In this document: positions 1-64,000 of the stretch, piece by piece
Layout: each line of letters begins with the position of its first letter
How positions within the stretch are numbered: position 1 is the stretch's first letter
DNA from: Dehalococcoidia bacterium
GTDB lineage: Bacteria; Chloroflexota; Dehalococcoidia; UBA2979
Reading direction: 5' to 3'
DNA length: 64,000 nucleotides
NCBI GenBank assembly: GCA_965219085.1
Contig: OZ244720.1
Span: 576,001 to 640,000 of the forward strand
Made by a program: the position numbers and the translations under genes
Notes under the pieces: model-generated
Databases searched by the model: none
What the model saw: the letters and a program-made list of their open reading frames with translations, nothing else
Told to the model about the DNA's origin: nothing

Positions 1-2237
1 ACTTCCCGCCGGATGTCCGCAGGAACGAAGTCCAGCCTCCAGTCACGGTCGCTGCCGTCAGTAACACGGCCATCGAGGTAGCGGAGGCCGTCGACAAAGA
101 AGCGCTCCACAAACTCGGGCGTGAGGCGCCGCTCCTTCGAGTCCCGTCCCTCATCGAGGATGGAGGTCATGTCGATGTGGTTGTTGGCGAGGGCGTCGCT
201 CATGCTCTCCTGAACGGCCGCGAGGGCCGCGGGGTCCTCGACGAAGTCCAGCTCGGCGAGGATCTCCTCCATCGAGCGGCGTTCGGTGATGGCGTCGCGG
301 ATGAGCGCCTCGAGGCGCACCTGGCCGGCCTCGAAGATGCTAGCGATCACGTCATAGACGTGGTCCGGCCCGAGCGCCTCCCGCATGCGTTCGAGCTTCT
401 CCAGCAGCCGTGTCATCACCAATCCCTCGCGGGTCCCCGCCGCTACGAGGTTGATGACGGTGACCTCGTACTCCTGCCCGTAGCGGTGGATGCGGCCCAT
501 GCGCTGCTCGAGGCGGTTGGGGTTCCAGGGCAGGTCCCAGTTGATCATGACCTTGCAGAACTGGAGGTTGATGCCCTCGCCAGCGGCTTCCGTCGCCACC
601 ATGAACTGCGCCGGTCCTCGGAACTCCTTCTCCGCCGCGATGCGGTCGGCGAGCTTCATGCCGCCGTGGATGTTGCAGACGCGGTAGCCCTGCTCCCGGA
701 GCTTCTCGGTCAGGTAGGTAAGGGTGTCGCGGTGCTCCGTGAAGATGAGGATCTTCTCGTCGCGGTCGGTGACTGTCTGGCTCTCGATGGCGCGCTGGAG
801 TTCCATGAGCTTGCGCTCGGGCCCCATACGCTGCGTGGCCTCCGCCAGATCGATCAGCGACCGAAGCTCCTCGATCTCCGCGCGCAGCTCGTCGGGCGTC
901 CTCGCCGTCGAGGCTCCCGACAGTGCCGCTTCGTCCTCGGAGGTGAGTTCGTCGAGGTCGTCATCTTCCGGGTCGTAGCCGACCTCGGCTGCTTGCTGCG
1001 GGACGCGCCCGGCTTCCACAGCCCGCTCAAGCTCCTCCGTGAGCCGGTCGTGCCGCCGCTCCAGGCTGCGAGTCGTCGCGTAGAGGGAGGAGGCGAGCCG
1101 ACGCTGCAGAACGATGAGGGCCAGCGTCACGTTCCGTCTCTGCGTCTGCGCCGCGTGCTCGGCCGCGGCCAGGCCCGTCGCGACGTAGCTGGTGACGGCG
1201 TCATACAAGTGCTGCTCGTGCTCCTCGAGTTCGTACGGGGCGGTGCGGACGTGTCTGGGAAGGAACAGCGGCCGGCCGTCGAAGTGCTTCATCGCCTCCT
1301 TCGTCCGGCGCAGGAAGTACGGCGAGCGGTCTTGATCGAGGGCGCTCTCGACCCCCGCCTGGGATGCGAACGCCTTGTCGTCGAGCAGCGAGAGCAGCAG
1401 CCTGAAGTTCTCCGGGTCGCCCTTGTGCGGGGTGGCCGTCATGAGCAGCAGGTGCTTCGTCCTCTCGGCGAGCTCCTCGGCCAACTGGTAGCGCTTGGTC
1501 TTGTCGATCTTGCCGGCGGTCCCGTAGCGGTACGCCGAGAGCTTGTGGGCCTCGTCGAAGATGACGATGTCCCAATCCGACTGCTCAAGCCCGGGCAGGA
1601 TGTGGTCCTGGATAGCCAGGTCGACCGACGCGACCACCTGGTCGGTCTCGACCCAGACGTTCTGTCCGAAGCCGCTGGAGACCGACTCGCCGGTAACCAG
1701 CGTGAACCGCTCGCGGAATCGCTCCCACATCTCCCGCCGCCACTGGTCAGTCAGCGCCTTCGGGCAGAGCACCAGGACGCGCGAGACGTCACCTCGTTGC
1801 ATCAGCTCCCGGAGGAGCAGGCCGGCCATGATCGTCTTGCCGGCGCCGGGGTCGTCCGCGAGCAGGAAGCGGATGCGCGGCAGTGGCAGCATGTGCTTGT
1901 AGACCGCGTCGAGCTGGTGGGGGAGCGGATCGACCTGCGAGACGGACACAGCGAACTGCGGGTCGAAAGCGTGAGCCAGGTGCGTGCGAAGCGCTTCGAC
2001 CGCGAGCCGGAAGAGCACGGGCTCCGCGTCGAAGGTATGGCGGCCGCCCGTGACCGCGCTGACCTCGCGCTCGAACTGCTCACGCGGGATCGTCCGGTCG
2101 TAGTGCTGGGCTGACTCGGTACCGACCGCCTCGATGCGCACCGATGCGCCGAGGTCGCTCACGTTCAGGACGCGCAGCGGCTCGGGCCAGAATGGCCCTT
2201 CGATGATCGTGCCCATCGCGAGTTGGGTGCTCTGCAT
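1..2237 (-). CDS. SNF2/Swi2-family helicase of the type found with DUF1156/DUF499 restriction-like systems; 3' end outside the window
   Basis: Manual minus-strand translation from ATG at 2237: MQSTQLAMGTIIEGPFWPEP...PLPHQLDAVY...RFLLADDPGAGKT (motif I), IFDEAHK (motif II), LMTATPHKG (motif III), ATEAAGEGINLQ, WNPNRLEQRMGRIHRYG (motif VI). The frame stays open to base 1. The + ORF 177..2114 is its antisense shadow. Confidence 0.9.
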   Translation of the reverse strand, partial: MQSTQLAMGTIIEGPFWPEPLRVLNVSDLGASVRIEAVGTESAQHYDRTIPREQFEREVSAVTGGRHTFDAEPVLFRLAVEALRTHLAHAFDPQFAVSVSQVDPLPHQLDAVYKHMLPLPRIRFLLADDPGAGKTIMAGLLLRELMQRGDVSRVLVLCPKALTDQWRREMWERFRERFTLVTGESVSSGFGQNVWVETDQVVASVDLAIQDHILPGLEQSDWDIVIFDEAHKLSAYRYGTAGKIDKTKRYQLAEELAERTKHLLLMTATPHKGDPENFRLLLSLLDDKAFASQAGVESALDQDRSPYFLRRTKEAMKHFDGRPLFLPRHVRTAPYELEEHEQHLYDAVTSYVATGLAAAEHAAQTQRRNVTLALIVLQRRLASSLYATTRSLERRHDRLTEELERAVEAGRVPQQAAEVGYDPEDDDLDELTSEDEAALSGASTARTPDELRAEIEELRSLIDLAEATQRMGPERKLMELQRAIESQTVTDRDEKILIFTEHRDTLTYLTEKLREQGYRVCNIHGGMKLADRIAAEKEFRGPAQFMVATEAAGEGINLQFCKVMINWDLPWNPNRLEQRMGRIHRYGQEYEVTVINLVAAGTREGLVMTRLLEKLERMREALGPDHVYDVIASIFEAGQVRLEALIRDAITERRSMEEILAELDFVEDPAALAAVQESMSDALANNHIDMTSILDEGRDSKERRLTPEFVERFFVDGLRYLDGRVTDGSDRDWRLDFVPADIRRE

Positions 2238-2532
2238 CGGGAACGCGATTGTAGGCCACCCGGACCAACAGCGGTCGTACGTGTCAGGAGCTCCCCACGC
2301 TGCCACTCCTTACTTACTTACGCTGGGCTGCGTGGCCGGTAACCGGCTGTCTTCACGAAGTCAGGTGGGGCCGAGAATGGATGATGCATCTCATCTGCTT
2401 GACGGGCCTCACTCACGCCCTCAAGAATGGCGTGTAGCCACGAGAGTAGACGGGCGATGCCGTCAGCGTGAGCATCCGGACGCCGTCCGCGCCGTCACGG
2501 CAGTCTCGTGGCGAGTGAGTAGGTAACGCGCC

Positions 2533-4914
2533 TTGGTGTCCGAGCTCATAGACCTGCCCCCGACATTCGTTGGTTACCCTGGCGAGAATCCTGACGGCGA
2601 TAGCGGGCTTCGCCTCGTTCAGGCCCTCCGCGCCCAAGGAGTCGCAGTCTACGACTGGCAAGACGCGTCGGAGCCCAACTTCCTGTGGTCAGGAGAGAGC
2701 GGCGTCAAGGCCGCGATCGACAAATCCGGCCTAGCCCTCCTGGAGACCACGAGCGGCAATGGCAATGTGCTGTTTGAGTTCGGCTACGCCATTGGCTCAA
2801 ACCGCCACGTATATTCCCTACACGATTCAACACGCGCAGACGGGATGCGCCTTCGTGTCCTAGACACAGTTCGACAGATTCGGTACTCCGCCCGCCGAGA
2901 CATCATCGAGGAACTTAGGTCGTTCCAGCCTGGCGGCGCGACGCTCCTCGACGAAGTCGGTTGGTCATCCCAACAAACTCCGGACCCGAGGACAGTCTTT
3001 TTTCTTCCTGCCCCTAACACTCACGATCTTTCTGGCACAATCTATTCGGCCATTCAGCGACTTAGGTTTCTTCGTTCGGCTCGCATCGATACCGACGACG
3101 CCGACTACAATAATATCCGTACCCTTACATATGCTATCGGATCGGCAGCGACATACGTGGGGCTACTTGTGCACGAAGGAATTCATGACGCGGACCGCTC
3201 CAACGCTCACTCCATGCTCTTCGCCGGGATCGCGGCCGGGCTAGGCAGAAAGTACGTCGTCCTCGCGCCACGCGACGGGAAACGACTCCTCGATCTTGAG
3301 GATAATATCCTCTTCTATGACAGTGAGACCGAAGCGGAAGAACGGCTAAGGCGCTGGCTGGAAGATGCCGTCTCGGCTGCACTTGGCGCTGGAGACGTTA
3401 CTGCACAGCGTCCGGTCTCCACGAAGCCCGAGGATCGACAGGAGCCTGTCTTCCTCGGTAGTGGGGACGCCGGTGCCGACTTCGAACTCGCGGACTACTT
3501 TGTGAACACGCCAGAGTTTGTCCAAGCTAGAAATGCAGAAAAGCGCATATTCGTTGGAGCCAAGGGATCGGGGAAGACTGCTAACTTCAAAATGCTCTCA
3601 GCTGAGTTCAGGGACACGAGTCGCCTGCTGGTCGACCTGCAGCCAACGGAATGGCAGTTCCCCGAACTAGCGGCAGTCTTTGAAGAGCAGATCCCGTTCG
3701 CACACTGGCGATTCGTTTACGGGAGCTTCTGGCGTTTCATCATTCTGTCCGAGGTCGTCGCGAAGATCCGCCAGGACTTCTGGCCAGAGATATTGATGGA
3801 TGCGGGAAGTGACAGCGCGGAGGCTCGACGACTGCAAACCCAGGCTTCGCGTACCCGCTCTAGACCTGCAACCCCGCAATACAGCACGGCGATCAAGAAC
3901 TGGGCCGAGGAGAACGAACACCTACTGGCTCTCGATTTCGCCTCGCGGGTATCTCGACTGCTCGAGGATCTCAGCGAGTCGGCCCGCGCAGACGACCAAG
4001 CGGCTATGCGAGAGAAACTACAGATCGCGCGCCTCTATGGACTCGAGCGAGATATCCGGGAGTTCGCCAGGCACCACGAGATTCGCTTCATAGCAGACGA
4101 CTTGGATCGAAACTGGGAGCCGTCAAGTGACGAAGCATTCCGTCTTGTGACTTCTCTTCTGAATGCTGTCAGCGATGTAACTTCAAACTTCGACTCGGAC
4201 TTCAAGGCTACGCTGTTCATACGCCGTGACCTTTACGATTACCTGATGATCCACGATCCAGAGTTTGGACGGCGAGATGTTGGAATCCTCAGGTGGTCGA
4301 CAGAGCTCCTCGGAGAGGTTGTGGCAGCACGGCTCCGCGCCCGCGGCGTCGCATCTGGAGAAACTGCCGAAGTTTGGAGTCAGACGTTCCCAATTTGGAC
4401 GCAGGAAGAGCTGACGAGCGAGTTTATTGCAACGCGGTCACTCCATCGCCCGCGTCAGATGATCCACTTCTGCCAGGAGGCGATCGCTGCAGCGGCTAGA
4501 GAACTTGAGGAACGCGTGCTGGACCGGCACATCAATGAGGCATGGAGCGATACCGGTCAGCTGATCCTTGGAGAGCTTGTCGCCGAGCACCGCTTCAAGT
4601 ACCCCGGCTTGGACGGCGTGCTGCTGGAGCTATTCGGCGAGTTCCCGGTCTCCTGTCCGATGTCGACCCTGCAGAGCCGGATCGGCGCGCTCAGTAATCG
4701 ACCCGACTGGTTAACGATCGAATCGGCCGGAGGCCGGGACAACGTCGCCGTGTTCTATGACCTGCAGGTCTTGGGTGTTACTGGGAGGGGCGGAGCTCTG
4801 TACTACAAACAGGATCGGCCGTGGGAGAGCGTGCGACCAGTGCTTGACGAGGACTTCGAGGTCGTCGTACACCCTGCCTTCCAGCGCTACTTCGGCGCTC
4901 TCGTTCACGAGTGA
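2533..4914 (+). CDS. Putative defence protein: two N-terminal TIR/nucleoside-deoxyribosyltransferase-like Rossmann domains plus a P-loop ATPase (Sll1717/FunZ-like)
   Basis: 793-aa ORF. It has LLETTSGNGNVLFEFGYAIG (NDT/TIR-like motif), a second degenerate copy (SNAHSMLFAGIAAGLG), Walker A GAKGSGKT, Walker B-like FIADDLDRNW and LFIRRDLY. The sequence is visibly less GC-rich than its flanks. Confidence 0.7.
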   Translation: MVSELIDLPPTFVGYPGENPDGDSGLRLVQALRAQGVAVYDWQDASEPNFLWSGESGVKAAIDKSGLALLETTSGNGNVLFEFGYAIGSNRHVYSLHDSTRADGMRLRVLDTVRQIRYSARRDIIEELRSFQPGGATLLDEVGWSSQQTPDPRTVFFLPAPNTHDLSGTIYSAIQRLRFLRSARIDTDDADYNNIRTLTYAIGSAATYVGLLVHEGIHDADRSNAHSMLFAGIAAGLGRKYVVLAPRDGKRLLDLEDNILFYDSETEAEERLRRWLEDAVSAALGAGDVTAQRPVSTKPEDRQEPVFLGSGDAGADFELADYFVNTPEFVQARNAEKRIFVGAKGSGKTANFKMLSAEFRDTSRLLVDLQPTEWQFPELAAVFEEQIPFAHWRFVYGSFWRFIILSEVVAKIRQDFWPEILMDAGSDSAEARRLQTQASRTRSRPATPQYSTAIKNWAEENEHLLALDFASRVSRLLEDLSESARADDQAAMREKLQIARLYGLERDIREFARHHEIRFIADDLDRNWEPSSDEAFRLVTSLLNAVSDVTSNFDSDFKATLFIRRDLYDYLMIHDPEFGRRDVGILRWSTELLGEVVAARLRARGVASGETAEVWSQTFPIWTQEELTSEFIATRSLHRPRQMIHFCQEAIAAAARELEERVLDRHINEAWSDTGQLILGELVAEHRFKYPGLDGVLLELFGEFPVSCPMSTLQSRIGALSNRPDWLTIESAGGRDNVAVFYDLQVLGVTGRGGALYYKQDRPWESVRPVLDEDFEVVVHPAFQRYFGALVHE

Positions 4915-4931
4915 GAGCCGCTGAACACCAT

Positions 4932-4956
4932 GAGACCGCCCCATTGGGGCGGTCTC
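4932..4956 (+). terminator. GC-rich hairpin, probable terminator between convergent genes
   Basis: GAGACCGCCCC-ATT-GGGGCGGTCTC is a perfect 11-bp stem 17 nt after the stop at 4914. The U-tract is weak. Confidence 0.65.
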
Positions 4957-5144
4957 GCGTCTTGCTGCTGAGCCGCTACTTCACACTGGAGCTGTGCCCT
5001 TCAATGCAACTCTTTGGCTGACGTGCCGAGGTTTGTACCACGTATCTGGTCGCAACTGCAACTGGCGGTAGCCATCGATGGCGCAGTGACCCCGAGGCAA
5101 TTCGACCTGCCTCGCCTCGCCCATTATCATAGCTCGCCCGCCGA

Positions 5145-5387
5145 CTACTTGCCTACCCGAGGCCACCCATCGCTAGCCGGGAGCGTCGCTCCGCGACCTG
5201 CTGCGCCTGGGCGAAGACCGATTCGACCGAGTCGACGTCCTCGTTGCCGGCGACGATACTTCCTTGCCAAGGGGAGCATCAGATCCTCGCCGTCTTCGGG
5301 AAGCTCGCCTCCGCGTAGCGTGTCGGCCATGCGCCAGATGTCGGACCTGTGGTCGGCGACGGCGGTACTGCCTCGGGCGGTCGTCAT
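5145..5387 (-). pseudogene. Remnant of a type I restriction-modification HsdM N-terminus
   Basis: IWRMADTLRG...LMLP resembles the HsdM_N 'IW..AD.LRG' signature, and the similarity is lost after about 45 aa. The ATG overlaps the upstream stop (ATGA, 5384-5387). Confidence 0.45.
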
Positions 5388-5620
5388 CGCACCTCACCGC
5401 CCTCGGCGCGCCAGCGTGCCACCTCGTGCCTGGCGTTCTTCCCACCGGGTCCGTAGCCATGCTCTACGAGGAACTCGGGAACCCCGCTGTACTCGACGGA
5501 GATGACGGCAGACTCGGCGGTCTTGTCGTGGCCGGGCAGGAAGAACGAGCCGATCGCCGTCTCGGCACCGCAGCCGCACCAGCACTCGCCAGTAGGGAGC
5601 AGGCGGTCGGTGGAAGCCAT
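5384..5620 (-). CDS. Small Cys/His protein (CxCGCG...FxPGHD), probably metal-binding
   Basis: 78 aa, MASTDRLLPTGECWCGCGAETAIGSFFLPGHD. A GGAGGA RBS lies upstream of ATG 5620. Confidence 0.7.
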   Translation of the reverse strand: MASTDRLLPTGECWCGCGAETAIGSFFLPGHDKTAESAVISVEYSGVPEFLVEHGYGPGGKNARHEVARWRAEGGEVR

Positions 5621-5872
5621 GGGCCTAGGTCCTCCTCGGAGTGTCCCGATCCCGTAGCCTTGGATCGCACCCAAGGATACGGCTCACCTCCGGGACCCGT
5701 CCACGTGACGCACGTCGCGAGTGAGGGACACGCGGTCATGCTAGGCAGTCGTCTGACAGCGGGCGCGAAGCCCTTCGGAATTCCGGATCGGCAACCTCTG
5801 GCATCGATTGGAGTGCCGGCTCCTTACCGCGAGCGTCGGCGATCCGTCCATCGTGTGAGAAGGCCCCTAAAT

Positions 5873-6995
5873 TGTCCTATCACCGAGTCAAGGCGACGGG
5901 TGCCGGCCTTCTGAAATAGGGGCCAGGCGGTACATCCTGCTGTGTGTTGCAGCACAGGAAGGATCTCCGCCATGACCCCCGAAGACGTACTGTACCGCCA
6001 GCGACTGCGCACGTTCGCGCTCGCCGAGGAGCTCGGCAGCGTCCGGGCCGCCTGCCGGGTGATGGGCATCCACCACTCGACGTTCTATCGCTGGAAGGCC
6101 CAGGCCGAGCGCTACGGCCTGGAGCTGCTGCGGCCCCGCGAGCGCCGCCCGCCGCGCATGCCCAACGCCACCAGTCCGCTCGTCGAGCAGCGCGTCGTGG
6201 CCTTCGCCCTCGGCCAGCCCGGCTTCGGACCTGCGCGCATCGCCGCCGAGCTGGCGCGGCCCAAGTGGGGCGGCATCCGGCTCTCCCATAACGGGGTCTG
6301 GCGCATCCTCAAGCGCCACGGCCTCAACACCCGCCGCAAGCGCCTCGGCCTCGTCGCCGGCTACGCAGCTCCTCCCGAGCCAACACCCCCCGAACCGCAG
6401 CCCGAGCGCCACCTGGAGGCCTCCAGGCCCGGAGAACTGGTGCAGTTCGACTGTTTCCACGTCGGACGGCTCTCCGGCGCCAGGGGCACCGTCTGGCAGT
6501 ACACGGCCATCGACGTCGCCTCCGCCTACACCTGGGCTGAGCTGCACACCACCCCGCGCAACCCGTCGGCGAAGTGGACCTCGCACCTCGCCCGCCGCGT
6601 TGCCGCCGGCCTCGCCGCCCGCGGCTGGGAGCTCGAGACCGTGATGACCGACAACGGATCAGAGTTCCGTTCGCATGTCTTCGGCGAGACGGTCGCCGCC
6701 CGCGGCGCCCGCCAGCGCTTCATCCACGCCGGCAGGCCCCAGACCAACGGCTGCGTCGAGCGGGTGCAGGGCACGATCCTCGAGGAGTGCTGGAAGCCGT
6801 CCTTCGCGCGCCACCTCATCCCGAAGCAGACAGGTCTCCGCAACGACCTCGTGCGCTACCTGGACTACTACAACACCGACCGCGCCCACACCGGCCGCTG
6901 GACGCGCGGCCGCACCCCCGAGAGCGTGATCGGCAAGGCCAAGCTATGGTCGTGACGCACAGCCCGATATGTCGGCAGATCTTGGTGACAGGACA
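5873..6995 (+). mobile_element. IS481-family insertion sequence, intact
   Basis: Ends are TGT...ACA. IRs TGTCCTATCACCGAG and TGTCCTGTCACCAAG match 13/15. An 8-bp direct repeat CCCTAAAT flanks the element at 5865-5872 and 6996-7003. Confidence 0.92.
5972..6955 (+). CDS. IS481-family DDE transposase
   Basis: N-terminal HTH (SVRAACRVMGIHHSTFYRW) and rve core VQFD...TDNGSEF...PQTNGCVER. Confidence 0.93.
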   Translation: MTPEDVLYRQRLRTFALAEELGSVRAACRVMGIHHSTFYRWKAQAERYGLELLRPRERRPPRMPNATSPLVEQRVVAFALGQPGFGPARIAAELARPKWGGIRLSHNGVWRILKRHGLNTRRKRLGLVAGYAAPPEPTPPEPQPERHLEASRPGELVQFDCFHVGRLSGARGTVWQYTAIDVASAYTWAELHTTPRNPSAKWTSHLARRVAAGLAARGWELETVMTDNGSEFRSHVFGETVAARGARQRFIHAGRPQTNGCVERVQGTILEECWKPSFARHLIPKQTGLRNDLVRYLDYYNTDRAHTGRWTRGRTPESVIGKAKLWS

Positions 6996-7002
6996 CCCTA
7001 AA

Positions 7003-7644
7003 TCACGGCGAAGGGAGCCTGAGGTTGGAAATGCCAACGTTCCTCAGGAGTGCTCGGACCTTCTTTCGCTCCCACGTCGTGGGAGTTCGAACTACGGGAA
7101 CTCGCCCCAGTGCACTCATGAGCATGGAGTCCGTCACGATCGGCGGCGATTCGAGATTGAGCCAAAGAGGGCGACAGATGAAGTACATCGGGTATTGAGT
7201 GGCGCGATTCCGGTATCGTTCCTCGGCTGTAGCGCGAGTGACGGGCCAACATGGGATGCAGGCATCGGCATCCAATCCGTTATTCCCCGCAATGACGCAG
7301 TTCGGTGGGAGGGGCAGTTCCTGCCCGATCAACCACTCCGCAGCAGCCTCGTGCGACGGGTGCCTCTGCACGACTTCGAGCACCGCTGGGAGCCGAATCG
7401 ACTTCTCGGTGTCGTCGGCGTAACGAGCCTTCGTGGTGAGGTAGACGACTACGTCACCGATTTCGAGCCGAGGTGCAAAGTTCCTCCCTCTACAGATCGA
7501 AGAGATCGTTGCTAGGTCGCACGACAGATAGGGCTCGCGCCTGTGCGAGCCGTCGACGAATAACGCATGCCCAGCCGACTCGGCTGCCCTGACCCCGCCT
7601 CTCGATGCTGCCAGCGGTCGGTACTTATTGATCCAGAAGTTCAT
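7003..7644 (-). CDS. Hypothetical protein, weakly Nmad2-like
   Basis: 213-aa ORF with a strong AGGAGG RBS. ISSICRGRNFAPRLEIGDVVVY resembles nucleotide-modification-associated domains. The stop abuts the IS481 target duplication. Confidence 0.6.
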   Translation of the reverse strand: MNFWINKYRPLAASRGGVRAAESAGHALFVDGSHRREPYLSCDLATISSICRGRNFAPRLEIGDVVVYLTTKARYADDTEKSIRLPAVLEVVQRHPSHEAAAEWLIGQELPLPPNCVIAGNNGLDADACIPCWPVTRATAEERYRNRATQYPMYFICRPLWLNLESPPIVTDSMLMSALGRVPVVRTPTTWERKKVRALLRNVGISNLRLPSP

Positions 7645-8277
7645 GGCTCCTCCTCGCTTCCCCGTGTGGCTCGTGGCCGCCTACGGTCGTGCGGTCAAGG
7701 AGCCACCTCATACCCCGCCACGCCTCTCGTTCCTCGTCTTCGTTGCGAGCCCGCTCCCGCGAGGCGCGGAGTCGTCGGAGCATGGACTTGGCCCATCGGC
7801 TCACCACGGGCCAGGGGTGCCGGGTCAGCTCGGCGAAAGGGTCTTCGTATTGTGCGTAGTACGTTGTCGCGGATCCCGACCAGCCGAAGGTGTTGACGTT
7901 GTCATCGATGGCATCCCGCACGTCCTCTCGGTCTCCGAACTCGTCGAGGAGGCGTGTGAGCCACGGATGCAAGGCTGTCTTGCCGCCCTCGTCGCCGTCA
8001 GGCGTTGCGAGGACGGGGAGGATGCCAGCCGCGAACGCCGGTGCGGCATCCGGGTGGGCGTGACACCACGCGAACAGCGTGGGTTCGGGCAGGTCCAGGA
8101 GCGGCGGGTTCTTCTTCGGGCCGAACGAGTAGGAATCTCCAAGCGCCAGCCCCAGCCGGTGCGCCTTCCAGTGGTCCGCGACGATCGTCTGGCCGAGGAG
8201 TGGCCAGACGACCTCCGGGAAGTCGGAGAGGAGGGTGCGGAGCAGGGGTCGTACGCCCTCAGCATTATCGATGGTGT
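7625..8277 (-). pseudogene. Orphan C-terminal fragment of a large helical protein; N-terminus deleted
   Basis: Protein-like sequence (VWPLLG...LFAWC...LLDEFGD...FGWSGSATTYY...HPWPVVSRWA) begins abruptly at the ispH breakpoint, in a different frame. Confidence 0.55.
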
Positions 8278-8838
8278 CTGCGTCTGCGCCATCACGCCGA
8301 TCTTGTTGGGGAAGCCGCCTGGGAACGTCTCGATCACGTCCCGAAGGTGGTCGACGTCGGCGTGCTCGATCACTGAGACCTTCGAGCGCCCCTTCGCGTC
8401 GAAGCCCCAGCCCGTGATGCCTCGCACCTCCTTGTGGCCGGGGTCGCCGAAGATCAGCGCGTGCCAGCCCTCGCGCACGAACTTGTGCGCGTAGCGCTGC
8501 GCGCGCGTCACCACGGGGCACGTCGTGTCGACGATGTCGAGCCCGGCGCGTTCGAGGTCGATGAGCACCTGCTCGCCGACGCCGTGCGCGGTGATCGCGA
8601 CGCGGCCCGGGCCCACGCGCTCGGCCGTGATGGCGCCGAAGTCACCGTCGACGTCGTCGGGACCGGGCAGCTGGCGTACGCCCGCACGCTCGAGCTGCTC
8701 GACGACGTGCGGATTGTGGACGATCTCCCCGGCGCTGGAGATGGGACTCTCTGGGGTCGCGGCGTGCTCCATCATCTGGACTGCGCGGCGCACGCCCATG
8801 CAGAAACCCATTTCGCTCGCACGGATGACTTGGGCCAT
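8278..8838 (-). pseudogene. ispH: 4-hydroxy-3-methylbut-2-enyl diphosphate reductase, 3'-truncated
   Basis: GFCMGV, HNPHVV, AHGV, DTTCPVV, GHKEVRG and AQT are present. Similarity stops at about residue 186, so the third Fe-S Cys and the SSN motif are missing. Confidence 0.85.
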
Positions 8839-8948
8839 GGTGCACCTCCACCTGCTATTCCCTACGATCCCACGGCGGCCGCCGCCGCTTCCTGCACCCG
8901 CTTGAACTCTTCCTCCGTCAGGCGCATGAGTGGCCGATCACCTAGCAG

Positions 8949-9065
8949 CAGGGTGCTGAAAAAGTCGTCTGGAACGGTCTCGGCCCGGAATCGACTGCGT
9001 GCGGCTACCGAGAAACCCTTTGTTTTCAAGGGTTTTTCCGAGCGCCGCAGTGCCGCGAAACGCTT
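8949..9065 (+). mobile_element. Truncated copy of the MITE at 45846-45996
   Basis: About 115 bp near-identical to 45846-45961, starting CAGGGTGCTGAAAAAG just after CTAGCAG. The right IR is absent. Confidence 0.75.
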
Positions 9066-9161
9066 GCGGCGACATCTTCCTGACGCGGTCGGACGAACCG
9101 CGGGTTGTCGAGGGGCGCCGCCGTGCGTGTCTGTGGAGTCCCCGGACCAGCCGTCGAACCT

Positions 9162-9450
9162 CTAGTCGTCTTTCGGCGAGGCGCTCGCCACGATCGAGCC
9201 CGACGGAATCCTCACCGACGTGGGCGCCGTCCCGCTGATCACGTTCCCCGTCTCCGTCACGCTCACCGCGACCACGAGCAGCGCGCCCGTGGTGCCCGTC
9301 CGCGTCACGGTGAAGAGCGCGCTCTGGTCCTCGGTCAGGCTGCTCGCGAGCCGCGCGATCGTCACCGCGTTGGCGATGTCCGGGTTGGTCGCAAGGCCGG
9401 AGAACAGCACCACGCCGTCCGCCTCGGCCAGCGGGGCGGCGCCGAGCATC
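9162..9450 (-). pseudogene. Fragment of a Calx-beta/Ig-like surface-protein domain
   Basis: VTIARLASSLTEDQSALFTVTRTGTTGALLVVAVSVTETGNVISGTAPTSVRIP is a beta-sandwich pattern. It has no convincing start or signal peptide. Confidence 0.45.
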
Positions 9451-9544
9451 TCTACGAGAGTGGCGGCGGCGGGCAGCTGGAGGCCTGTGCGCGGAGCCTG
9501 CACGTCGCCCGAGACTGAGGCCGCACTACTTCAATCCATGCGTA

Positions 9545-9621
9545 TTCACGCTATGTTCACAGATAAGAGTGCTAAAGTTCACGCTCCGTGCACTGACACC
9601 AAGCCAACGAGCAGGAAGAAT
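9545..9621 (+). promoter_or_regulatory. Conserved activator-box promoter, copy 1
   Basis: TTCAC at 9545, 9556 and 9578; TGCAC at 9589; CTGACA(9593)-17 nt-AAGAAT(9616). Confidence 0.7.
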
Positions 9622-9934
9622 TGCCCCATCCAACCTGTGAGAGCGCAACACGCTCGCGCGAGGGGGCATTGGTGCGTCCGACGGTCGCGAAATCGAACGG
9701 GAACGCGCGGGAGGCAGGCGCAACGGCGCTGAACGAGCGCACTGGTGCCGGCCCGCGGGCCGGGCCTCTCTCTCTCTGTTGCTTCAACCGCCTCGGCCAC
9801 GTCGCCGCACGCCCCTCCGCCGTCTCTCATACGAACCGTCGCCGCCCTCGACGCTCCAGTAGGTGCGCGCTGGCGACCCCGTTGGACGGAGGCCTGGCGA
9901 CGGCCATGCGCAACACACACCAGAAGGGGACACG

Positions 9935-12322
9935 ATGACCCGCACAGCCAGACCCAGGCTCGCCATCCTGTTCGTCGCCCTGGCCGCGCTGCTGGCACTG
10001 CCCCTCTCCGGCCCGGGGGCCCTGGCCCAGGACGGCTCCGTTCCCGATCAGCCCACGGGACTGTCCACCGAAGCGTCCCACGACTCCGTTGCGCTCGCCT
10101 GGGACGACCCCGGCGACACCAGCATCACCCACTACCAGGTATTGCGGCGCGACCGCGACATCCACGCCGCCGGCGAGTTCGTCACCATCAAGGAGAGCAC
10201 CGGCTCGGCGGCAAGGAGCTACACGGACGACACCGCGGAGCCCGAGAGGCGCTACGTGTACCGGGTGAAGGCGGTGAACCAGCACGGGGCCAGCACGTGG
10301 TCGAGCTACAGCAGGGCCAACACTCCGGGGGCTCCACCGCCGGAACTCGAACCCGACACTGACAACGCGCCACACGGTTCGGAGGGCGGTCCCCCTACGG
10401 GTGCGCCTGCGATCAGCGGGACAGCACACGTCGACGAGACGCTGATCGCGGACACCGACGGCATCAGCGATCCCGACGGACTGACCACGCCGAACTTCAC
10501 ATACCAGTGGCAGACCACTCCTCCGTGGACGAGCGCCTTCACCGACATCCCCGATGCGACCGGCCGTCGTCTCAGCTTGAGTGACGACGAATTCGCCAAG
10601 CGGGTGCGGGTGCTGGTGCACTTCACCGATGACGCCAGCAATCCGGAGTCGGTTGCCAGCGAGCCGACCAGGGTCGTCCGCGCGAATGCCGGTTGGGCGG
10701 ATTACGCGGACCCTGTTTCGGTGATCATGACTAGGGACAATTGGAGGCCCGTCGGGAGTGACGGGATCGACATCAACATCACCTTCGGAATCATGGTCGG
10801 AACTTCGGGGGGCATCTATGTCAGGGTGCCAACCACCGAGTTGGCGCTGGACGACATCGTTGTTACCAACGGCACGGCGTCGAATTTGCGTACGATGCAC
10901 AGACTCTACTCACAGTATCGGGTCAGAGTCGCGCCCACGACCGTGGGCGAACCCATCACAGTGCAGGTACCAGCAGACGCCGTCACGTCATATGCCGACG
11001 AGGACAGCAAAGGAAATTCGGCGTCGCGGATCCTCACCATTCGGACTGTCTCCGACACCACGCCGCCGTCGGTACTGAGGATGTACTACGCGGAATCCGA
11101 CTACTCTCCTACGCCTCATCAGGGGCCGTACACGGTGTACATCGACTTCAGCGAGGTCGTGCGGGCGATCAAGCGCGCCGACTTCACCATCACGCCCTCG
11201 ACCACCCGCGTGAGCGTCTATGTCGTGGGAACCAAAGGCGTCGTCTCCGTTACTCCACCGGACGAGCATTACGCCGGTGACATTACGGTCACGCTGAACG
11301 CGCTGACGGTTCGGGACTACGGCGACAACCTGAACCAGGAGTCCCACAGCATTACCCGCACCGTGGCGCCGGATACCGAGAAGCCCGAGGTGGTGCGGGT
11401 ATTCGACTATCTCGGCGATCTCAATTACCGACTTCTCTTCCTGAACAGCGAGCCGACGACTGTGATCAACAGAGATGGGCTCGTGCTGCAGGACGCTCAT
11501 GATGAACAGCATGTCATCCCGGGAGAGCTGCGGAGCCGATACGGGGGACATGACGACGACCTGATGCAATTCGTCCCGTCCTACCAACGGTCCTATCCCG
11601 CCTGCCTGAGGCTGACCATCAAGGCCGGCGCCTTCCGGGATTGGGCGGGCCAGGAGAATGAAGAACAGGTGCTGTTCGTAGACCACAGTAGCGGCGTCAA
11701 TTGTCCGCCACGGCACCGGCCACCGGCTCGCACTTCGCTCATCGGCCTCGACCTGACCGACGGCGCTGCTCTCGTCGGCCTCAACCCAAAGGAGAAACCG
11801 CCCGACGGGAAGCCGACCACCACTCCGGACTCCGGCGTAACCACCCGCTCCGACCTCACCGAATCCGCCCAGGGTGCGGTCTACACCTACCAGGACGGCG
11901 ACCGCACCCTGCGGGTCCGGCTGCAGACCGACCTGGTCGCGCACCGCAGCGCCGACAACACCGCCGACGACATCGTGGTCGCGAGCAACGGCGGCGAGAG
12001 CATCGTGCGGAGGCAGCCCGGGCACGAGCGCACTGACGAGCAGCCGGTCTTCCGCTCCCAATCCGGCGGCGGCTTGATGACGCTGCCCGGCGGCGTGCTG
12101 CTGGTGCTGGACGCCGCCTGGGACGAGGCGCGGGTCGATGACTTCCTCGTCCGGAACAAGATCGCGCAGAGCCGCGTATCGGCGCTGCGATTCGCCCCAA
12201 ACGCCTTCCTCGTGGAGACCGATCCCGGGTTCCCGTCGCTGGACCTGGCGAACGCGCTGGCTGGCCAGGACGGAGTGCTGATCTCCAGCCCCAACTGGCG
12301 CAGAGAAGTCGTTCCCTACTGA
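9935..12322 (+). CDS. Secreted FN3/Ig-like protein with a C-terminal S8 propeptide/chaperone-like module
   Basis: GAAGGGG RBS; signal peptide MTRTARPRLAILFVALAALLALPLSGPGALA; FN3 and Ig-like repeats; C-terminal TLPGGVLLVL...SLDLANALAGQDGVLISSPNWRREVVPY. 795 aa. Confidence 0.85.
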   Translation: MTRTARPRLAILFVALAALLALPLSGPGALAQDGSVPDQPTGLSTEASHDSVALAWDDPGDTSITHYQVLRRDRDIHAAGEFVTIKESTGSAARSYTDDTAEPERRYVYRVKAVNQHGASTWSSYSRANTPGAPPPELEPDTDNAPHGSEGGPPTGAPAISGTAHVDETLIADTDGISDPDGLTTPNFTYQWQTTPPWTSAFTDIPDATGRRLSLSDDEFAKRVRVLVHFTDDASNPESVASEPTRVVRANAGWADYADPVSVIMTRDNWRPVGSDGIDINITFGIMVGTSGGIYVRVPTTELALDDIVVTNGTASNLRTMHRLYSQYRVRVAPTTVGEPITVQVPADAVTSYADEDSKGNSASRILTIRTVSDTTPPSVLRMYYAESDYSPTPHQGPYTVYIDFSEVVRAIKRADFTITPSTTRVSVYVVGTKGVVSVTPPDEHYAGDITVTLNALTVRDYGDNLNQESHSITRTVAPDTEKPEVVRVFDYLGDLNYRLLFLNSEPTTVINRDGLVLQDAHDEQHVIPGELRSRYGGHDDDLMQFVPSYQRSYPACLRLTIKAGAFRDWAGQENEEQVLFVDHSSGVNCPPRHRPPARTSLIGLDLTDGAALVGLNPKEKPPDGKPTTTPDSGVTTRSDLTESAQGAVYTYQDGDRTLRVRLQTDLVAHRSADNTADDIVVASNGGESIVRRQPGHERTDEQPVFRSQSGGGLMTLPGGVLLVLDAAWDEARVDDFLVRNKIAQSRVSALRFAPNAFLVETDPGFPSLDLANALAGQDGVLISSPNWRREVVPY

Positions 12323-15300
12323 GATCACTCGCGCTGGTCGTCGCCTGCGTCCTGCTTGGCGTCGTGGCCGCGCCCGGCCTCGCGCGAGCGCAGGCGCCGC
12401 CGCCCGCCGCCGCCCCGACCATCGACTCGGTCACGCCCGACGAACGCTCGCTGATCGTGCACTGGCTGGCGCCCGCCGGCGTCGACGCGGCGGACATCAG
12501 CGCCTACGACGTGCGCTCCATCGAGAGCGATGCGCCGGACAAGGCCGCCGGCCTCTGGACCGTCGTGTTGGACGCCTGGAGCACGGGCGCGGGCGACCTG
12601 CACTATCTGATCACCGGCCTGACCAACGACACGCAGTACGACGTGCAGGTGCGCGCGGTCACGATGGATGGCGAGGGCTCCTGGTCGGCCACCGTCACCG
12701 GCACACCCGCCGACCACAGCGGCGCGATCGCCGGCGCAACCGCGCTGGCGCTGGACTCCACGGCAACCGGGGTCATCGAGGCGGGCGGCGACAAGGATTT
12801 CTTCAAGATCGTGCTGAGCAGCGCCACCGACCTGTGGCTCTACACGAGCAGCAATCTCAACACCGCGGGCGTACTGTACGGCGCCGACGGCGAAGTCCTC
12901 AGATCCAACATTAATCCCTGGTGGCCGGACTGGTCACAGGACTTCGAGATCCGCAACCGGCTGGGACGGGGAACCTACTATGTCAGCGTCCGCGGTCGAT
13001 GGTCGAGCGTCACTGGGCCGTACACGCTGCATGCGCGAACGGCGATCGCCCCCGGCGGCTCCATCGCCGATGCCACGGACATCACCCTTGGCGCCCCGGC
13101 GGCGGGGCGGATCAACGCGGCGGGCGACCGGGACGTCTTCAAGCTCGTGCTGACCAGCGCCGCCGACCTGTATATCGCCGCCAGCGGCTATGTCGACACG
13201 TTCGGCGAATTGCTCGATGCCAACGGCTACCGCCTCGCCGAAAGTGACGACAGCGGCCTCAGGTTCAACCGACGCAACTTCGCAATCTGGCGCGCGGTGG
13301 AGCCGGGCACCTACTACGTCCGGGTGCGCGGCTGTTGCGACTGGGCGAGGGGGCCGTACACGCTCCACACGGTCGCACTCCCTCCACCCGGCGACTCCAT
13401 CGCCAGCGCCGAACACACTACCCACCGACTGACCCCGGTGCGGCTGGCCGAAGCCGACGACGAGCATTATTTCGCCATCGGGCTCTCCATCGACTTCTAC
13501 GTGAATATCAGCGCCATGGTCACCCATCGCATGCTCTCTCCCAACACGCGCGCCTCGCTTGCGGCGGAGATCCTCGACCAGGATGGCAATCCGGTGGACA
13601 TTAGTCTGATCCCCCACAGCTCCTACATCGCGGCTGGCTTTGGGAGCACAAGTTTTTCGATCTTAGACGAACTCAGCGCCGGCACGCACTACCTCAGAAT
13701 CTGGTCTCCCTCCGGCGAACCCGGAGAGTACCTGCTTCTGCTCTACGGCGACAGCGCGTATACGAAGCAGATTCGCTGGTGCACCGCCAAGGAGACCCCC
13801 ATCAGCGACCCCCTGTCCGGCTGTCAGTGGCACCTACGCAACAGCGGACAGTACCCCGGCGGGGCGGGACAGGACATCAACGTCGAAGACGCCTGGACCA
13901 CCACCAGGGGCGCCGGCGTCAACGTCGCGGTGGTCGACAACGGGATGCACTTCGAGCACGAAGACCTGACGGACAACGTCGACCCAGCCCGCAACCGCAA
14001 CTACTCCTCCTGGAGGCGCAGCATATTCGACCCCTACCACAGCCACGGGACGAACGTGGCCGGCCTGATCGCGGCGCGGGACAACGACATCGGCATGCGC
14101 GGCGTTGCGCCGCGGGCCACGATCTACGGCTACGACATATTTTCGGAAATCACGGACGCCAATATTGCAGACGCCATGTTCAGGATGGGCGAGGGGTCCA
14201 CGCCGGGCGACGAGGACACCGCCGTGTCCAACAACAGCTGGGGACCGCGACACTCCTCCGGCCCGGCCTGGGCGCATGCCTCCTGGGAGACGGCCGTCCA
14301 GAACGGGGTGACGAGCGGCAACCACGGCAAGGGAATCTTCTACGTCTTGGCCGCCGGCAACGGGCATCAGGTTGACGACAACGCCAACCTCAATGAACAC
14401 ACGAACTACTACGCGGTTACCGCCGTCTGTTCGGTCAACTACGACGATGAGCGAAGCAGCTACTCGGAAACGGGCGCGAACCTGTGGATTTGCGCTCCTT
14501 CAAACGGTGCTGGCAGGCGGATCGCGACGACCCATAACGGCCACCTCTACACCACCTCGTTCGGCGGCACGTCCGCGGCCGCTCCCATTGTCTCCGGCGT
14601 CGCCGCGCTGTTGCGCAGCGCAGACGACAGTCTGACCTGGCGGGACCTGAAGCTCATCCTCGCCGCGTCCGCGCGCAAGAACGATGAGATGCACGCCGGC
14701 TGGGCGCAGGGCGCGCTGGAATACGGCTCCGACAGCGAGCGCTACTTCTTCAACCACGAGTACGGCTTTGGCATGGTCGACGCCGGAGCCGCCGTCGCTC
14801 TGGCCGGCGGCTGGACCAAGGTTCCGGCCCTGCGCGAGATCAGCGCGGAATCGGAGGACAAGGATCTGGAGATTCCCGACCGTCCCTCCGGTGGCGCCCC
14901 GATCACGGTTTGCCGCAGTGTGACCGTCGGGAACCATGTGGGATTCACGGAGTTCGTCGAGATCAACACCAGGTTCGACCACGGCACCTTCAGGGATCTG
15001 CAAGTGGAGCTGGTGTCCCCCTCGGGCGCCGTGTCCACGCTGGCCGTCCCCGTTCCGCACTGGGGCATGGCGCTGAGAAGCGTGGCGCTGAGAGATCCCT
15101 ACCGGTTCGGCTCGGCCCGGCACCTCGGCGAGAACGCCGCCGGCGAGTGGACGCTGTGCATCACGGACAGGCGCCCGGGTGGACAGGGAACACTCGAGGC
15201 GTGGAGTCTGACCGTCTACGGACACGGATATACGCCCGGGCGCCCCGAAATCAGTGCGTTAGCCCCGGCCGTCGAGGCGCTCACAGTTGAATGGAGCGCC

Positions 15301-18300
15301 CCCGCCGACATCGGCGGCTCGGCCGTCACCGCCTACGACCTGCGCTACATCGAGAGCAACTCCAACTTCGGGGCCGGCGCCAACTGGACGGTCGTCGAGG
15401 GGGCGTGGACCTCCGGCGCACTGGAATACACCGTCGGCGGCCTGGACTTCAGCGCCAGGCGCGACGTGCAGGTCCGAGCGGTGAACGATGCCGGTCCCAG
15501 CCGCTGGTCCGCCACGGCCGCGGGAGCGCCCGTGAGAAACGAACCGCCCTTTTTCCCGGCGGGGTTGACCACGACTCGGTCCGTGGCCAAGAACACGGGC
15601 GGGAGCACGCCCATCGGCGCGCCGGTCACGGCCACCGACCCCGAGGGCGACACCTTGGTCTATACGCTCTCGGGCCTCGACGCGGACCTGTTCACCATCG
15701 AGAGCCGGAGCGGGCAGATCCGGGTTGCGCCGGACACGACGGTAGGCAACCAGCCGGGGAGGACATACGCCGTTGAGGCGAGCGCCACCGACCCCTATGG
15801 CCTCAAGGACCGCACCTTTGTCATCATCGGCGTCACCGACCAGAACGAGGCGCCGGTCGTGAGCGGGCTCGCCCGCGTGGACTACGCCGAGCAGGGCACG
15901 GCGGACGTGGCGATCTACAGCGCAGAGGATCCAGAGCACGCCACGATCGCCTGGTCGTTGGAGGGGACGGACGGCGGCGACTTCCGCATTAGCGACACCG
16001 GCGTGTTGGGCTTTGAGGAGCCGCCCGACTTCGAGTCCCCGGCGGACTCGGGCGAAGACAACGAGTACCTGGTGCGAGTGCGGGTCTCCGACGGCGTGAA
16101 CGACGACACACTCGACGTGACGGTGACCGTCACGAACGAAGAGGAGGCGGGGACGCTCACGCTGTCCTCGCAGCAGCCGCTGGTGGGCACCTTGCTGACC
16201 GCCACGCTCGACGACCCCGACGGCGACATCACGAGCCTGTCGTGGACATGGGAGCGCTCCCTGAACCGCAGCACCTGGAGCGAGATCACGGGGGCGACGT
16301 CAGCCAGCTACACCCCGCTCGCGGCCGACGACCTCAACCACTACCTGCAGGTCACGGTCGAGTACACCGACGGGCACGGCTCGGGCAAGAGCCTAGCCGC
16401 GGTGACGCACCGCGCGGTGGAGGAGCCGCCGCCGGTCAACTACCCGCCGGTGTTCGCCGACCCGAGCACGACCCGCTCCGTCGCCGAGAACTCCGCCGAG
16501 GGAGCCACGGTCGGCGAGCCGGTCACCGCCACCGACGACAACAACGACACGCTGTCGTACACGCTCACGGGCCGCGACGTGGACACGTTTAGCGTCGACG
16601 ACTCCACGGGGCAGATCCGCGTCAAGCCGGGCGCGGCGCTCGACTACGAAGACCCGAACTCCTTCCCCTACATCGTGACCGTCACCGCCAGCGACCCCTC
16701 CACCACATCCGACAGTATCGAGGTCGAGATCACCGTCGATGACGTGAACGAGGCACCCGAGGCGGTGCGCGACGACGCCACGACCGTCGAGGACATGAAG
16801 TTGACCGTCGACGTCCTGGCCAACGACAACGATCCCGACGCGGGCGATCCCAACGACACCCTGACCGTCTCGGTGAGCACGCCGCCGGACAACGGGGTCG
16901 CCGAGGTCAATGCCGACCGGACCATCACCTACGCGCCCAACGCCGACTTCCACGGCGTCGACACGTTCACCTACCAGGCGACCGACGCCGGGGGCCTCTC
17001 CGGGGAGGCCATGGTCGTCGTGACGGTCGATCCGGTGAACGACGCGCCGGTGTTCGCGGAAGGTTCGGCCGAGCGCGAGGTCTACGCGGGCGCCACGGCG
17101 GACACGGAGGTCGGCGACCCGGTGGAGGCCACCGACCCGGATGGCGACATCCTGGAGTACGCACTCTCGGGCATCGACGCGAGCAGCTTCGTGATCGACT
17201 CGGACACGGGCCAGATCACCATCGGCGCGGACACCGAACTCGACCCCGAGGTCCAGGAGACCTACCTGGTGACGGTAACCGCCTCCGACGGCACGCTCAT
17301 GACGCCGATCGAGGTCACCATCACCGTCACGGAGCGCCCGGCGATCACCACCGGGGGCGGCGGTAGTGGTGGCCCGTCGGGGCCCTCGCCGAGCGAGCTG
17401 GACTTCGAGTGGAACGTGAAGCGCGACCTCGAAGCGCTGGACGGCGGCCACGACACGCCTACCGGCGCCTGGTCGGACGGCACAACCCTCTGGGTACTCG
17501 AGAACGGAGACGGCGCCGGCGACGCCATCTACGCCTACGACCTGAACACGGGCGAACGCCTGGAGGAGCGCGAGTTCGAACTCGACGAGCGCAACCGCGC
17601 GCCGCGCGGCGTCTGGTCCGGCGGCACGGTCATCTGGGTCTCCGACAGCGGCCAGGACCGCCTCTTCGGCCATGACCTCGAGACGGGCGAGCGGCTGCCG
17701 GAGCGCGACCTCGAGCTCGACGAGGACAACGGCGCCGCCCGCGGCATCTGGTCGGATGGCGAGAGGATGTGGGTGCTCGACGGCGGCAAGGACAGCCTCT
17801 TCGCCTACGACCTCGGGAGCGGCGCGCTGGTGGCCGAGTACGCCCTCGACGACGCCAACGGCGACCCTCACGGGATCTGGTCGGACGGGGTGACGATCTG
17901 GGTCTCGGACCACGGCGCGAAGCGGCTCTTCGCCTACCGCCTCGAGGATGGGGAGCTCGTACGCAACAGCGAGGAGGAGTTCACGGAGCTGAGCAAGGCC
18001 TCCAACAACAGCCCGCGCGGCATCTGGTCGGACGGCGAGGTGATCTACGTGGCCGACGAGAGCGACGACAAGGTCTACAGCTACAACATGCCCGACGCGA
18101 TCGACGCGCGCCTCGCCTCGCTGACGCTGAGCGGCATCGAGATCGGGGAGTTCTCGGGGGACCGCACGGAGTACGACGGCGTCGCCGCCGAGGGCGTGAC
18201 GGAGACGACGGTCGAGGCGGAGGCGCTGCAGCGCCGCACGACCGTCCTCATCGAGCCGGCCGACGCCGGCGGCGACGACACGAACGGCCACCAGCTGGCG

Positions 18301-19230
18301 CTGGAGGGCATCGACGCGATCACGGTCACCGTGACCTCGGCCGACGGCAGCCGCACGCGTGTCTACCGCGTGCGCCTGGGAGAGCGGGACCGCGAAGCGA
18401 CGCCCGAGCCCTGGCCGGAGTGCCTGCGCGGCGACATCGCCGCGGGCTTCAGCACCGTCGTCTACGCGGGCGGCGGCGTCGAGGAGCTGGAGGCCTGCGC
18501 GCGCGGCCTGCACGTCACCGCCCTCTACGTGCTCGACGAGGGCGAGTTCGTCTCCTACATCCTCGGAGCGCCTGCGTTCGTGAACCAACCGTTCGTCGAG
18601 CTATTCGCCGATGGCGTCCCCCCGGTCATGCCGCTGGTCGCCGCAAGCAAGGGGCCGCCGCCCGCGGCGGACGGCGCCGGCGCGCGCCTCGCCGCGCTCA
18701 CGCTGAGCGGCGTCGCCATCGGCGAGTTCTCGGGCGAGCGCACGCAGTACGCCGGCGCCGCGGGCGAGGGCGTGACGCAGACGACGGTCGGGGCCGCGGC
18801 CGTGCAGCACACGGCGCGCGTCCTCATCGAGCCCGCCGACGGCGACGGCGACGCGGCGAACGGCCACCAGGTGGGTCTGGAGGAGGGCGCGGAGATCGTC
18901 GTCACCGTGACCTCCCAGGACGGCAGCCGCACCAGGGTCTACCGGGTGTGGGTCGGGAGCGCGAAGGAAGAGTGGGAGCCCGCGCCGGGGTGCCTGCGCG
19001 GCGGCATCGCCGCGGGCTTCAGCCTCGTCGTCTACGAGGGTGGCGGCGTCGGGCAGCTGGAGGCCTGCGCGCGGAGCCTGCACGTCAGCGCCCTCTACGT
19101 GCTCGACGAGGGCGTGTTCGTCTCCTACATCCTGGGCGCGCCTGAGTTCGTGAACCGGCCCTTCCACGAGCTGTTCCCGCACGGCCTTCCGCCCCTCACG
19201 CCGCTGGTCGCCGCAAGCGACGGGCCATAG
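12319..19230 (+). CDS. Giant secreted kexin-like S8 serine protease 1 (FN3, PPC, S8, P-domain, cadherin repeats, shared C-terminal cassette)
   Basis: Catalytic triad VVDNG, HGTNVAG, GGTSAAAP; oxyanion AAGNG; P-domain VELVSPSG. The start is extended to the in-frame CTG 12319, which overlaps the upstream TGA and gives the signal peptide xRSLALVVACVLLGVVAAPGLARA. About 2,300 aa. Confidence 0.9.
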   Translation: MRSLALVVACVLLGVVAAPGLARAQAPPPAAAPTIDSVTPDERSLIVHWLAPAGVDAADISAYDVRSIESDAPDKAAGLWTVVLDAWSTGAGDLHYLITGLTNDTQYDVQVRAVTMDGEGSWSATVTGTPADHSGAIAGATALALDSTATGVIEAGGDKDFFKIVLSSATDLWLYTSSNLNTAGVLYGADGEVLRSNINPWWPDWSQDFEIRNRLGRGTYYVSVRGRWSSVTGPYTLHARTAIAPGGSIADATDITLGAPAAGRINAAGDRDVFKLVLTSAADLYIAASGYVDTFGELLDANGYRLAESDDSGLRFNRRNFAIWRAVEPGTYYVRVRGCCDWARGPYTLHTVALPPPGDSIASAEHTTHRLTPVRLAEADDEHYFAIGLSIDFYVNISAMVTHRMLSPNTRASLAAEILDQDGNPVDISLIPHSSYIAAGFGSTSFSILDELSAGTHYLRIWSPSGEPGEYLLLLYGDSAYTKQIRWCTAKETPISDPLSGCQWHLRNSGQYPGGAGQDINVEDAWTTTRGAGVNVAVVDNGMHFEHEDLTDNVDPARNRNYSSWRRSIFDPYHSHGTNVAGLIAARDNDIGMRGVAPRATIYGYDIFSEITDANIADAMFRMGEGSTPGDEDTAVSNNSWGPRHSSGPAWAHASWETAVQNGVTSGNHGKGIFYVLAAGNGHQVDDNANLNEHTNYYAVTAVCSVNYDDERSSYSETGANLWICAPSNGAGRRIATTHNGHLYTTSFGGTSAAAPIVSGVAALLRSADDSLTWRDLKLILAASARKNDEMHAGWAQGALEYGSDSERYFFNHEYGFGMVDAGAAVALAGGWTKVPALREISAESEDKDLEIPDRPSGGAPITVCRSVTVGNHVGFTEFVEINTRFDHGTFRDLQVELVSPSGAVSTLAVPVPHWGMALRSVALRDPYRFGSARHLGENAAGEWTLCITDRRPGGQGTLEAWSLTVYGHGYTPGRPEISALAPAVEALTVEWSAPADIGGSAVTAYDLRYIESNSNFGAGANWTVVEGAWTSGALEYTVGGLDFSARRDVQVRAVNDAGPSRWSATAAGAPVRNEPPFFPAGLTTTRSVAKNTGGSTPIGAPVTATDPEGDTLVYTLSGLDADLFTIESRSGQIRVAPDTTVGNQPGRTYAVEASATDPYGLKDRTFVIIGVTDQNEAPVVSGLARVDYAEQGTADVAIYSAEDPEHATIAWSLEGTDGGDFRISDTGVLGFEEPPDFESPADSGEDNEYLVRVRVSDGVNDDTLDVTVTVTNEEEAGTLTLSSQQPLVGTLLTATLDDPDGDITSLSWTWERSLNRSTWSEITGATSASYTPLAADDLNHYLQVTVEYTDGHGSGKSLAAVTHRAVEEPPPVNYPPVFADPSTTRSVAENSAEGATVGEPVTATDDNNDTLSYTLTGRDVDTFSVDDSTGQIRVKPGAALDYEDPNSFPYIVTVTASDPSTTSDSIEVEITVDDVNEAPEAVRDDATTVEDMKLTVDVLANDNDPDAGDPNDTLTVSVSTPPDNGVAEVNADRTITYAPNADFHGVDTFTYQATDAGGLSGEAMVVVTVDPVNDAPVFAEGSAEREVYAGATADTEVGDPVEATDPDGDILEYALSGIDASSFVIDSDTGQITIGADTELDPEVQETYLVTVTASDGTLMTPIEVTITVTERPAITTGGGGSGGPSGPSPSELDFEWNVKRDLEALDGGHDTPTGAWSDGTTLWVLENGDGAGDAIYAYDLNTGERLEEREFELDERNRAPRGVWSGGTVIWVSDSGQDRLFGHDLETGERLPERDLELDEDNGAARGIWSDGERMWVLDGGKDSLFAYDLGSGALVAEYALDDANGDPHGIWSDGVTIWVSDHGAKRLFAYRLEDGELVRNSEEEFTELSKASNNSPRGIWSDGEVIYVADESDDKVYSYNMPDAIDARLASLTLSGIEIGEFSGDRTEYDGVAAEGVTETTVEAEALQRRTTVLIEPADAGGDDTNGHQLALEGIDAITVTVTSADGSRTRVYRVRLGERDREATPEPWPECLRGDIAAGFSTVVYAGGGVEELEACARGLHVTALYVLDEGEFVSYILGAPAFVNQPFVELFADGVPPVMPLVAASKGPPPAADGAGARLAALTLSGVAIGEFSGERTQYAGAAGEGVTQTTVGAAAVQHTARVLIEPADGDGDAANGHQVGLEEGAEIVVTVTSQDGSRTRVYRVWVGSAKEEWEPAPGCLRGGIAAGFSLVVYEGGGVGQLEACARSLHVSALYVLDEGVFVSYILGAPEFVNRPFHELFPHGLPPLTPLVAASDGP
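17365..18650 (+). repeat. Shared C-terminal cassette, copy 1
   Basis: Gly linker, then GPSGPSPSELDFEWNVKRDL, (R/H)GIWSDG propeller repeats, a cadherin-like sandwich and the CLRG...YILGAP.FVN domain. Highly similar to 27085-28640 and 40480-42040. Confidence 0.85.
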
Positions 19231-19377
19231 CCCGCCATGCTCCAGGAGCGCCGCGAGGCCTGCCGTGGCGACGAGGTCGACGAGTGCCTGCTCCTTGGGG
19301 TAGAGCTTCTCGCCCGGAGAGCGACGGCATCCGCACGAGCACGTCCTCCGGCTCGGGGTTGAAGACCGTCTTGCCAC

Positions 19378-19437
19378 GGACGAGGAGGTCCTGGTCCTGT
19401 TCGCCTCACAGGCGGCGATAGCCATCGCCAACGCCCG
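19378..19437 (+). repeat. 60-bp fragment of the hybrid kinase GAF coding sequence, inverted relative to 54706-54765
   Basis: 58/60 identical by eye. It encodes DEEVLVLFASQAAIAIANA. Confidence 0.75.
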
Positions 19438-19870
19438 TGGAGGCGACCCTGTTGGATTCCCGCCCGACGCTGACGCATGACGGCGGCGAGCCTACCGGCG
19501 TTCCAATCAACAACAAGCCAATGGGCGCTCCGGGGCGGGGTGGGGCGGCCGAAGGGAGCGGGGTGGTGGGTCGGCCCGCCTGAGGGCAGGTGTTCGGACC
19601 GGGACGCCTACGAGGCTGGGAAAGAACCCCAGCCTTGTCGGCCCGGCCTCGTCCGGTGGTAGATGACGATAACTTGATCGCTGATGTCGCCTTGCCGTAG
19701 CGACAAAGGCTGGACCGGCTCTTTTTCACTACCACACAGACACCGGCACGCCGCCGCGCTCGTGCGAGAGGCGATGCGCCCCGTTCTACGCGGCGCTCTC
19801 GTTCGGAGAGCGGGTCAGGCGGTTGGAGAGCGGGGCCCTACCACGGTTCGCGTCCAACACAGAGGGCCGC

Positions 19871-20130
19871 TCAGGACTCGATCAGCCTTCCTGGGGCTGG
19901 GTCCAACGCAGGGTACACGAACGCGAATTGCGGGGCGCGCGGGATCGGCATGTCGCCGAAGGGCACGTCGATGATCACCGGCGCGTCGCGCTCGAGCGCC
20001 GCCGGAAGCAGCGTTTCCAGCTCCATCGGGCCGTCCGCCCCCATGCCGACCGCGCCGAAGGACTCGGCGAGCTTCACGAAGTCAGGGGTGTGCAGGTCGG
20101 TCCCGAAGGTGCCGCCGAAGCCCGACGCAC
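19871..20130 (-). pseudogene. C-terminal remnant of a ThDP-dependent (acetolactate synthase-like) enzyme
   Basis: FGTDLHTPDFVKLAESFGAVG...LPAALERDAPVIIDVP. The 5' part is replaced by the promoter at 20133. Confidence 0.7.
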
Positions 20131-20132
20131 TG

Positions 20133-20208
20133 TTCACGATACTTTCATATCTAATGATGCCTAATTCACGCTGCATGCACTGACACCCGGCCAGTTAGCA
20201 GGAAGAAT
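20133..20208 (+). promoter_or_regulatory. Conserved activator-box promoter, copy 2
   Basis: TTCAC 20133, TTCAT 20144, TTCAC 20165, TGCAC 20176; CTGACA(20180)-17 nt-AAGAAT(20203). Confidence 0.7.
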
Positions 20209-20262
20209 CGAACCGTGTCCGGCTGCGGAGGCGTAGCGCCGCCCGCGACAGGAGGTCCCTGC

Positions 20263-20544
20263 GTGGCCGATTCCGGCGATTCCGCACGAGCCAGGCGATG
20301 ACGCTGCCCGGCGGGGTGCTGCTGGTGCTGGACGCCGCATGGGAGCGGTGCTGGTCGCTGACTTCCTCGCCCGCAACAAGATCGCGCGGAGCGGCGGGTA
20401 TCGGAGCTGGGATTCGCTCCGAACGCCTTCCTCGTGGAGACCGATCCCGGGTTCCCGTCGCTGGACCTGGCGAACGCGCTGGCCGGCCAGGACGGAGTGC
20501 TGATCTCCAGTCCCAACTGGCGCAGGGAAATCGTTCTCCATTGA
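20263..20544 (+). pseudogene. Frameshifted copy of the propeptide/chaperone-like module
   Basis: AGGAGG then GTG 20263. DNA 20298-20544 aligns with 12077-12322 but has indels, and ends in TTGA overlapping the protease start. Confidence 0.7.
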
Positions 20545-23500
20545 GATCGCTCGCGCTGGTCACCGCCTGCGTCCTGCTTGGCGTCATGGCCGCGCCCGGC
20601 CTCACGCGAGCGCAGACGCCGCCGCCCGTCGCCGCCCCGACCATCGACTCGGTCACCCCCGGCGAACGCTCGCTGATCGTGCACTGGACGCCGCCCGCCG
20701 GCGTCGACGCGGCGGACATCACCGCCTACGACGTGCGCTCCATCGAGAGCGACGCCCCGGACAAGGCCGCCGGCCACTGGACCATCGTGGCGGGCGCCTG
20801 GAGCGCGGGCGACCTGCGCTACCTCCTCAAGAGCCTGACCAACGACACGCAGTACGACGTGCAGGTGCGCGCGGTCACCATGGATGGCGAGGGCGCCTGG
20901 TCGACCACCGTCACCGGCACGCCCGCCGACCACAGCGGCGAGATCGGCGGCGCGACCGCGCTGGCGCTGAACTCCAAGGCGACCGGGGCCATCGACGCGG
21001 CTGGCGACCAGGATGTCTTCCGGATCGTGCTGACCAGCGCCGCCGCCCTGTGGATCGTCTCCAGCGGCAACACTGATCTGGTCGGGTACCTGCTCGATGC
21101 CAACGGGGTTGTCATCGCCCGAAATGACGACAGCTCCCTCTTGCACAGCCGCAGCAACTTCGCGATCTGGCACGAGGTGGAGGCGGGAACCTACTACATC
21201 AGGGTGGGCGGTTATCGATCGGAGACCGGATCGTACAGCTTCCGCCCCCGAACGCTCACCCCACCCGGTGGCTCCATCGCGGACGCCGCGGACATCTCCC
21301 TGCGGCAAACGCCGGCGCGGCTGGACTCGGCGACCGACGAGCATTACTTCGCCCTCACGATCGATGCCGACAAATACGTGTCTATCGAGGCCGTTGTCAG
21401 CCATGCCTTGTTCTCTCCCGACGAGCCCGCATCGCTGGCGGCGGAGGTCTTCGACCAGGATGGCAATCCGGTGGACATCTATCAGATCCCCCACAGCGCC
21501 TACATCGAGGACGGGCGGTCATTCATCAGCTTTACGATCTCCGGCAAACTCAGCGCCGGCACGAACTACCTCAAAATCTCGTCTCCCTCTGGCAAGCCCG
21601 GACCGTACCTACTCACGATCTCTGACGATACCGCGTACAGCAGATTCATCAATGGATGCATCGCCCGGGAGACCTCCGTCGGCGATCCCCTGTCCGGCTG
21701 TCAATGGCACCTGCGCAACAGCGGGCAATACTCCGGGGGGGCAGAACAGGACATTAACGTCGAAGCCGCGTGGACCACGACCAAGGGCGCCGGCGTGAAC
21801 GTCGCCGTGGTCGACAACGGGATGCACTTCGAGCACGAAGACCTGACGGACAACGCCGATCCCGCCCGCAACCGGAACTACTCCGCTCGCGCCGACATAT
21901 TCAACCCCTTTGAGGCCCACGGGACGAACGTGGCCGGCCTGATCGCGGCGCGGGACAACGATATCGGCATGCGCGGCGTCGCGCCCCGGGCCACGATCTA
22001 CGGCTACAACCTGATCGCGGACTTCACGGAGGCCAATACGGCGGACGCCATGTTCCGGATCGGCGAGGGGTCCACGACGGGGGACGAGGACACCGCCGTA
22101 TCCAGCAACAGCTGGGGACCATCAGCCTTCTTCGCACCGGCCCCCGCGCCCGCTGTCTGGGAGCTGGCCGTCCAGAACGGGGTGACGAGCGGCAACCACG
22201 GCAAAGGAGTCTTCTACGTCTTTTCCGTCGGCAACGAAGGGATCCAGGACGACGCCAACTTCAACGGATACGCGAACTACTACGCCGTCACCGCCGTCTG
22301 TGCCGTCAACCACAACGATGTGAGAAGCTACTACTCGGAAGTGGGCGCGAACCTGTGGGTATGCGCTCCATCCCATGATCCTTATCTGCCGAGGATCGCG
22401 ACGACCCAGAACGGCCATCGCTATATGGACAAGTTCGGGGGCACGTCCGCGGCCGTTCCCATCGTGTCCGGCGTGGCCGCGCTGCTGCGCAGCGCCAATC
22501 CCAGTCTGACCTGGCGGGACCTCAAGCTCATCCTCGCCGCGTCCGCACGCAAGAACGATGCCGACAACACGGGCTGGCAGGAGGGCGCCCTGAAGTACGG
22601 CTCCACCACAGACGACGACCGTTATTCGTTCAACCACGAGTACGGCTTTGGCATGGTGGACGCCGGGGCCGCCGTCGCTCTGGCCGGCGGCTGGAGCAAC
22701 GTTCCGGACCTGCGCGAGATCAGCGCGGAAGCGGCGGACAAGGATCTAGAGATTCCCGACGCTCCCTCCAGTGAAAACCCCATCACGGTCAGCAGCAGCG
22801 TGACGGTCGACCCCTATGTGGGATTTGTCGAGTTCGTCGAGATCAACACCACGTTCGACCACGGGGACTTCAGAGATCTCGAGATCGAGCTGGTGTCTCC
22901 TTCGGGCGCTGTGTCCACGCTGGCCGCTGCCTATCCATACCTGCGAAGAGAAGTGATATCCGCCGTACGGTTCGGCTCGGCCCCGCACCTCGGCGAGAAC
23001 GCCGCCGGCGAGTGGACGCTTCGCATCACGGACAAGTACCCGGGTGGACGGGGAAAGCTCGTTGGGTGGAGCCTGACCGCCTACGGACATGGATACTCGC
23101 CCGGGCGCCCCGACATCGCCGTGGTGGCTGCCGACCTCGGCGAGCTGACGGTTGACTGGAGCGCCCCCGGCGACATCGGCGGCTCGGCCGTCAGCGCCTA
23201 CGACCTGCGCTCTATCGAGAGTGACGCCGCCGACAAGTCGGACGACAACTGGACCGTGGAGGCAGGCATCGGGACCGTGGGCGACCTGCAGTACACGGTC
23301 TCCGGCCTGGACGCCGGCTCCGCCTACGACGTGCAGGTGCGGGCGGTCAACGCCGCCGGCGCGGGTCCCTGGTCGGCCACGCGAGTCGGGGCAACCGTTG
23401 CCACCGACGACGCCAGCCTCAGCGCCCTGGCGCTGAGCGAGGGCAGGCTGGCGCCGGCGTTCGCCGGCGGGGTGACGTCGTACACGGCATCGGTCGGGTA

Positions 23501-26500
23501 CACGGTCACGCAGATCACCGTCGCCGCCACCGTGAACGACGCCGGCGCCGCGGTCGCGTTCCTCGACGGCAATGGCAACGCGCTCGCCGACGCCGACGGC
23601 AACGCGACCGGCCAGCAGGTCAACCTGTCGGTGGGCGACAACGCGATCAACGCGCAGGTGACGGCGCGTGACGGCGTCACTACGCAGACCTACACCCTCA
23701 CGGTCACGCGGACGCAGGAGGACACGTCGCTGACGCCACCTGCGAGCGACCCCGTCGTCGCGGTCGCGTCGTCGGCCGTCTACACGATCACGTTCCAGGG
23801 GAAGTGGACCAGCGCCGTCACGCCGGAGGGCCTGCCCGGCAACGCCCACTTCTCGCGCCTCATCGGCGCCGTCCACAACGCCGCCGTGACCTTTCTCGAG
23901 AGCGGCAGGACGGCCAGCGCCGGCGTCGAGTCGATGGCGGAGAACGGGTTGACGTCGGCCCTCTGGAGCGAAATCACCAACGCCGGGCCGAACGCGACCG
24001 CCGTCCTCGAGGGGACCACGAACTCCATCGACCCAACCCTCTCAAGGACGCTCAGCGGCGTCACGCTCAGCACCGAGCACCCGCGGGTCACGCTGACGAC
24101 GATGGTCGCCCCGAGCCCGGACTGGTTCGTCGGCGTCTCGGGGCTGCCCCTGCTCGACGGCATGGGTCGCTGGCTGCGCTCGCACACGCTGAGCCTCTAC
24201 CCGTGGGACGCCGGAACCGAGGACGGGACCGGGTTCTCGCTGTCGAATCTCCCCACCAACCCGCAGGGCGTGATCACGAGCATCCGCGGGACGGGCAGGT
24301 TCTCGACCGCACCGATCGCGACCCTGACCTTCACGCGCCAGTCGGTCTCCCCGTCCTTCCCCGCCGGCGAGAGCGGCGCCCGCAGCATCCCCGAGAACAC
24401 GGCCGCCGGACAGAACGTCGGCGCGCCGGTCGCGGCCACGGACTCCGACGGCGAGACGCTCAGCTACACGCTGGGCGGGACCGACGCCGCGTCGTTCGAC
24501 ATCGTCGCCACGTCGGGCCAGCTGCGGACGCAGGCGGCTCTCGACTACGAGACCAAGTCCGGCTACGCGGTGACGGTCACGGTCACGGATCCCTCCGGCC
24601 TCAGCGCCGCGGTCGACGTGACCATCAGCGTCACGAACGTGAACGACCCTCCCCTGGTCACGGGCGATACCGAGGTGAGCTACGCCGAGAACGACACGTC
24701 GGACGTGACCACCTACGGCGCCACGGACCCCGACGACGACACGATCACCTGGTCGCTCTTGGGGACGGACGGCGGCGACTTCGGCATCAGCGACATCGGC
24801 GTGCTGCGCTTCGCCACCACGCCCGACTTCGAGACGCCGGTCGACGCCAATCGGGACAACGTCTACGAGGTGACCGTGCGTGCCGACGACGGCGCCGACC
24901 CCGTCACGCTCGGCCTGACCGTGACCGTGACCAACGACGGCCAGCCGCCGGAGTTTCCCTCCGCGACGGACACGCAGGGGGTCGCCGAGAACAGCCCCAC
25001 GTCGACGGTCGTCGCCACGGTCACGGCGACCGACCCCGACGGCGAGGCGCTCACCTACACGCTGGGCGGCGCCGACGCGGCGTCGTTCGACATCGCCAAT
25101 AGCGCCGTCGGGCAGTTGCGCGCCCAGGCGGCGCTCGACTACGAGGCCCAGAGTTCGTACCAGGTCGTCGTCACGGCCACGGACCCCTACGGCCTGAGCG
25201 ACAGCATCACGCTGACCATCAGCGTCAGCGACGTGAACGAGGCGCCGGCCTTCCCGGCCGGCGAGAGCGGCGCCCGCAGCATCCCCGAGAACACGGGCGC
25301 CGGACAGAACATCGGCGCGCCGGTCGCGGCCGCGGACGACGACAACGACGCGCTGACCTACACCCTGGGCGGCACGGACGCCGCGTCCTTCCGCATCGGC
25401 GCCTCGTCGGGCCAACTGCGCACCGATGCGGCGCTGGATCGCGAGACGAAGAGCGCCTACACGGTCAGCGTCAGGGTCCGCGACAGCCGGGACGCCAGCG
25501 GCAACCCGGACACGGCCACGGACGACACGATCACGGTCACGATCGCCATCACCGACGTGAACGAGCCGCCGGTCATCGACGGCCCGGCCAGCGTCAACTT
25601 CGCCGAGGGCGGCACGGGAACGGTCGCCACCTACACCGCCACGGACCCGGAGGGCGCCATCATCTGGGAGCCGCTTGCGGGGCCGGACCGCGACCACTTC
25701 ACTTTCAGCGGCGGCGTGCTGGGCTTCGTCGCGCCGCCCGACTTCGAGTCGCCCGTGGACAACGGCGGCAACAACGAGTACTCGGTCAGGGTGCGCGCCT
25801 CCGACGGCGCGAACCCGGCCACGCTCGACGTGACGGTGACCGTCGTCAACGAGGAGGAGCCGGGGACGCTCGGCCTCTCCTCGCAGCAGCCGCTGGTGGG
25901 GACCACGCTCGGGGCGACGCTGACGGATCCCGATCGCGTGCTCAGCGAGTCGTGGTCCTGGCGCCGCTCCCTGAACCGCAGCACCTGGAGCGAGATCACG
26001 GGGGCGACGTCAGCCAGCTACACCCCGCTCGCGGCCGACGACCTCAACCACTACCTGCAGGTCACAGTCGAGTACACCGACGGCCACGGCTCCGGCAAGC
26101 GCCTGACGCAGGCGACGGACGATGTGGTGGAGGAGCCACCGCCGGTGAACAACCCGCCGGCGTTCGCCGACCCGAGCACGTCGCGCTCCGTCGCCGAGAA
26201 CTCGGCCGAAGGGACGCCCGTCGGTGCCCCGGTCACGGCCACCGACGCCGACGGCCATAGGCTGGGGTACACGCTCACCGGCGGCGACACGGACATCTTC
26301 ACCGTCGACAGCGGGAGCGGCCAGATTCGGGTCGCGCGGGGTGCGGCCCTCGACCACGAGGCGGGCATCTCCTACTCCGTCACGGTCACCGCCAGCGACC
26401 CCCTGACCGCCTCCGATAGCATCTCTGTCAGCATCAGTATCGACGACGTGAACGAGCGGCCACAGGCGGTCGACGACGCGCTCACGATCGACGAGGACGC

Positions 26501-28673
26501 GCCGGGAACCCTCATCGAGGTGCTGTCCAACGACAGCGACCCCGAGGGCGACGCCCTGACCGCCACGGTGAGCACGCAGCCTGCCAACGGCGTCGCCGAG
26601 GTCGATGCCGCCAGCAACGAGATCACGTACACGCCCAAGGCCGACTACCACGGCGCGGACAGCTTCAGCTACGCCGTCTCCGACGGGAGCCTCTCCGCCG
26701 AGGCCACCGTCGCGGTGACCATCGACCCGCTCAACGACGACCCCGAGTTCGCGGGGGCCACGGCCGGGCGCTCGGTCTCCGAGAGCGCGCAGGAAGGGGA
26801 CGACGTCGGCGCGCCGGTCACCGCCAGCGACGTGGACGGCGACGAGCTCACCTACCGGCTGACCGGCGCCGCTGCCTCGGACTTCGAGATCGAAGAGCAC
26901 ACTGCCCAGGTCACCGTGCGCGACGGGGTCGTGCTGGACGCCGCGAACCGGCCCGCCTACGCGGGCACGGTGATCGCAGAGGACGGGAACGGCGGGACGG
27001 CGAGCATCGAGGTCACCATCACCGTGTCCAGCGCCGGCCCCACCGGCCCCGGCCCCGGCGGCGGGGGCGGCGGAGGCGGTGGTGGTGGTGGCCCGTCGGG
27101 GCCCTCGCCGAGCGAGCTGGACTTCGAGTGGAACGTGAAGCGCGACCTCGAAGCGCTGGACGGCGGCCACGACACGCCTACCGGCTCCTGGTCCGACGGC
27201 ACGGTCCTCTGGATCGCCGAGAACGGCCCGGGCGCCGGCGACGCCGTCTACGCCTACGACCTCCAGACCGGCGAACGGGTGGAGGAGCGCGAGTTCGAAC
27301 TCGACGAGCGCAACCGCGCACCGCGCGGCGTCTGGTCCGGCGGCACGGTCATCTGGGTCTCCGACAGCGGCCAGGACCGCCTCTTCGCCTACGACCTCGA
27401 GACGGGCGAGCGGCTGCCGGAGCGCGACCTCGAGCTCGACGGGGACAACGGCGCCGCCCGCGGCATCTGGTCGGATGGCGAGAGGATGTGGGTGCTCGAC
27501 GGCGGCAAGGACAGCCTCTTCGCCTACGACCTCGGGAGCGGCGCGCTGGTGGCCGAGTACGCCCTCGACGACGCCAACGGCGACCCTCACGGGATCTGGT
27601 CGGACGGGGTGACGATCTGGGTCTCGGACCACGGCGCGAAGCGGCTCTTCGCCTACCGCCTCGAGGATGGGGAGCTCGTACGCATCCGCGAGGAGGAGTT
27701 CACGGAGCTGAGCAAGGCCTCCAACAACAGCCCGCGCGGCATCTGGTCGGACGGCGAGGTGATCTACGTGGCCGACGAGAGCGACGACAAGGTCTACAGC
27801 TACAACATGCCCGACGCGATCGACGCCCGGCTGGCCGCGCTGACCCTGAGCGGCATCGAGATCGGGGAGTTCACGGGGGACCGCACGGAGTACGAGGGCG
27901 TCGCCGCCGAGGGCGTGACGGAGACGACCGTCGAGGCCGCTACGGTGCAGCGCCGCACGACCGTCCTCATCGAGCCGGCCGACGCCGACGGCGACGACAC
28001 GAACGGCCACCAGCTGGCGCTGGAGGGCATCGACGCGATCACCGTCACCGTGACCTCGGCGGACGGCAGCCGCACGCGCGTCTACCGCGTGCGGCTGGAA
28101 GGCGGCGCGGCGCAGGAAGCGCCCTGGACGCACTGCTTGCGCGGCGACGTCGCTGAGGGCTTCAGCCTCGTCGTCTATGAGGGCGGCGGTGTCGAGGACC
28201 TGGTCACCTGTGCGGAGAGCCGTGATGTCGTGGCCCTCTACGCGCTGCACGGCGGCGTCTACGTCTCGTACATCCTCGGAGCGCCGGGATTCGTGAACCA
28301 ACCGTTCGTCGAGCTGTTCGCCGATGGCGTCCCCCCGGTCACGCCGCTGGTCGCTGGGAGCAGCGGACCGCCATCAGCGGACCCGAACCAAGGCGACGGC
28401 GCCCTGTTGCCGTGGCCGGAGTGCCTGCGCGGCGAGATCGCCGCGGGCTTCAGCCTCGTCATCTACGAGGGCGGTAGCGTCGATGATCTCGTGGCCTGCG
28501 CGGCGAGCTTGCGCGTCACGGCCCTCTACGCGCTCCACGACGACCAGTGGGTCTCCTACATCCTCGGAGCGCCCGAGTTCGTGAACCGCAAGTTCCGTGA
28601 GCTGTTCACCGACGGCCTTCCCCCGCTCACGCCGCTGACCGCCAGGAGCGCGGGGCCTCCCGCAGCCAACTGA
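20541..28673 (+). CDS. Giant secreted kexin-like S8 serine protease 2 (FN3, PPC, S8, P-domain, Spondin_N, multiple cadherins, shared cassette)
   Basis: Triad VVDNG, HGTNVAG, GGTSAAVP; Spondin_N motifs HFSRLIG, APSPDWFVG, WDAGTE. A TTG start at 20541 gives the signal peptide; the ORF track extends to ATG 20298. About 2,710 aa. Confidence 0.9.
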   Translation: MRSLALVTACVLLGVMAAPGLTRAQTPPPVAAPTIDSVTPGERSLIVHWTPPAGVDAADITAYDVRSIESDAPDKAAGHWTIVAGAWSAGDLRYLLKSLTNDTQYDVQVRAVTMDGEGAWSTTVTGTPADHSGEIGGATALALNSKATGAIDAAGDQDVFRIVLTSAAALWIVSSGNTDLVGYLLDANGVVIARNDDSSLLHSRSNFAIWHEVEAGTYYIRVGGYRSETGSYSFRPRTLTPPGGSIADAADISLRQTPARLDSATDEHYFALTIDADKYVSIEAVVSHALFSPDEPASLAAEVFDQDGNPVDIYQIPHSAYIEDGRSFISFTISGKLSAGTNYLKISSPSGKPGPYLLTISDDTAYSRFINGCIARETSVGDPLSGCQWHLRNSGQYSGGAEQDINVEAAWTTTKGAGVNVAVVDNGMHFEHEDLTDNADPARNRNYSARADIFNPFEAHGTNVAGLIAARDNDIGMRGVAPRATIYGYNLIADFTEANTADAMFRIGEGSTTGDEDTAVSSNSWGPSAFFAPAPAPAVWELAVQNGVTSGNHGKGVFYVFSVGNEGIQDDANFNGYANYYAVTAVCAVNHNDVRSYYSEVGANLWVCAPSHDPYLPRIATTQNGHRYMDKFGGTSAAVPIVSGVAALLRSANPSLTWRDLKLILAASARKNDADNTGWQEGALKYGSTTDDDRYSFNHEYGFGMVDAGAAVALAGGWSNVPDLREISAEAADKDLEIPDAPSSENPITVSSSVTVDPYVGFVEFVEINTTFDHGDFRDLEIELVSPSGAVSTLAAAYPYLRREVISAVRFGSAPHLGENAAGEWTLRITDKYPGGRGKLVGWSLTAYGHGYSPGRPDIAVVAADLGELTVDWSAPGDIGGSAVSAYDLRSIESDAADKSDDNWTVEAGIGTVGDLQYTVSGLDAGSAYDVQVRAVNAAGAGPWSATRVGATVATDDASLSALALSEGRLAPAFAGGVTSYTASVGYTVTQITVAATVNDAGAAVAFLDGNGNALADADGNATGQQVNLSVGDNAINAQVTARDGVTTQTYTLTVTRTQEDTSLTPPASDPVVAVASSAVYTITFQGKWTSAVTPEGLPGNAHFSRLIGAVHNAAVTFLESGRTASAGVESMAENGLTSALWSEITNAGPNATAVLEGTTNSIDPTLSRTLSGVTLSTEHPRVTLTTMVAPSPDWFVGVSGLPLLDGMGRWLRSHTLSLYPWDAGTEDGTGFSLSNLPTNPQGVITSIRGTGRFSTAPIATLTFTRQSVSPSFPAGESGARSIPENTAAGQNVGAPVAATDSDGETLSYTLGGTDAASFDIVATSGQLRTQAALDYETKSGYAVTVTVTDPSGLSAAVDVTISVTNVNDPPLVTGDTEVSYAENDTSDVTTYGATDPDDDTITWSLLGTDGGDFGISDIGVLRFATTPDFETPVDANRDNVYEVTVRADDGADPVTLGLTVTVTNDGQPPEFPSATDTQGVAENSPTSTVVATVTATDPDGEALTYTLGGADAASFDIANSAVGQLRAQAALDYEAQSSYQVVVTATDPYGLSDSITLTISVSDVNEAPAFPAGESGARSIPENTGAGQNIGAPVAAADDDNDALTYTLGGTDAASFRIGASSGQLRTDAALDRETKSAYTVSVRVRDSRDASGNPDTATDDTITVTIAITDVNEPPVIDGPASVNFAEGGTGTVATYTATDPEGAIIWEPLAGPDRDHFTFSGGVLGFVAPPDFESPVDNGGNNEYSVRVRASDGANPATLDVTVTVVNEEEPGTLGLSSQQPLVGTTLGATLTDPDRVLSESWSWRRSLNRSTWSEITGATSASYTPLAADDLNHYLQVTVEYTDGHGSGKRLTQATDDVVEEPPPVNNPPAFADPSTSRSVAENSAEGTPVGAPVTATDADGHRLGYTLTGGDTDIFTVDSGSGQIRVARGAALDHEAGISYSVTVTASDPLTASDSISVSISIDDVNERPQAVDDALTIDEDAPGTLIEVLSNDSDPEGDALTATVSTQPANGVAEVDAASNEITYTPKADYHGADSFSYAVSDGSLSAEATVAVTIDPLNDDPEFAGATAGRSVSESAQEGDDVGAPVTASDVDGDELTYRLTGAAASDFEIEEHTAQVTVRDGVVLDAANRPAYAGTVIAEDGNGGTASIEVTITVSSAGPTGPGPGGGGGGGGGGGGPSGPSPSELDFEWNVKRDLEALDGGHDTPTGSWSDGTVLWIAENGPGAGDAVYAYDLQTGERVEEREFELDERNRAPRGVWSGGTVIWVSDSGQDRLFAYDLETGERLPERDLELDGDNGAARGIWSDGERMWVLDGGKDSLFAYDLGSGALVAEYALDDANGDPHGIWSDGVTIWVSDHGAKRLFAYRLEDGELVRIREEEFTELSKASNNSPRGIWSDGEVIYVADESDDKVYSYNMPDAIDARLAALTLSGIEIGEFTGDRTEYEGVAAEGVTETTVEAATVQRRTTVLIEPADADGDDTNGHQLALEGIDAITVTVTSADGSRTRVYRVRLEGGAAQEAPWTHCLRGDVAEGFSLVVYEGGGVEDLVTCAESRDVVALYALHGGVYVSYILGAPGFVNQPFVELFADGVPPVTPLVAGSSGPPSADPNQGDGALLPWPECLRGEIAAGFSLVIYEGGSVDDLVACAASLRVTALYALHDDQWVSYILGAPEFVNRKFRELFTDGLPPLTPLTARSAGPPAAN
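27085..28640 (+). repeat. Shared C-terminal cassette, copy 2
   Basis: Long stretches are identical to 40480-42040. The antisense ORFs 27800..28075 and 41196..41471 are identical, as are 28259..28462 and 41655..41858. Confidence 0.9.
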
Positions 28674-28789
28674 TCTCCCCGCGCAACCTGCGTCTGCTGG
28701 GCGAGACGTGCGTTTGGGCCGTCGGGTTCGCCGGGCTCCGGGCCACGGGCTCGCGCTCCAGCTCGAGGGGCTCCTCGACCGTCGCGGGC

Positions 28790-29235
28790 GGGAAGAAGCG
28801 CTGCCGCGGACGGGCGCCCAGCTCCGCCAGTCGGTGCGGGCGGGCGTCGGCCAGGCCCCGCGCACGGAGTTCAGCCAGGCGTCCGCGCAGGGTGGAGGCG
28901 GAATCCCGCTGAAGCGAGAGAGCTCGCCAACGCTGGCGAACGGCGTCTCGCAGAGCAGCAGCAGCGCATCCCGCAGGCGGCCCGGCAGGAACGGGCCGGG
29001 GCGGTGCAGTCCGAGCGGAGGAGCGTCGGCGACGAGTGCGCGCGTCGCCGACGCGAGCGCCTCCGCGGTGGCGCCGGCCCGGCCGATGATGGCGCGGGGC
29101 AGGGGCACGGCCCGTCTGACCGCGGTCGAGGAAGCGCCAGAGCGTATGGCGCGAGACGCCGAAGGCCTTGGCAGTGCGCCCGCGGCCGTGCTTCCACGCG
29201 TAGGCGCGGAGATAGCTCCTGATCGGCCGATCAGT
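28790..29235 (-). pseudogene. Frameshifted HTH / replication-relaxation-like gene remnant
   Basis: Pieces in different frames: GRTAKAFGVSRHTLWRFL (HTH), LLLLCETPFASVGELSRFSG, STLRGRLAELRARGL. Confidence 0.45.
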
Positions 29236-29533
29236 CGCTGTCGGGTGGGGCGCTCGCTGCCAATGGCCGTCCCCGCCGCGAGCGACGGGCCCTAGCCCGC
29301 CTCGGAGCGCGACGCCGCAGACCCCGCTGCCACTGAGCACGGCCGAGTTCGCTCCGCCTTTCGCGCACAACGCTCTTGCCCGCCAAGCGGCGTGCGAGCT
29401 GCACTCCGTAGCCCGCCACCGCCTCGCTGGGCCCGGCTCCCGCCGACGGGGCTATCCGACGGAGTGCCCGGGGCTCGCCGCGATCTCCTTGACAAAGGAG
29501 CGGATGCAGGCCCGGCACCCGGTCAACTCGCTG

Positions 29534-29609
29534 GTCACGATATGTTCACAGAGAACAGTCACAAGTTCACGCGCCGTGCACTGACACCAAGCCAACGAGC
29601 AGGAAGAAT
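29534..29609 (+). promoter_or_regulatory. Conserved activator-box promoter, copy 3
   Basis: GTCAC 29534, TTCAC 29545 and 29566, TGCAC 29577; CTGACA(29581)-17 nt-AAGAAT(29604). Confidence 0.7.
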
Positions 29610-29802
29610 TGCCCCGTTGAACCTGGGAGAGCGCAACACGCTCGCGCAAGGAGGCATTGGTGCGTTCGACGGTAGCGAAGCCGAACGGGAACGCTCGGCA
29701 GGCAGGCGCAACGGCGCTCAACGAGCGCGCGCGTGGGTGCCCGCCCCGCGGGCTGCCAGAACGAACGTACTCCTCCCCTCTTGCGCCGGGTTAGCCACAA
29801 CG

Positions 29803-32800
29803 ATGGCGCGCACCCGTAAGCACCAGCTTCCCGTCCTGCTCGCCGCCCTCGCCCTGTGCGGCCTCGTGCTGGCCCTGTCCCCGTCTGGCGCGCCGCGGGT
29901 CGGCGCGCAGCAAGACTCCGTCCCCGCGCGGCCGACCGGCCTGACGGTCACCGCGGTCACGCACGACTCGGTCAGCCTCGGCTGGCACGATCCCGGGGAC
30001 GCGGGCATCACGCACTACCAGGTGCTGCGGCGCGACCGCGACCGGGACGCGCTGGGCGCGTTCACCACGATCGAGGAGAGCACCGGCTCGCCGGCGACGA
30101 GCTACACGGACACGACGGTGGCGCCGGACCGGCGCTACGCCTACCGCGTCCAGGCGGTCAACCGGCACGGCGTCAGCCAGCGGTCGAGCTTCGCCGCGTC
30201 AGACACGCCAGCGGCGCCCGCGCCCTACCTGGAGGCGGACCCGCTGACGGCGGGGTGGGAGGAAGACCCAGGAGGCCACAACGGAGTCGATGCCTTCACC
30301 TTCCGCATTGCCTTCAGCGAGGATATTTCCCTGAGCGCCGAGACCTTCCGGGAACACTCCCTGGAAGTGATCAAGGGGTCGGTGAACGCCGGCGGGGCCA
30401 GCCCCGAGTCCAACACGGTCGAAGTAACAACAGAGTCGCCGGTGGACATCTGCGACCGCACCACACAGGTCCGGGACGGCCTACTGGGCGTCGGCGAGGT
30501 CACGACCACCGACTGCGCGCTCGTCGACGCGGACGAGCTGGCGACGGTCGCGACCCTGGACCTGACAGCTGAGAGGATCTTCTCGTTGGATGCCGGTGAC
30601 TTCGCCGGTCTGAGCGGCCTGACGAACCTGGTACTGGAGGTCAATCGGCTGGAAGCGCTGCCCGCGGGCGTGTTCGACCCGCTGACCAACCTGACCTGGC
30701 TGGACCTCTGCATCAACTATCTGCGGTCGCTGCCCGTGGGCGTGTTCGACCAGCTGACCAAGCTGACGAATTTGGATCTGTACTTCATCATGAATCTGAC
30801 CACCCTGCCGGCGGGTGTGTTCGACAAGCTGACCAACCTGGAGACGCTGGACCTGTACAGCAATCCTGATCTGAGCTCCCTGCCGGACGGCGTGTTCGAC
30901 AAGCTGACCAAGCTCACGACCCTGAACCTGAGCCGCAACCCTCAACTCTCCTCCCTGCCGGACGGCGTGTTCGACAAGCTGACCAAGCTCACGACCCTGA
31001 ACCTGAGGCAAAACTACCGACTCTCCCCTCTGCCGGCGGGCCTGTTCGACCAGCTGACCAGCTTGGAGACGCTGGACCTGAGGAGCAACCCCGAACGACT
31101 CCTCTACTCGCCCTACCTGTTGGCCCCCCTGACGAGTCTGGACACGCTGAACGATAAGACGTACACCCGCCCGTCCGCCCCCGCCGCCCCCACCGAGCTG
31201 ACGGGCGCCTACGCGTCGGGACAGATCGAACTCAGCTGGACGGCCCCGAGCGGCGGCGGCAAAGCCACCAGCTACCAGATCCTGCGCCAGGTGGGCAGCG
31301 GCCCCGAGGAGGTGTACGTCGAGGACACCTACAACACGAACAGGGCTGCGATAACCTACGCCGACACCGAGGTCGTCCTCGGGGAGACGTACCGCTACCG
31401 GGTGCGGGCGCTGAACGCCGGCGGGGCCGGCGCCGAGTCCGGCACGGCCGAAGTCACAGCGCGGGACAACCAACCGCCGGACGTCACCCTCAACTCCCCG
31501 CCAGGGCCAGTGCGCGGAGGCCAGACGCTGACGCTGACCGCCACCGCGTCCGATCCCGAGGGCGACATGCTCACCTACGCCTGGAGCAGCGATCCACCGT
31601 TGGGGAGCTTCAGCAACGCCGCCACCCTGAGCACGACCTGGACTGCGCCGACGGCCACCTCTCAGGGACAGCGGACCGACCTGACGCTCACGGTCACCGA
31701 CGACGGCGACCCCGTGGCCATGACGACGGTCAGCCGCAACGTCCTGGTGAAGAGGAACGGCGCGCCGGAGGTCAGCGTTTCGCCGACCGACATCACTGTC
31801 CGCGGTGGGGAAACGGTGACGCTGGACGGCACGGCGACCGACCCCGAGGACGACGCCCTGATCTACGTCTGGGTCAGCTCCCCCGCCACAGGCGCCTTCG
31901 CCAACTCCGCGGCCCTGGACACGACTTGGACCGCACCGGCGGCCACCGACGCCGAGCAGTTCATCGACCTCGTTCTGCTAGCCACCGAGGACAGAGCCGG
32001 TGGCCTCTTTGCCGACGCTCCCGTCCACGTCACGGTGCTGCCGGCCATCGCGTGGAGCGTGACGGCCGATCCGGGAACGATCCCGGAGGATGGGGGCGTC
32101 TCCACGGTGACGGTGAGCAGCGGCGGTCACACCTTCTCGGAGCCCCAGACGATCACGCTCGTCCTGGCCGGCACGGCGACGAAGGCCACGGACTACAGCG
32201 TGGCCGGGGAGACGCTGACGCTCCCCGCGGCGGCGACCTCGGTCACGACCACGATCACGGCGGTGAGCGACAGCGTGAGCGAGGGCTCCGAGACGGTTCA
32301 GGTCACAGCCAGATTCGGCGGGGAGGACGTGGGCGAGACGGCGACGATCACGATCGCCGAGGGCACGACCCTCACGCTCGAGGTCGACCCGGCGGCCATC
32401 GCGGAGGCTGGGGGAGCCTCGACCGTCACGGTGAGCACGATCGGCGGCACGTTCGCGGCCGATCAGACCATCACGCTCGTCCTGACCGGGTCGGCGACGA
32501 AGGCCACGGACTACATCGTGGCCGCGGAGACGCTGACCCTCGTGGCGGGCACAACTTCCGTCGCCACCACCATCACCGCGGTGGACGACGTGCTTGACGA
32601 CAACGCCGAGACCATCGTCGTCACCGCCCGCCACGACGGGAGCGACGTGGGCCCTGCAACGATCACGATCAGCGACGACGACGTGCCCGTCGACATCGTC
32701 TGGGAGTCCGCGCCAAACGCCCTGGAAGGCGCGGGCGAGCTGAAGGCCACGCTGACGGCGACGGCGGCGGAGCCTCGGGCGCCAGCGGCGGGGTTTGACC

Positions 32801-35800
32801 TGCAGGTGTCCACGGCGCCGGGCAGCGCGCAGTCTCCAGACGACTATGCGGCGATCATGATGCAGACGCTGACCTTCGCGGCGAACGATTTCCAGCTCGT
32901 TGCGCAGGCCGGTGCGGGTGGCGGGGGCATCACTTCGCAGGCGCCCGCCTTCGTGGCGACGAAGGAGGTTGTCGTCACACTGGCGACCGACCTCATCGTG
33001 GAGGCGGACGAGACCTTCGAGGTGCAGGTTGACTTGGCGCTCGGTACGTCGGCGCTGGTGACGCTGGATGGCGGTCGTTCCGGGATCAGTGAGACCGCCA
33101 CGATTCTCGACGACGACACTGCTGCGTTCAGCCTGTCGGCGTCTCCGATGACGATCGCGGAGACGGGCGGGACCTCGACGGTGACGGTGACGACCAGCAA
33201 GGCGTTCTCGACCGGCCAGACGGTCGAGCTCCAGGTTGGGAATTTCGGAGCGGCGCCGGCAACGGAGGGGACGGACTTCACGATTTCGCCGAAGACGCTG
33301 CCGCTGGCGGCGGGGCAGAAAACGGTGACGGCCACCGTTTCCGCGCTGGACGACAGCGAGACGGAAGGCGACGAGAAAGTCCGGGTGAGGGTGGGGCACA
33401 ACGGGAACGTCCAGCCCGCGGCGGTGGTAATCACGATCAGCGACGACGACTCCGCGGGAATCCGGGTGTCGTCGATGGCGCTTGCGGTGCCGGAGGGCAG
33501 TTCCAGCAGCTATACGGTGCGGCTCAACACCCAGCCGACGGGGACCGTGACGGTGGCGATCACCGGACAGGCGGGCACGGATCTGTCAGTGTCGCCGGCG
33601 AGCCTGACCTTCACGACGGCCACGTGGGAAGAGGAGCGGACGGTCACGGTCACGGCGGCGCAGGATCCGGACGCGGCGCCGGACGCGGCTGTGACGCTCA
33701 CGCACGCGGCGACCGGCGGCGGGTATGAGTCGGTGCCGGATGTTGATGTCACGGTGACGATCGCGGAAGACGAAGCGGCGGCCATCGTGGTGTCGTCGAT
33801 GGCGCTGACGGTCGAGGAGGGGGAAACCGAGACGTACACGGTGCGTTTGCAGACGCCGCCGAGCGTCACGGTGGCTGTGATCGTGACCTCTTCGGACACG
33901 GAGGTAACGGCAACGCCCCAATCCCTGGTGTTCACGAGTGCCAACTGGAGCCTGGACCGGACGGTCACGGTGGAGGCCTTGGATGACGAGGACGCGGAAG
34001 CGGACCCGCCGGTGACGCTGACCCACACGGCGACCGGCGGGGAGTACGCGTCGGTGGCGGCCACGGTGTCGGTCACGGTGACCGACGACGAGATAACAAC
34101 GGGGCCGCTGCTGGACATCTGCGAGCGCACCACACAGGTCCGCGACGGCATACTGGGCGCCGACGAGGTCACCGCCACCGACTGCGCGCTCGTCGACGCG
34201 GACGAACTGGCGACGGTCGCGATCCTGGACCTGGAAGCTCAGATGATCACCGCGTTGGATGCCGGTGACTTCGCCGGTCTGACCGGCCTGACGAACCTGG
34301 TACTGGAGGACAATCAGCTGCAAGCGCTGCCCGCGGGCGTGTTCGACCCGCTGACCAGCCTGACATGGCTGGACCTCTGCATCAACGATCTGCGGTCGCT
34401 GCCCGCGGGCGTGTTCGACCAGCTGACCAACCTGACGGATTTGGATCTGTACTTCACCATCAATCTGACCACCCTGCCGGCGGGGGTGTTCGACAAGCTG
34501 ACCAACCTGGAGACGCTGGACCTGTACGGCAATCTCGATCTGGCCTCCCTGCCGGACGGCGTGTTCGACCAGCTGACCAACCTCGCGACCCTGAACCTGA
34601 GACGCAACCCTCAACTCTCCTCCCTGCCGGACGGCGTGTTCGACAAGCTGACCAGCCTCACGACCCTGGACCTGAGCCACAACCACCGACTGTCCCCCCT
34701 GCCGGGGGGCCTGTTCGACTCGCTGACCAGCCTGATTTCGCTGGACCTGCGGAGCCACTTTGCACCACTCTTGTACTCGCCCTACCTGCTGGCCCCCCTG
34801 ACGAGTCTGGACACGCTGGACGATCAGACGTACAGCCGCCCGTCCGCCCCCGGTGTCCCCACCGGGCTGACGGGCGCCTACACGACCGCACAGATCGAAC
34901 TCAGCTGGACGGCCCCGAGCGGCGGCGCCGCAGCCACCAGCTACCAGATCCTGCGCCAGGTGGGCAGCGGCCCGGAGGAGGTATACGTCGAGGACACCTA
35001 CAACACGAACGGGGCGGCGGTGACCTACGCCGACACCGAGGTGATCCTCAATGAGACGTACCGCTACCGGGTGCGGGCGCTGAACGCCGGCGGGGCCGGC
35101 GCCGAGTCGCAGCCGGTCGAGCTGACCACCGCGCTGGATCTGTCCGGGCCCGCAACCGTCACGTACCCAGAGAACCGGGCCGTTCGCGTCGCCACGTACA
35201 CCGCCACCGGACCCACCGGCCCGGCGTGGTCGTTGTCGGGTGCGGACAGCGACAAGTTCTCCCTGGAGGACGGCGTCCTGCGGTTCCTCCTGCCGCCAGA
35301 GCCGCTACCCGACTACGAATCCCCCTCCGACGCAGACGGGGACAACGTGTACACGGTGACGGTCGCGATTACGGCGGGCGCCGACACGGCCTCCACGGAC
35401 GTCGCCGTCAGCGTCACGAACGCGGACGAGGGGGGCGCGGTGACGCTCTCCACGCTCCGGCCCAGCACCGGCACGGCCGTCACCGCCGCCGTGAGCGATC
35501 CCGACGTGGTCACCGCCGGGACCGTCAGTTGGCAGTGGGAGCGGTTCCGGGGATTGAGCGACTGGACCGCCATCGACGGGGCCACATCGGCCGGCTACAC
35601 GCCAACGGCCGCCGACTCCGGCTACTACCTGCGCGCGACGGCCTCCTACACCGACGGCGAAGGCGCGGGCAAGAGCGCCCAAGCGATGACCACCTCCCCG
35701 CCTCTCTCCCACGAGTTGAGCAGCCTGGCCGCCAGCAACTCCGCGGGCGGCATGTACCCCGTGTTCGACCCGCCGACGCTCCACTACGCCGTCTCATGCG

Positions 35801-38800
35801 CCGCTTCGGACATCGTCACGCTGTCGCTGTCGCCGAAGGACGCGGGCGCGCGGGTGGCGGTCAACGGGATCCAGCGAGATACCGCGAACGACGTCGTGCT
35901 GACGGAGGTGGACCCCGACAGCGACATCCTGATCACGCTCAGCGGCAGCGACGGCGCGTTCACCACCTACGTCGTGCACTGCATCCCCGACGACTATCCG
36001 ACGATCGAGGTGACGGAAAGGAAGGCCGGAGCGTGGGACGGCCTGATCCTGGGCGGCGCGACCATGGGGGACAGGGATGCCCCCAACCGCTGGAGCGCGC
36101 TGCTCCTGTTCGACACGAACGGAGTCCCGCGCTTCCACCGCCGGCTCGGCGACTTCGGCGTGAACCATTTGAAGCCGACCGGTGGTGGGCTGTATCCGTT
36201 CGGATATGCCCACGGCAGCCCCCCGGGCAGCCCCCCGGGCGGCCGCGTGAGCCTCATGGACCACGACCTTGCAGTCGCCAGCTTCATCGGCGTCCCTGCC
36301 TCTGCGGATGCGGACGAATACATCGACGCACATGACTTCGCGCACAAGGCGAACGGCAATACCGTCATCGTCACGGACGACCCTACGACGCGCGACCTGA
36401 GCGCCTTCAAGGATGTTGACGGCAATCCGCTGGGTACGGCGGAGGAGGTGGAGGACAACATCATTCGCGAACTCGCGCCAAGCGGGGCGACGTTGTTTAC
36501 CTGGAACTCCTGGGACCACGTCGAACTTGGCGACTGCGCCCAGCACAACTTCCCCGGCGAATACGCCTGGTTCAACTCGATCGAGGTGGTGGATGGCAAC
36601 TATCTCGTCTCGCTCAAGGGCTGTTCAAAGATCGTGCTGATCGACGGCGCCAGCGGGGAGATGATCTGGAGGCTGGGCAAGACCAACCTGACGGACCAGG
36701 AGTGGATCGACAACGGCCGCACACCGCCGCTGAAGATCGTCGGCGACACCTATGGAGAGTTCTGCGGGCAGCACTCGGCGAAGATCCTCGACAACGGCCA
36801 TCTCGTCCTCTACGACAACGGCAACGTGTGTGTCCGGGATCCCGAGACCGGGCAGCGGACGCGCCAGAACGACCAGTTCAGCAGGGTCGTGGAGTACGCG
36901 CTCGATCCCGAGCAGGGTGAGGCGGTCTTCGTGCGCCACCACTCGTTCAAGAACGGGTTCGATATGTTCACCTCGGCGACCGGCCTGGTGGCGCCGATCG
37001 ACAACGGCAACTGGTTGATCAGTTGGGGCCGTGCGTCCGACGCGCTCGCCACCGAAACGATCTCCGAGGTGAATCCCGCCACCGACGAAGAGTTACTGCA
37101 CATCCGTATTGAGGATGGCTCTGGACGTCGCCACGCGACCCGCTCCTACCCGCTGCGGGCCGATCAGGTCGGCGCCCTGAGCGCCGTCGAGCCGCTGGCT
37201 GCCGACTTCCCCTCGAGCGCATCGAGCTCCGTCGTCCATCTCGGGCCGACGGACAGGCCGACGGTGGTCGTCGCGTTCAATCAACCAGTGGTGGATCCCA
37301 CCTCCGCCGCGGGCTGGATCAGCGTCCAGGGGGCGACGATCGAGAGCGTGAGCCCTCACATCATCTCCGGCGAAGCGGCGAACGCTCATCTCATCACTCT
37401 CATTCCCGCCGGCGACGAGCCCATTACCTTGAGCCTGATCGCAAGTCACGCCTGCGCCATGGGGGGCATTTGCACGGCGGACGGAATGCCGCTGTCGGCG
37501 ACGGTCAGCGTCACGGTGCGCTTCAACCACGCGCCGACCGTCTCCGCCACGGCCACACCAGCCACCGTCAACGGCGGCGGCGCCGTGACCCTCGATGGCA
37601 CGGCGAGCGACCCCGACCCCGGCGACACGCTCACCCACGCCTGGACCAGCGACGGCGGCGGGAGCTTCGACGATGCCTCGACCCTTGACGCCACCTGGAC
37701 CGCGCCGGCGGCCACCGGCGCCGACCAGATCGTCACCCTCACCCTCACGGTGACCGATACCGCCGGCGTCTCGGCGGAAATCTCCAAGAGCGTCACGGTG
37801 CGGGCCAACCAGGCGCCGGCCGTCTCGGTCTCCACCACCCCGTTGACTGTCGGCGGTCTCGAGGCGATCACGCTGACCGGCTCGGCGAGCGACCCCGAGC
37901 ATGATGCGCTCACCTACGCCTGGACCAGCGACGGCGGCGGAACCTTCGCCACCCCCGCGGCCCTCGTGACCACCTGGACGGCCCCGGCGAAGACCAACGC
38001 CGACCAGAACATCGTCCTCACCCTGGCCGTCACCGACAGCGGCGCCGGGGCGCTCACCGGCGTGGCCACGGTCAGCGTCACCGTGCGGGCCAACCTGGCC
38101 CCCACCGCTTCGGCGACCCCCCTCATGACCACCATCAACGGTGGCGGGCTGGTTTCGCTGACTGGCGTCGCGAACGACCTCGACCAAGACGCGCTCACCT
38201 ACGAGTGGACCAGCGACGGCGGCGGCAGCTTCAACGACCCCTCCGCTCTCATCGCGACCTGGACGGCGCCGCCGGCTACCACTGTCGATCAGCGCATCAC
38301 GCTCACGCTCACGGTGACCGACGCCGTCTCGGCCGCGGCCACGGCTCAGGTCAGCGTCACGGTGCGCGCCAACCAAGCGCCGATCGTCTCGGTTTCTCCC
38401 CCCAGCGTCACCGTGGACGGAGGCGGCACGGTCACGCTCGGCGGGACATCAAGCGATCCTGAGGGTGACACCCTCACCTACGCCTGGACCAGCGACGGCG
38501 GCGGAACCTTCACCACCCCCTCGGCCCTCCTCACTACCTGGACGGCCCCGGCGAAGACCAACGCCGACCAGAGCATCGTCCTCACCCTGACCGTTGCCGA
38601 CAACGGCGCCGGGGCGCTCACCAGCATGGCCACGGTCAGCGTCACGGTGCGCGCCAATCAGGCGCCGACGGTCACGGTTTCGCCTCCAACCGCCACCGTG
38701 GACGGAGGCGGCACGGTCACGCTCGGCGGGACATCAAGCGATCCTGAGGGTGACACCCTCACCTACGCCTGGACCAGCAACGGCGGCGGGAGCTTCGACA

Positions 38801-41800
38801 ATGCCTCGGTCCCCGACGCCACCTGGACCGCGCCTGACGCCACCAGTTCCGACCAGTCGATCGTCCTGACCCTCACCGTCACCGAGTCTGGCGCCGAGGC
38901 CGGCGCCCTCGCGGACACGGCAACGGTCAGCGTCACGGTGCGGGCCAACCAGGCGCCGACGGTCACGGTTTCGCCTCCAACCGCCACCGTCAACGGAGGT
39001 GACGTGCTGAGCCTCGATGGCACGGCGACCGATCCTGAGGGCCACACGCTCACCCACGCCTGGACCAGCGACGGCGGCGGGAGCTTCGACAATGCCTCGG
39101 TCCCCGACGCCACCTGGACCGCGCCGGCGGCCACGGGTAGCGACCAGAGGATCACACTCACGCTCACCGTCACTGACGACGGCGCCGGCACGCTGGAGGG
39201 CACGGCCACGGTCAGCGTCACGGTGTCGGCGCTCGGGAGCACCGCACCGACCGCCTCGGCATCCGGCATGCCAACCACTGTGCACGGTCGCGGCGTCGTG
39301 ACGCTGACCGGTACCGCGAACGACCCGCTGGGCGACACGCTCAGCTACGCCTGGAGCAGCGACGGCGGTGGGAGCTTCGACGACGCCGCGGCCCTGAGTA
39401 CGACCTGGACCGCGCCGGCGGCTGCAAGTTCCGGCCGGAGTATCACGCTCTCGCTGATGGTGACCAATACCGCCGGCGAGTCGACCACGGCGACCGTCGG
39501 CGTCAGAGTGCTGGCCAACCAGGCGCCGACCGTCTCGGTCTCCCCCGAGAGCGTCACCGTGGACGGGGGCGACACGGTGAGGTTTGATATTACGGCGTTC
39601 GACCCCGAGGGCGACACGCTCACGTACAAGTGGAGCACCGACGGCGGCGGCACTTTCGTCTGGGGAACCTTCACCTATGCCACGTGGACCGCGCCTCCGA
39701 AGACCGACGCCGTCCAGCACATCGTCCTCACCCTGATCGTCACCGACAGCGACGCCGGGGCGCTCACCGGCATGGCCACGGTCAGCGTCACCGTGCGGGC
39801 CAACCTGCCCCCGACCGCCTCGGTCAGCGCGACGCCAACCACCGTGCACGGAGGGGGCGTGGTCACGCTGGACGGGACGGCAAGCGACCCCGATGGCGGC
39901 GCCCTGACTTACGAGTGGACCGGCCCCGGCGGAGGAAGCTTCGGCGACGCCGCGGCCCTGGACACCACCTGGACCGCTCCCAAGGCCACCAGCGCCGACC
40001 AGAACATCACGCTCTTCCTCACGGTGACCGACACCGCCTCGGCTACGACGACGTTCGGCGTTAGCGTGCGATCGGAACGCGACGCCGCTGGTGTCGGCTG
40101 GGTCGCCTTCGCCACGGCGGAGGACACGGTCAGCATCACGGTGCGGGCCAACCAGCCGCCTGAGGTCTCGGTTTCCCCCGCCACAGCCGCCGTGGACGGG
40201 GATGGTGAGCTGGCGCTGACCGGGACGGCGACCGACCCGGAGGGCGATGACCTGACCTACGCCTGGAGCAGCGACGGCTGGGGGAGCTTCGACGACGATG
40301 CCGCCCTGAGCCCGACCTGGACCGCGCCGCCGGCCGAGGATGACCCCCGCACCATCACCCTGACGCTCAGGGTGACCGACAACGGCATTGGCGCACTCAC
40401 CGGCATGGCGACGGTCGAGGTCACGGTGGGGCAACCGGTCACGCCGCCCACCGGGCCCGGCGGCGGTGGGGGCGGCGGTGGTGGTGGCCCGTCGGGGCCC
40501 TCGCCGAGCGAGCTGGACTTCGAGTGGAACGTGAAGCGCGACCTCGAAGCGCTGGACGGCGGCCACGACACGCCTACCGGCTCCTGGTCCGACGGCACGG
40601 TCCTCTGGATCGCCGAGAACGGCCCGGGCGCCGGCGACGCCGTCTACGCCTACGACCTCCAGACCGGCGAACGGGTGGAGGAGCGCGAGTTCGAACTCGA
40701 CGAGCGCAACCGCGCGCCGCGCGGCGTCTGGTCCGGCGGCACGGTCATCTGGGTCTCCGACAGCGGCCAGGACCGCCTCTTCGCCCATGACCTCGAGACG
40801 GGCGAGCGCCTGCCGGAGCGCGACCTCGAGCTCGGCGAGCGCAACGGCGACGCCCGCGGGATCTGGTCCGATGGTGAGACGATGTGGGTGCTCGATGGCG
40901 GCAAGGACCGCCTCTTCGCCTACGACCTCGGGAGCGGCGAACTGGTGGCCGAATACGCCCTCGACGACGCCAACGGCGACCCCCACGGGATCTGGTCCGA
41001 CGGCGTCACGATCTGGGTCTCGGACCACGGCGCGAAGCGGCTCCTCGCCTACCGCCTCGAGGGTGAGGCGCTCGTACGCAACAGCGAGGAGGAGTTCACG
41101 GAGCTGAGCAAGGCCTCCAACAACAGCCCGCGCGGCATCTGGTCGGACGGCGAGGTGATCTACGTCGCCGACGAGAGCGACGACAAGGTCTACAGCTACA
41201 ACATGCCCGACGCGATCGACGCCCGGCTGGCCGCGCTGACCCTGAGCGGCATCGAGATCGGGGAGTTCACGGGGGACCGCACGGAGTACGAGGGCGTCGC
41301 CGCCGAGGGCGTGACGGAGACGACCGTCGAGGCCGCTACGGTGCAGCGCCGCACGACCGTCCTCATCGAGCCGGCCGACGCCGACGGCGACGACACGAAC
41401 GGCCACCAGCTGGCGCTGGAGGGCATCGACGCGATCACCGTCACCGTGACCTCGGCGGACGGCAGCCGCACGCGCGTCTACCGCGTGCGGCTGGAAGGCG
41501 GCGCGGCGCAGGAAGCGCCCTGGACGCACTGCTTGCGCGGCGACGTCGCTGAGGGCTTCAGCCTCGTCGTCTATGAGGGCGGCGGTGTCGAGGACCTGGT
41601 CACCTGTGCGGAGAGCCGTGATGTCGTGGCCCTCTACGCGCTGCACGGCGGCGTCTACGTCTCGTACATCCTCGGAGCGCCGGGATTCGTGAACCAACCG
41701 TTCGTCGAGCTGTTCGCCGATGGCGTCCCCCCGGTCACGCCGCTGGTCGCTGGGAGCAGCGGACCGCCATCAGCGGACCCGAACCAAGGCGACGGCGCCC

Positions 41801-42096
41801 TGTTGCCGTGGCCGGAGTGCCTGCGCGGCGAGATCGCCGCGGGCTTCAGCCTCGTCATCTACGAGGGCGGTAGCGTCGATGATCTCGTGGCCTGCGCGGC
41901 GAGCTTGCGCGTCACGGCCCTCTACGCGCTCCACGACGGCGAGTTCGTTCCCTACATCCTTGGTGCGCCCGACTTCGTGAACCGCGAGTTCCGTGAGCTG
42001 TTCCCGCGCGGTCTTCCGCCCCTCACGCCGCTGGTTGCCAGGAGCGAGGAGCCACCAACAGCCGGCTCCGACCGTGACGGCGCGGCAACCAACTAA
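29803..42096 (+). CDS. Giant secreted adhesin-like protein: FN3, two LRR blocks, Calx-beta/Ig, cadherin, aryl-sulfate sulfotransferase-like domain, about 12 PKD-like repeats, shared cassette
   Basis: ATG 29803 lies downstream of the promoter and gives the signal peptide MARTRKHQLPVLLAALALCGLVLALS. LRRs follow LTNLETLDLYSNPDLSSLPDGVFDK; ASST-like motifs are DAHDF, FNSIE, WRLG, GQHSA, LYDNG. About 4,100 aa. Confidence 0.88.
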   Translation: MARTRKHQLPVLLAALALCGLVLALSPSGAPRVGAQQDSVPARPTGLTVTAVTHDSVSLGWHDPGDAGITHYQVLRRDRDRDALGAFTTIEESTGSPATSYTDTTVAPDRRYAYRVQAVNRHGVSQRSSFAASDTPAAPAPYLEADPLTAGWEEDPGGHNGVDAFTFRIAFSEDISLSAETFREHSLEVIKGSVNAGGASPESNTVEVTTESPVDICDRTTQVRDGLLGVGEVTTTDCALVDADELATVATLDLTAERIFSLDAGDFAGLSGLTNLVLEVNRLEALPAGVFDPLTNLTWLDLCINYLRSLPVGVFDQLTKLTNLDLYFIMNLTTLPAGVFDKLTNLETLDLYSNPDLSSLPDGVFDKLTKLTTLNLSRNPQLSSLPDGVFDKLTKLTTLNLRQNYRLSPLPAGLFDQLTSLETLDLRSNPERLLYSPYLLAPLTSLDTLNDKTYTRPSAPAAPTELTGAYASGQIELSWTAPSGGGKATSYQILRQVGSGPEEVYVEDTYNTNRAAITYADTEVVLGETYRYRVRALNAGGAGAESGTAEVTARDNQPPDVTLNSPPGPVRGGQTLTLTATASDPEGDMLTYAWSSDPPLGSFSNAATLSTTWTAPTATSQGQRTDLTLTVTDDGDPVAMTTVSRNVLVKRNGAPEVSVSPTDITVRGGETVTLDGTATDPEDDALIYVWVSSPATGAFANSAALDTTWTAPAATDAEQFIDLVLLATEDRAGGLFADAPVHVTVLPAIAWSVTADPGTIPEDGGVSTVTVSSGGHTFSEPQTITLVLAGTATKATDYSVAGETLTLPAAATSVTTTITAVSDSVSEGSETVQVTARFGGEDVGETATITIAEGTTLTLEVDPAAIAEAGGASTVTVSTIGGTFAADQTITLVLTGSATKATDYIVAAETLTLVAGTTSVATTITAVDDVLDDNAETIVVTARHDGSDVGPATITISDDDVPVDIVWESAPNALEGAGELKATLTATAAEPRAPAAGFDLQVSTAPGSAQSPDDYAAIMMQTLTFAANDFQLVAQAGAGGGGITSQAPAFVATKEVVVTLATDLIVEADETFEVQVDLALGTSALVTLDGGRSGISETATILDDDTAAFSLSASPMTIAETGGTSTVTVTTSKAFSTGQTVELQVGNFGAAPATEGTDFTISPKTLPLAAGQKTVTATVSALDDSETEGDEKVRVRVGHNGNVQPAAVVITISDDDSAGIRVSSMALAVPEGSSSSYTVRLNTQPTGTVTVAITGQAGTDLSVSPASLTFTTATWEEERTVTVTAAQDPDAAPDAAVTLTHAATGGGYESVPDVDVTVTIAEDEAAAIVVSSMALTVEEGETETYTVRLQTPPSVTVAVIVTSSDTEVTATPQSLVFTSANWSLDRTVTVEALDDEDAEADPPVTLTHTATGGEYASVAATVSVTVTDDEITTGPLLDICERTTQVRDGILGADEVTATDCALVDADELATVAILDLEAQMITALDAGDFAGLTGLTNLVLEDNQLQALPAGVFDPLTSLTWLDLCINDLRSLPAGVFDQLTNLTDLDLYFTINLTTLPAGVFDKLTNLETLDLYGNLDLASLPDGVFDQLTNLATLNLRRNPQLSSLPDGVFDKLTSLTTLDLSHNHRLSPLPGGLFDSLTSLISLDLRSHFAPLLYSPYLLAPLTSLDTLDDQTYSRPSAPGVPTGLTGAYTTAQIELSWTAPSGGAAATSYQILRQVGSGPEEVYVEDTYNTNGAAVTYADTEVILNETYRYRVRALNAGGAGAESQPVELTTALDLSGPATVTYPENRAVRVATYTATGPTGPAWSLSGADSDKFSLEDGVLRFLLPPEPLPDYESPSDADGDNVYTVTVAITAGADTASTDVAVSVTNADEGGAVTLSTLRPSTGTAVTAAVSDPDVVTAGTVSWQWERFRGLSDWTAIDGATSAGYTPTAADSGYYLRATASYTDGEGAGKSAQAMTTSPPLSHELSSLAASNSAGGMYPVFDPPTLHYAVSCAASDIVTLSLSPKDAGARVAVNGIQRDTANDVVLTEVDPDSDILITLSGSDGAFTTYVVHCIPDDYPTIEVTERKAGAWDGLILGGATMGDRDAPNRWSALLLFDTNGVPRFHRRLGDFGVNHLKPTGGGLYPFGYAHGSPPGSPPGGRVSLMDHDLAVASFIGVPASADADEYIDAHDFAHKANGNTVIVTDDPTTRDLSAFKDVDGNPLGTAEEVEDNIIRELAPSGATLFTWNSWDHVELGDCAQHNFPGEYAWFNSIEVVDGNYLVSLKGCSKIVLIDGASGEMIWRLGKTNLTDQEWIDNGRTPPLKIVGDTYGEFCGQHSAKILDNGHLVLYDNGNVCVRDPETGQRTRQNDQFSRVVEYALDPEQGEAVFVRHHSFKNGFDMFTSATGLVAPIDNGNWLISWGRASDALATETISEVNPATDEELLHIRIEDGSGRRHATRSYPLRADQVGALSAVEPLAADFPSSASSSVVHLGPTDRPTVVVAFNQPVVDPTSAAGWISVQGATIESVSPHIISGEAANAHLITLIPAGDEPITLSLIASHACAMGGICTADGMPLSATVSVTVRFNHAPTVSATATPATVNGGGAVTLDGTASDPDPGDTLTHAWTSDGGGSFDDASTLDATWTAPAATGADQIVTLTLTVTDTAGVSAEISKSVTVRANQAPAVSVSTTPLTVGGLEAITLTGSASDPEHDALTYAWTSDGGGTFATPAALVTTWTAPAKTNADQNIVLTLAVTDSGAGALTGVATVSVTVRANLAPTASATPLMTTINGGGLVSLTGVANDLDQDALTYEWTSDGGGSFNDPSALIATWTAPPATTVDQRITLTLTVTDAVSAAATAQVSVTVRANQAPIVSVSPPSVTVDGGGTVTLGGTSSDPEGDTLTYAWTSDGGGTFTTPSALLTTWTAPAKTNADQSIVLTLTVADNGAGALTSMATVSVTVRANQAPTVTVSPPTATVDGGGTVTLGGTSSDPEGDTLTYAWTSNGGGSFDNASVPDATWTAPDATSSDQSIVLTLTVTESGAEAGALADTATVSVTVRANQAPTVTVSPPTATVNGGDVLSLDGTATDPEGHTLTHAWTSDGGGSFDNASVPDATWTAPAATGSDQRITLTLTVTDDGAGTLEGTATVSVTVSALGSTAPTASASGMPTTVHGRGVVTLTGTANDPLGDTLSYAWSSDGGGSFDDAAALSTTWTAPAAASSGRSITLSLMVTNTAGESTTATVGVRVLANQAPTVSVSPESVTVDGGDTVRFDITAFDPEGDTLTYKWSTDGGGTFVWGTFTYATWTAPPKTDAVQHIVLTLIVTDSDAGALTGMATVSVTVRANLPPTASVSATPTTVHGGGVVTLDGTASDPDGGALTYEWTGPGGGSFGDAAALDTTWTAPKATSADQNITLFLTVTDTASATTTFGVSVRSERDAAGVGWVAFATAEDTVSITVRANQPPEVSVSPATAAVDGDGELALTGTATDPEGDDLTYAWSSDGWGSFDDDAALSPTWTAPPAEDDPRTITLTLRVTDNGIGALTGMATVEVTVGQPVTPPTGPGGGGGGGGGGPSGPSPSELDFEWNVKRDLEALDGGHDTPTGSWSDGTVLWIAENGPGAGDAVYAYDLQTGERVEEREFELDERNRAPRGVWSGGTVIWVSDSGQDRLFAHDLETGERLPERDLELGERNGDARGIWSDGETMWVLDGGKDRLFAYDLGSGELVAEYALDDANGDPHGIWSDGVTIWVSDHGAKRLLAYRLEGEALVRNSEEEFTELSKASNNSPRGIWSDGEVIYVADESDDKVYSYNMPDAIDARLAALTLSGIEIGEFTGDRTEYEGVAAEGVTETTVEAATVQRRTTVLIEPADADGDDTNGHQLALEGIDAITVTVTSADGSRTRVYRVRLEGGAAQEAPWTHCLRGDVAEGFSLVVYEGGGVEDLVTCAESRDVVALYALHGGVYVSYILGAPGFVNQPFVELFADGVPPVTPLVAGSSGPPSADPNQGDGALLPWPECLRGEIAAGFSLVIYEGGSVDDLVACAASLRVTALYALHDGEFVPYILGAPDFVNREFRELFPRGLPPLTPLVARSEEPPTAGSDRDGAATN
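37525..40430 (+). repeat. Ten tandem ~95-aa PKD-like repeats within the giant protein
   Basis: Recurrent N(Q/L/H)(A/P)P...V(D/N)GG..VTL.G...DPEGD.LTYAW.SDGGG.F......TWTAP....LTLTVTD. Confidence 0.85.
40480..42040 (+). repeat. Shared C-terminal cassette, copy 3
   Basis: Near-identical to 27085-28640. Confidence 0.9.
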
Positions 42097-42121
42097 GGTG
42101 GCTTGACTGTCCCATCCTTGG

Positions 42122-42223
42122 CCGCAGGACATCGGCAACGCGATGCTGTTCCTGGCGAGCGAGGAGACCTGACTTAGACTGGGCGTCGTGCTGCCAGTCG
42201 ACGGTAAGTACACGGCGCAGTAG
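42122..42223 (+). pseudogene. C-terminal remnant of an SDR oxidoreductase
   Basis: PQDIGNAMLFLASEE*...GVVLPVDGKYTAQ*, a typical SDR tail with an internal stop and indel. Confidence 0.6.
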
Positions 42224-42249
42224 CGCCGTCGGACGCGAGAGGGACGCTC

Positions 42250-42930
42250 TTGGATTCCGGCGGGATCTTCGCGGTGCTGAAGGATGCGCCTCTCGGGGCG
42301 TACGCGGTCTCGCTGGACCAGACCATCGTGTTCTGGAACAGGGCCGCGGAGCGGATGCTCGGCCACACGGCCGACGAGGTGATCGGCCGCCGCTGCTTTG
42401 AGGCGGTGGCGTCGATGACGCCGGCGGGCCTGACTCAGTCCTGCAGGGACGGCTGTCCCGTACACGCCTTCCGGTTCGGCGAGGTCCCCCGGACGTTCAG
42501 AACCGGGATGCTCACCTCCGCCGGCCACCGAAAGGATGTGCTTCTCACCCCGATGTTGGTCGCTGGTACCGAGCAGAACGCTCCCCTGGTCGTGCATCTG
42601 CTGGAGGACCCTGGCGCTGCAGCCGGGGCACCGCGCGAGTCGGCCGACTCCGTGCGGACCGATCTGATCGCGCAAGGGAGCGATGCCGTCTCGGACCATC
42701 CAGTCCTGGCACCGCCATCGGACCGCCCCGCGAGGCTGGCTCCACGCGAGCTGGAGGTGCTGCGCCTCGTCGCGCAGGGTCGAAGCACGGTACAGATCGC
42801 GCAGGACCTGAACATCAGCCCGCACACCGTGCGCAACCACGTGCGCCACTTCCGCCAGAAACTGGGCGCGAAGACCAAGCTGGAAGCCGTCCTGACGGCT
42901 GTGCGTCTGGGTATTCTGGATTACCAGTAG
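42250..42930 (+). CDS. PAS-domain LuxR-family transcriptional regulator
   Basis: PAS motif IVFWNRAAERMLGHTADEVIGRRC; LuxR HTH LAPRELEVLRLVAQG...ISPHTVRNHV...KLG; GAGGG RBS with a TTG start. Confidence 0.9.
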   Translation: MDSGGIFAVLKDAPLGAYAVSLDQTIVFWNRAAERMLGHTADEVIGRRCFEAVASMTPAGLTQSCRDGCPVHAFRFGEVPRTFRTGMLTSAGHRKDVLLTPMLVAGTEQNAPLVVHLLEDPGAAAGAPRESADSVRTDLIAQGSDAVSDHPVLAPPSDRPARLAPRELEVLRLVAQGRSTVQIAQDLNISPHTVRNHVRHFRQKLGAKTKLEAVLTAVRLGILDYQ

Positions 42931-43202
42931 CGAGGTCTGGTCGTGGCCAAGCCTCGACCCGCGTCGCGAGCAGCGCACGGTGCGGCTGGCGACCAGACTC
43001 GTTGGGCTCCCCGGCACCCCCTGCGGAACGACAACGGCTGGAACACGCAGATCGCCGACCGCTTCACATCCGACGGGAAGTATCCTGTTCCCCGCTACGA
43101 GATCGCCGTCGTCTTCATCGAGGTTCCGGGCTCCGCCGCCCCGCCGCCGCCCACCGGGGCCGATGTGAGACGGATGCCATACCGCATCAACCCGCACACC
43201 TA

Positions 43203-43278
43203 TTCACAATACATTCACATGTAAGCGCACTGAGTTCACGATTCGTGCACTGACACGCGTCCAACGGGCCGGGAGAAT
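43203..43278 (+). promoter_or_regulatory. Conserved activator-box promoter, copy 4, orphaned by the IS stack
   Basis: TTCAC 43203, 43214 and 43235; TGCAC 43246; CTGACA(43250)-17 nt-GAGAAT(43273). Confidence 0.7.
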
Positions 43279-43291
43279 GGAGCTACATCGC

Positions 43292-43743
43292 CTAGTGTCC
43301 CGAGTCAGGAATGCGCTCTAGATAACCGGCGAGGTTGTCCAGGATCTGGTCCGCGGTCTTGTGCCAGATGAAGGGCCGCGGATTCTCGTTCCAGCTGGCG
43401 ACCCACATCTCCACTGAGCGGATCAAATCAGGGACGCTGTGGTGCGTGCCGCGCCGGAGCCACTTGCTGGTGAGCTCTGCGAACCAGCGCTCCACGAGGT
43501 TCATCCAGGAGCTGTAGGTCGGCGTGAAATGGAAGGTGAAGCGTGGATGGCGCTGGAGCCAGCGCTGGATGGCGGGCGTGCGGTGCGTGGAGACGTTGTC
43601 GAGCACGACATGCACCGCCAGCTCACGGGGAACGCTGCGGTCGATGAGGGTGAGGAACCGCTGGAACTCCCGCGCGCGGTGCCTGGGGGTCATCTCCGTT
43701 AACACGTGCCCCGAGGCGACATCGAGCGCCGCGTAGAGATTCG
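43292..43743 (-). pseudogene. IS630 transposase, C-terminal part
   Basis: NLYAALDVASG...VVLDNVSTH...TPTYSSWMNLVERWF. Confidence 0.9.
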
Positions 43744-45110
43744 GGGTAGCGTCCCAGGAAGTGGTGTCACAGAGGTGGACGTAGGAGACCACCGCGCCAT
43801 CCTTCACACAGGAAACAGTCACGTGAAGGAGGACTACGGTGGTCAAGGAGAGCGTGGACTTGTTGGAGTTGCTTCGCAAGCAGGCGGACGGAGCTGACAT
43901 TGACTTCCTGCGCGAGGCGGTCGCGGTGCTCGCCCAGGCGGTGATGGACGCCGAGGTCTCGGCGCAGATCGGCGCCGCCCACGGCGAGCGCAGCGAGACG
44001 CGCCTCACCCGGCGTAACGGCTACCGGCCCAGGCGCTGGGACACGCGCGTGGGCACGATCGAACTGGGCATCCCGAAGCTGCGCGAGGGCAGCTACTTCC
44101 CCTCGCTGCTCGAGCCGCGGCGGCGCTCGGAGCGCGCCCTCCTCTCCGTGGTCACGCAGGCCTACGTCGAGGGCGTCTCGACGCGCCGCGTCGACGACCT
44201 CGTGCGCTCGCTCGGCTGTGATGGCATCTCGAAGAGCCAGGTCTCGCGCATCTGCGCCGAGCTCGACGAGGTCGTGGAGAGCTTCCTCGAGCGGCCGCTC
44301 GACTCGGGCCCCTACCGCTACCTCTGGCTCGACGCGCTCACCCAGCTCGTGCGCGAGGAGGGCCGCGTCGTCCAGGTGAGCGTGGTCGTCGCCACCGCCG
44401 TCAACGCGACAGGCAAGCGCGAGCTGCTGGGCATCGACGTCGGTACCTCCGAGGACGGGGCGTTCTGGCTGAGCTTCCTGCGCGGGCTCGTGGCGCGCGG
44501 TCTGTCCGGGGTCGAGCTGGTGACCTCGGACGCCCACCAGGGGCTCAGAGACGCGATCGCGACCGTCTTCGCCGGCGCCTCCTGGCAGCGCTGCAGGACG
44601 CACTTCATGCGCAACCTGCTCACCCGGGTGCCGAAGAGCGCCGAGAAGCTGGTGGCGACGACGGTGCGGACGATCTACGAGCAGTCCTCTGCGGCCGAGG
44701 TGCAGGCCCAGCACGCCCGTGTGGTGGAGCAGCTCGCCGAGCGCTTCCCCGAGGCCGCGGCGCTGCTCGCCGACGCCGGACCCGAGATCCTGGCGTTCAC
44801 GGCCTTCCCGTCCCAGCACTGGCGGCAGGTCTGGTCGAACAACCCGCTGGAACGCCTCAACAAGGAGATCCGGCGGCGCACCAACGTCGTCGGCATCTTC
44901 CCCAACCGCGCCGCGGTCGTGCGGCTGGTCGGCGCCGTGCTCGCCGAGCAGCACGACGAGTGGGCGGAGGGGAGGCGCTACATGACGATGCTGCAGTCGC
45001 TGCCGGCGGCCGTGGCCGAGGTCGCCTCAGGCGAGGAGGTGCTGCTGCAAGCTGCCAGCTAGCAAATGATCAGGATGGTGCACTGCTACACCACTTGCAG
45101 GGACGTGACC
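43744..45110 (+). mobile_element. IS256-family insertion sequence
   Basis: IRs GGTAGCGTCCCAGGAAGTGGTGT and GGTCACGTCCCTGCAAGTGGTGT; direct repeat AGATTCG at 43737-43743 and 45111-45117. Confidence 0.9.
43839..45062 (+). CDS. IS256-family transposase
   Basis: RNGYR.R, IPKLREGSYFPSLLE, YLWLDA, TSDAHQGL, WQRCRTHF, SNNPLERLNKEIRRR; GGAGG RBS. Confidence 0.95.
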   Translation: MVKESVDLLELLRKQADGADIDFLREAVAVLAQAVMDAEVSAQIGAAHGERSETRLTRRNGYRPRRWDTRVGTIELGIPKLREGSYFPSLLEPRRRSERALLSVVTQAYVEGVSTRRVDDLVRSLGCDGISKSQVSRICAELDEVVESFLERPLDSGPYRYLWLDALTQLVREEGRVVQVSVVVATAVNATGKRELLGIDVGTSEDGAFWLSFLRGLVARGLSGVELVTSDAHQGLRDAIATVFAGASWQRCRTHFMRNLLTRVPKSAEKLVATTVRTIYEQSSAAEVQAQHARVVEQLAERFPEAAALLADAGPEILAFTAFPSQHWRQVWSNNPLERLNKEIRRRTNVVGIFPNRAAVVRLVGAVLAEQHDEWAEGRRYMTMLQSLPAAVAEVASGEEVLLQAAS

Positions 45111-45760
45111 AGATTCGTCGTGCCGTGACGGACGTAGTCGTGTGTCTGGCGGGCGGGGACGTGGGGCATCATCGGCAACATCGGAGCGGTGCGGTCGAGT
45201 GCCTGGACCTGGGTCTTCTCGTCCACACACAGCACAACGGCCGCGTCGGGCGGGTTGAGATAGAGCCCGGCCACGTCGCGGACCTTGTCGATGAACTGCG
45301 GGTCGGGCGACAGCTTGAAGGTCTCCACGAGGTGTGGCTTCAGGCCGAAGGCGCGCCAGATCCTGACGATTGCCGACTGCGACATCCCGAGCGCGGCTGC
45401 CATCGATCGGGTCGACCAGTGCGTCGCGTCGGAAGGCTGCTCCTCCAGCGTCTTGACGATCACCGCTTCCACCTGTGCATCGGTGATCGTGCGGGGCGCC
45501 CCGGGGCGCGGCTCATCCGGTAGCCCATCGAGCCGACGCTCCGCGAAGCGCCGGCGCCACTTGCCGACGGTGACCGGATGGCAATCGAGCGCCGCGGCGA
45601 TCGCCTTATTCGATGTTCCCTCGGCCGCGGCCAGGACGATGCGACAGCGCAGCGCCAGCGCCTGGGCCGATGTCGGCCGGCGCGCCCACCGCTCCAGCGT
45701 CTCACGCTCCTCGTCGCTCAGGACGATGGTGACCGTCGGCCGTCCGATGCGGGTGCTCAT
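45111..45760 (-). pseudogene. IS630 transposase, N-terminal part
   Basis: HTH RCRIVLAAAEG...TVGKWRRRF, then HWSTRSMA, VLCVDEKTQVQALDR, DYVRHGTTN. It rejoins the C-terminal part as HGTTNLYAAL. Confidence 0.9.
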
Positions 45761-45845
45761 GACACTCCAGAGTCTGCCCCATGGGGCACAACCCCGCTGT
45801 GCCAGACTACCTTTTATATAGAGCTATTGAGACTCAGGACACTAG

Positions 45846-45996
45846 CAGGGTGATGAAAAAGTCGTCTGGGACGGTCTCGGCCCGGAATCGACTGCGTGCG
45901 GCTACCGAGAAACCCTTTGTTGTCAAGGGTTTTTCCGAGCGCCGCAGTGCCGCGAAACGCTCCGTTTCCCGACTTCAGGGGTTTTTCATCACCCTG
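45846..45996. mobile_element. 151-bp non-autonomous element (MITE)
   Basis: Perfect 15-bp IRs CAGGGTGATGAAAAA and TTTTTCATCACCCTG. CTAG lies on the left and is restored on the right once IS1182 is removed. Internal hairpin AAACCCTT...AAGGGTTT; partial second copy at 8949. Confidence 0.85.
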
Positions 45997-46084
45997 CTGA
46001 GGCTGTCGCACAAACCCCCGAGCGAGGTGGCATCGCGGTAGGATGAGCATGGCGGCGGGGGCGGAGTGATTCCGGGGTGCCGCC

Positions 46085-47467
46085 GTGACCCAGCGCTTCC
46101 TGCCGTGCGACCGTGACCAGCAATACCTGATGCCCGCCAGCCTGCGCGACTGGCTGCCCGAGGACCACCTCGCGTGGTTCGTGCTCGATGCGGTGAGCCA
46201 GCTCGACCTCAGCGCGTTCTACGCGCGCTACCGCGAGGACGGCTGGGGGCGGAAAGCGTACGAGCCGTCGATGATGGTCGCGCTGCTGCTCTATGCCTAC
46301 TGCGAGGGCGAGCGCTCGAGCCGCCGGATCGAACGGCGTTGCCGCGAGGACATCGCCTTCCGCGTGCTGAGCGCGAACCAGCAGCCCGACCACGCCACGA
46401 TCTGCCGCTTCCGCCGGCAGCACGAGGAGGCGCTCTCGGGCCTGTTCGCCGGGGTGCTCAGGCTCTGCGCCGAGGCGGGTCTGTTGCGGGTCGGCGTGGT
46501 CGCGCTCGACGGGACCAAGCTGCGCGCCAACGCCAGCCGTGAGCGCAACCGCACGGATGCGGAGCTCGAGGCCGAGGTGCGGCGCATCCTCGCCGAGGCG
46601 GAGCGGGTCGACGCCGGGGAGAATGCGCGCTGCGGCGACGCGCGGGGCGACGAACTGCCCCCGCAGCTCAGGAACCGCGAGGAGCGCCTGCAGCGGCTGC
46701 GCGAGGCGCGGGAGCGGCTGGCGGCTCGTGAGCGGGAGCGGCAGGAGGACTACGAGGAACGCCTCAGGAGCCGCGCGCAGAAGGACCGGCGCGGGCGCCG
46801 CCCGCAGCCGCCGCAGCGCGACCCGGGCGCGAAGGTGAACGTCACTGACCCGGACAGCCGCGTGGTGCGTGACTATCACGGCTACTTCCAGGGCTACAAC
46901 GTGCAGGCGGTGACGACTCGCGACCAGATCATCGTCGCGGCCGAGCTGACACGTGCGGCGACGGACATGCACGAGCTGCAACCGATGATCGAGGCGGCGA
47001 ACCGCAACCTGCAGACCCTGGGCCGAGCGCCGGCGCGCGTGCTGCTGGCCGATGCCGGCTACTACTCCGAGGCGAACGTGCGGCAGGCCGAAGGCAGGGG
47101 TCCGGAGTTGCTGCTCGCGACCCGCAGCGACCGCAACCGGCGTGGCGGCGCAGCGCCGCCGCGCGGGCGCATCCCTGCCGGGCTCTCCGTACGTGAACGG
47201 ATGGACCGGAAACTGGCGACGCAGCGTGGCCGGCGTCTCTACGAGCAGCGGCGCTGGATGATCGAACCCGTCTTCGGCGACATCAAGGAGAACCGGGGCA
47301 TCCGCCGGTTCATGCGGCGCGGGATCGCCGCGTGCGCCAGCGAATGGAAGCTGATCGCCGCCACCCACAACCTCAAGAAGCTCTATCGCCGGGCGCGCCC
47401 GTCACCCCGGCCGGCGAACAGCAACCCCCGACGAGGAGACCGGGCTACCGCCGCCGCTGCCGCGTAG
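46085..47467 (+). CDS. IS1182-family transposase
   Basis: LPEDHLAWFV, SSRRIE, PDHATICRFR, ALDGTKLRANAS, TDPDSR, GYNVQ, LADAGY, IEPVFGDIKENRG. Confidence 0.93.
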   Translation: MTQRFLPCDRDQQYLMPASLRDWLPEDHLAWFVLDAVSQLDLSAFYARYREDGWGRKAYEPSMMVALLLYAYCEGERSSRRIERRCREDIAFRVLSANQQPDHATICRFRRQHEEALSGLFAGVLRLCAEAGLLRVGVVALDGTKLRANASRERNRTDAELEAEVRRILAEAERVDAGENARCGDARGDELPPQLRNREERLQRLREARERLAARERERQEDYEERLRSRAQKDRRGRRPQPPQRDPGAKVNVTDPDSRVVRDYHGYFQGYNVQAVTTRDQIIVAAELTRAATDMHELQPMIEAANRNLQTLGRAPARVLLADAGYYSEANVRQAEGRGPELLLATRSDRNRRGGAAPPRGRIPAGLSVRERMDRKLATQRGRRLYEQRRWMIEPVFGDIKENRGIRRFMRRGIAACASEWKLIAATHNLKKLYRRARPSPRPANSNPRRGDRATAAAAA

Positions 47468-47499
47468 CGCGCCTGCCCCGCCAGACACGACCGCTCCGC

Positions 47500-47540
47500 G
47501 CCAACTGCCAACTGCCAACTGCCAACTGCCGACTGCCGAC
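47500..47540 (+). repeat. Heptamer tandem repeat (GCCAACT)4(GCCGACT)~2
   Basis: Directly visible inside the IS1182 right end. Confidence 0.85.
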
Positions 47541-47738
47541 CGGCTACCCTTTTGGCACTCCACCCACGCGACTCCGTGCAACAGCCTCTGCTAGGTCAAC
47601 AAGGTTGGGCAAATGGATAGTGGCGGCGTGCGGCATCCGCCGCTGCGGTGAACGCGCTCGAGGCCCCCTTCGGCCGCTGCGTTGCCGCTGCCGGGTACGT
47701 GCGCCTTCCTGGCTAATTCTCGCGAGGAGGGAGTGGAA

Positions 47739-50700
47739 ATGACAAAGTCCGCCATGAGCTGGCTGACCTCCGGCGCAATACTTCTTGCCCTACTCCTGAC
47801 TGGATGCTCTCTCTTCCAGTCTCCGGATGAGCCAAGCCCCGCGCCCACGAACACTCCGACTGCCACGCCGCCAACCAACATGCCAACACCGGAACCGACG
47901 GTTACTCCATCGCCCGCGCCGACTGCCACGCCAACCGACACGCCGACACCGGAACAAGCGACTACTCCCACGCTGGAACCAACGGCTACTCCAACCACGG
48001 CTCCCACGCATACGCCCACACCGGAACCAGCGGTTACTCCTGCCGCGACTCCCCCGCCCGGCTTCTTCAGGATTCCCCTGGACATCAACTCCCCCTGGCG
48101 GGAGGCATTCGACGCTTTCAACGCTTCCGAGCGGACGTGCCTCCGCGACGAGCTGGGCGAGGAGTTGCTGGCATCCGTGCTGGACCGACCCATCTGGACC
48201 GGAGGTTCGGCGGAGGAGTGGGAGGTGGTGGTGGGCGAGTGTCTGGACCCGGAAACCGCCGTGTCCCTCGCCATCTCATTCAACATAGCAGTCGCGGAAG
48301 CGAGCGCTCCGGAATTGGCTGAGGTGTGGGAAGCCTGCATCTGGCAGTCACTGTCCGGCGCCGATGTGGCCGCACTGGCGGCAAGTCTCATTGCGCAGAT
48401 CGCGCCTGATGCCAGCCCGGCAAGCACGACGCTCGCCGACGAGTTCTTTGACAGGGTGCTGGGATGCGTAGGTGACGTGGCCTCGCCGCCGGAGGTCAGG
48501 CCCAAGCCCGCGCCTGTCCCCACGCAAGATGAGTTCATCTCCGTCAGTGCCGGGGGATGGGGGCACCACACCTGCGGGGTGACGACCGACGGCTCGGTCG
48601 AATGCTGGGGCAATGACGAATGGGGCCAGTCCACGCCGCCGTCCGGGGGGTTCGCCTCCGTCAGCGCCGGTGGAACCCACACCTGCGGGGTGAGGACCGA
48701 CGGCTCGCTCGAATGCTGGGGCTATGACGGATATGGCGAGTCCACGCCGCCGTCCGGGGAGTTCGCTTCCGTCAGCGCCGGGGGATACCACACGTGCGGG
48801 GTGAGGACCGACGGCTCGCTCGAATGCTGGGGTGATGACGGAAGTGGCCGGGCCACGCCGCCGACCGGCGAGTTCGCCTCCGTCAGCGCCGGGGAATCCC
48901 ACACCTGCGGGGTGAGGAGCGACGGCTCGGTCGACTGCTGGGGCTATGACGAGTGGGGCCAGTCCACGCCGCCGTCCGGGGGGTTCGCCTCCGTCAGCGC
49001 CGGGGAATCCCACACCTGCGGGGTGAGGAGCGACGGCTCGGTCGACTGCTGGGGCTATGACGAGTGGGGCCAGTCCACGCCGCCGCCCGGGGGGTTCGCC
49101 TCCGTCAGCGCCGGGGGGTTCCACACGTGCGGGGTGAGGACCGACGGCTCGGTCGAATGCTGGGGTGATGACGTCTATGGCCGGGCCACGCCGCCGCCCG
49201 GCGAGTTCGCCTCCGTCAGCGCCGGGACATTCCACACCTGCGGGGTGAGGAGCGACGGCTCGGTCGAATGCTGGGGCAATGACGACTGGGGTCAGTCCAC
49301 GCCGCCGCCCGGGGGGTTCGCCTCCGTCAGCGCCGGGACATTCCACACGTGCGGGGTGAGGACCGGCGGCTCGGTCGAATGTTGGGGCAATGACGAAGAG
49401 GGCCAGTCCACGCCGCCGCCCGGGGAGTTCGCTTCCGTCAGCGTCGGGGCAATCCACACCTGCGGGGTGAGGAGCGACGGCTCGGTCGAATGCTGGGGCA
49501 ATGACGAAGAGGGCCAGTCCACGCCGCCGCCCGGCGAGTTCGCCTCCGTCAGCGCCGGGTTCTACCACACGTGCGGGGTGAGGAGCGACGGCTCGGTCGA
49601 ATGCTGGGGCAATGACGAGTACGGTCAGTCCACGCCGCCGCCCGGCGAGTTCGCCTCCGTCAGCGCCGGGTTCGCCCACACGTGCGGGGTGAGGACCGGC
49701 GGCTCGATCGAATGCTGGGGCAATGACGAAGCGGGCCAGTCCACGCCGCCGCCCGGGGGGTTCGCCTCCGTCAGCGCCGGGGGGTTCCACACGTGCGGGG
49801 TGGGGACCGACGGCTCGGCCGAATGCTGGGGCAATGACGAAGAGGGCCAGTCCACGCCGCCGCCCGGCCGGGGGGTTCGCCTCCGTCAGCACCGGGTTCG
49901 CCCACACGTGCGGGGTGAGGACCGGCGGCTCGATCGAATGCTGGGGCCATGACGAACGGGGTCAGTCCACGCCGCCGCCCGGCGAGTTCGCCTCCGTCAG
50001 CGCCGCGTTCGGCCACACGTGCGGGATGAGGACCGACGGCTCGGTGAAATGCTGGGGCTCTAGCCCTGAAGGCCAGTCCACGCCCCCGCCCGGCCAGTCC
50101 ACGCCGCCCGGGGGGTTCGCCTCCGTCAGCGCCGGGGAACTCCACACCTGCGGGGTGAGGCCCGACGGCTCGGTCGAATGCTGGGGCTTTGACGGGTACG
50201 GTCAGTCCACGCCGCCGTCGGGGGGGTTCGCCTCCGTCAGCGCGGGGGGAGTCCACATGTGCGGGGTGAGGAGCGACGGCTCGGTCGAATGCTGGGGTAG
50301 GGACCGGGACGGTGAGTCCACGCCGCCGACCGGCGAGTTCATCTCCGTCAGCGCCGGGGGGGGAGCCCACACGTGCGGGGTGAGGACCGGCGGCTCGGTC
50401 GAATGTTGGGGCTATGACGAAGGTGGCCAGTCCACACCGCCGTCCGGGGAGTTCGCCTCCGTCAGCGCCGGGGCATACCACACGTGCGGGGTGAGGACCG
50501 ACGGCTCGGTCGAATGCTGGGGCAATGACGGATATGGCCAGTCCACGCCGCCGCCCGGGGGGTTCGCCTCCGTCAGCGCCGGGGGGTACCACACGTGCGG
50601 GGTGAGGAGCCACGGAACGGTGACCTGCTGGGGCGATGACGAATGGGGCCAGTCCACGCCCCCGCCCGGCGAGTTCGCCTCCGTCAGCGCCGGGGGAGAC

Positions 50701-50979
50701 CACACGTGCGGGGTGAGGACCGACGGCTCGCTCGAATGCTGGGGCATGGACTCGTACGGTCAGGCCACGCCGCCGCCCGGCGAGTTCGCCTCCGTCAGCG
50801 CCGGGGGAGCCCACACGTGCGGGGTGAGGAGCGACGGCTCGGTGACCTGCTGGGGCGATGACCAGTTGGGCCAGTCCACGCCCCCGACCGGCCAGTCCAC
50901 GCCCCCGACCGGCCAGTCCACGCCGATGCCCGGGGAGTTCGTCTCCGTCAGCGCCGGGCGAGCCAATTCTGCCGGATGA
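47739..50979 (+). pseudogene. RCC1/BLIP-II-like repeat lipoprotein with a 4-bp frameshift at ~49868
   Basis: GGAGG RBS; lipobox LLLTGC; Pro/Thr stalk; Cys-containing helical domain; 21 repeats of G(E/G)FASVSAGxxHTCGVR(S/T)DGSVECWGxDxxGQSTPPP split over ORFs 47682..49952 and 49723..50979. Confidence 0.85.
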
Positions 50980-51081
50980 GCATGGTCAGGCGTCGCGCGA
51001 CTTCGTCGGCGCTCGCCCCGCAACGGCGTCGCGATCCCGTACGAAGCACCGTGCTCCAACGGTGTCAGACCGGGTCCGGTC

Positions 51082-51537
51082 CTACCTCGGGGGCTCGGCC
51101 CCCAGGAGGTCGTCGAGCACCACGACGGCGAGACCCTCGACGCGGCGGAAGTCGCCGTCGTTGGTCACGAAGAGGGTGCACTCGCTCTGCATGGCTGTCG
51201 CCGCGTGGAGCGCGTCCGGCGTTCGCAGGCCCGCCGCGGCGCGCAGCCGCGCGGCCTCCTCCCAGAGCGGACGCAGGGCCGGGATCAGCCTCACCGCATG
51301 GGCGTCGAACCGATCCCGAAAGAGTGCCTCGATCTCCGCGTCGCCGTCGCGTAGGGGCTTGACGAGCGTCTCCAGGACCACGAGGTCGCTGCTCACGACC
51401 GTGAACCGCCCGCTCTGAGCCGCTCGCCACATGGGGCCAAGCAACTCGTGATAGGGCTCAATGCGCTCCATGCTGTAGATGAAGCCGCTCGCGTCGAGAT
51501 AGACCGGTCCCGTCGGGCGGAAGGGTCAGTTCTTCTA
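51082..51537 (-). pseudogene. vapC: VapC-type PIN toxin with a damaged 5' end
   Basis: VYLDASGFIY lies upstream of the called Met, followed by SDLVVLETLVKP, LRTPDALHAATA and FVTNDGDFRRV. The apparent original start reads ATA and is one base out of frame. Confidence 0.7.
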
Positions 51538-51759
51538 TGCCGCGCGTTCGGCCCCGAAGTAGGACGCCACATCCGCCGCGGTACTGAACAGGCGGTGGCC
51601 CTGCGCCTCGGCGAGGATGTCGACGGCGGAGCGCCGCGGCGGCGGCGCTGCGGGCATTACGACTACGCACACCGACTGCCCAACGGGAAGGTCTTGGTCC
51701 GCCACTTCGTTCTTCCCTCCGGGCAGCACCGTTGTCATCAACTGAACTACCCTGTTCAT
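51535..51759 (-). CDS. Putative antitoxin of the PIN toxin
   Basis: 74 aa, MNRVVQLMTTVLPGGK...RRSAVDILAEAQGHRLFSTAADV, with a GGAGGA RBS, directly upstream of the PIN gene. Confidence 0.65.
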   Translation of the reverse strand: MNRVVQLMTTVLPGGKNEVADQDLPVGQSVCVVVMPAAPPPRRSAVDILAEAQGHRLFSTAADVASYFGAERAA

Positions 51760-51846
51760 GATCATCTCTCCTCCGTGTGACGGGTGGCGTCGCTCGCGTT
51801 TCCGCCAGCGCCGTGGGGCTGCGTCACACGATGATAGCGCCCATCT

Positions 51847-52427
51847 CGGCCGTGCAGCACACACGGCGCGCGTCCTCATCGAGCCCGCCGACGGCGACGG
51901 CGACGCGGCGAACGGCCACCAGGTGGGTCTGGAGGAGGGCGCGGAGATCGTCGTCACCGTGACCTCCCAGGACGGCAGCCGCACCAGGGTCTACCGGGTG
52001 TGGGTGGGGGGCGCGGAGGAAGAGCGGGAGCCCGCGCCGGAGTGCCTGCGCGGCGGCATCGCCGCGGGCTTCACGTCGTCTACGAGGGTGGCGGTGTCGG
52101 GCAGTTGGAGGCCTGCGCGCGGAGCCTGCACGTCAGCGCCCTCTACGTGCTCGACGAGGGCGCGTTCGTCTCCTACATCCTGGGCGCGCCTGAGTTCGTG
52201 AACCGGCCCTTCCACGAGCTGTTCCCGCACGGCCTTCCGCCCCTCACGCCGCTGGTCGCCGCAAGCGACGGGCGGTAGCCCGCCATGCTCCAGGAGCGCC
52301 GCGAGGCCTGCCGTGGCGACGAGGTCGACGAGTGCCTGCTCCTTGGGGTAGAGCTTCTCGCCCGGAGAGCGACGGCATCCGCACGAGCACGTCCTCCGGC
52401 TCGGGGTCGAAGCCGTCTTGCCACGGA
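51847..52427 (+). pseudogene. Orphan duplicate of the 3' end of protease 1 plus its downstream flank (18797-19380)
   Basis: About 580 bp near-identical, with small indels. No 5' gene is attached. Confidence 0.85.
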
Positions 52428-52853
52428 TGCAGCCGTCGGGGTAGGCGAGGAGGGTCTGCAGGTAGGCGGCGAGCCGCCGCCGCCGACTCTTCGAGAGCGC
52501 GTCCGCGAGCGGCGCCCGCAGGGTCTCGAAGACCGCACCCTAGGCCGCGCTGGGGGAAGCCCGTGGCGTCGCGCTCCGTGTCCATCGAGGACAACAGCAC
52601 CCGCTCCTCTGAGCTCAGGGAGACAGCCCCGACGCCTCGTCCGAGAGCCTGAGCTACACCGAGTTGCCGATGAGGCGGAAGAGGGCGGCGGGGGCAAGCG
52701 CGGCCGCTCCCGCACCACCGCACGGTAGTTCCGGCGGCGGCTCGTGCGCCGGTCCTCCTCCGCGTCGTCGTCGTCCCGGCCGACAGTGCGCTCGACGAAA
52801 TCGTAGCGCTCGCCTCTCCGACCGTCCCACCGTCACAGGCAGCGTCCCGGGCG

Positions 52854-55244
52854 TCACTCACCCTCCGCCAAGCGGTAACCGACGCGCGGCTCGGTGAAGA
52901 TGTAGGTGGGGTTGTTCGCGTCGTCCCCCAGCTTGCTGCGAAGGCGCTTCACATAGGCGCGTATCACCTGTGAGTCGGCGGGGTGCCTCGTGGCCCAGAC
53001 CCGTCGCAGCAGCTGATCGTGGGTCACGATCCGACTGCTGCTGACGGAAAGCTCGAAGAGCAGCCGGTACTCGGTCTCGGTCAGCTGCACCGGATTGCCC
53101 GCCATCGTCACGCGTCGTTCGGCGTAGCTAATCGTGAGATCCCCCACCACATAGGACTCGAGCGCCCCGGCCCTCCCGGACGCCGCATTCCTGCGCAGCG
53201 AAGCGCGGATCCTCGCCACGAGTTCGGTGGGCGAGAAGGGCTTGACGATGTAGTCGTCGGCCCCCATCTCGAACGCCCGCGCGATGTCCTGGTCCCTCCC
53301 ACGGGCGGAGAGGAAGACCACGGGCGCATCGGTGACCTGCGGGATGCGCTTCATCAACTCGAACCCGTCGATGCCTGGCAGCACCAGGTCCAGCAGGATG
53401 AGGTGCGGCCGCTCGACTCCAATGAGGCGGTCCACCTCCTCCGGATCGCCCGTGACGATGGGGGTGTAGCCCGCCTCCGAGAGCGTGTTGTGGACGTACC
53501 ACAGGATCTGCGGATCGTCGTCGATCACCAGCACGCGCGCTGCGTCTCCCGCTGCGCGTCCCGAGAGGGCAGAAAGCCAGCCCGGGCCGGGCGCCCAATC
53601 GCTGGCGGCCTCGTCGACCACGGGGGTGGTAAAGGTGAAGCGCATACCGAGTCCCGGTCCGCCGCTCTCGGCCCAGATCCGCCCGCCGTGGGCCTCCACG
53701 ATCCCCTTGCAGACCGCGAGGCCCAGGCCCTCTCCCTGAACCTCCCGCTCCCCGTCCCCCGGGGCGATCCGGGCGAACTTCGAGAACAGCTGGGGCAGGC
53801 GCTCGGGGGCTACGCCTCTGCCCTCGTCCGCGACGGAGATGGCGACGTACATCTCGTCCGCCACCGCGGTCACCCTGATGGCGGGCGAATCGGGCGAGTA
53901 CTTGGAGGCGTTGGAGAAGAGGTTACCCATGACCTGAATGATGCGCTGCCGGTCCGCGAGGATGCGGGGCAGCTCGGGCGGCAGGTCAACCTCGATGCTG
54001 TTGGCGGCCCCGCCGCCCAGGAACGCGGCCTTTGCCGCGTCGACGAGGGCCGCCACGTCGTCAGGCTCGGGAGTGACCGACAACGTTCCCGCATCGATCT
54101 GCGTCACGTCGAGCAGATCCCTGATCAGGCGCCGCATGTGGTCGGCCTGCTCATCGACGATGCTAAAGAACTGGCGCACCTCGGCGGGACCGACCGGAAA
54201 CGAGGAGCCCAGCACGGCGGCGGCGGAGCCCTTGATGGTGGTCAGGGGCGTCAGCAACTCGTGGCTCACCATGCCCAGGAACTCGGCGCGCAGCCGTTCC
54301 ATCTCCTCGAGCGGCGTCATGTCCTGCGCGGTGACGACGAGGGACGCGATCGTCCCGTCTTCGGAGCGGATAGGCGTCGCGTTCACGAGGGTGGTCACCT
54401 CCCGCCCATCCGGGAAGCGGACGACGATCTCCTCGGCGCGCACCGTCTCGCCGCTGATCAACACCCGCTCGATTGAGAGCTCATCGGCCGAGATCTCGCG
54501 CCCGTCCGCGCGCAGAAAGGTCAGTGTGTCAAGGAGCTGCTCCACGGAGGTGCCCGTGAGGCGCAGGTCGCCGGCGATCCGCTTGCTCTCCTGGTTGAGC
54601 GACAGCAGGGCACCCGTCTTCGCGTCGAAGACCAGAACGGCCACGGGCACGGTGTTGACCAGCGCCTCCAGGTTGGTGCGGGCGAGCTGCTCTTCCCGGT
54701 AGGCGCGGGCGTTGGCGATGGCCATCGCCGCCTGTGAGCCGAACAGGACCAGGACCTCCTCGTCCTGCCGTGTGAATTCCCTGCCGCCTTCCTTGTCCGA
54801 TAGATAGAGGTTGCCGATGCGCTCGCCGCGATGACGGAGGGGCGAACCCAGGAAGGTCCCCACCGGCCCCAGCGGCGGGTGGATGTCGGGCAGGCCGGCC
54901 AACTTGGCGTGGCCGGAGAAGTCCACCAGTCTCAGCGGTTCGGGAATCTTGCTCAGGTAGTCGAAGAACTCCAGTCCCCCCGGCAGGTCGACGAACCGCT
55001 GATGCTCCTCCGGCGTCAGACCGGAGGTGATGAAGTCCTCAAGTTGTCCCGCCCCGTCGAGGACGGTGATCCCGCCTATCCTCGCGCTCGTCAGCGAGCG
55101 CGCTCCCTCCACGACCCGCTGCAACACCGTATCAAGGTCGAGGTTTTCGGTGATCTGGACGCTGGCCTCGCTGAACCTGGTGAGGCGATCCGGCAGCGCC
55201 TCGCTCTCGCGTCCCCGGTTGTCAGCTTCGTTCAACGCCCTCAC
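52854..55244 (-). CDS. Hybrid sensor kinase/response regulator: GAF-PAS-HisKA-HATPase-REC-OmpR/PhoB winged helix
   Basis: H-box VSHELLTPLTTIKG; NLFSNASKY, DEGRG, GEGLGLAVCKGIVEAHGG; REC VIDDD, LLDLVLP, DDYIVKPF; wHTH LTETEYRLL...YVKRLRSKLGD...TEPRVGYR. No transmembrane segment is evident. Confidence 0.93.
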   Translation of the reverse strand: MRALNEADNRGRESEALPDRLTRFSEASVQITENLDLDTVLQRVVEGARSLTSARIGGITVLDGAGQLEDFITSGLTPEEHQRFVDLPGGLEFFDYLSKIPEPLRLVDFSGHAKLAGLPDIHPPLGPVGTFLGSPLRHRGERIGNLYLSDKEGGREFTRQDEEVLVLFGSQAAMAIANARAYREEQLARTNLEALVNTVPVAVLVFDAKTGALLSLNQESKRIAGDLRLTGTSVEQLLDTLTFLRADGREISADELSIERVLISGETVRAEEIVVRFPDGREVTTLVNATPIRSEDGTIASLVVTAQDMTPLEEMERLRAEFLGMVSHELLTPLTTIKGSAAAVLGSSFPVGPAEVRQFFSIVDEQADHMRRLIRDLLDVTQIDAGTLSVTPEPDDVAALVDAAKAAFLGGGAANSIEVDLPPELPRILADRQRIIQVMGNLFSNASKYSPDSPAIRVTAVADEMYVAISVADEGRGVAPERLPQLFSKFARIAPGDGEREVQGEGLGLAVCKGIVEAHGGRIWAESGGPGLGMRFTFTTPVVDEAASDWAPGPGWLSALSGRAAGDAARVLVIDDDPQILWYVHNTLSEAGYTPIVTGDPEEVDRLIGVERPHLILLDLVLPGIDGFELMKRIPQVTDAPVVFLSARGRDQDIARAFEMGADDYIVKPFSPTELVARIRASLRRNAASGRAGALESYVVGDLTISYAERRVTMAGNPVQLTETEYRLLFELSVSSSRIVTHDQLLRRVWATRHPADSQVIRAYVKRLRSKLGDDANNPTYIFTEPRVGYRLAEGE

Positions 55245-55322
55245 CTCCGTCCGGCGGCAGCCTGCGGTCCCAGCGACGCCCGGACGCGTGTGGCTGCCTC
55301 TACCACGTCGATCAACCGATAT

Positions 55323-55396
55323 GTTACGACCCGGTCACGGAGAAGGCACCTGATTTCACGACGCACGCACCGACGCTCGTCCGGCTGAGGGAGAAT
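55323..55396 (+). promoter_or_regulatory. Degenerate sixth copy of the activator-box promoter
   Basis: GTTAC 55323, GTCAC 55334, TTCAC 55355, CGCAC 55366 (spacing 11/21/11); CCGACG-15 nt-GAGAAT. Confidence 0.5.
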
Positions 55397-55469
55397 CGAG
55401 CCGGCTCGATTTGGGGACGTCTACTCGTCCGACCGCGCGCTCCTCCCGGTCGCCGGCAGCAGCCAGTAC

Positions 55470-55705
55470 CGCCCGCCACGACCTCGTGAGCGGAGAGTGC
55501 CTCGCGGAGCGCGACTTCGAACTCGACGAGCGCAACGGCGATGGCGCGGCATCTGGTCCGATGGCGGCGCGAGATCGCCGTCATCGTCCCCTCGCACGAC
55601 GCCACCCGCCCGCGCGCCGACCGGGCGCGACCGCGATCGCAGAGCCCTCGCCCCACTGCCTGTTCGGTCATCGCCACAGGCTTCTGCCTCGTCGTCTACG
55701 AAGGC
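55470..55705 (+). pseudogene. Heavily eroded remnant of the shared C-terminal cassette
   Basis: GAGCGCGACTTCGAACTCGACGAGCGCAAC...GGCATCTGGTCCGATGGC and GGCTTCTGCCTCGTCGTCTACGAAGGC match cassette segments. Confidence 0.6.
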
Positions 55706-55716
55706 AATCCGCACTG

Positions 55717-55792
55717 TTCACGGTACTTTCACCCCAAATATTGCCTAGTTCACGCTGCATGCACTGACACCCGGCCCGATGGCAGGAAGAAT
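55717..55792 (+). promoter_or_regulatory. Conserved activator-box promoter, copy 5
   Basis: TTCAC 55717, 55728 and 55749; TGCAC 55760; CTGACA(55764)-17 nt-AAGAAT(55787). Confidence 0.7.
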
Positions 55793-55846
55793 CGAACCGT
55801 GTCCGGCTGCGGAGGCGTAGCGCCGCCCGCGACAGGAGGTTCCTGC

Positions 55847-56134
55847 GTGGCCGATTCCGGCGATTCCGCACGAGCGAGGGTCGACGCCCGCCCGGCCGCC
55901 AGTCCCGCACGCGCGTGCTGGACTGGCGGCCGGGGCGGGGTGCAGGTCGCTGAATTCCTCGTCCGCAACAAGATCGCGCAGAGCCGCGTATCGGCGCTGG
56001 GACTCGCTCCCAACGCCTTCCTCGTGGCGACCGACCCCGGGTTCCCGTCGCTGGACCTGGCGAACGCGCTGGCCGGCCAGGACGGAATGCTGATCTCCAG
56101 CTCCAACTGGCGCAGGGAAGTCGTTCCGAGTTGA
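55847..56134 (+). CDS. Short ORF carrying the C-terminal half of the propeptide/chaperone-like module; may be degenerate
   Basis: AGGAGG then GTG 55847; 95 aa ending FLVRNKIAQSRVSAL...SLDLANALAGQDGMLISSSNWRREVVPS; TTGA overlap with the protease start. Confidence 0.55.
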   Translation: MADSGDSARARVDARPAASPARACWTGGRGGVQVAEFLVRNKIAQSRVSALGLAPNAFLVATDPGFPSLDLANALAGQDGMLISSSNWRREVVPS

Positions 56135-59100
56135 GACCGCTCGCGCTGGTCACCGCCTGCGTCCTCCTTGGCGTCGCCGCCGCGACCGGCCTCGCGCGCG
56201 CGCAGGCGCCGCCGCCCGTCGCCGCCCCGACGATCGACTCGGTCACCCCCGGCGAACGCTCGCTGATCGTGGACTGGACGGCGCCCGCCGGGGTCGACGC
56301 GGCGGACATCCTCGCCTACGACGTGCGCTCGATCGAGAGCGACGCCGCGAACAAGGCCGCCAGCTTCTGGACCGTCCTGGAGGATGCCTGGATCCCGGGC
56401 GCGGGCGACCTGAGCTGGATCATCTTCCCCCTGACCAACGACACACAGTACGACGTGCAGGTGCGCGCGTTCACGGAGGATGGCGAGGGCGACTGGTCGG
56501 ACACCGTCACCGGCACGCCCGTCGCCAACAGCGGCGACCGCACCGGCGCGACGCCTCTGCCGCTGAACTCCACGGCGATCGCAGTCCTCACCGAGGACGA
56601 CCAGGATTTCTTCAAGATCGAGGTCACGGGCGACGACACGGTCGACCTCTGGATCTACACGATCAGCGATCTCGACACCGTGGGCGAGCTGCAGGACTCC
56701 GCCGGCAACATGATCGCACGCAACGACGACGGCCAGCGGCCGGACTCGCCGCAGGACTTCGTGATCAGGGAGCAGGTCGGTGCGGGAACCTACTATGTCA
56801 CGGTCCATGGCTATAGGCCGACGGTCGTGGGGGCGTACGCGGTGGTCCTACGAACGGCCCCCAGCGTCGGCGGCACCATCGACCGGGCGACGACCATCAC
56901 GCTGGGGGATGACGTCCCGGGGCGGATCGACTGGAGCACCAACAACGACTTCTTCCGGATCGATCTGACCAGCGCCGCCGACCTCTGGATCGCCTCCAGC
57001 GGCTACACCGACGTGGTCGGGGAGTTGTGGGATGCCGACAGGGTGCTCATCGCCAGAAACGACGACAGCTATCTTTATCGGAGCGGGCTCAACTTCGCGA
57101 TCTGGCACGAGGTGAAGGCGGGAACCTACTACATCAAGGTGAACGGTTATGCATCGTATGTAGCGAATACTGGGGCGTACACGCTCCACACCGGAACGAT
57201 CCTCCCTCCCGGCGACTCCATCGGCAGCGCACAGCCCATTAGTGGGGTGCTGATCCCAGGGCGGGTGCGCACGGCCACCGACGCGCACTATTACAGCCTC
57301 TTTGTCGGTTCCGACACCCAAGTGTATATCGAGGCCGACGTGGGCCCAAATCCGATGTTCTCTCCCGAGCAGCCCGTGTCGCTCGCGGCGCAGATCCTCG
57401 ACGTGCATGGCAATGAGCTGGACATCTATCAAATCCCCCACAGCGCCTACATCGAGGACGGGCGGTCGTTCATCAGCTTTTCGATCAACGGCAAACTCCC
57501 CGTCGGCACGCACTACCTCAAAATCTGGTCCCCCTCCGGCGGCACCGGACCCTACATGCTGCTGGTCTTTGGCAGTACCGGCTACAACAGGTTCATAAAC
57601 GGCTGCACCGATGCGTCGGCCAGCCTGGACGTCCCGGGCGTGAACGATGCCCTCTACGGATGCCAGTGGCACCTGCACAACGGCGGGCAGTACGAGGGAG
57701 GGGCAGGAGAGGACATCAACGTCGAAGCTGTCTGGACGACCAACATGGGAGCCGGCGTGAACGTCGCCGTGGTCGACGACGGGATTCACTTCGAGCACGA
57801 AGACCTGACGGAGAACGCCGCCCCATCCCGCAACCGGAACTACTCCACTCGCGCCGACATATTCGACCCCTTCGAGCACCATGGGACGAGCACGGCCGGC
57901 CTGATCGCGGCGCGGGACAACAGCATCGGCATGCGCGGCGTCGCGCCCCGGGCCACGATCTACGGATACAACCTGTTCGCGGACTTCACGGACGCCAATA
58001 CGGTGGACGCCGCGTTCCGGATGGCGCAGGGAGGCGAGGCCGGGGACGAGACCACCGACGTCTCCAGCAACAGCTGGGGACCGACGCCCACCGCCGGCCC
58101 GCGGTCCACGTCCGCCAGTTGGGAGATGGCCGTCCAGAACGGCGTCACGAGCGGCGCCAACGGCAAGGGAATCTTCTACGCCTTTGCCGCCGGCAACGGA
58201 CATTACGTGACACACCACGCCAATCTCAACGGGCGCGCGAACTACTACGCCGTCACCGCCGTCTGTGCGGTCAACTACGACGATGTGCGAAGCGGCTACT
58301 CGGAAATGGGCGCCAACCTGTGGGTGTGCGCCCCATCCAATGATGACAATCTGCCCGAGATCGCGACGACCTACGGCGGCCACCTGTACACGGACGAGTT
58401 CGGCGGCACGTCCGCCGCCACTCCCATCGTCTCCGGCGTGGCCGCGCTGCTGCGCACCGCCAATTCCAGTCTGACCTGGCGGGACCTCAAGCTCATCCTC
58501 GCCGCGTCCGCGCGCAAGAACGATGCCGACAACACGGGCTGGGCGCAGGGCGCGCTGGAATACGGCTCCGACAGCGAGCACTACTTCTTCAACCACGAGT
58601 ACGGCTTTGGCGTGGTGGACGCCGGGGCCGCCGTCGCGCTGGCCGCCGACTGGACCAACGTTCCGGCCCTGCGCGAGATCAGCGCGGAATCGGCCGGCAC
58701 GGATCTGCACATTCCCGACGCTCCGAGCGATACAATCCCCGGCACGACGGTCAGCAGCAGCCTGACCATCGGCAACCATGTGGGATTCGTCGAGTTCGTC
58801 GAGATCCACACCACGTTCGACCATGAGTCGTTTCGAGAGCTCGAGGTGGAGTTGGAGTCCCCCTCGGGCGCCAGGTCCACGCTCACCTGGGTATTCGACC
58901 GCATTTATCACCGGCCCGTGGAGGAGACTATCCGCTTCGGTTCGGCCCGGCACCTCGGTGAGAACGCCGCCGGCACGTGGACGCTTCACATCACCGACCA
59001 CCTCGACACGCGGACGGGAACGCTCGAGGGGTGGAGTCTGACCGTCTACGGACATGGACTCTCGCCCGGGCGCCCCGGCATCAGCGCGCTGACGCCGGCC

Positions 59101-62100
59101 GTCGGCGAGCTCGCGGTCGAGTGGAGCGCCCCCGCCGACATCGGCGGTTCGGCCGTCACCGGCTACGACCTGCGCTACATCGAGAGCGACGCCGCCGACA
59201 GGGCCGCCACCAACTGGACGCTCGTCGAGGGTGCGTGGACCTCCGGCGCACTGGAATACACCCTCGGCAGCCTGGACCCCACCGTCAGGTACGACGTGCA
59301 GGTCCGGGCGGCGAACGATGCCGGCCCCGGCCCCTGGTCCGACGCCGTCGCGGGGACGACCCTCGCCCTCGCGCTCCCGTCCGTTGCCTCGGTCACCCCG
59401 GACGACCGATCGCTCACGGTCGCCTGGACCGCTCCCGCCCAGAGCGGCGGCGAGCCCATCGCCGCCTACGACCTGCGCTACATCGAGACCAGCGAGGACG
59501 AAGCGGTCGACGCCGACTGGACCGTTGTGGACAGCGCGTGGACCGGCGGCGCGCTGGCATACACCATCAGCGCACTGGACAACGGCACCCGGTACGACGT
59601 GCAGGTGCGCGCGGTCACCACCAGCAACGGCGACTGGTCCGCCAGCCTGACCGGCACGCCGCGCACGGTCCCCGCAGCCCCCGCCATCGACGACGTGACA
59701 TGGGGCGACCAGGAACTCACCGTCGTCTGGACGGCGCCCTCGAGCGACGGCGGCGCGGCCATCACCACGTACGACGTGCGCTACATCGAGACCAGCGAGG
59801 ACGAAGCGGTCGGCGCTAACTGGACGGTCCTGGACGGCGTGTGGGCGGCCGGCGCCCTGCACCACGTCCTCACGGGACTGGAGAACGGCACGCAGTACGA
59901 CCTGCAGGTGCGGGCGGTCAACGCCGCCGGCGAGGGTCCCTGGTCCGCTACCACCGCTCGCAGGCCCAGGACCGTGCCGGGCGCCCCGACGATCGACTCG
60001 GTGACCGGCGGCCAGCGGTCGCTCAGCGTCGAGTGGAGCGCGCCGGCGAGCGACGGCGGTGCGGACGTCTCGTCCTATCACCTGCGCTATCGGCCCACCA
60101 ACACTGAGGGCAAGCCCAGCATCGTCCAGTGGACCCTTCTGGCCGATATCTGGACCTCCGGGGCGCTCGAATACACCATCAGCGGTCTAGAGCACGCGAC
60201 GCAGTACGACGTGCGGATGCGCGCGGTGAACCTCGTCGACGAGGGCGAGATCTCGGAACTTGCCCAGGGATCCACCCTCAGCCTGGCCCCGACGGTCGCC
60301 TCGGTGACCCCGGACGACGGATCCCTCACCGTCGCCTGGACCGCGCCGACGAGCGTCGCCAGCACGGAGATCACCGCCTACGACGTGCGCTGGATCCGCA
60401 GCGACGCGCCCGGCAAGCCCGCCGACCACTGGGACCTTCAGTTGCTCGCGTGGGAGACCAGCGGTGCGCTGCAATACACGATCAGCGGGCTGGCCAACGG
60501 CGTTGCCTACGACGTGGGGGTGCGACCAGTCACCTCGGCCGGCGAGGGCGACTGGTCGCTGAGCTGGTCCGGGACGCCCCGGACGCTCCCCGCGGCCCCC
60601 GCCATCGACTCCGTGACGCCGGACGCCGGGTCGCTCACGATCGTCTGGGCCGCGCCTGCAAGCGACGGCGGGGCGGCCATCACGTCGTACGCCGTGCGCT
60701 CCATCCGCAGCGACGCCGCGAGCAAGGCCGACGGCAACTGGACGGTGCAGGACGACGCCTGGACCAGCGGCGCGCTGCAGTACACCCTCTCCGGCCTGGA
60801 TAGCGGCGTCGCCTACGACGTGCAGGTGCGCGCGGTCAACGCCGCCGGCGACGGTCCCTGGTCGGCCACGCAAGCCGGGGAGACCGCGACCGACGACGAC
60901 GCCAGCCTCAGCGCCCTGACCCTGAGCGAGGGCAGGCTCAGCCCGGCGTTCGCCGGCGGCACGACGTCGTACACGGCATCGGTCGGGTACACGGTCACGC
61001 CGCTCACCGTCACCGCCACCGCGAACGACGCCAGCGCCGCGGTCGCGTTCCTCGACGGCAGCGACGATCCGCTCCCCGACGCCGACGGCAACGCGGCCGG
61101 CCATCAGGTCGACCTGTCGGTGGGCGACAACGCGATCAACCTGCAGGTCACGGCGCGGGACGGCACGACGACGCTGACCTACAGCCTCACCGTTACGCGC
61201 GCGGAGGAAGACACGTCGCTGACGCCGCCGGCGAGCGACCCCGTCGTCGCGGTGGCGTCGTCGGCCGTCTACACCATCACCTTCACGGGCACTTGGACCA
61301 CCGCCGTCACGCCCGACGGCCGACCCGGCAGCGCCCACTTCTCGCCCCTCATCGGCGCGGTGCACAGCGCTGAGGTGTCCTTCCTCAAGAGCGGGGAGCT
61401 GGCAAGCGCCGGAGTCGAGTCGATGGCGGAGACCGGTGGCACGTCAGACCTCCGGAGCGAGGTCGACACCGCGATCAACGCCAGTCCGCCGACGGCTCTC
61501 AGCGTCCTCCGCCGGTCCGGCAACATCGGCGCGACGGGCACGGGGACGTTGAACAACGTCAAACTGACGAGCGAGCACCCGCGGGTCACGCTGACGACGA
61601 TGATCGCGCCGAGCCCGGACTGGTTCGTGGGCATCTCGGGGCGGCTCCTGCTCGACGCCGCCGGAGAGTGGCTGCCGTCGCACACGCTGAACCTCTATCC
61701 GTGGGACGCCGGCACCGAGGACGGAACCGGGTTCTCGCTGTCGAACTCCGCGACCTCGCCGCAGGGCGTGATCACGAGCATCCGCGGGACGGGCAAGTTC
61801 ACGATCGCACCGATCGCGACGCTGACGTTCACGCGCCAGTCGGTCTCCCCGTCCTTCCCCGCCGCCGAGAGCGGCGCCCGCGGCATCCCCGAGAACACGG
61901 CCGCCGGAGAGAACATCGGCGCGCCGGTCGCGGCCACGGACCCCGACGGCCACACGCTCACCTACGCGCTGGGCGGGACCGACGCGGACTCCTTCGGCAT
62001 CGTCGCCACGTCGGGCCAGCTGCGGACGAAGGCCGCTCTCGACCACGAGGCCAAGTCCAGCTACTCGGTGACGGTCACGGCCACGGATACCACCGGCCTC

Positions 62101-64000
62101 AAGGCCGCGGTCGACGTGACCATCACCGTCAGCAACGTGAACGAGCCGGGGAGCGTGTCGCTGTGGCCCCTGCAGCCCGAGGCCGGCACAGCGCTCACGG
62201 CCACGCTGGACGACTCGGACGGCGGCGTGCAGTCGCTGACCTGGGCGTGGCACAAGTCCTCGGACCGCAGCACGTGGACCAGCCTCTCCGGCAGCGGAGA
62301 CAGCTACACGCCGGTGGACGGCGACGTCGGGGCGTACATCCGGGCCAGGGCCTCCTACACCGACGCCGGCGGCTCGGGCCGGACCGCCGAGGCCGTGTCG
62401 GATCAGACGGTCGTGCGCGCGCCGGAGATCACCGTCGTCGAACTCGTGACCGGCCTCAGCATCCCCTGGGACCTCGCCTTCACGCCCGACGGGACGATGC
62501 TCTTCACCCAGCGGTCAGGCGTGCTGAGCAGCCGTCTCGGCGACGGCACGGTGCAGACCGTCAGCGCCGACTTCGGCGACCTCTACGCCTTCGGCGAGAC
62601 CGGGCTGATGGGCATCGTCGTTGATCCCGCGTTCGCCTCGAACCGGCGCTTCTACACCTGCCAGGGCCACACCGGTCCCGAGATCCAGGTGATCGCCTGG
62701 ACCATCGACGCGGACTACACGACGGCCACGCGGGTCGCCGATCCGCTGGTCGGAGACCTGCCCGCCGCCTTCGGCGGCCGCCACGGCGGCTGCCGGCTGC
62801 GCTTCGGCCCGCAGGGCTACCTCTGGATCGCGACCGGCGACGCCGCGACGGGCACCGTCCCGCAGGACCTGGGCTCGCTCGGCGGCAAGGTGCTGCGCGT
62901 CAACGCCGCGACGGGCGCCGCGGCGCCGGGCAACCCGTTCAACTCGCGGGTCTACAGCTACGGACACCGCAACGTGCAGGGCCTGGCGCTCCGTCCGGGC
63001 ACGAGCCAGATGTGGTCGGTCGAGCACGGCCCGTTCGTCGACGACGAGATCAATCTGCTGGTCTCCGGCGGCAACTACGGCTGGAACCCCGTGCCCGGCT
63101 ACAACGAGAGCGTGCCCATGACCGACCTCGAGGAGTTCCCCGGCGCGGTCGAGGCCGTGTGGTCGTCGGGCGCCCCGACGCTGGCCACCAGCGGCGGCAT
63201 CTTCCTCGAGGGCGACGACTGGGGCGCGTGGGAGGGGCGGCTGGCGGTCGCCACGCTGGCGGCCGCCGAGCTGCATGTCTTCAAGTTCAGCGCCGACGGC
63301 GCGCTCATGAGCCAGGTCGTCGTCGCCGAGCTCGATGGTACCTACGCCCGGCTGCGGACGCCCATGCTCGGTCCCAACGGCGCCCTCTACGTCACCACCT
63401 CGAACACAAGCTCGGACCGCATCCTGCTGGTCGCCCCCAGCCTGCCGCCGGCGTTCCCGGCCGCGACGGACACGCAGGAGGTGGCCGAGAACAGCCCCAC
63501 CTCGACGGTCGTCGCCACGGTCACGGCCACGGACCCGGAAGGCCAGGCCCTCACGTACACGCTGGGCGGGACCGACGCGGCGCTCTTCAACATCGCGGAC
63601 CCCGCCGGCGGCCAGGTGCGGGCCAATACGCCGCTCGACTACGAGGCCCAGAGTTCGTACCAGGTCGTCGTCACGGCCTCGGACCCCTACGGCCTGAGCG
63701 ACAGCATCACGCTGACCATCAACGTCAGCAACGTCGTCGAACTGACGACGCTCACGGGTCCGGCGAGCGTCAGCTACGCGGAGAACGGGGCGCTCCGCGT
63801 GGCCACCTATACCGCCTCGTCCCCGGAGCACAGTGAGAGCATTGCTTGGTCGCTGTCGGGCGTCGACGCCGCGCACTTCAGCGTCGACAACCCCGCCGGC
63901 GTGCTCAGATTCCACATCGACCCGACCGCCCCCAACCTCTTCCCGCAACCGCCCGACTTCGAGGACCCGGCCGACGCCGGGAGCGACAATGCCTACCAGG
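56131..64000 (+). CDS. Giant secreted kexin-like S8 serine protease 3 (FN3, PPC, S8, P-domain, FN3 array, Spondin_N, cadherins, PQQ sugar dehydrogenase domain); runs off the window
   Basis: Manual translation from TTG 56131 is open to 64000. Signal peptide xRPLALVTACVLLGVAAATGLARA; triad VVDDG, HGTSTAG, GGTSAATP; Spondin_N APSPDWFVG; GSDH-like IPWDLAFTPDG, HGGCRLRFGP, YSYGHRNVQG. Confidence 0.9.
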   Translation, partial: MRPLALVTACVLLGVAAATGLARAQAPPPVAAPTIDSVTPGERSLIVDWTAPAGVDAADILAYDVRSIESDAANKAASFWTVLEDAWIPGAGDLSWIIFPLTNDTQYDVQVRAFTEDGEGDWSDTVTGTPVANSGDRTGATPLPLNSTAIAVLTEDDQDFFKIEVTGDDTVDLWIYTISDLDTVGELQDSAGNMIARNDDGQRPDSPQDFVIREQVGAGTYYVTVHGYRPTVVGAYAVVLRTAPSVGGTIDRATTITLGDDVPGRIDWSTNNDFFRIDLTSAADLWIASSGYTDVVGELWDADRVLIARNDDSYLYRSGLNFAIWHEVKAGTYYIKVNGYASYVANTGAYTLHTGTILPPGDSIGSAQPISGVLIPGRVRTATDAHYYSLFVGSDTQVYIEADVGPNPMFSPEQPVSLAAQILDVHGNELDIYQIPHSAYIEDGRSFISFSINGKLPVGTHYLKIWSPSGGTGPYMLLVFGSTGYNRFINGCTDASASLDVPGVNDALYGCQWHLHNGGQYEGGAGEDINVEAVWTTNMGAGVNVAVVDDGIHFEHEDLTENAAPSRNRNYSTRADIFDPFEHHGTSTAGLIAARDNSIGMRGVAPRATIYGYNLFADFTDANTVDAAFRMAQGGEAGDETTDVSSNSWGPTPTAGPRSTSASWEMAVQNGVTSGANGKGIFYAFAAGNGHYVTHHANLNGRANYYAVTAVCAVNYDDVRSGYSEMGANLWVCAPSNDDNLPEIATTYGGHLYTDEFGGTSAATPIVSGVAALLRTANSSLTWRDLKLILAASARKNDADNTGWAQGALEYGSDSEHYFFNHEYGFGVVDAGAAVALAADWTNVPALREISAESAGTDLHIPDAPSDTIPGTTVSSSLTIGNHVGFVEFVEIHTTFDHESFRELEVELESPSGARSTLTWVFDRIYHRPVEETIRFGSARHLGENAAGTWTLHITDHLDTRTGTLEGWSLTVYGHGLSPGRPGISALTPAVGELAVEWSAPADIGGSAVTGYDLRYIESDAADRAATNWTLVEGAWTSGALEYTLGSLDPTVRYDVQVRAANDAGPGPWSDAVAGTTLALALPSVASVTPDDRSLTVAWTAPAQSGGEPIAAYDLRYIETSEDEAVDADWTVVDSAWTGGALAYTISALDNGTRYDVQVRAVTTSNGDWSASLTGTPRTVPAAPAIDDVTWGDQELTVVWTAPSSDGGAAITTYDVRYIETSEDEAVGANWTVLDGVWAAGALHHVLTGLENGTQYDLQVRAVNAAGEGPWSATTARRPRTVPGAPTIDSVTGGQRSLSVEWSAPASDGGADVSSYHLRYRPTNTEGKPSIVQWTLLADIWTSGALEYTISGLEHATQYDVRMRAVNLVDEGEISELAQGSTLSLAPTVASVTPDDGSLTVAWTAPTSVASTEITAYDVRWIRSDAPGKPADHWDLQLLAWETSGALQYTISGLANGVAYDVGVRPVTSAGEGDWSLSWSGTPRTLPAAPAIDSVTPDAGSLTIVWAAPASDGGAAITSYAVRSIRSDAASKADGNWTVQDDAWTSGALQYTLSGLDSGVAYDVQVRAVNAAGDGPWSATQAGETATDDDASLSALTLSEGRLSPAFAGGTTSYTASVGYTVTPLTVTATANDASAAVAFLDGSDDPLPDADGNAAGHQVDLSVGDNAINLQVTARDGTTTLTYSLTVTRAEEDTSLTPPASDPVVAVASSAVYTITFTGTWTTAVTPDGRPGSAHFSPLIGAVHSAEVSFLKSGELASAGVESMAETGGTSDLRSEVDTAINASPPTALSVLRRSGNIGATGTGTLNNVKLTSEHPRVTLTTMIAPSPDWFVGISGRLLLDAAGEWLPSHTLNLYPWDAGTEDGTGFSLSNSATSPQGVITSIRGTGKFTIAPIATLTFTRQSVSPSFPAAESGARGIPENTAAGENIGAPVAATDPDGHTLTYALGGTDADSFGIVATSGQLRTKAALDHEAKSSYSVTVTATDTTGLKAAVDVTITVSNVNEPGSVSLWPLQPEAGTALTATLDDSDGGVQSLTWAWHKSSDRSTWTSLSGSGDSYTPVDGDVGAYIRARASYTDAGGSGRTAEAVSDQTVVRAPEITVVELVTGLSIPWDLAFTPDGTMLFTQRSGVLSSRLGDGTVQTVSADFGDLYAFGETGLMGIVVDPAFASNRRFYTCQGHTGPEIQVIAWTIDADYTTATRVADPLVGDLPAAFGGRHGGCRLRFGPQGYLWIATGDAATGTVPQDLGSLGGKVLRVNAATGAAAPGNPFNSRVYSYGHRNVQGLALRPGTSQMWSVEHGPFVDDEINLLVSGGNYGWNPVPGYNESVPMTDLEEFPGAVEAVWSSGAPTLATSGGIFLEGDDWGAWEGRLAVATLAAAELHVFKFSADGALMSQVVVAELDGTYARLRTPMLGPNGALYVTTSNTSSDRILLVAPSLPPAFPAATDTQEVAENSPTSTVVATVTATDPEGQALTYTLGGTDAALFNIADPAGGQVRANTPLDYEAQSSYQVVVTASDPYGLSDSITLTINVSNVVELTTLTGPASVSYAENGALRVATYTASSPEHSESIAWSLSGVDAAHFSVDNPAGVLRFHIDPTAPNLFPQPPDFEDPADAGSDNAYQ

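Follow-up and report, generated by a model that had tools for sequence, protein, structure and literature searches.

Introduction

Subtilases are the textbook case of propeptide-dependent folding. The Lif foldases of Pseudomonas and Burkholderia are membrane-tethered steric chaperones whose gene shares an operon with that of the secreted enzyme they fold, and in Aeromonas sobria the gene for ORF2 is located downstream of asp. According to PMC13492141, ASP, the serine protease of this species, is a kexin-like enzyme with a P domain and without a propeptide of its own; it needs the separately encoded ORF2, an external chaperone whose C-terminal tail is said to be critical. Another report describes a free-standing propeptide-like inhibitor, the SUB1 propeptide-like protein of Plasmodium (PMC6993865).

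Here we describe a locus in a Dehalococcoidia-type genome of 3.3 Mb which resembles the ASP/ORF2 pair: a kexin-like S8 protease with a P domain has a separately encoded neighbouring helper. The helper differs from ORF2 in being the C-terminal domain of a larger carrier, encoded upstream and often coupled to the protease gene by an NTGA overlap, and the protease differs from ASP in being a giant of 2000-4700 aa; compared with Lif and its partners, fold and enzyme class are unrelated.

Results

The window, the whole stretch of 64,000 nucleotides analysed, covers the opening 55 kb of a tandem array, at 585-719 kb of the genome, in which paralogous genes encode giant secreted proteins. It holds five promoter cores, three kexin-like S8 giants each with an upstream module, two regulators and cassette debris. 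The giant genes, with the partner gene A, are as follows.

9935-12322, + strand: gene A, partner protein of 795 aa with signal peptide, FN3, Big_12 and C-terminal module (Pfam, translation)
12319-19230, + strand: gene B, kexin-like S8 giant of 2303 aa, counted from CTG at 12319 (candidate start)
20541-28673, + strand: gene C, S8 giant of 2710 aa starting at the TTG of TTGA; carries Spondin_N and cadherins as cargo, and the cassette
29803-42096, + strand: gene D, 4097 aa, without protease (Pfam)
56131-64000 (window end), + strand: gene E, S8 giant starting at the TTG of TTGA; carries FN3, Spondin_N, GSDH and cadherins as cargo

The candidate start of gene B overlaps the stop of gene A, and its product runs from a signal peptide through FN3, three PPC-like repeats, S8, P domain and cadherins to the cassette. 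Gene D is composed of signal peptide, FN3, LRR, Calx-beta, an ASST-like domain, PKD repeats and cassette; gene E extends past the window to genome position 646158, with a cassette at its end. The differing cargo named in a preliminary description of this DNA, comprising Spondin_N, LRR, ASST-like, PKD, cadherin and GSDH domains, was matched throughout by Pfam (Spond_N, LRR_8, Arylsulfotrans, K319L-like PKD, Cadherin, GSDH).

That description also had each of the three kexin-like proteases overlapping an upstream module of one family. The family is indeed present at all three, joined to the protease by a 4-base NTGA stop/start overlap (CTGA for B, TTGA for C and E), but only the copy in gene A is intact, those before C and E having decayed.

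11879-12319, + strand: module of gene A, about 147 aa, with beta-rich N-half, ferredoxin-like C-half and C-terminal tail (AF2 model, fold matches)
20298-20543, + strand: module remnant before C, from the conserved Met, without signal peptide and with two frameshifts
55943-56134, + strand: module remnant before E, the last ~62 aa, 87% identical to A, its first third and signal peptide gone

In the source genome each of the 11 module copies immediately precedes an S8 giant with the NTGA overlap, and the same holds for all eight complete module loci in congeners; the module was found in 9 of the 18 congeners. A survey of other species gave 80 module loci, 77 of them scorable: a homologue of the gene B N-terminus follows in 74 of the 77, an S8 domain in 66 of the 74 loci having room for one, and 75 of the 77 modules end in K or R. 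Species-representative genomes contain 295 stretches of the family, and metagenomes contribute 707 cluster representatives; among the best 150 metagenomic representatives the module forms the protein C-terminus in 140, and 113 of these 140 end in K or R. A basic end of this kind would agree with the P1 preference of the kexin/furin family. Gene A itself ends in Tyr and an Arg end is found in only 5 of the 11 source-genome copies, which counts against reading the module as a prodomain.

The module tracks S8, not the promoter described below. Module-S8 pairs without the promoter element occur at 355, 371, 856, 1783 and 1952 kb of the genome, and gene D and four other promoter-bearing giants have no module. 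A cognate module can be dispensed with in cis, for 4 of the 15 full S8 giants in the source genome also lack one, and C and E have only decayed copies before them.

The protease domains match Peptidase_S8 in Pfam at E 5e-41 to 2e-37, and in B, C and E a P_proprotein domain follows the catalytic part immediately, as in the kexin/furin subfamily (S8B). The best PDB sequences for the catalytic region of gene B are furin (1.3e-40), kexin (4e-40) and ASP (8e-37; entry 3hjr, and 3wqb in complex). Entry 3wqb presumably also contains the ORF2 chain. Gene B shows no I9 match that would indicate a prodomain of its own; FN3 and three PPC-like repeats precede its S8 domain and thus leave no room for one. 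Of the residues that make the S1 pocket of furin acidic, a phmmer alignment places Asp258 opposite His and Asp306 opposite Asn of gene B, with a conserved Glu adjacent; the pairing of Asp258 with His counts against the prodomain reading of the module.

The AF2 model of the module (pLDDT 89.4) has a C-half of beta-alpha-beta-beta-alpha-beta order. Five of the 50 fold matches listed for it are S8 prodomains or I9 inhibitors (9fid_D, 3whi_B, 6mw4_A, 3t41_A and 1v5i_B), with 9fid_D superposed at Z 5.8 and rmsd 2.4 over 71 aligned residues; these prodomain matches (Z 5.2-5.8) are tied with RRM, S6 and ACT folds, the best Z being 6.5. Foldseek gave no match for the model at E 0.001 or better, and Pfam none at E up to 5, propeptide families included, for the 173-aa C-terminus of A. 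ORF2 was considered as a sequence relative and rejected: a profile of 139 module sequences run against all PDB chains, 3wqb among them, reached a best E of 0.39, with unrelated chains.

Prediction of the complex between module and S8 domain gave a score of 0.91, the best control scoring 0.01; the mark used for such scores is reached by 116 of 157 solved complexes and by 2 of 215 mismatched pairs, but the score may stem from likeness to solved propeptide complexes and so shows resemblance, not binding. Contacts agree in at least 93% between runs, with partner pLDDT of at least 82, and module residues 160-170 are predicted to touch D20, H56, N161 and S232 of S8. In the models, the module has the beta-alpha-beta-beta-alpha-beta topology of the cis prodomains of subtilisin, furin and kexin and of I9 inhibitors such as POIA1, and like them it is predicted to dock on the catalytic domain so that its C-terminal tail enters the active site. 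It differs from them in having an extra beta-rich N-half and no Pfam match to I9 or S8 pro-domains, and from the cis prodomains in being a separate polypeptide, placed N-terminally in the same chain only in fused relatives. In these natural fusions (P0025, P0037 and P0119) the module is followed by PPC domains, which separate it from S8, and no internal signal peptide intervenes. Taken together, the modelled fold, the predicted complex, the terminal K or R and the natural fusions make the module look like a detached subtilase prodomain.

The same predicted interface would serve a permanent dock instead of a transient foldase, in which case the carrier stays bound and tethers the giant to the membrane while the protease is silent and acts as a binding module. 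PCSK9, which retains its prodomain (PMC8551645), provides a precedent; the free K/R C-terminus is product-like, and lipobox-like N-termini are present in carriers of the source genome (LLAC, VTGC, LAGC) and in 32 of 148 full-length metagenomic representatives. The carrier encoded by gene A, however, has an ordinary signal peptide and no lipobox, several giants have decayed modules only, and the Asp-His-Ser triad and oxyanion Asn (D20, H56, N161, S232) are invariant in 13 of 13 S8 paralogues, a conservation that argues for an active enzyme. We regard a permanent dock as unlikely, and return below to the detached prodomain.

The three complete giants, B, C and D, share one C-terminal cassette, as had been noticed at the outset.

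17374-19227, + strand: cassette of B, comprising five-bladed propeller, cadherin-like sandwich, tail domain, second sandwich and tail domain
27093-28670, + strand: cassette of C, the copy used for the structure model
40489-42093, + strand: cassette of D

Cassettes are about 520-700 aa long; at the protein level identity reaches 95% between C and D (518 aa) and 78% between B and D (519 aa). The AF2 model (pLDDT 79.9) superposes best on five-bladed glutaminyl cyclases (3nol, TM 0.76 by target), and the top Foldseek E-value belongs to an archaeal S-layer YVTN propeller with PKD domains (1l0q, E 1.4e-11). The two tail domains are small, alpha/beta and Cys-containing. Pfam matched only Cadherin-like and, weakly, NCH3 in the cassette, with no match in the tail, and found none of the named sorting or wall-binding modules LPXTG, SLH, T9SS CTD and PEP-CTERM at the C-terminus. 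T9SS C-terminal domains, autotransporters and archaeal YVTN/PKD S-layer proteins likewise join many passengers to one terminal module; the array cassette, a putative anchor, differs from these in being five-bladed, about 520 aa long and outside the named sorting or wall-binding Pfam families. Judged only by fold likeness and position, it may be a non-covalent handle to the cell envelope.

Debris of further members lies at the two places already described and, additionally, at the left edge of the array.

9312-9509, + strand: decayed cassette tail-domain piece from a lost member (tblastn)
51860-52272, + strand: last sandwich and tail domain, 93-98% identical to the end of B, with one frameshift
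55477-55705, + strand: propeller blade and partial tail

The left-edge piece is 43% identical over 70 aa to the cassette of B (tblastn), and DNA at 9451-9506 is 95% identical to 19031-19086. Near-full propeller matches occur in 34 ORFs of the source genome. Cassette DNA is 90-100% identical among 11 array-family genes whose cargo is entirely different, against 76-82% between the array family and four genes of other clusters. The picture of variable passengers on a constant C-terminal cassette, with recombination active, was therefore borne out; to go by these sequences, gene conversion keeps the cassettes near-identical among neighbours while cargo swaps. Mutable simple repeats of the kind that marks phase-variable contingency loci were not found in the window's units; tracts of C13 to C22 are present in the leaders of four other members.

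The two regulators reported inside the array were both recovered, with a nest of insertion sequences between them.

42250-42930, + strand: PAS-LuxR (GerE) regulator (Pfam)
43292-47596, no strand assigned: IS nest, an IS630-like gene (- strand) split by an IS256-like element, then an IS5/IS1182-like element (Pfam)
52854-55244, - strand: hybrid regulator of 796 aa, GAF-PAS-HisKA-HATPase-REC-Trans_reg_C (OmpR-type winged helix; Pfam)

The sole paralogue of the PAS-LuxR regulator also adjoins a giant gene. For the hybrid regulator, all five paralogues in the source genome adjoin cassette giants, in favour of a regulatory role in the array; against it, just 9 of 34 homologue loci in congeners show a cassette at a distance of up to 8 kb. 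The last stretch of the IS nest (47400-47594) has a 100% identical counterpart elsewhere in the genome.

With the five window copies as query, nhmmer searches of the 3.3-Mb genome returned 11 strong promoter copies (E 2.8e-24 to 2.5e-16), all on the + strand and with a giant ORF downstream of 10. The five in the window agree with the five units of common promoter architecture first described, except that the copy matched from 43199 now starts no gene.

9545-9621, + strand: promoter core of unit A/B, nhmmer match from 9543, -35 CTGACA at 9593-9598, -10 AAGAAT at 9616-9621
20133-20208, + strand: promoter core of unit C, match from 20127
29534-29609, + strand: promoter core of unit D, match from 29530
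43203-43278, + strand: fifth promoter core, -10 GAGAAT, an orphan because homology ends at the following IS
55717-55792, + strand: promoter core of unit E, match from 55711
55316-55406, + strand: decayed promoter copy with phased repeats kept (nhmmer E 4.4e-05)

The element consists of CTGACA-17-AAGAAT behind four phased TTCAC repeats, TTCAC-like direct repeats standing at offsets 0, 11, 32 and 43; the offsets are exact in 9 of the 11 copies and off by 1 base in the other two. All copies are of common ancestry, and the promoter has spread by segmental duplication.

This common descent admits a simpler explanation, in which the repeats were inherited with the duplicated segment and expression is constitutive or absent. 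Homology between copies reaches into the previous gene's tail and intergenic DNA, the element was not found in the 18 congeners, and searches elsewhere in the genome for the repeat and -35/-10 patterns gave just 2 to 4 chance-level pairs. Yet divergent leader groups keep only the repeats, -35 and -10, with 95.3% identity at motif positions and 50.9% at the others, the motif positions having been picked after seeing the alignment; the four repeats lie on one helix face, the last abutting the -35; and phased T(T/C)ACA(C) repeats stand in the spacer at 3 of 3 inspected congener regulator-giant/carrier loci, though an unbiased count gave no confirmation. We think it somewhat improbable that the promoter is shared without special regulation. 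Operators of the OmpR/PhoB type, pho boxes and similar, are direct repeats 10-11 bp, about one helical turn, apart reaching the -35; the array promoter is alike in its phased direct repeats next to the -35 and its nearby Trans_reg_C gene. Repeats and promoter together suggest a putative operator for an OmpR-type regulator, for example the hybrid kinase-regulator in the array, which differs from the OmpR/PhoB systems in that sensor, kinase, receiver and DNA-binding parts are fused in one polypeptide.

Discussion

The preliminary description had joined promoter, module and cassette into one undescribed display system under a single regulator, its passengers diversified by recombination for host interaction. 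Promoter, module and cassette do exist and do occur together in the window, the conversion of cassettes beside differing cargo accords with the proposal, the array contains regulators, and 5 of 5 paralogues of the hybrid regulator in the source genome abut cassette giants. Cadherin and FN3 genes are, moreover, reported as enriched in sponge-associated MAGs (PMC8163846). But co-dependence of the three is not supported by their distribution: all 18 congeners, and all 24 genomes of the family, have the cassette, whereas 9 of the 18 congeners have the module and none the promoter. A check of co-occurrence within the source genome upheld the link of module to proteases, 24 of the 34 cassette genes and the five module-S8 pairs listed above having no promoter element, and the module being confined to S8 giants. 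The three features thus occur in part independently of one another, in nested, separable distributions, and one integrated system appears very unlikely. We consider it probable that the array is explained by three independent layers: a family-wide cassette, a split zymogen and a duplicated promoter.

In the mechanism we propose, every array member would end in the family-wide cassette of propeller, Ig-like sandwich and two tail domains. The kexin-like S8 members would have no prodomain of their own, and the upstream, translationally coupled gene would encode a carrier, secreted or lipid-anchored, that ends in the detached prodomain of ~150 aa. Its sheet is predicted to pack on the catalytic domain, and the free C-terminus, usually K or R, to sit in the active site like a cleaved propeptide end; the detached prodomain may thereby fold the exported protease and keep it latent. 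Units would have multiplied by segmental duplication together with one sigma-70-type promoter, the four phased TTCAC repeats forming a putative site for an OmpR/PhoB-type regulator, most simply the array's hybrid kinase-regulator.

Tentatively, and with rather less confidence than in the three layers, we suggest that these parts combine into a widespread two-gene zymogen, an array built on that pair, one operator-promoter and hybrid one-polypeptide kinase-regulators. The prodomain would be split exactly at the autoprocessing site and placed on a carrier that is often lipid-anchored, whose natural K/R C-terminus may plug the active site from the start. This zymogen would occur in Dehalococcoidia and in a few MAGs labelled Binatia and Thermodesulfobacteriota; we found no published description of such a two-gene zymogen.

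If this is true, a natural separate, pre-cleaved propeptide would provide a clean system for foldase and inhibitor action in trans, and would explain the latency of giant multi-domain proteases during export. For symbiont biology, the array illustrates how a small genome builds dozens of giant adhesin-like proteins by means of one tail, one promoter, cargo swap and gene conversion, with candidate regulators now named.

Layout of the array

The window corresponds to G000:C1:576001-640000 of a genome assembled as a single contig of 3.31 Mb; G+C is 60-72%, and giant genes on the + strand start from 9.3 kb of the window onward. The array genes A-E and the features lying between D and E are as follows.

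9935-12322, + strand: A, 795 aa; signal peptide, FN3, Big_12 and, as its C-terminal ~150 aa at 11879-12319, the module
12319-19230, + strand: B, 2303 aa; S8 (kexin-like) protease and P domain at 13879-15228, cadherins
20541-28673, + strand: C, 2710 aa; S8, P domain, Spondin_N, cadherins
29803-42096, + strand: D, 4097 aa; LRR, Calx-beta, ASST-like, PKD
43292-47596: insertion-sequence nest; IS630-like gene (DDE_3 and HTH parts, - strand) split by an IS256-like element, then an IS5/IS1182-like element
47682-50979: two overlapping RCC1-repeat ORFs; 21 tandem units of 111 bases
52315-52812, - strand: 500-base repeat, a piece of a DEAH-helicase-like gene
52854-55244, - strand: hybrid regulator, 796 aa
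56131 to past the window end, + strand: E, partial in the window; S8, P domain, FN3, Spondin_N, GSDH, cadherin

The D-E interval holds a PAS-LuxR gene, the nest of three insertion sequences, the RCC1-repeat ORFs, cassette debris (pieces of the giants' shared C-terminal block) and the hybrid regulator. A copy at genome position 1259153 matches the end of the IS5/IS1182-like element with 100% identity. The two RCC1-repeat ORFs appear to be a single gene that a frameshift has split; considered as the body of a fifth unit, they showed no link to the promoter copy at 43199 or to the cassette debris. The repeat at 52315-52812 was likewise ruled out as a small gene downstream of the giants, being a helicase-like fragment on the - strand; it is 76-82% identical to copies at genome positions 720253, 1861361, 1864050, 2617092 and 3111557, several of which sit immediately beyond giant-gene ends, and is probably mobile-element debris. 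The 5' side of the array holds an ORF for an ORC/CDC6-like ATPase (2533-4914) and an rve-type transposase (5942-6955), with a truncated LytB gene on the - strand at 7825-8838. Three DNA runs yielded contigs that matched 9401-29400 in short pieces only, with joint sides of 20-37 letters (all but three <30), from which strain variation is unreadable.

The module is paired with S8 proteases

The preliminary description had each kexin-like protease of the window overlapping an upstream module. The overlap holds genome-wide: the module recurs at 11 sites, each immediately 5' of an S8 giant, and at all 11 its stop overlaps, in an NTGA (ATGA three times, GTGA four, TTGA three, CTGA once), the beginning of the protease signal peptide. 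Within the window, however, only the module of A is intact, those 5' of C and E being stumps without export signals. Full carriers, the proteins bearing the module, carry either a signal peptide or a lipobox-like Cys, followed by a low-complexity linker and the module. Counting stumps, the module precedes 11 of the 15 full S8 giants and is missing from the other four.

The pairing extends to other genomes. It was found at 8/8 complete loci in congeners (18 genomes of the same genus) and at 5/5 loci in two other genera, there adjacent but non-overlapping. At 80 loci of other species, most of them from records titled Dehalococcoidia, a homologue of the B N-terminus lies downstream in 74 of the 77 scored, an S8 domain follows in 66 of the 74 long enough to hold one, and three further loci continue without a stop. 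The NTGA overlap accompanies a long open frame in 25/77; GTGA alone is no evidence, as it results from a K or R codon followed by TGA. Close relatives of the module with a protease gene downstream also occur in MAGs titled Candidatus Binatia and Thermodesulfobacteriota (loci L151, L172, L174 and L158), which suggests transfer between phyla.

Some individual pairs have features of their own. One carrier and S8-giant pair is present in two inverted copies ~490 kb apart (G000:C1:365482-372410, - strand; 854862-861790, + strand), with identical carrier proteins and junctions, matching ORF lengths, and S8 and N-terminal regions that score alike against B. The stump at G000:C1:653960-654301 is an intact 81-aa ORF from the conserved Met, without signal peptide and coupled to an S8 giant; it may have been kept solely as a leader ORF that couples translation. 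B lacks an ATG, GTG or TTG at the start position of its paralogues; a CTG (12319) overlaps the A stop and the next GTG (12364) would remove the signal peptide, so B may start at CTG through coupling, or may be impaired.

The module as a candidate detached prodomain

The module matched nothing in Pfam and no PDB sequence. In its model (pLDDT 89.4) one half is rich in beta structure and the other is beta-alpha-beta-beta-alpha-beta; the latter aligns at Z 5.2-5.8 with the prodomains of PC1/3, subtilisin E, CspC and EpiP and with POIA1, an I9 inhibitor, values no better than those for RRM or S6 folds. The predicted complex of the module with the catalytic and P region of B scored 0.91, against 0.01 for the best control (a mark attained by 116/157 solved complexes and 2/215 mismatched pairs), with at least 93% contact agreement across runs and partner pLDDT of at least 82, and places module tail residues 160-170 on Asp20, His56, Asn161 and Ser232. 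Because such complexes have already been solved for relatives, we take the predicted one as a likeness to theirs.

Three independent facts fit the picture of a prodomain encoded apart from its protease. The module stands at the very C-terminus in 140 of the 150 best metagenomic representatives, with K or R last in 113 of the 140, and the last module residue is K or R at 75/77 genome loci of other species. In fused forms, "...TR-QDPGE..." runs directly into a PPC domain and then S8, with no signal peptide; the split proteins therefore stop where the propeptide would be cut. Finally, FN3 and three PPC-like repeats occupy residues 18-470 of B, so that a prodomain within B itself cannot fit, and its catalytic domain begins like mature furin. 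Against this reading, A ends in Tyr, furin Asp258 is His in B, and four S8 giants are without module.

A shared promoter within one lineage

The claim that five units share a promoter was borne out: their upstream elements align over a ~90-base core. A search of the genome with the core profile returned 11 strong copies, each on the + strand, plus a weak one; ten of the strong copies lead into giant ORFs, 2339 to 4735 aa long, and the eleventh, at 43199, is interrupted by an insertion sequence. The invariant part is CTGACA, 17 bases, AAGAAT (promoter scanner; 0.0 expected in shuffles). Upstream of the -35, TTCAC-like pentamers occur four times (offsets 0, 11, 32 and 43), the fourth abutting the -35, with spacing kept in 9/11 copies and off by one base in the other two; the repeat and -35/-10 patterns are essentially absent elsewhere in the genome. 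Between divergent copy groups the repeat, -35 and -10 blocks are 95.3% identical, against 50.9% at the other positions of the same 76 bases, a descriptive comparison for which the blocks were picked after the alignment was seen. Conservation so selective suggests that the promoter is functional, with an activator of OmpR/PhoB type, the type associated with such repeats.

The element was found in 0/18 congeners by BLAST, and in 0/18 by the strict pattern, an insensitive search that matched only 2/11 copies in the own genome. Because no congener copy appeared and homology among the copies extends over the preceding gene's tail and intergenic DNA, we conclude that the promoter was multiplied by segmental duplication inside this lineage.

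A structured RNA in the leaders was rejected: four of them gave a weak consensus fold (-18.6 kcal/mol over 225 columns), and Rfam had no match at gathering score in the window, nor up to E 1 within 9400-10000. Genome-wide there are only 10 homopolymers of at least 9 bases, six of them sense-strand poly-C tracts (C13 to C22) in 5' leaders of giant cassette genes (G000:C1:666342, 690794, 704603, 2601931, 1893117 and 1923246). A congener has a C11 tract at an equivalent kind of place (L108:10650), and the window counterpart is CT-rich (9760-9775, 29770-29790). Such tracts could act as a mutable switch, or as a C-rich Rho site.

Regulators

The hybrid regulator has GAF, PAS, histidine kinase, receiver and OmpR-type DNA-binding domains. 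Its five paralogues in the genome all adjoin cassette giants, and two of them show the same divergent layout, together with debris, promoter and giant. Members of the family occur in 14/18 congeners, and the regulator-cassette link is not general, since a cassette part lies within 8 kb of only 9/34 congener regulator loci. Three of these, on inspection, have spacers containing phased T(T/C)ACA(C) repeats; one carries a C11 tract. When phased 5-mer triples were counted without bias around the regulator homologues, 85 turned up, against 15-33 in shuffles; these were mostly GC-rich coding repeats and not discriminating.

A constant C-terminal cassette with variable cargo

B, C and D do end in the same cassette, as proposed: a glycine linker, five ~45-aa repeats, a cadherin-like sandwich and two Cys-containing ~85-aa domains, in that order. 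Its model (pLDDT 79.9) is a five-bladed propeller, an Ig-like sandwich and two alpha/beta domains; the best superpositions are with five-bladed glutaminyl cyclases, and the top E-value belongs to a YVTN propeller that comes with PKD domains in an archaeal S-layer protein. The small tail domain was considered as a second prodomain, since it too is beta-alpha-beta-beta-alpha-beta, and was rejected because hhalign against the module gave a probability of 0.2%. The cassette is present in 18/18 congeners (3 to 41 matches per genome) and in 24/24 genomes of the family. Its supposed association with the promoter stood in part: ten cassette ORFs lie behind the promoter, but the other 24 of 34 do not.

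Variable cargo recombined onto a constant end found support in the DNA. Propeller DNA is 90-100% identical among 11 genes of the array family, B equalling the gene at 646 kb and C that at 654 kb, and is 76-82% identical to four genes of other clusters, whereas at the protein level the protease regions of B, C and E share only 61-69% identity. Near-identical propellers beside divergent proteases show that the tail evolves in concert, with cargo exchanged freely.

Proposed working of the system

The case closest to the split pair is ASP, a kexin-like protease of Aeromonas, and the external chaperone ORF2 that serves it (PMC13492141); in the search of PDB chains the module showed no sequence relationship to that case. 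Sponge-associated MAGs are enriched in cadherin and FN3 genes (PMC8163846). In the literature on sponge-symbiont giants and split or external prodomains, supplements aside, we found no description of the split pair or the array.

From the anatomy, synteny, conservation patterns and predicted folds presented here we infer the following working steps. Phased repeats would recruit a response regulator; the carrier would be exported and the giant translated from the same mRNA. The S8 domain would fold on the carrier's prodomain, whose C-terminus would block it until the carrier is removed, or the S8 domain may stay docked there, as PCSK9 does. The cassette would hold the giants at the envelope.
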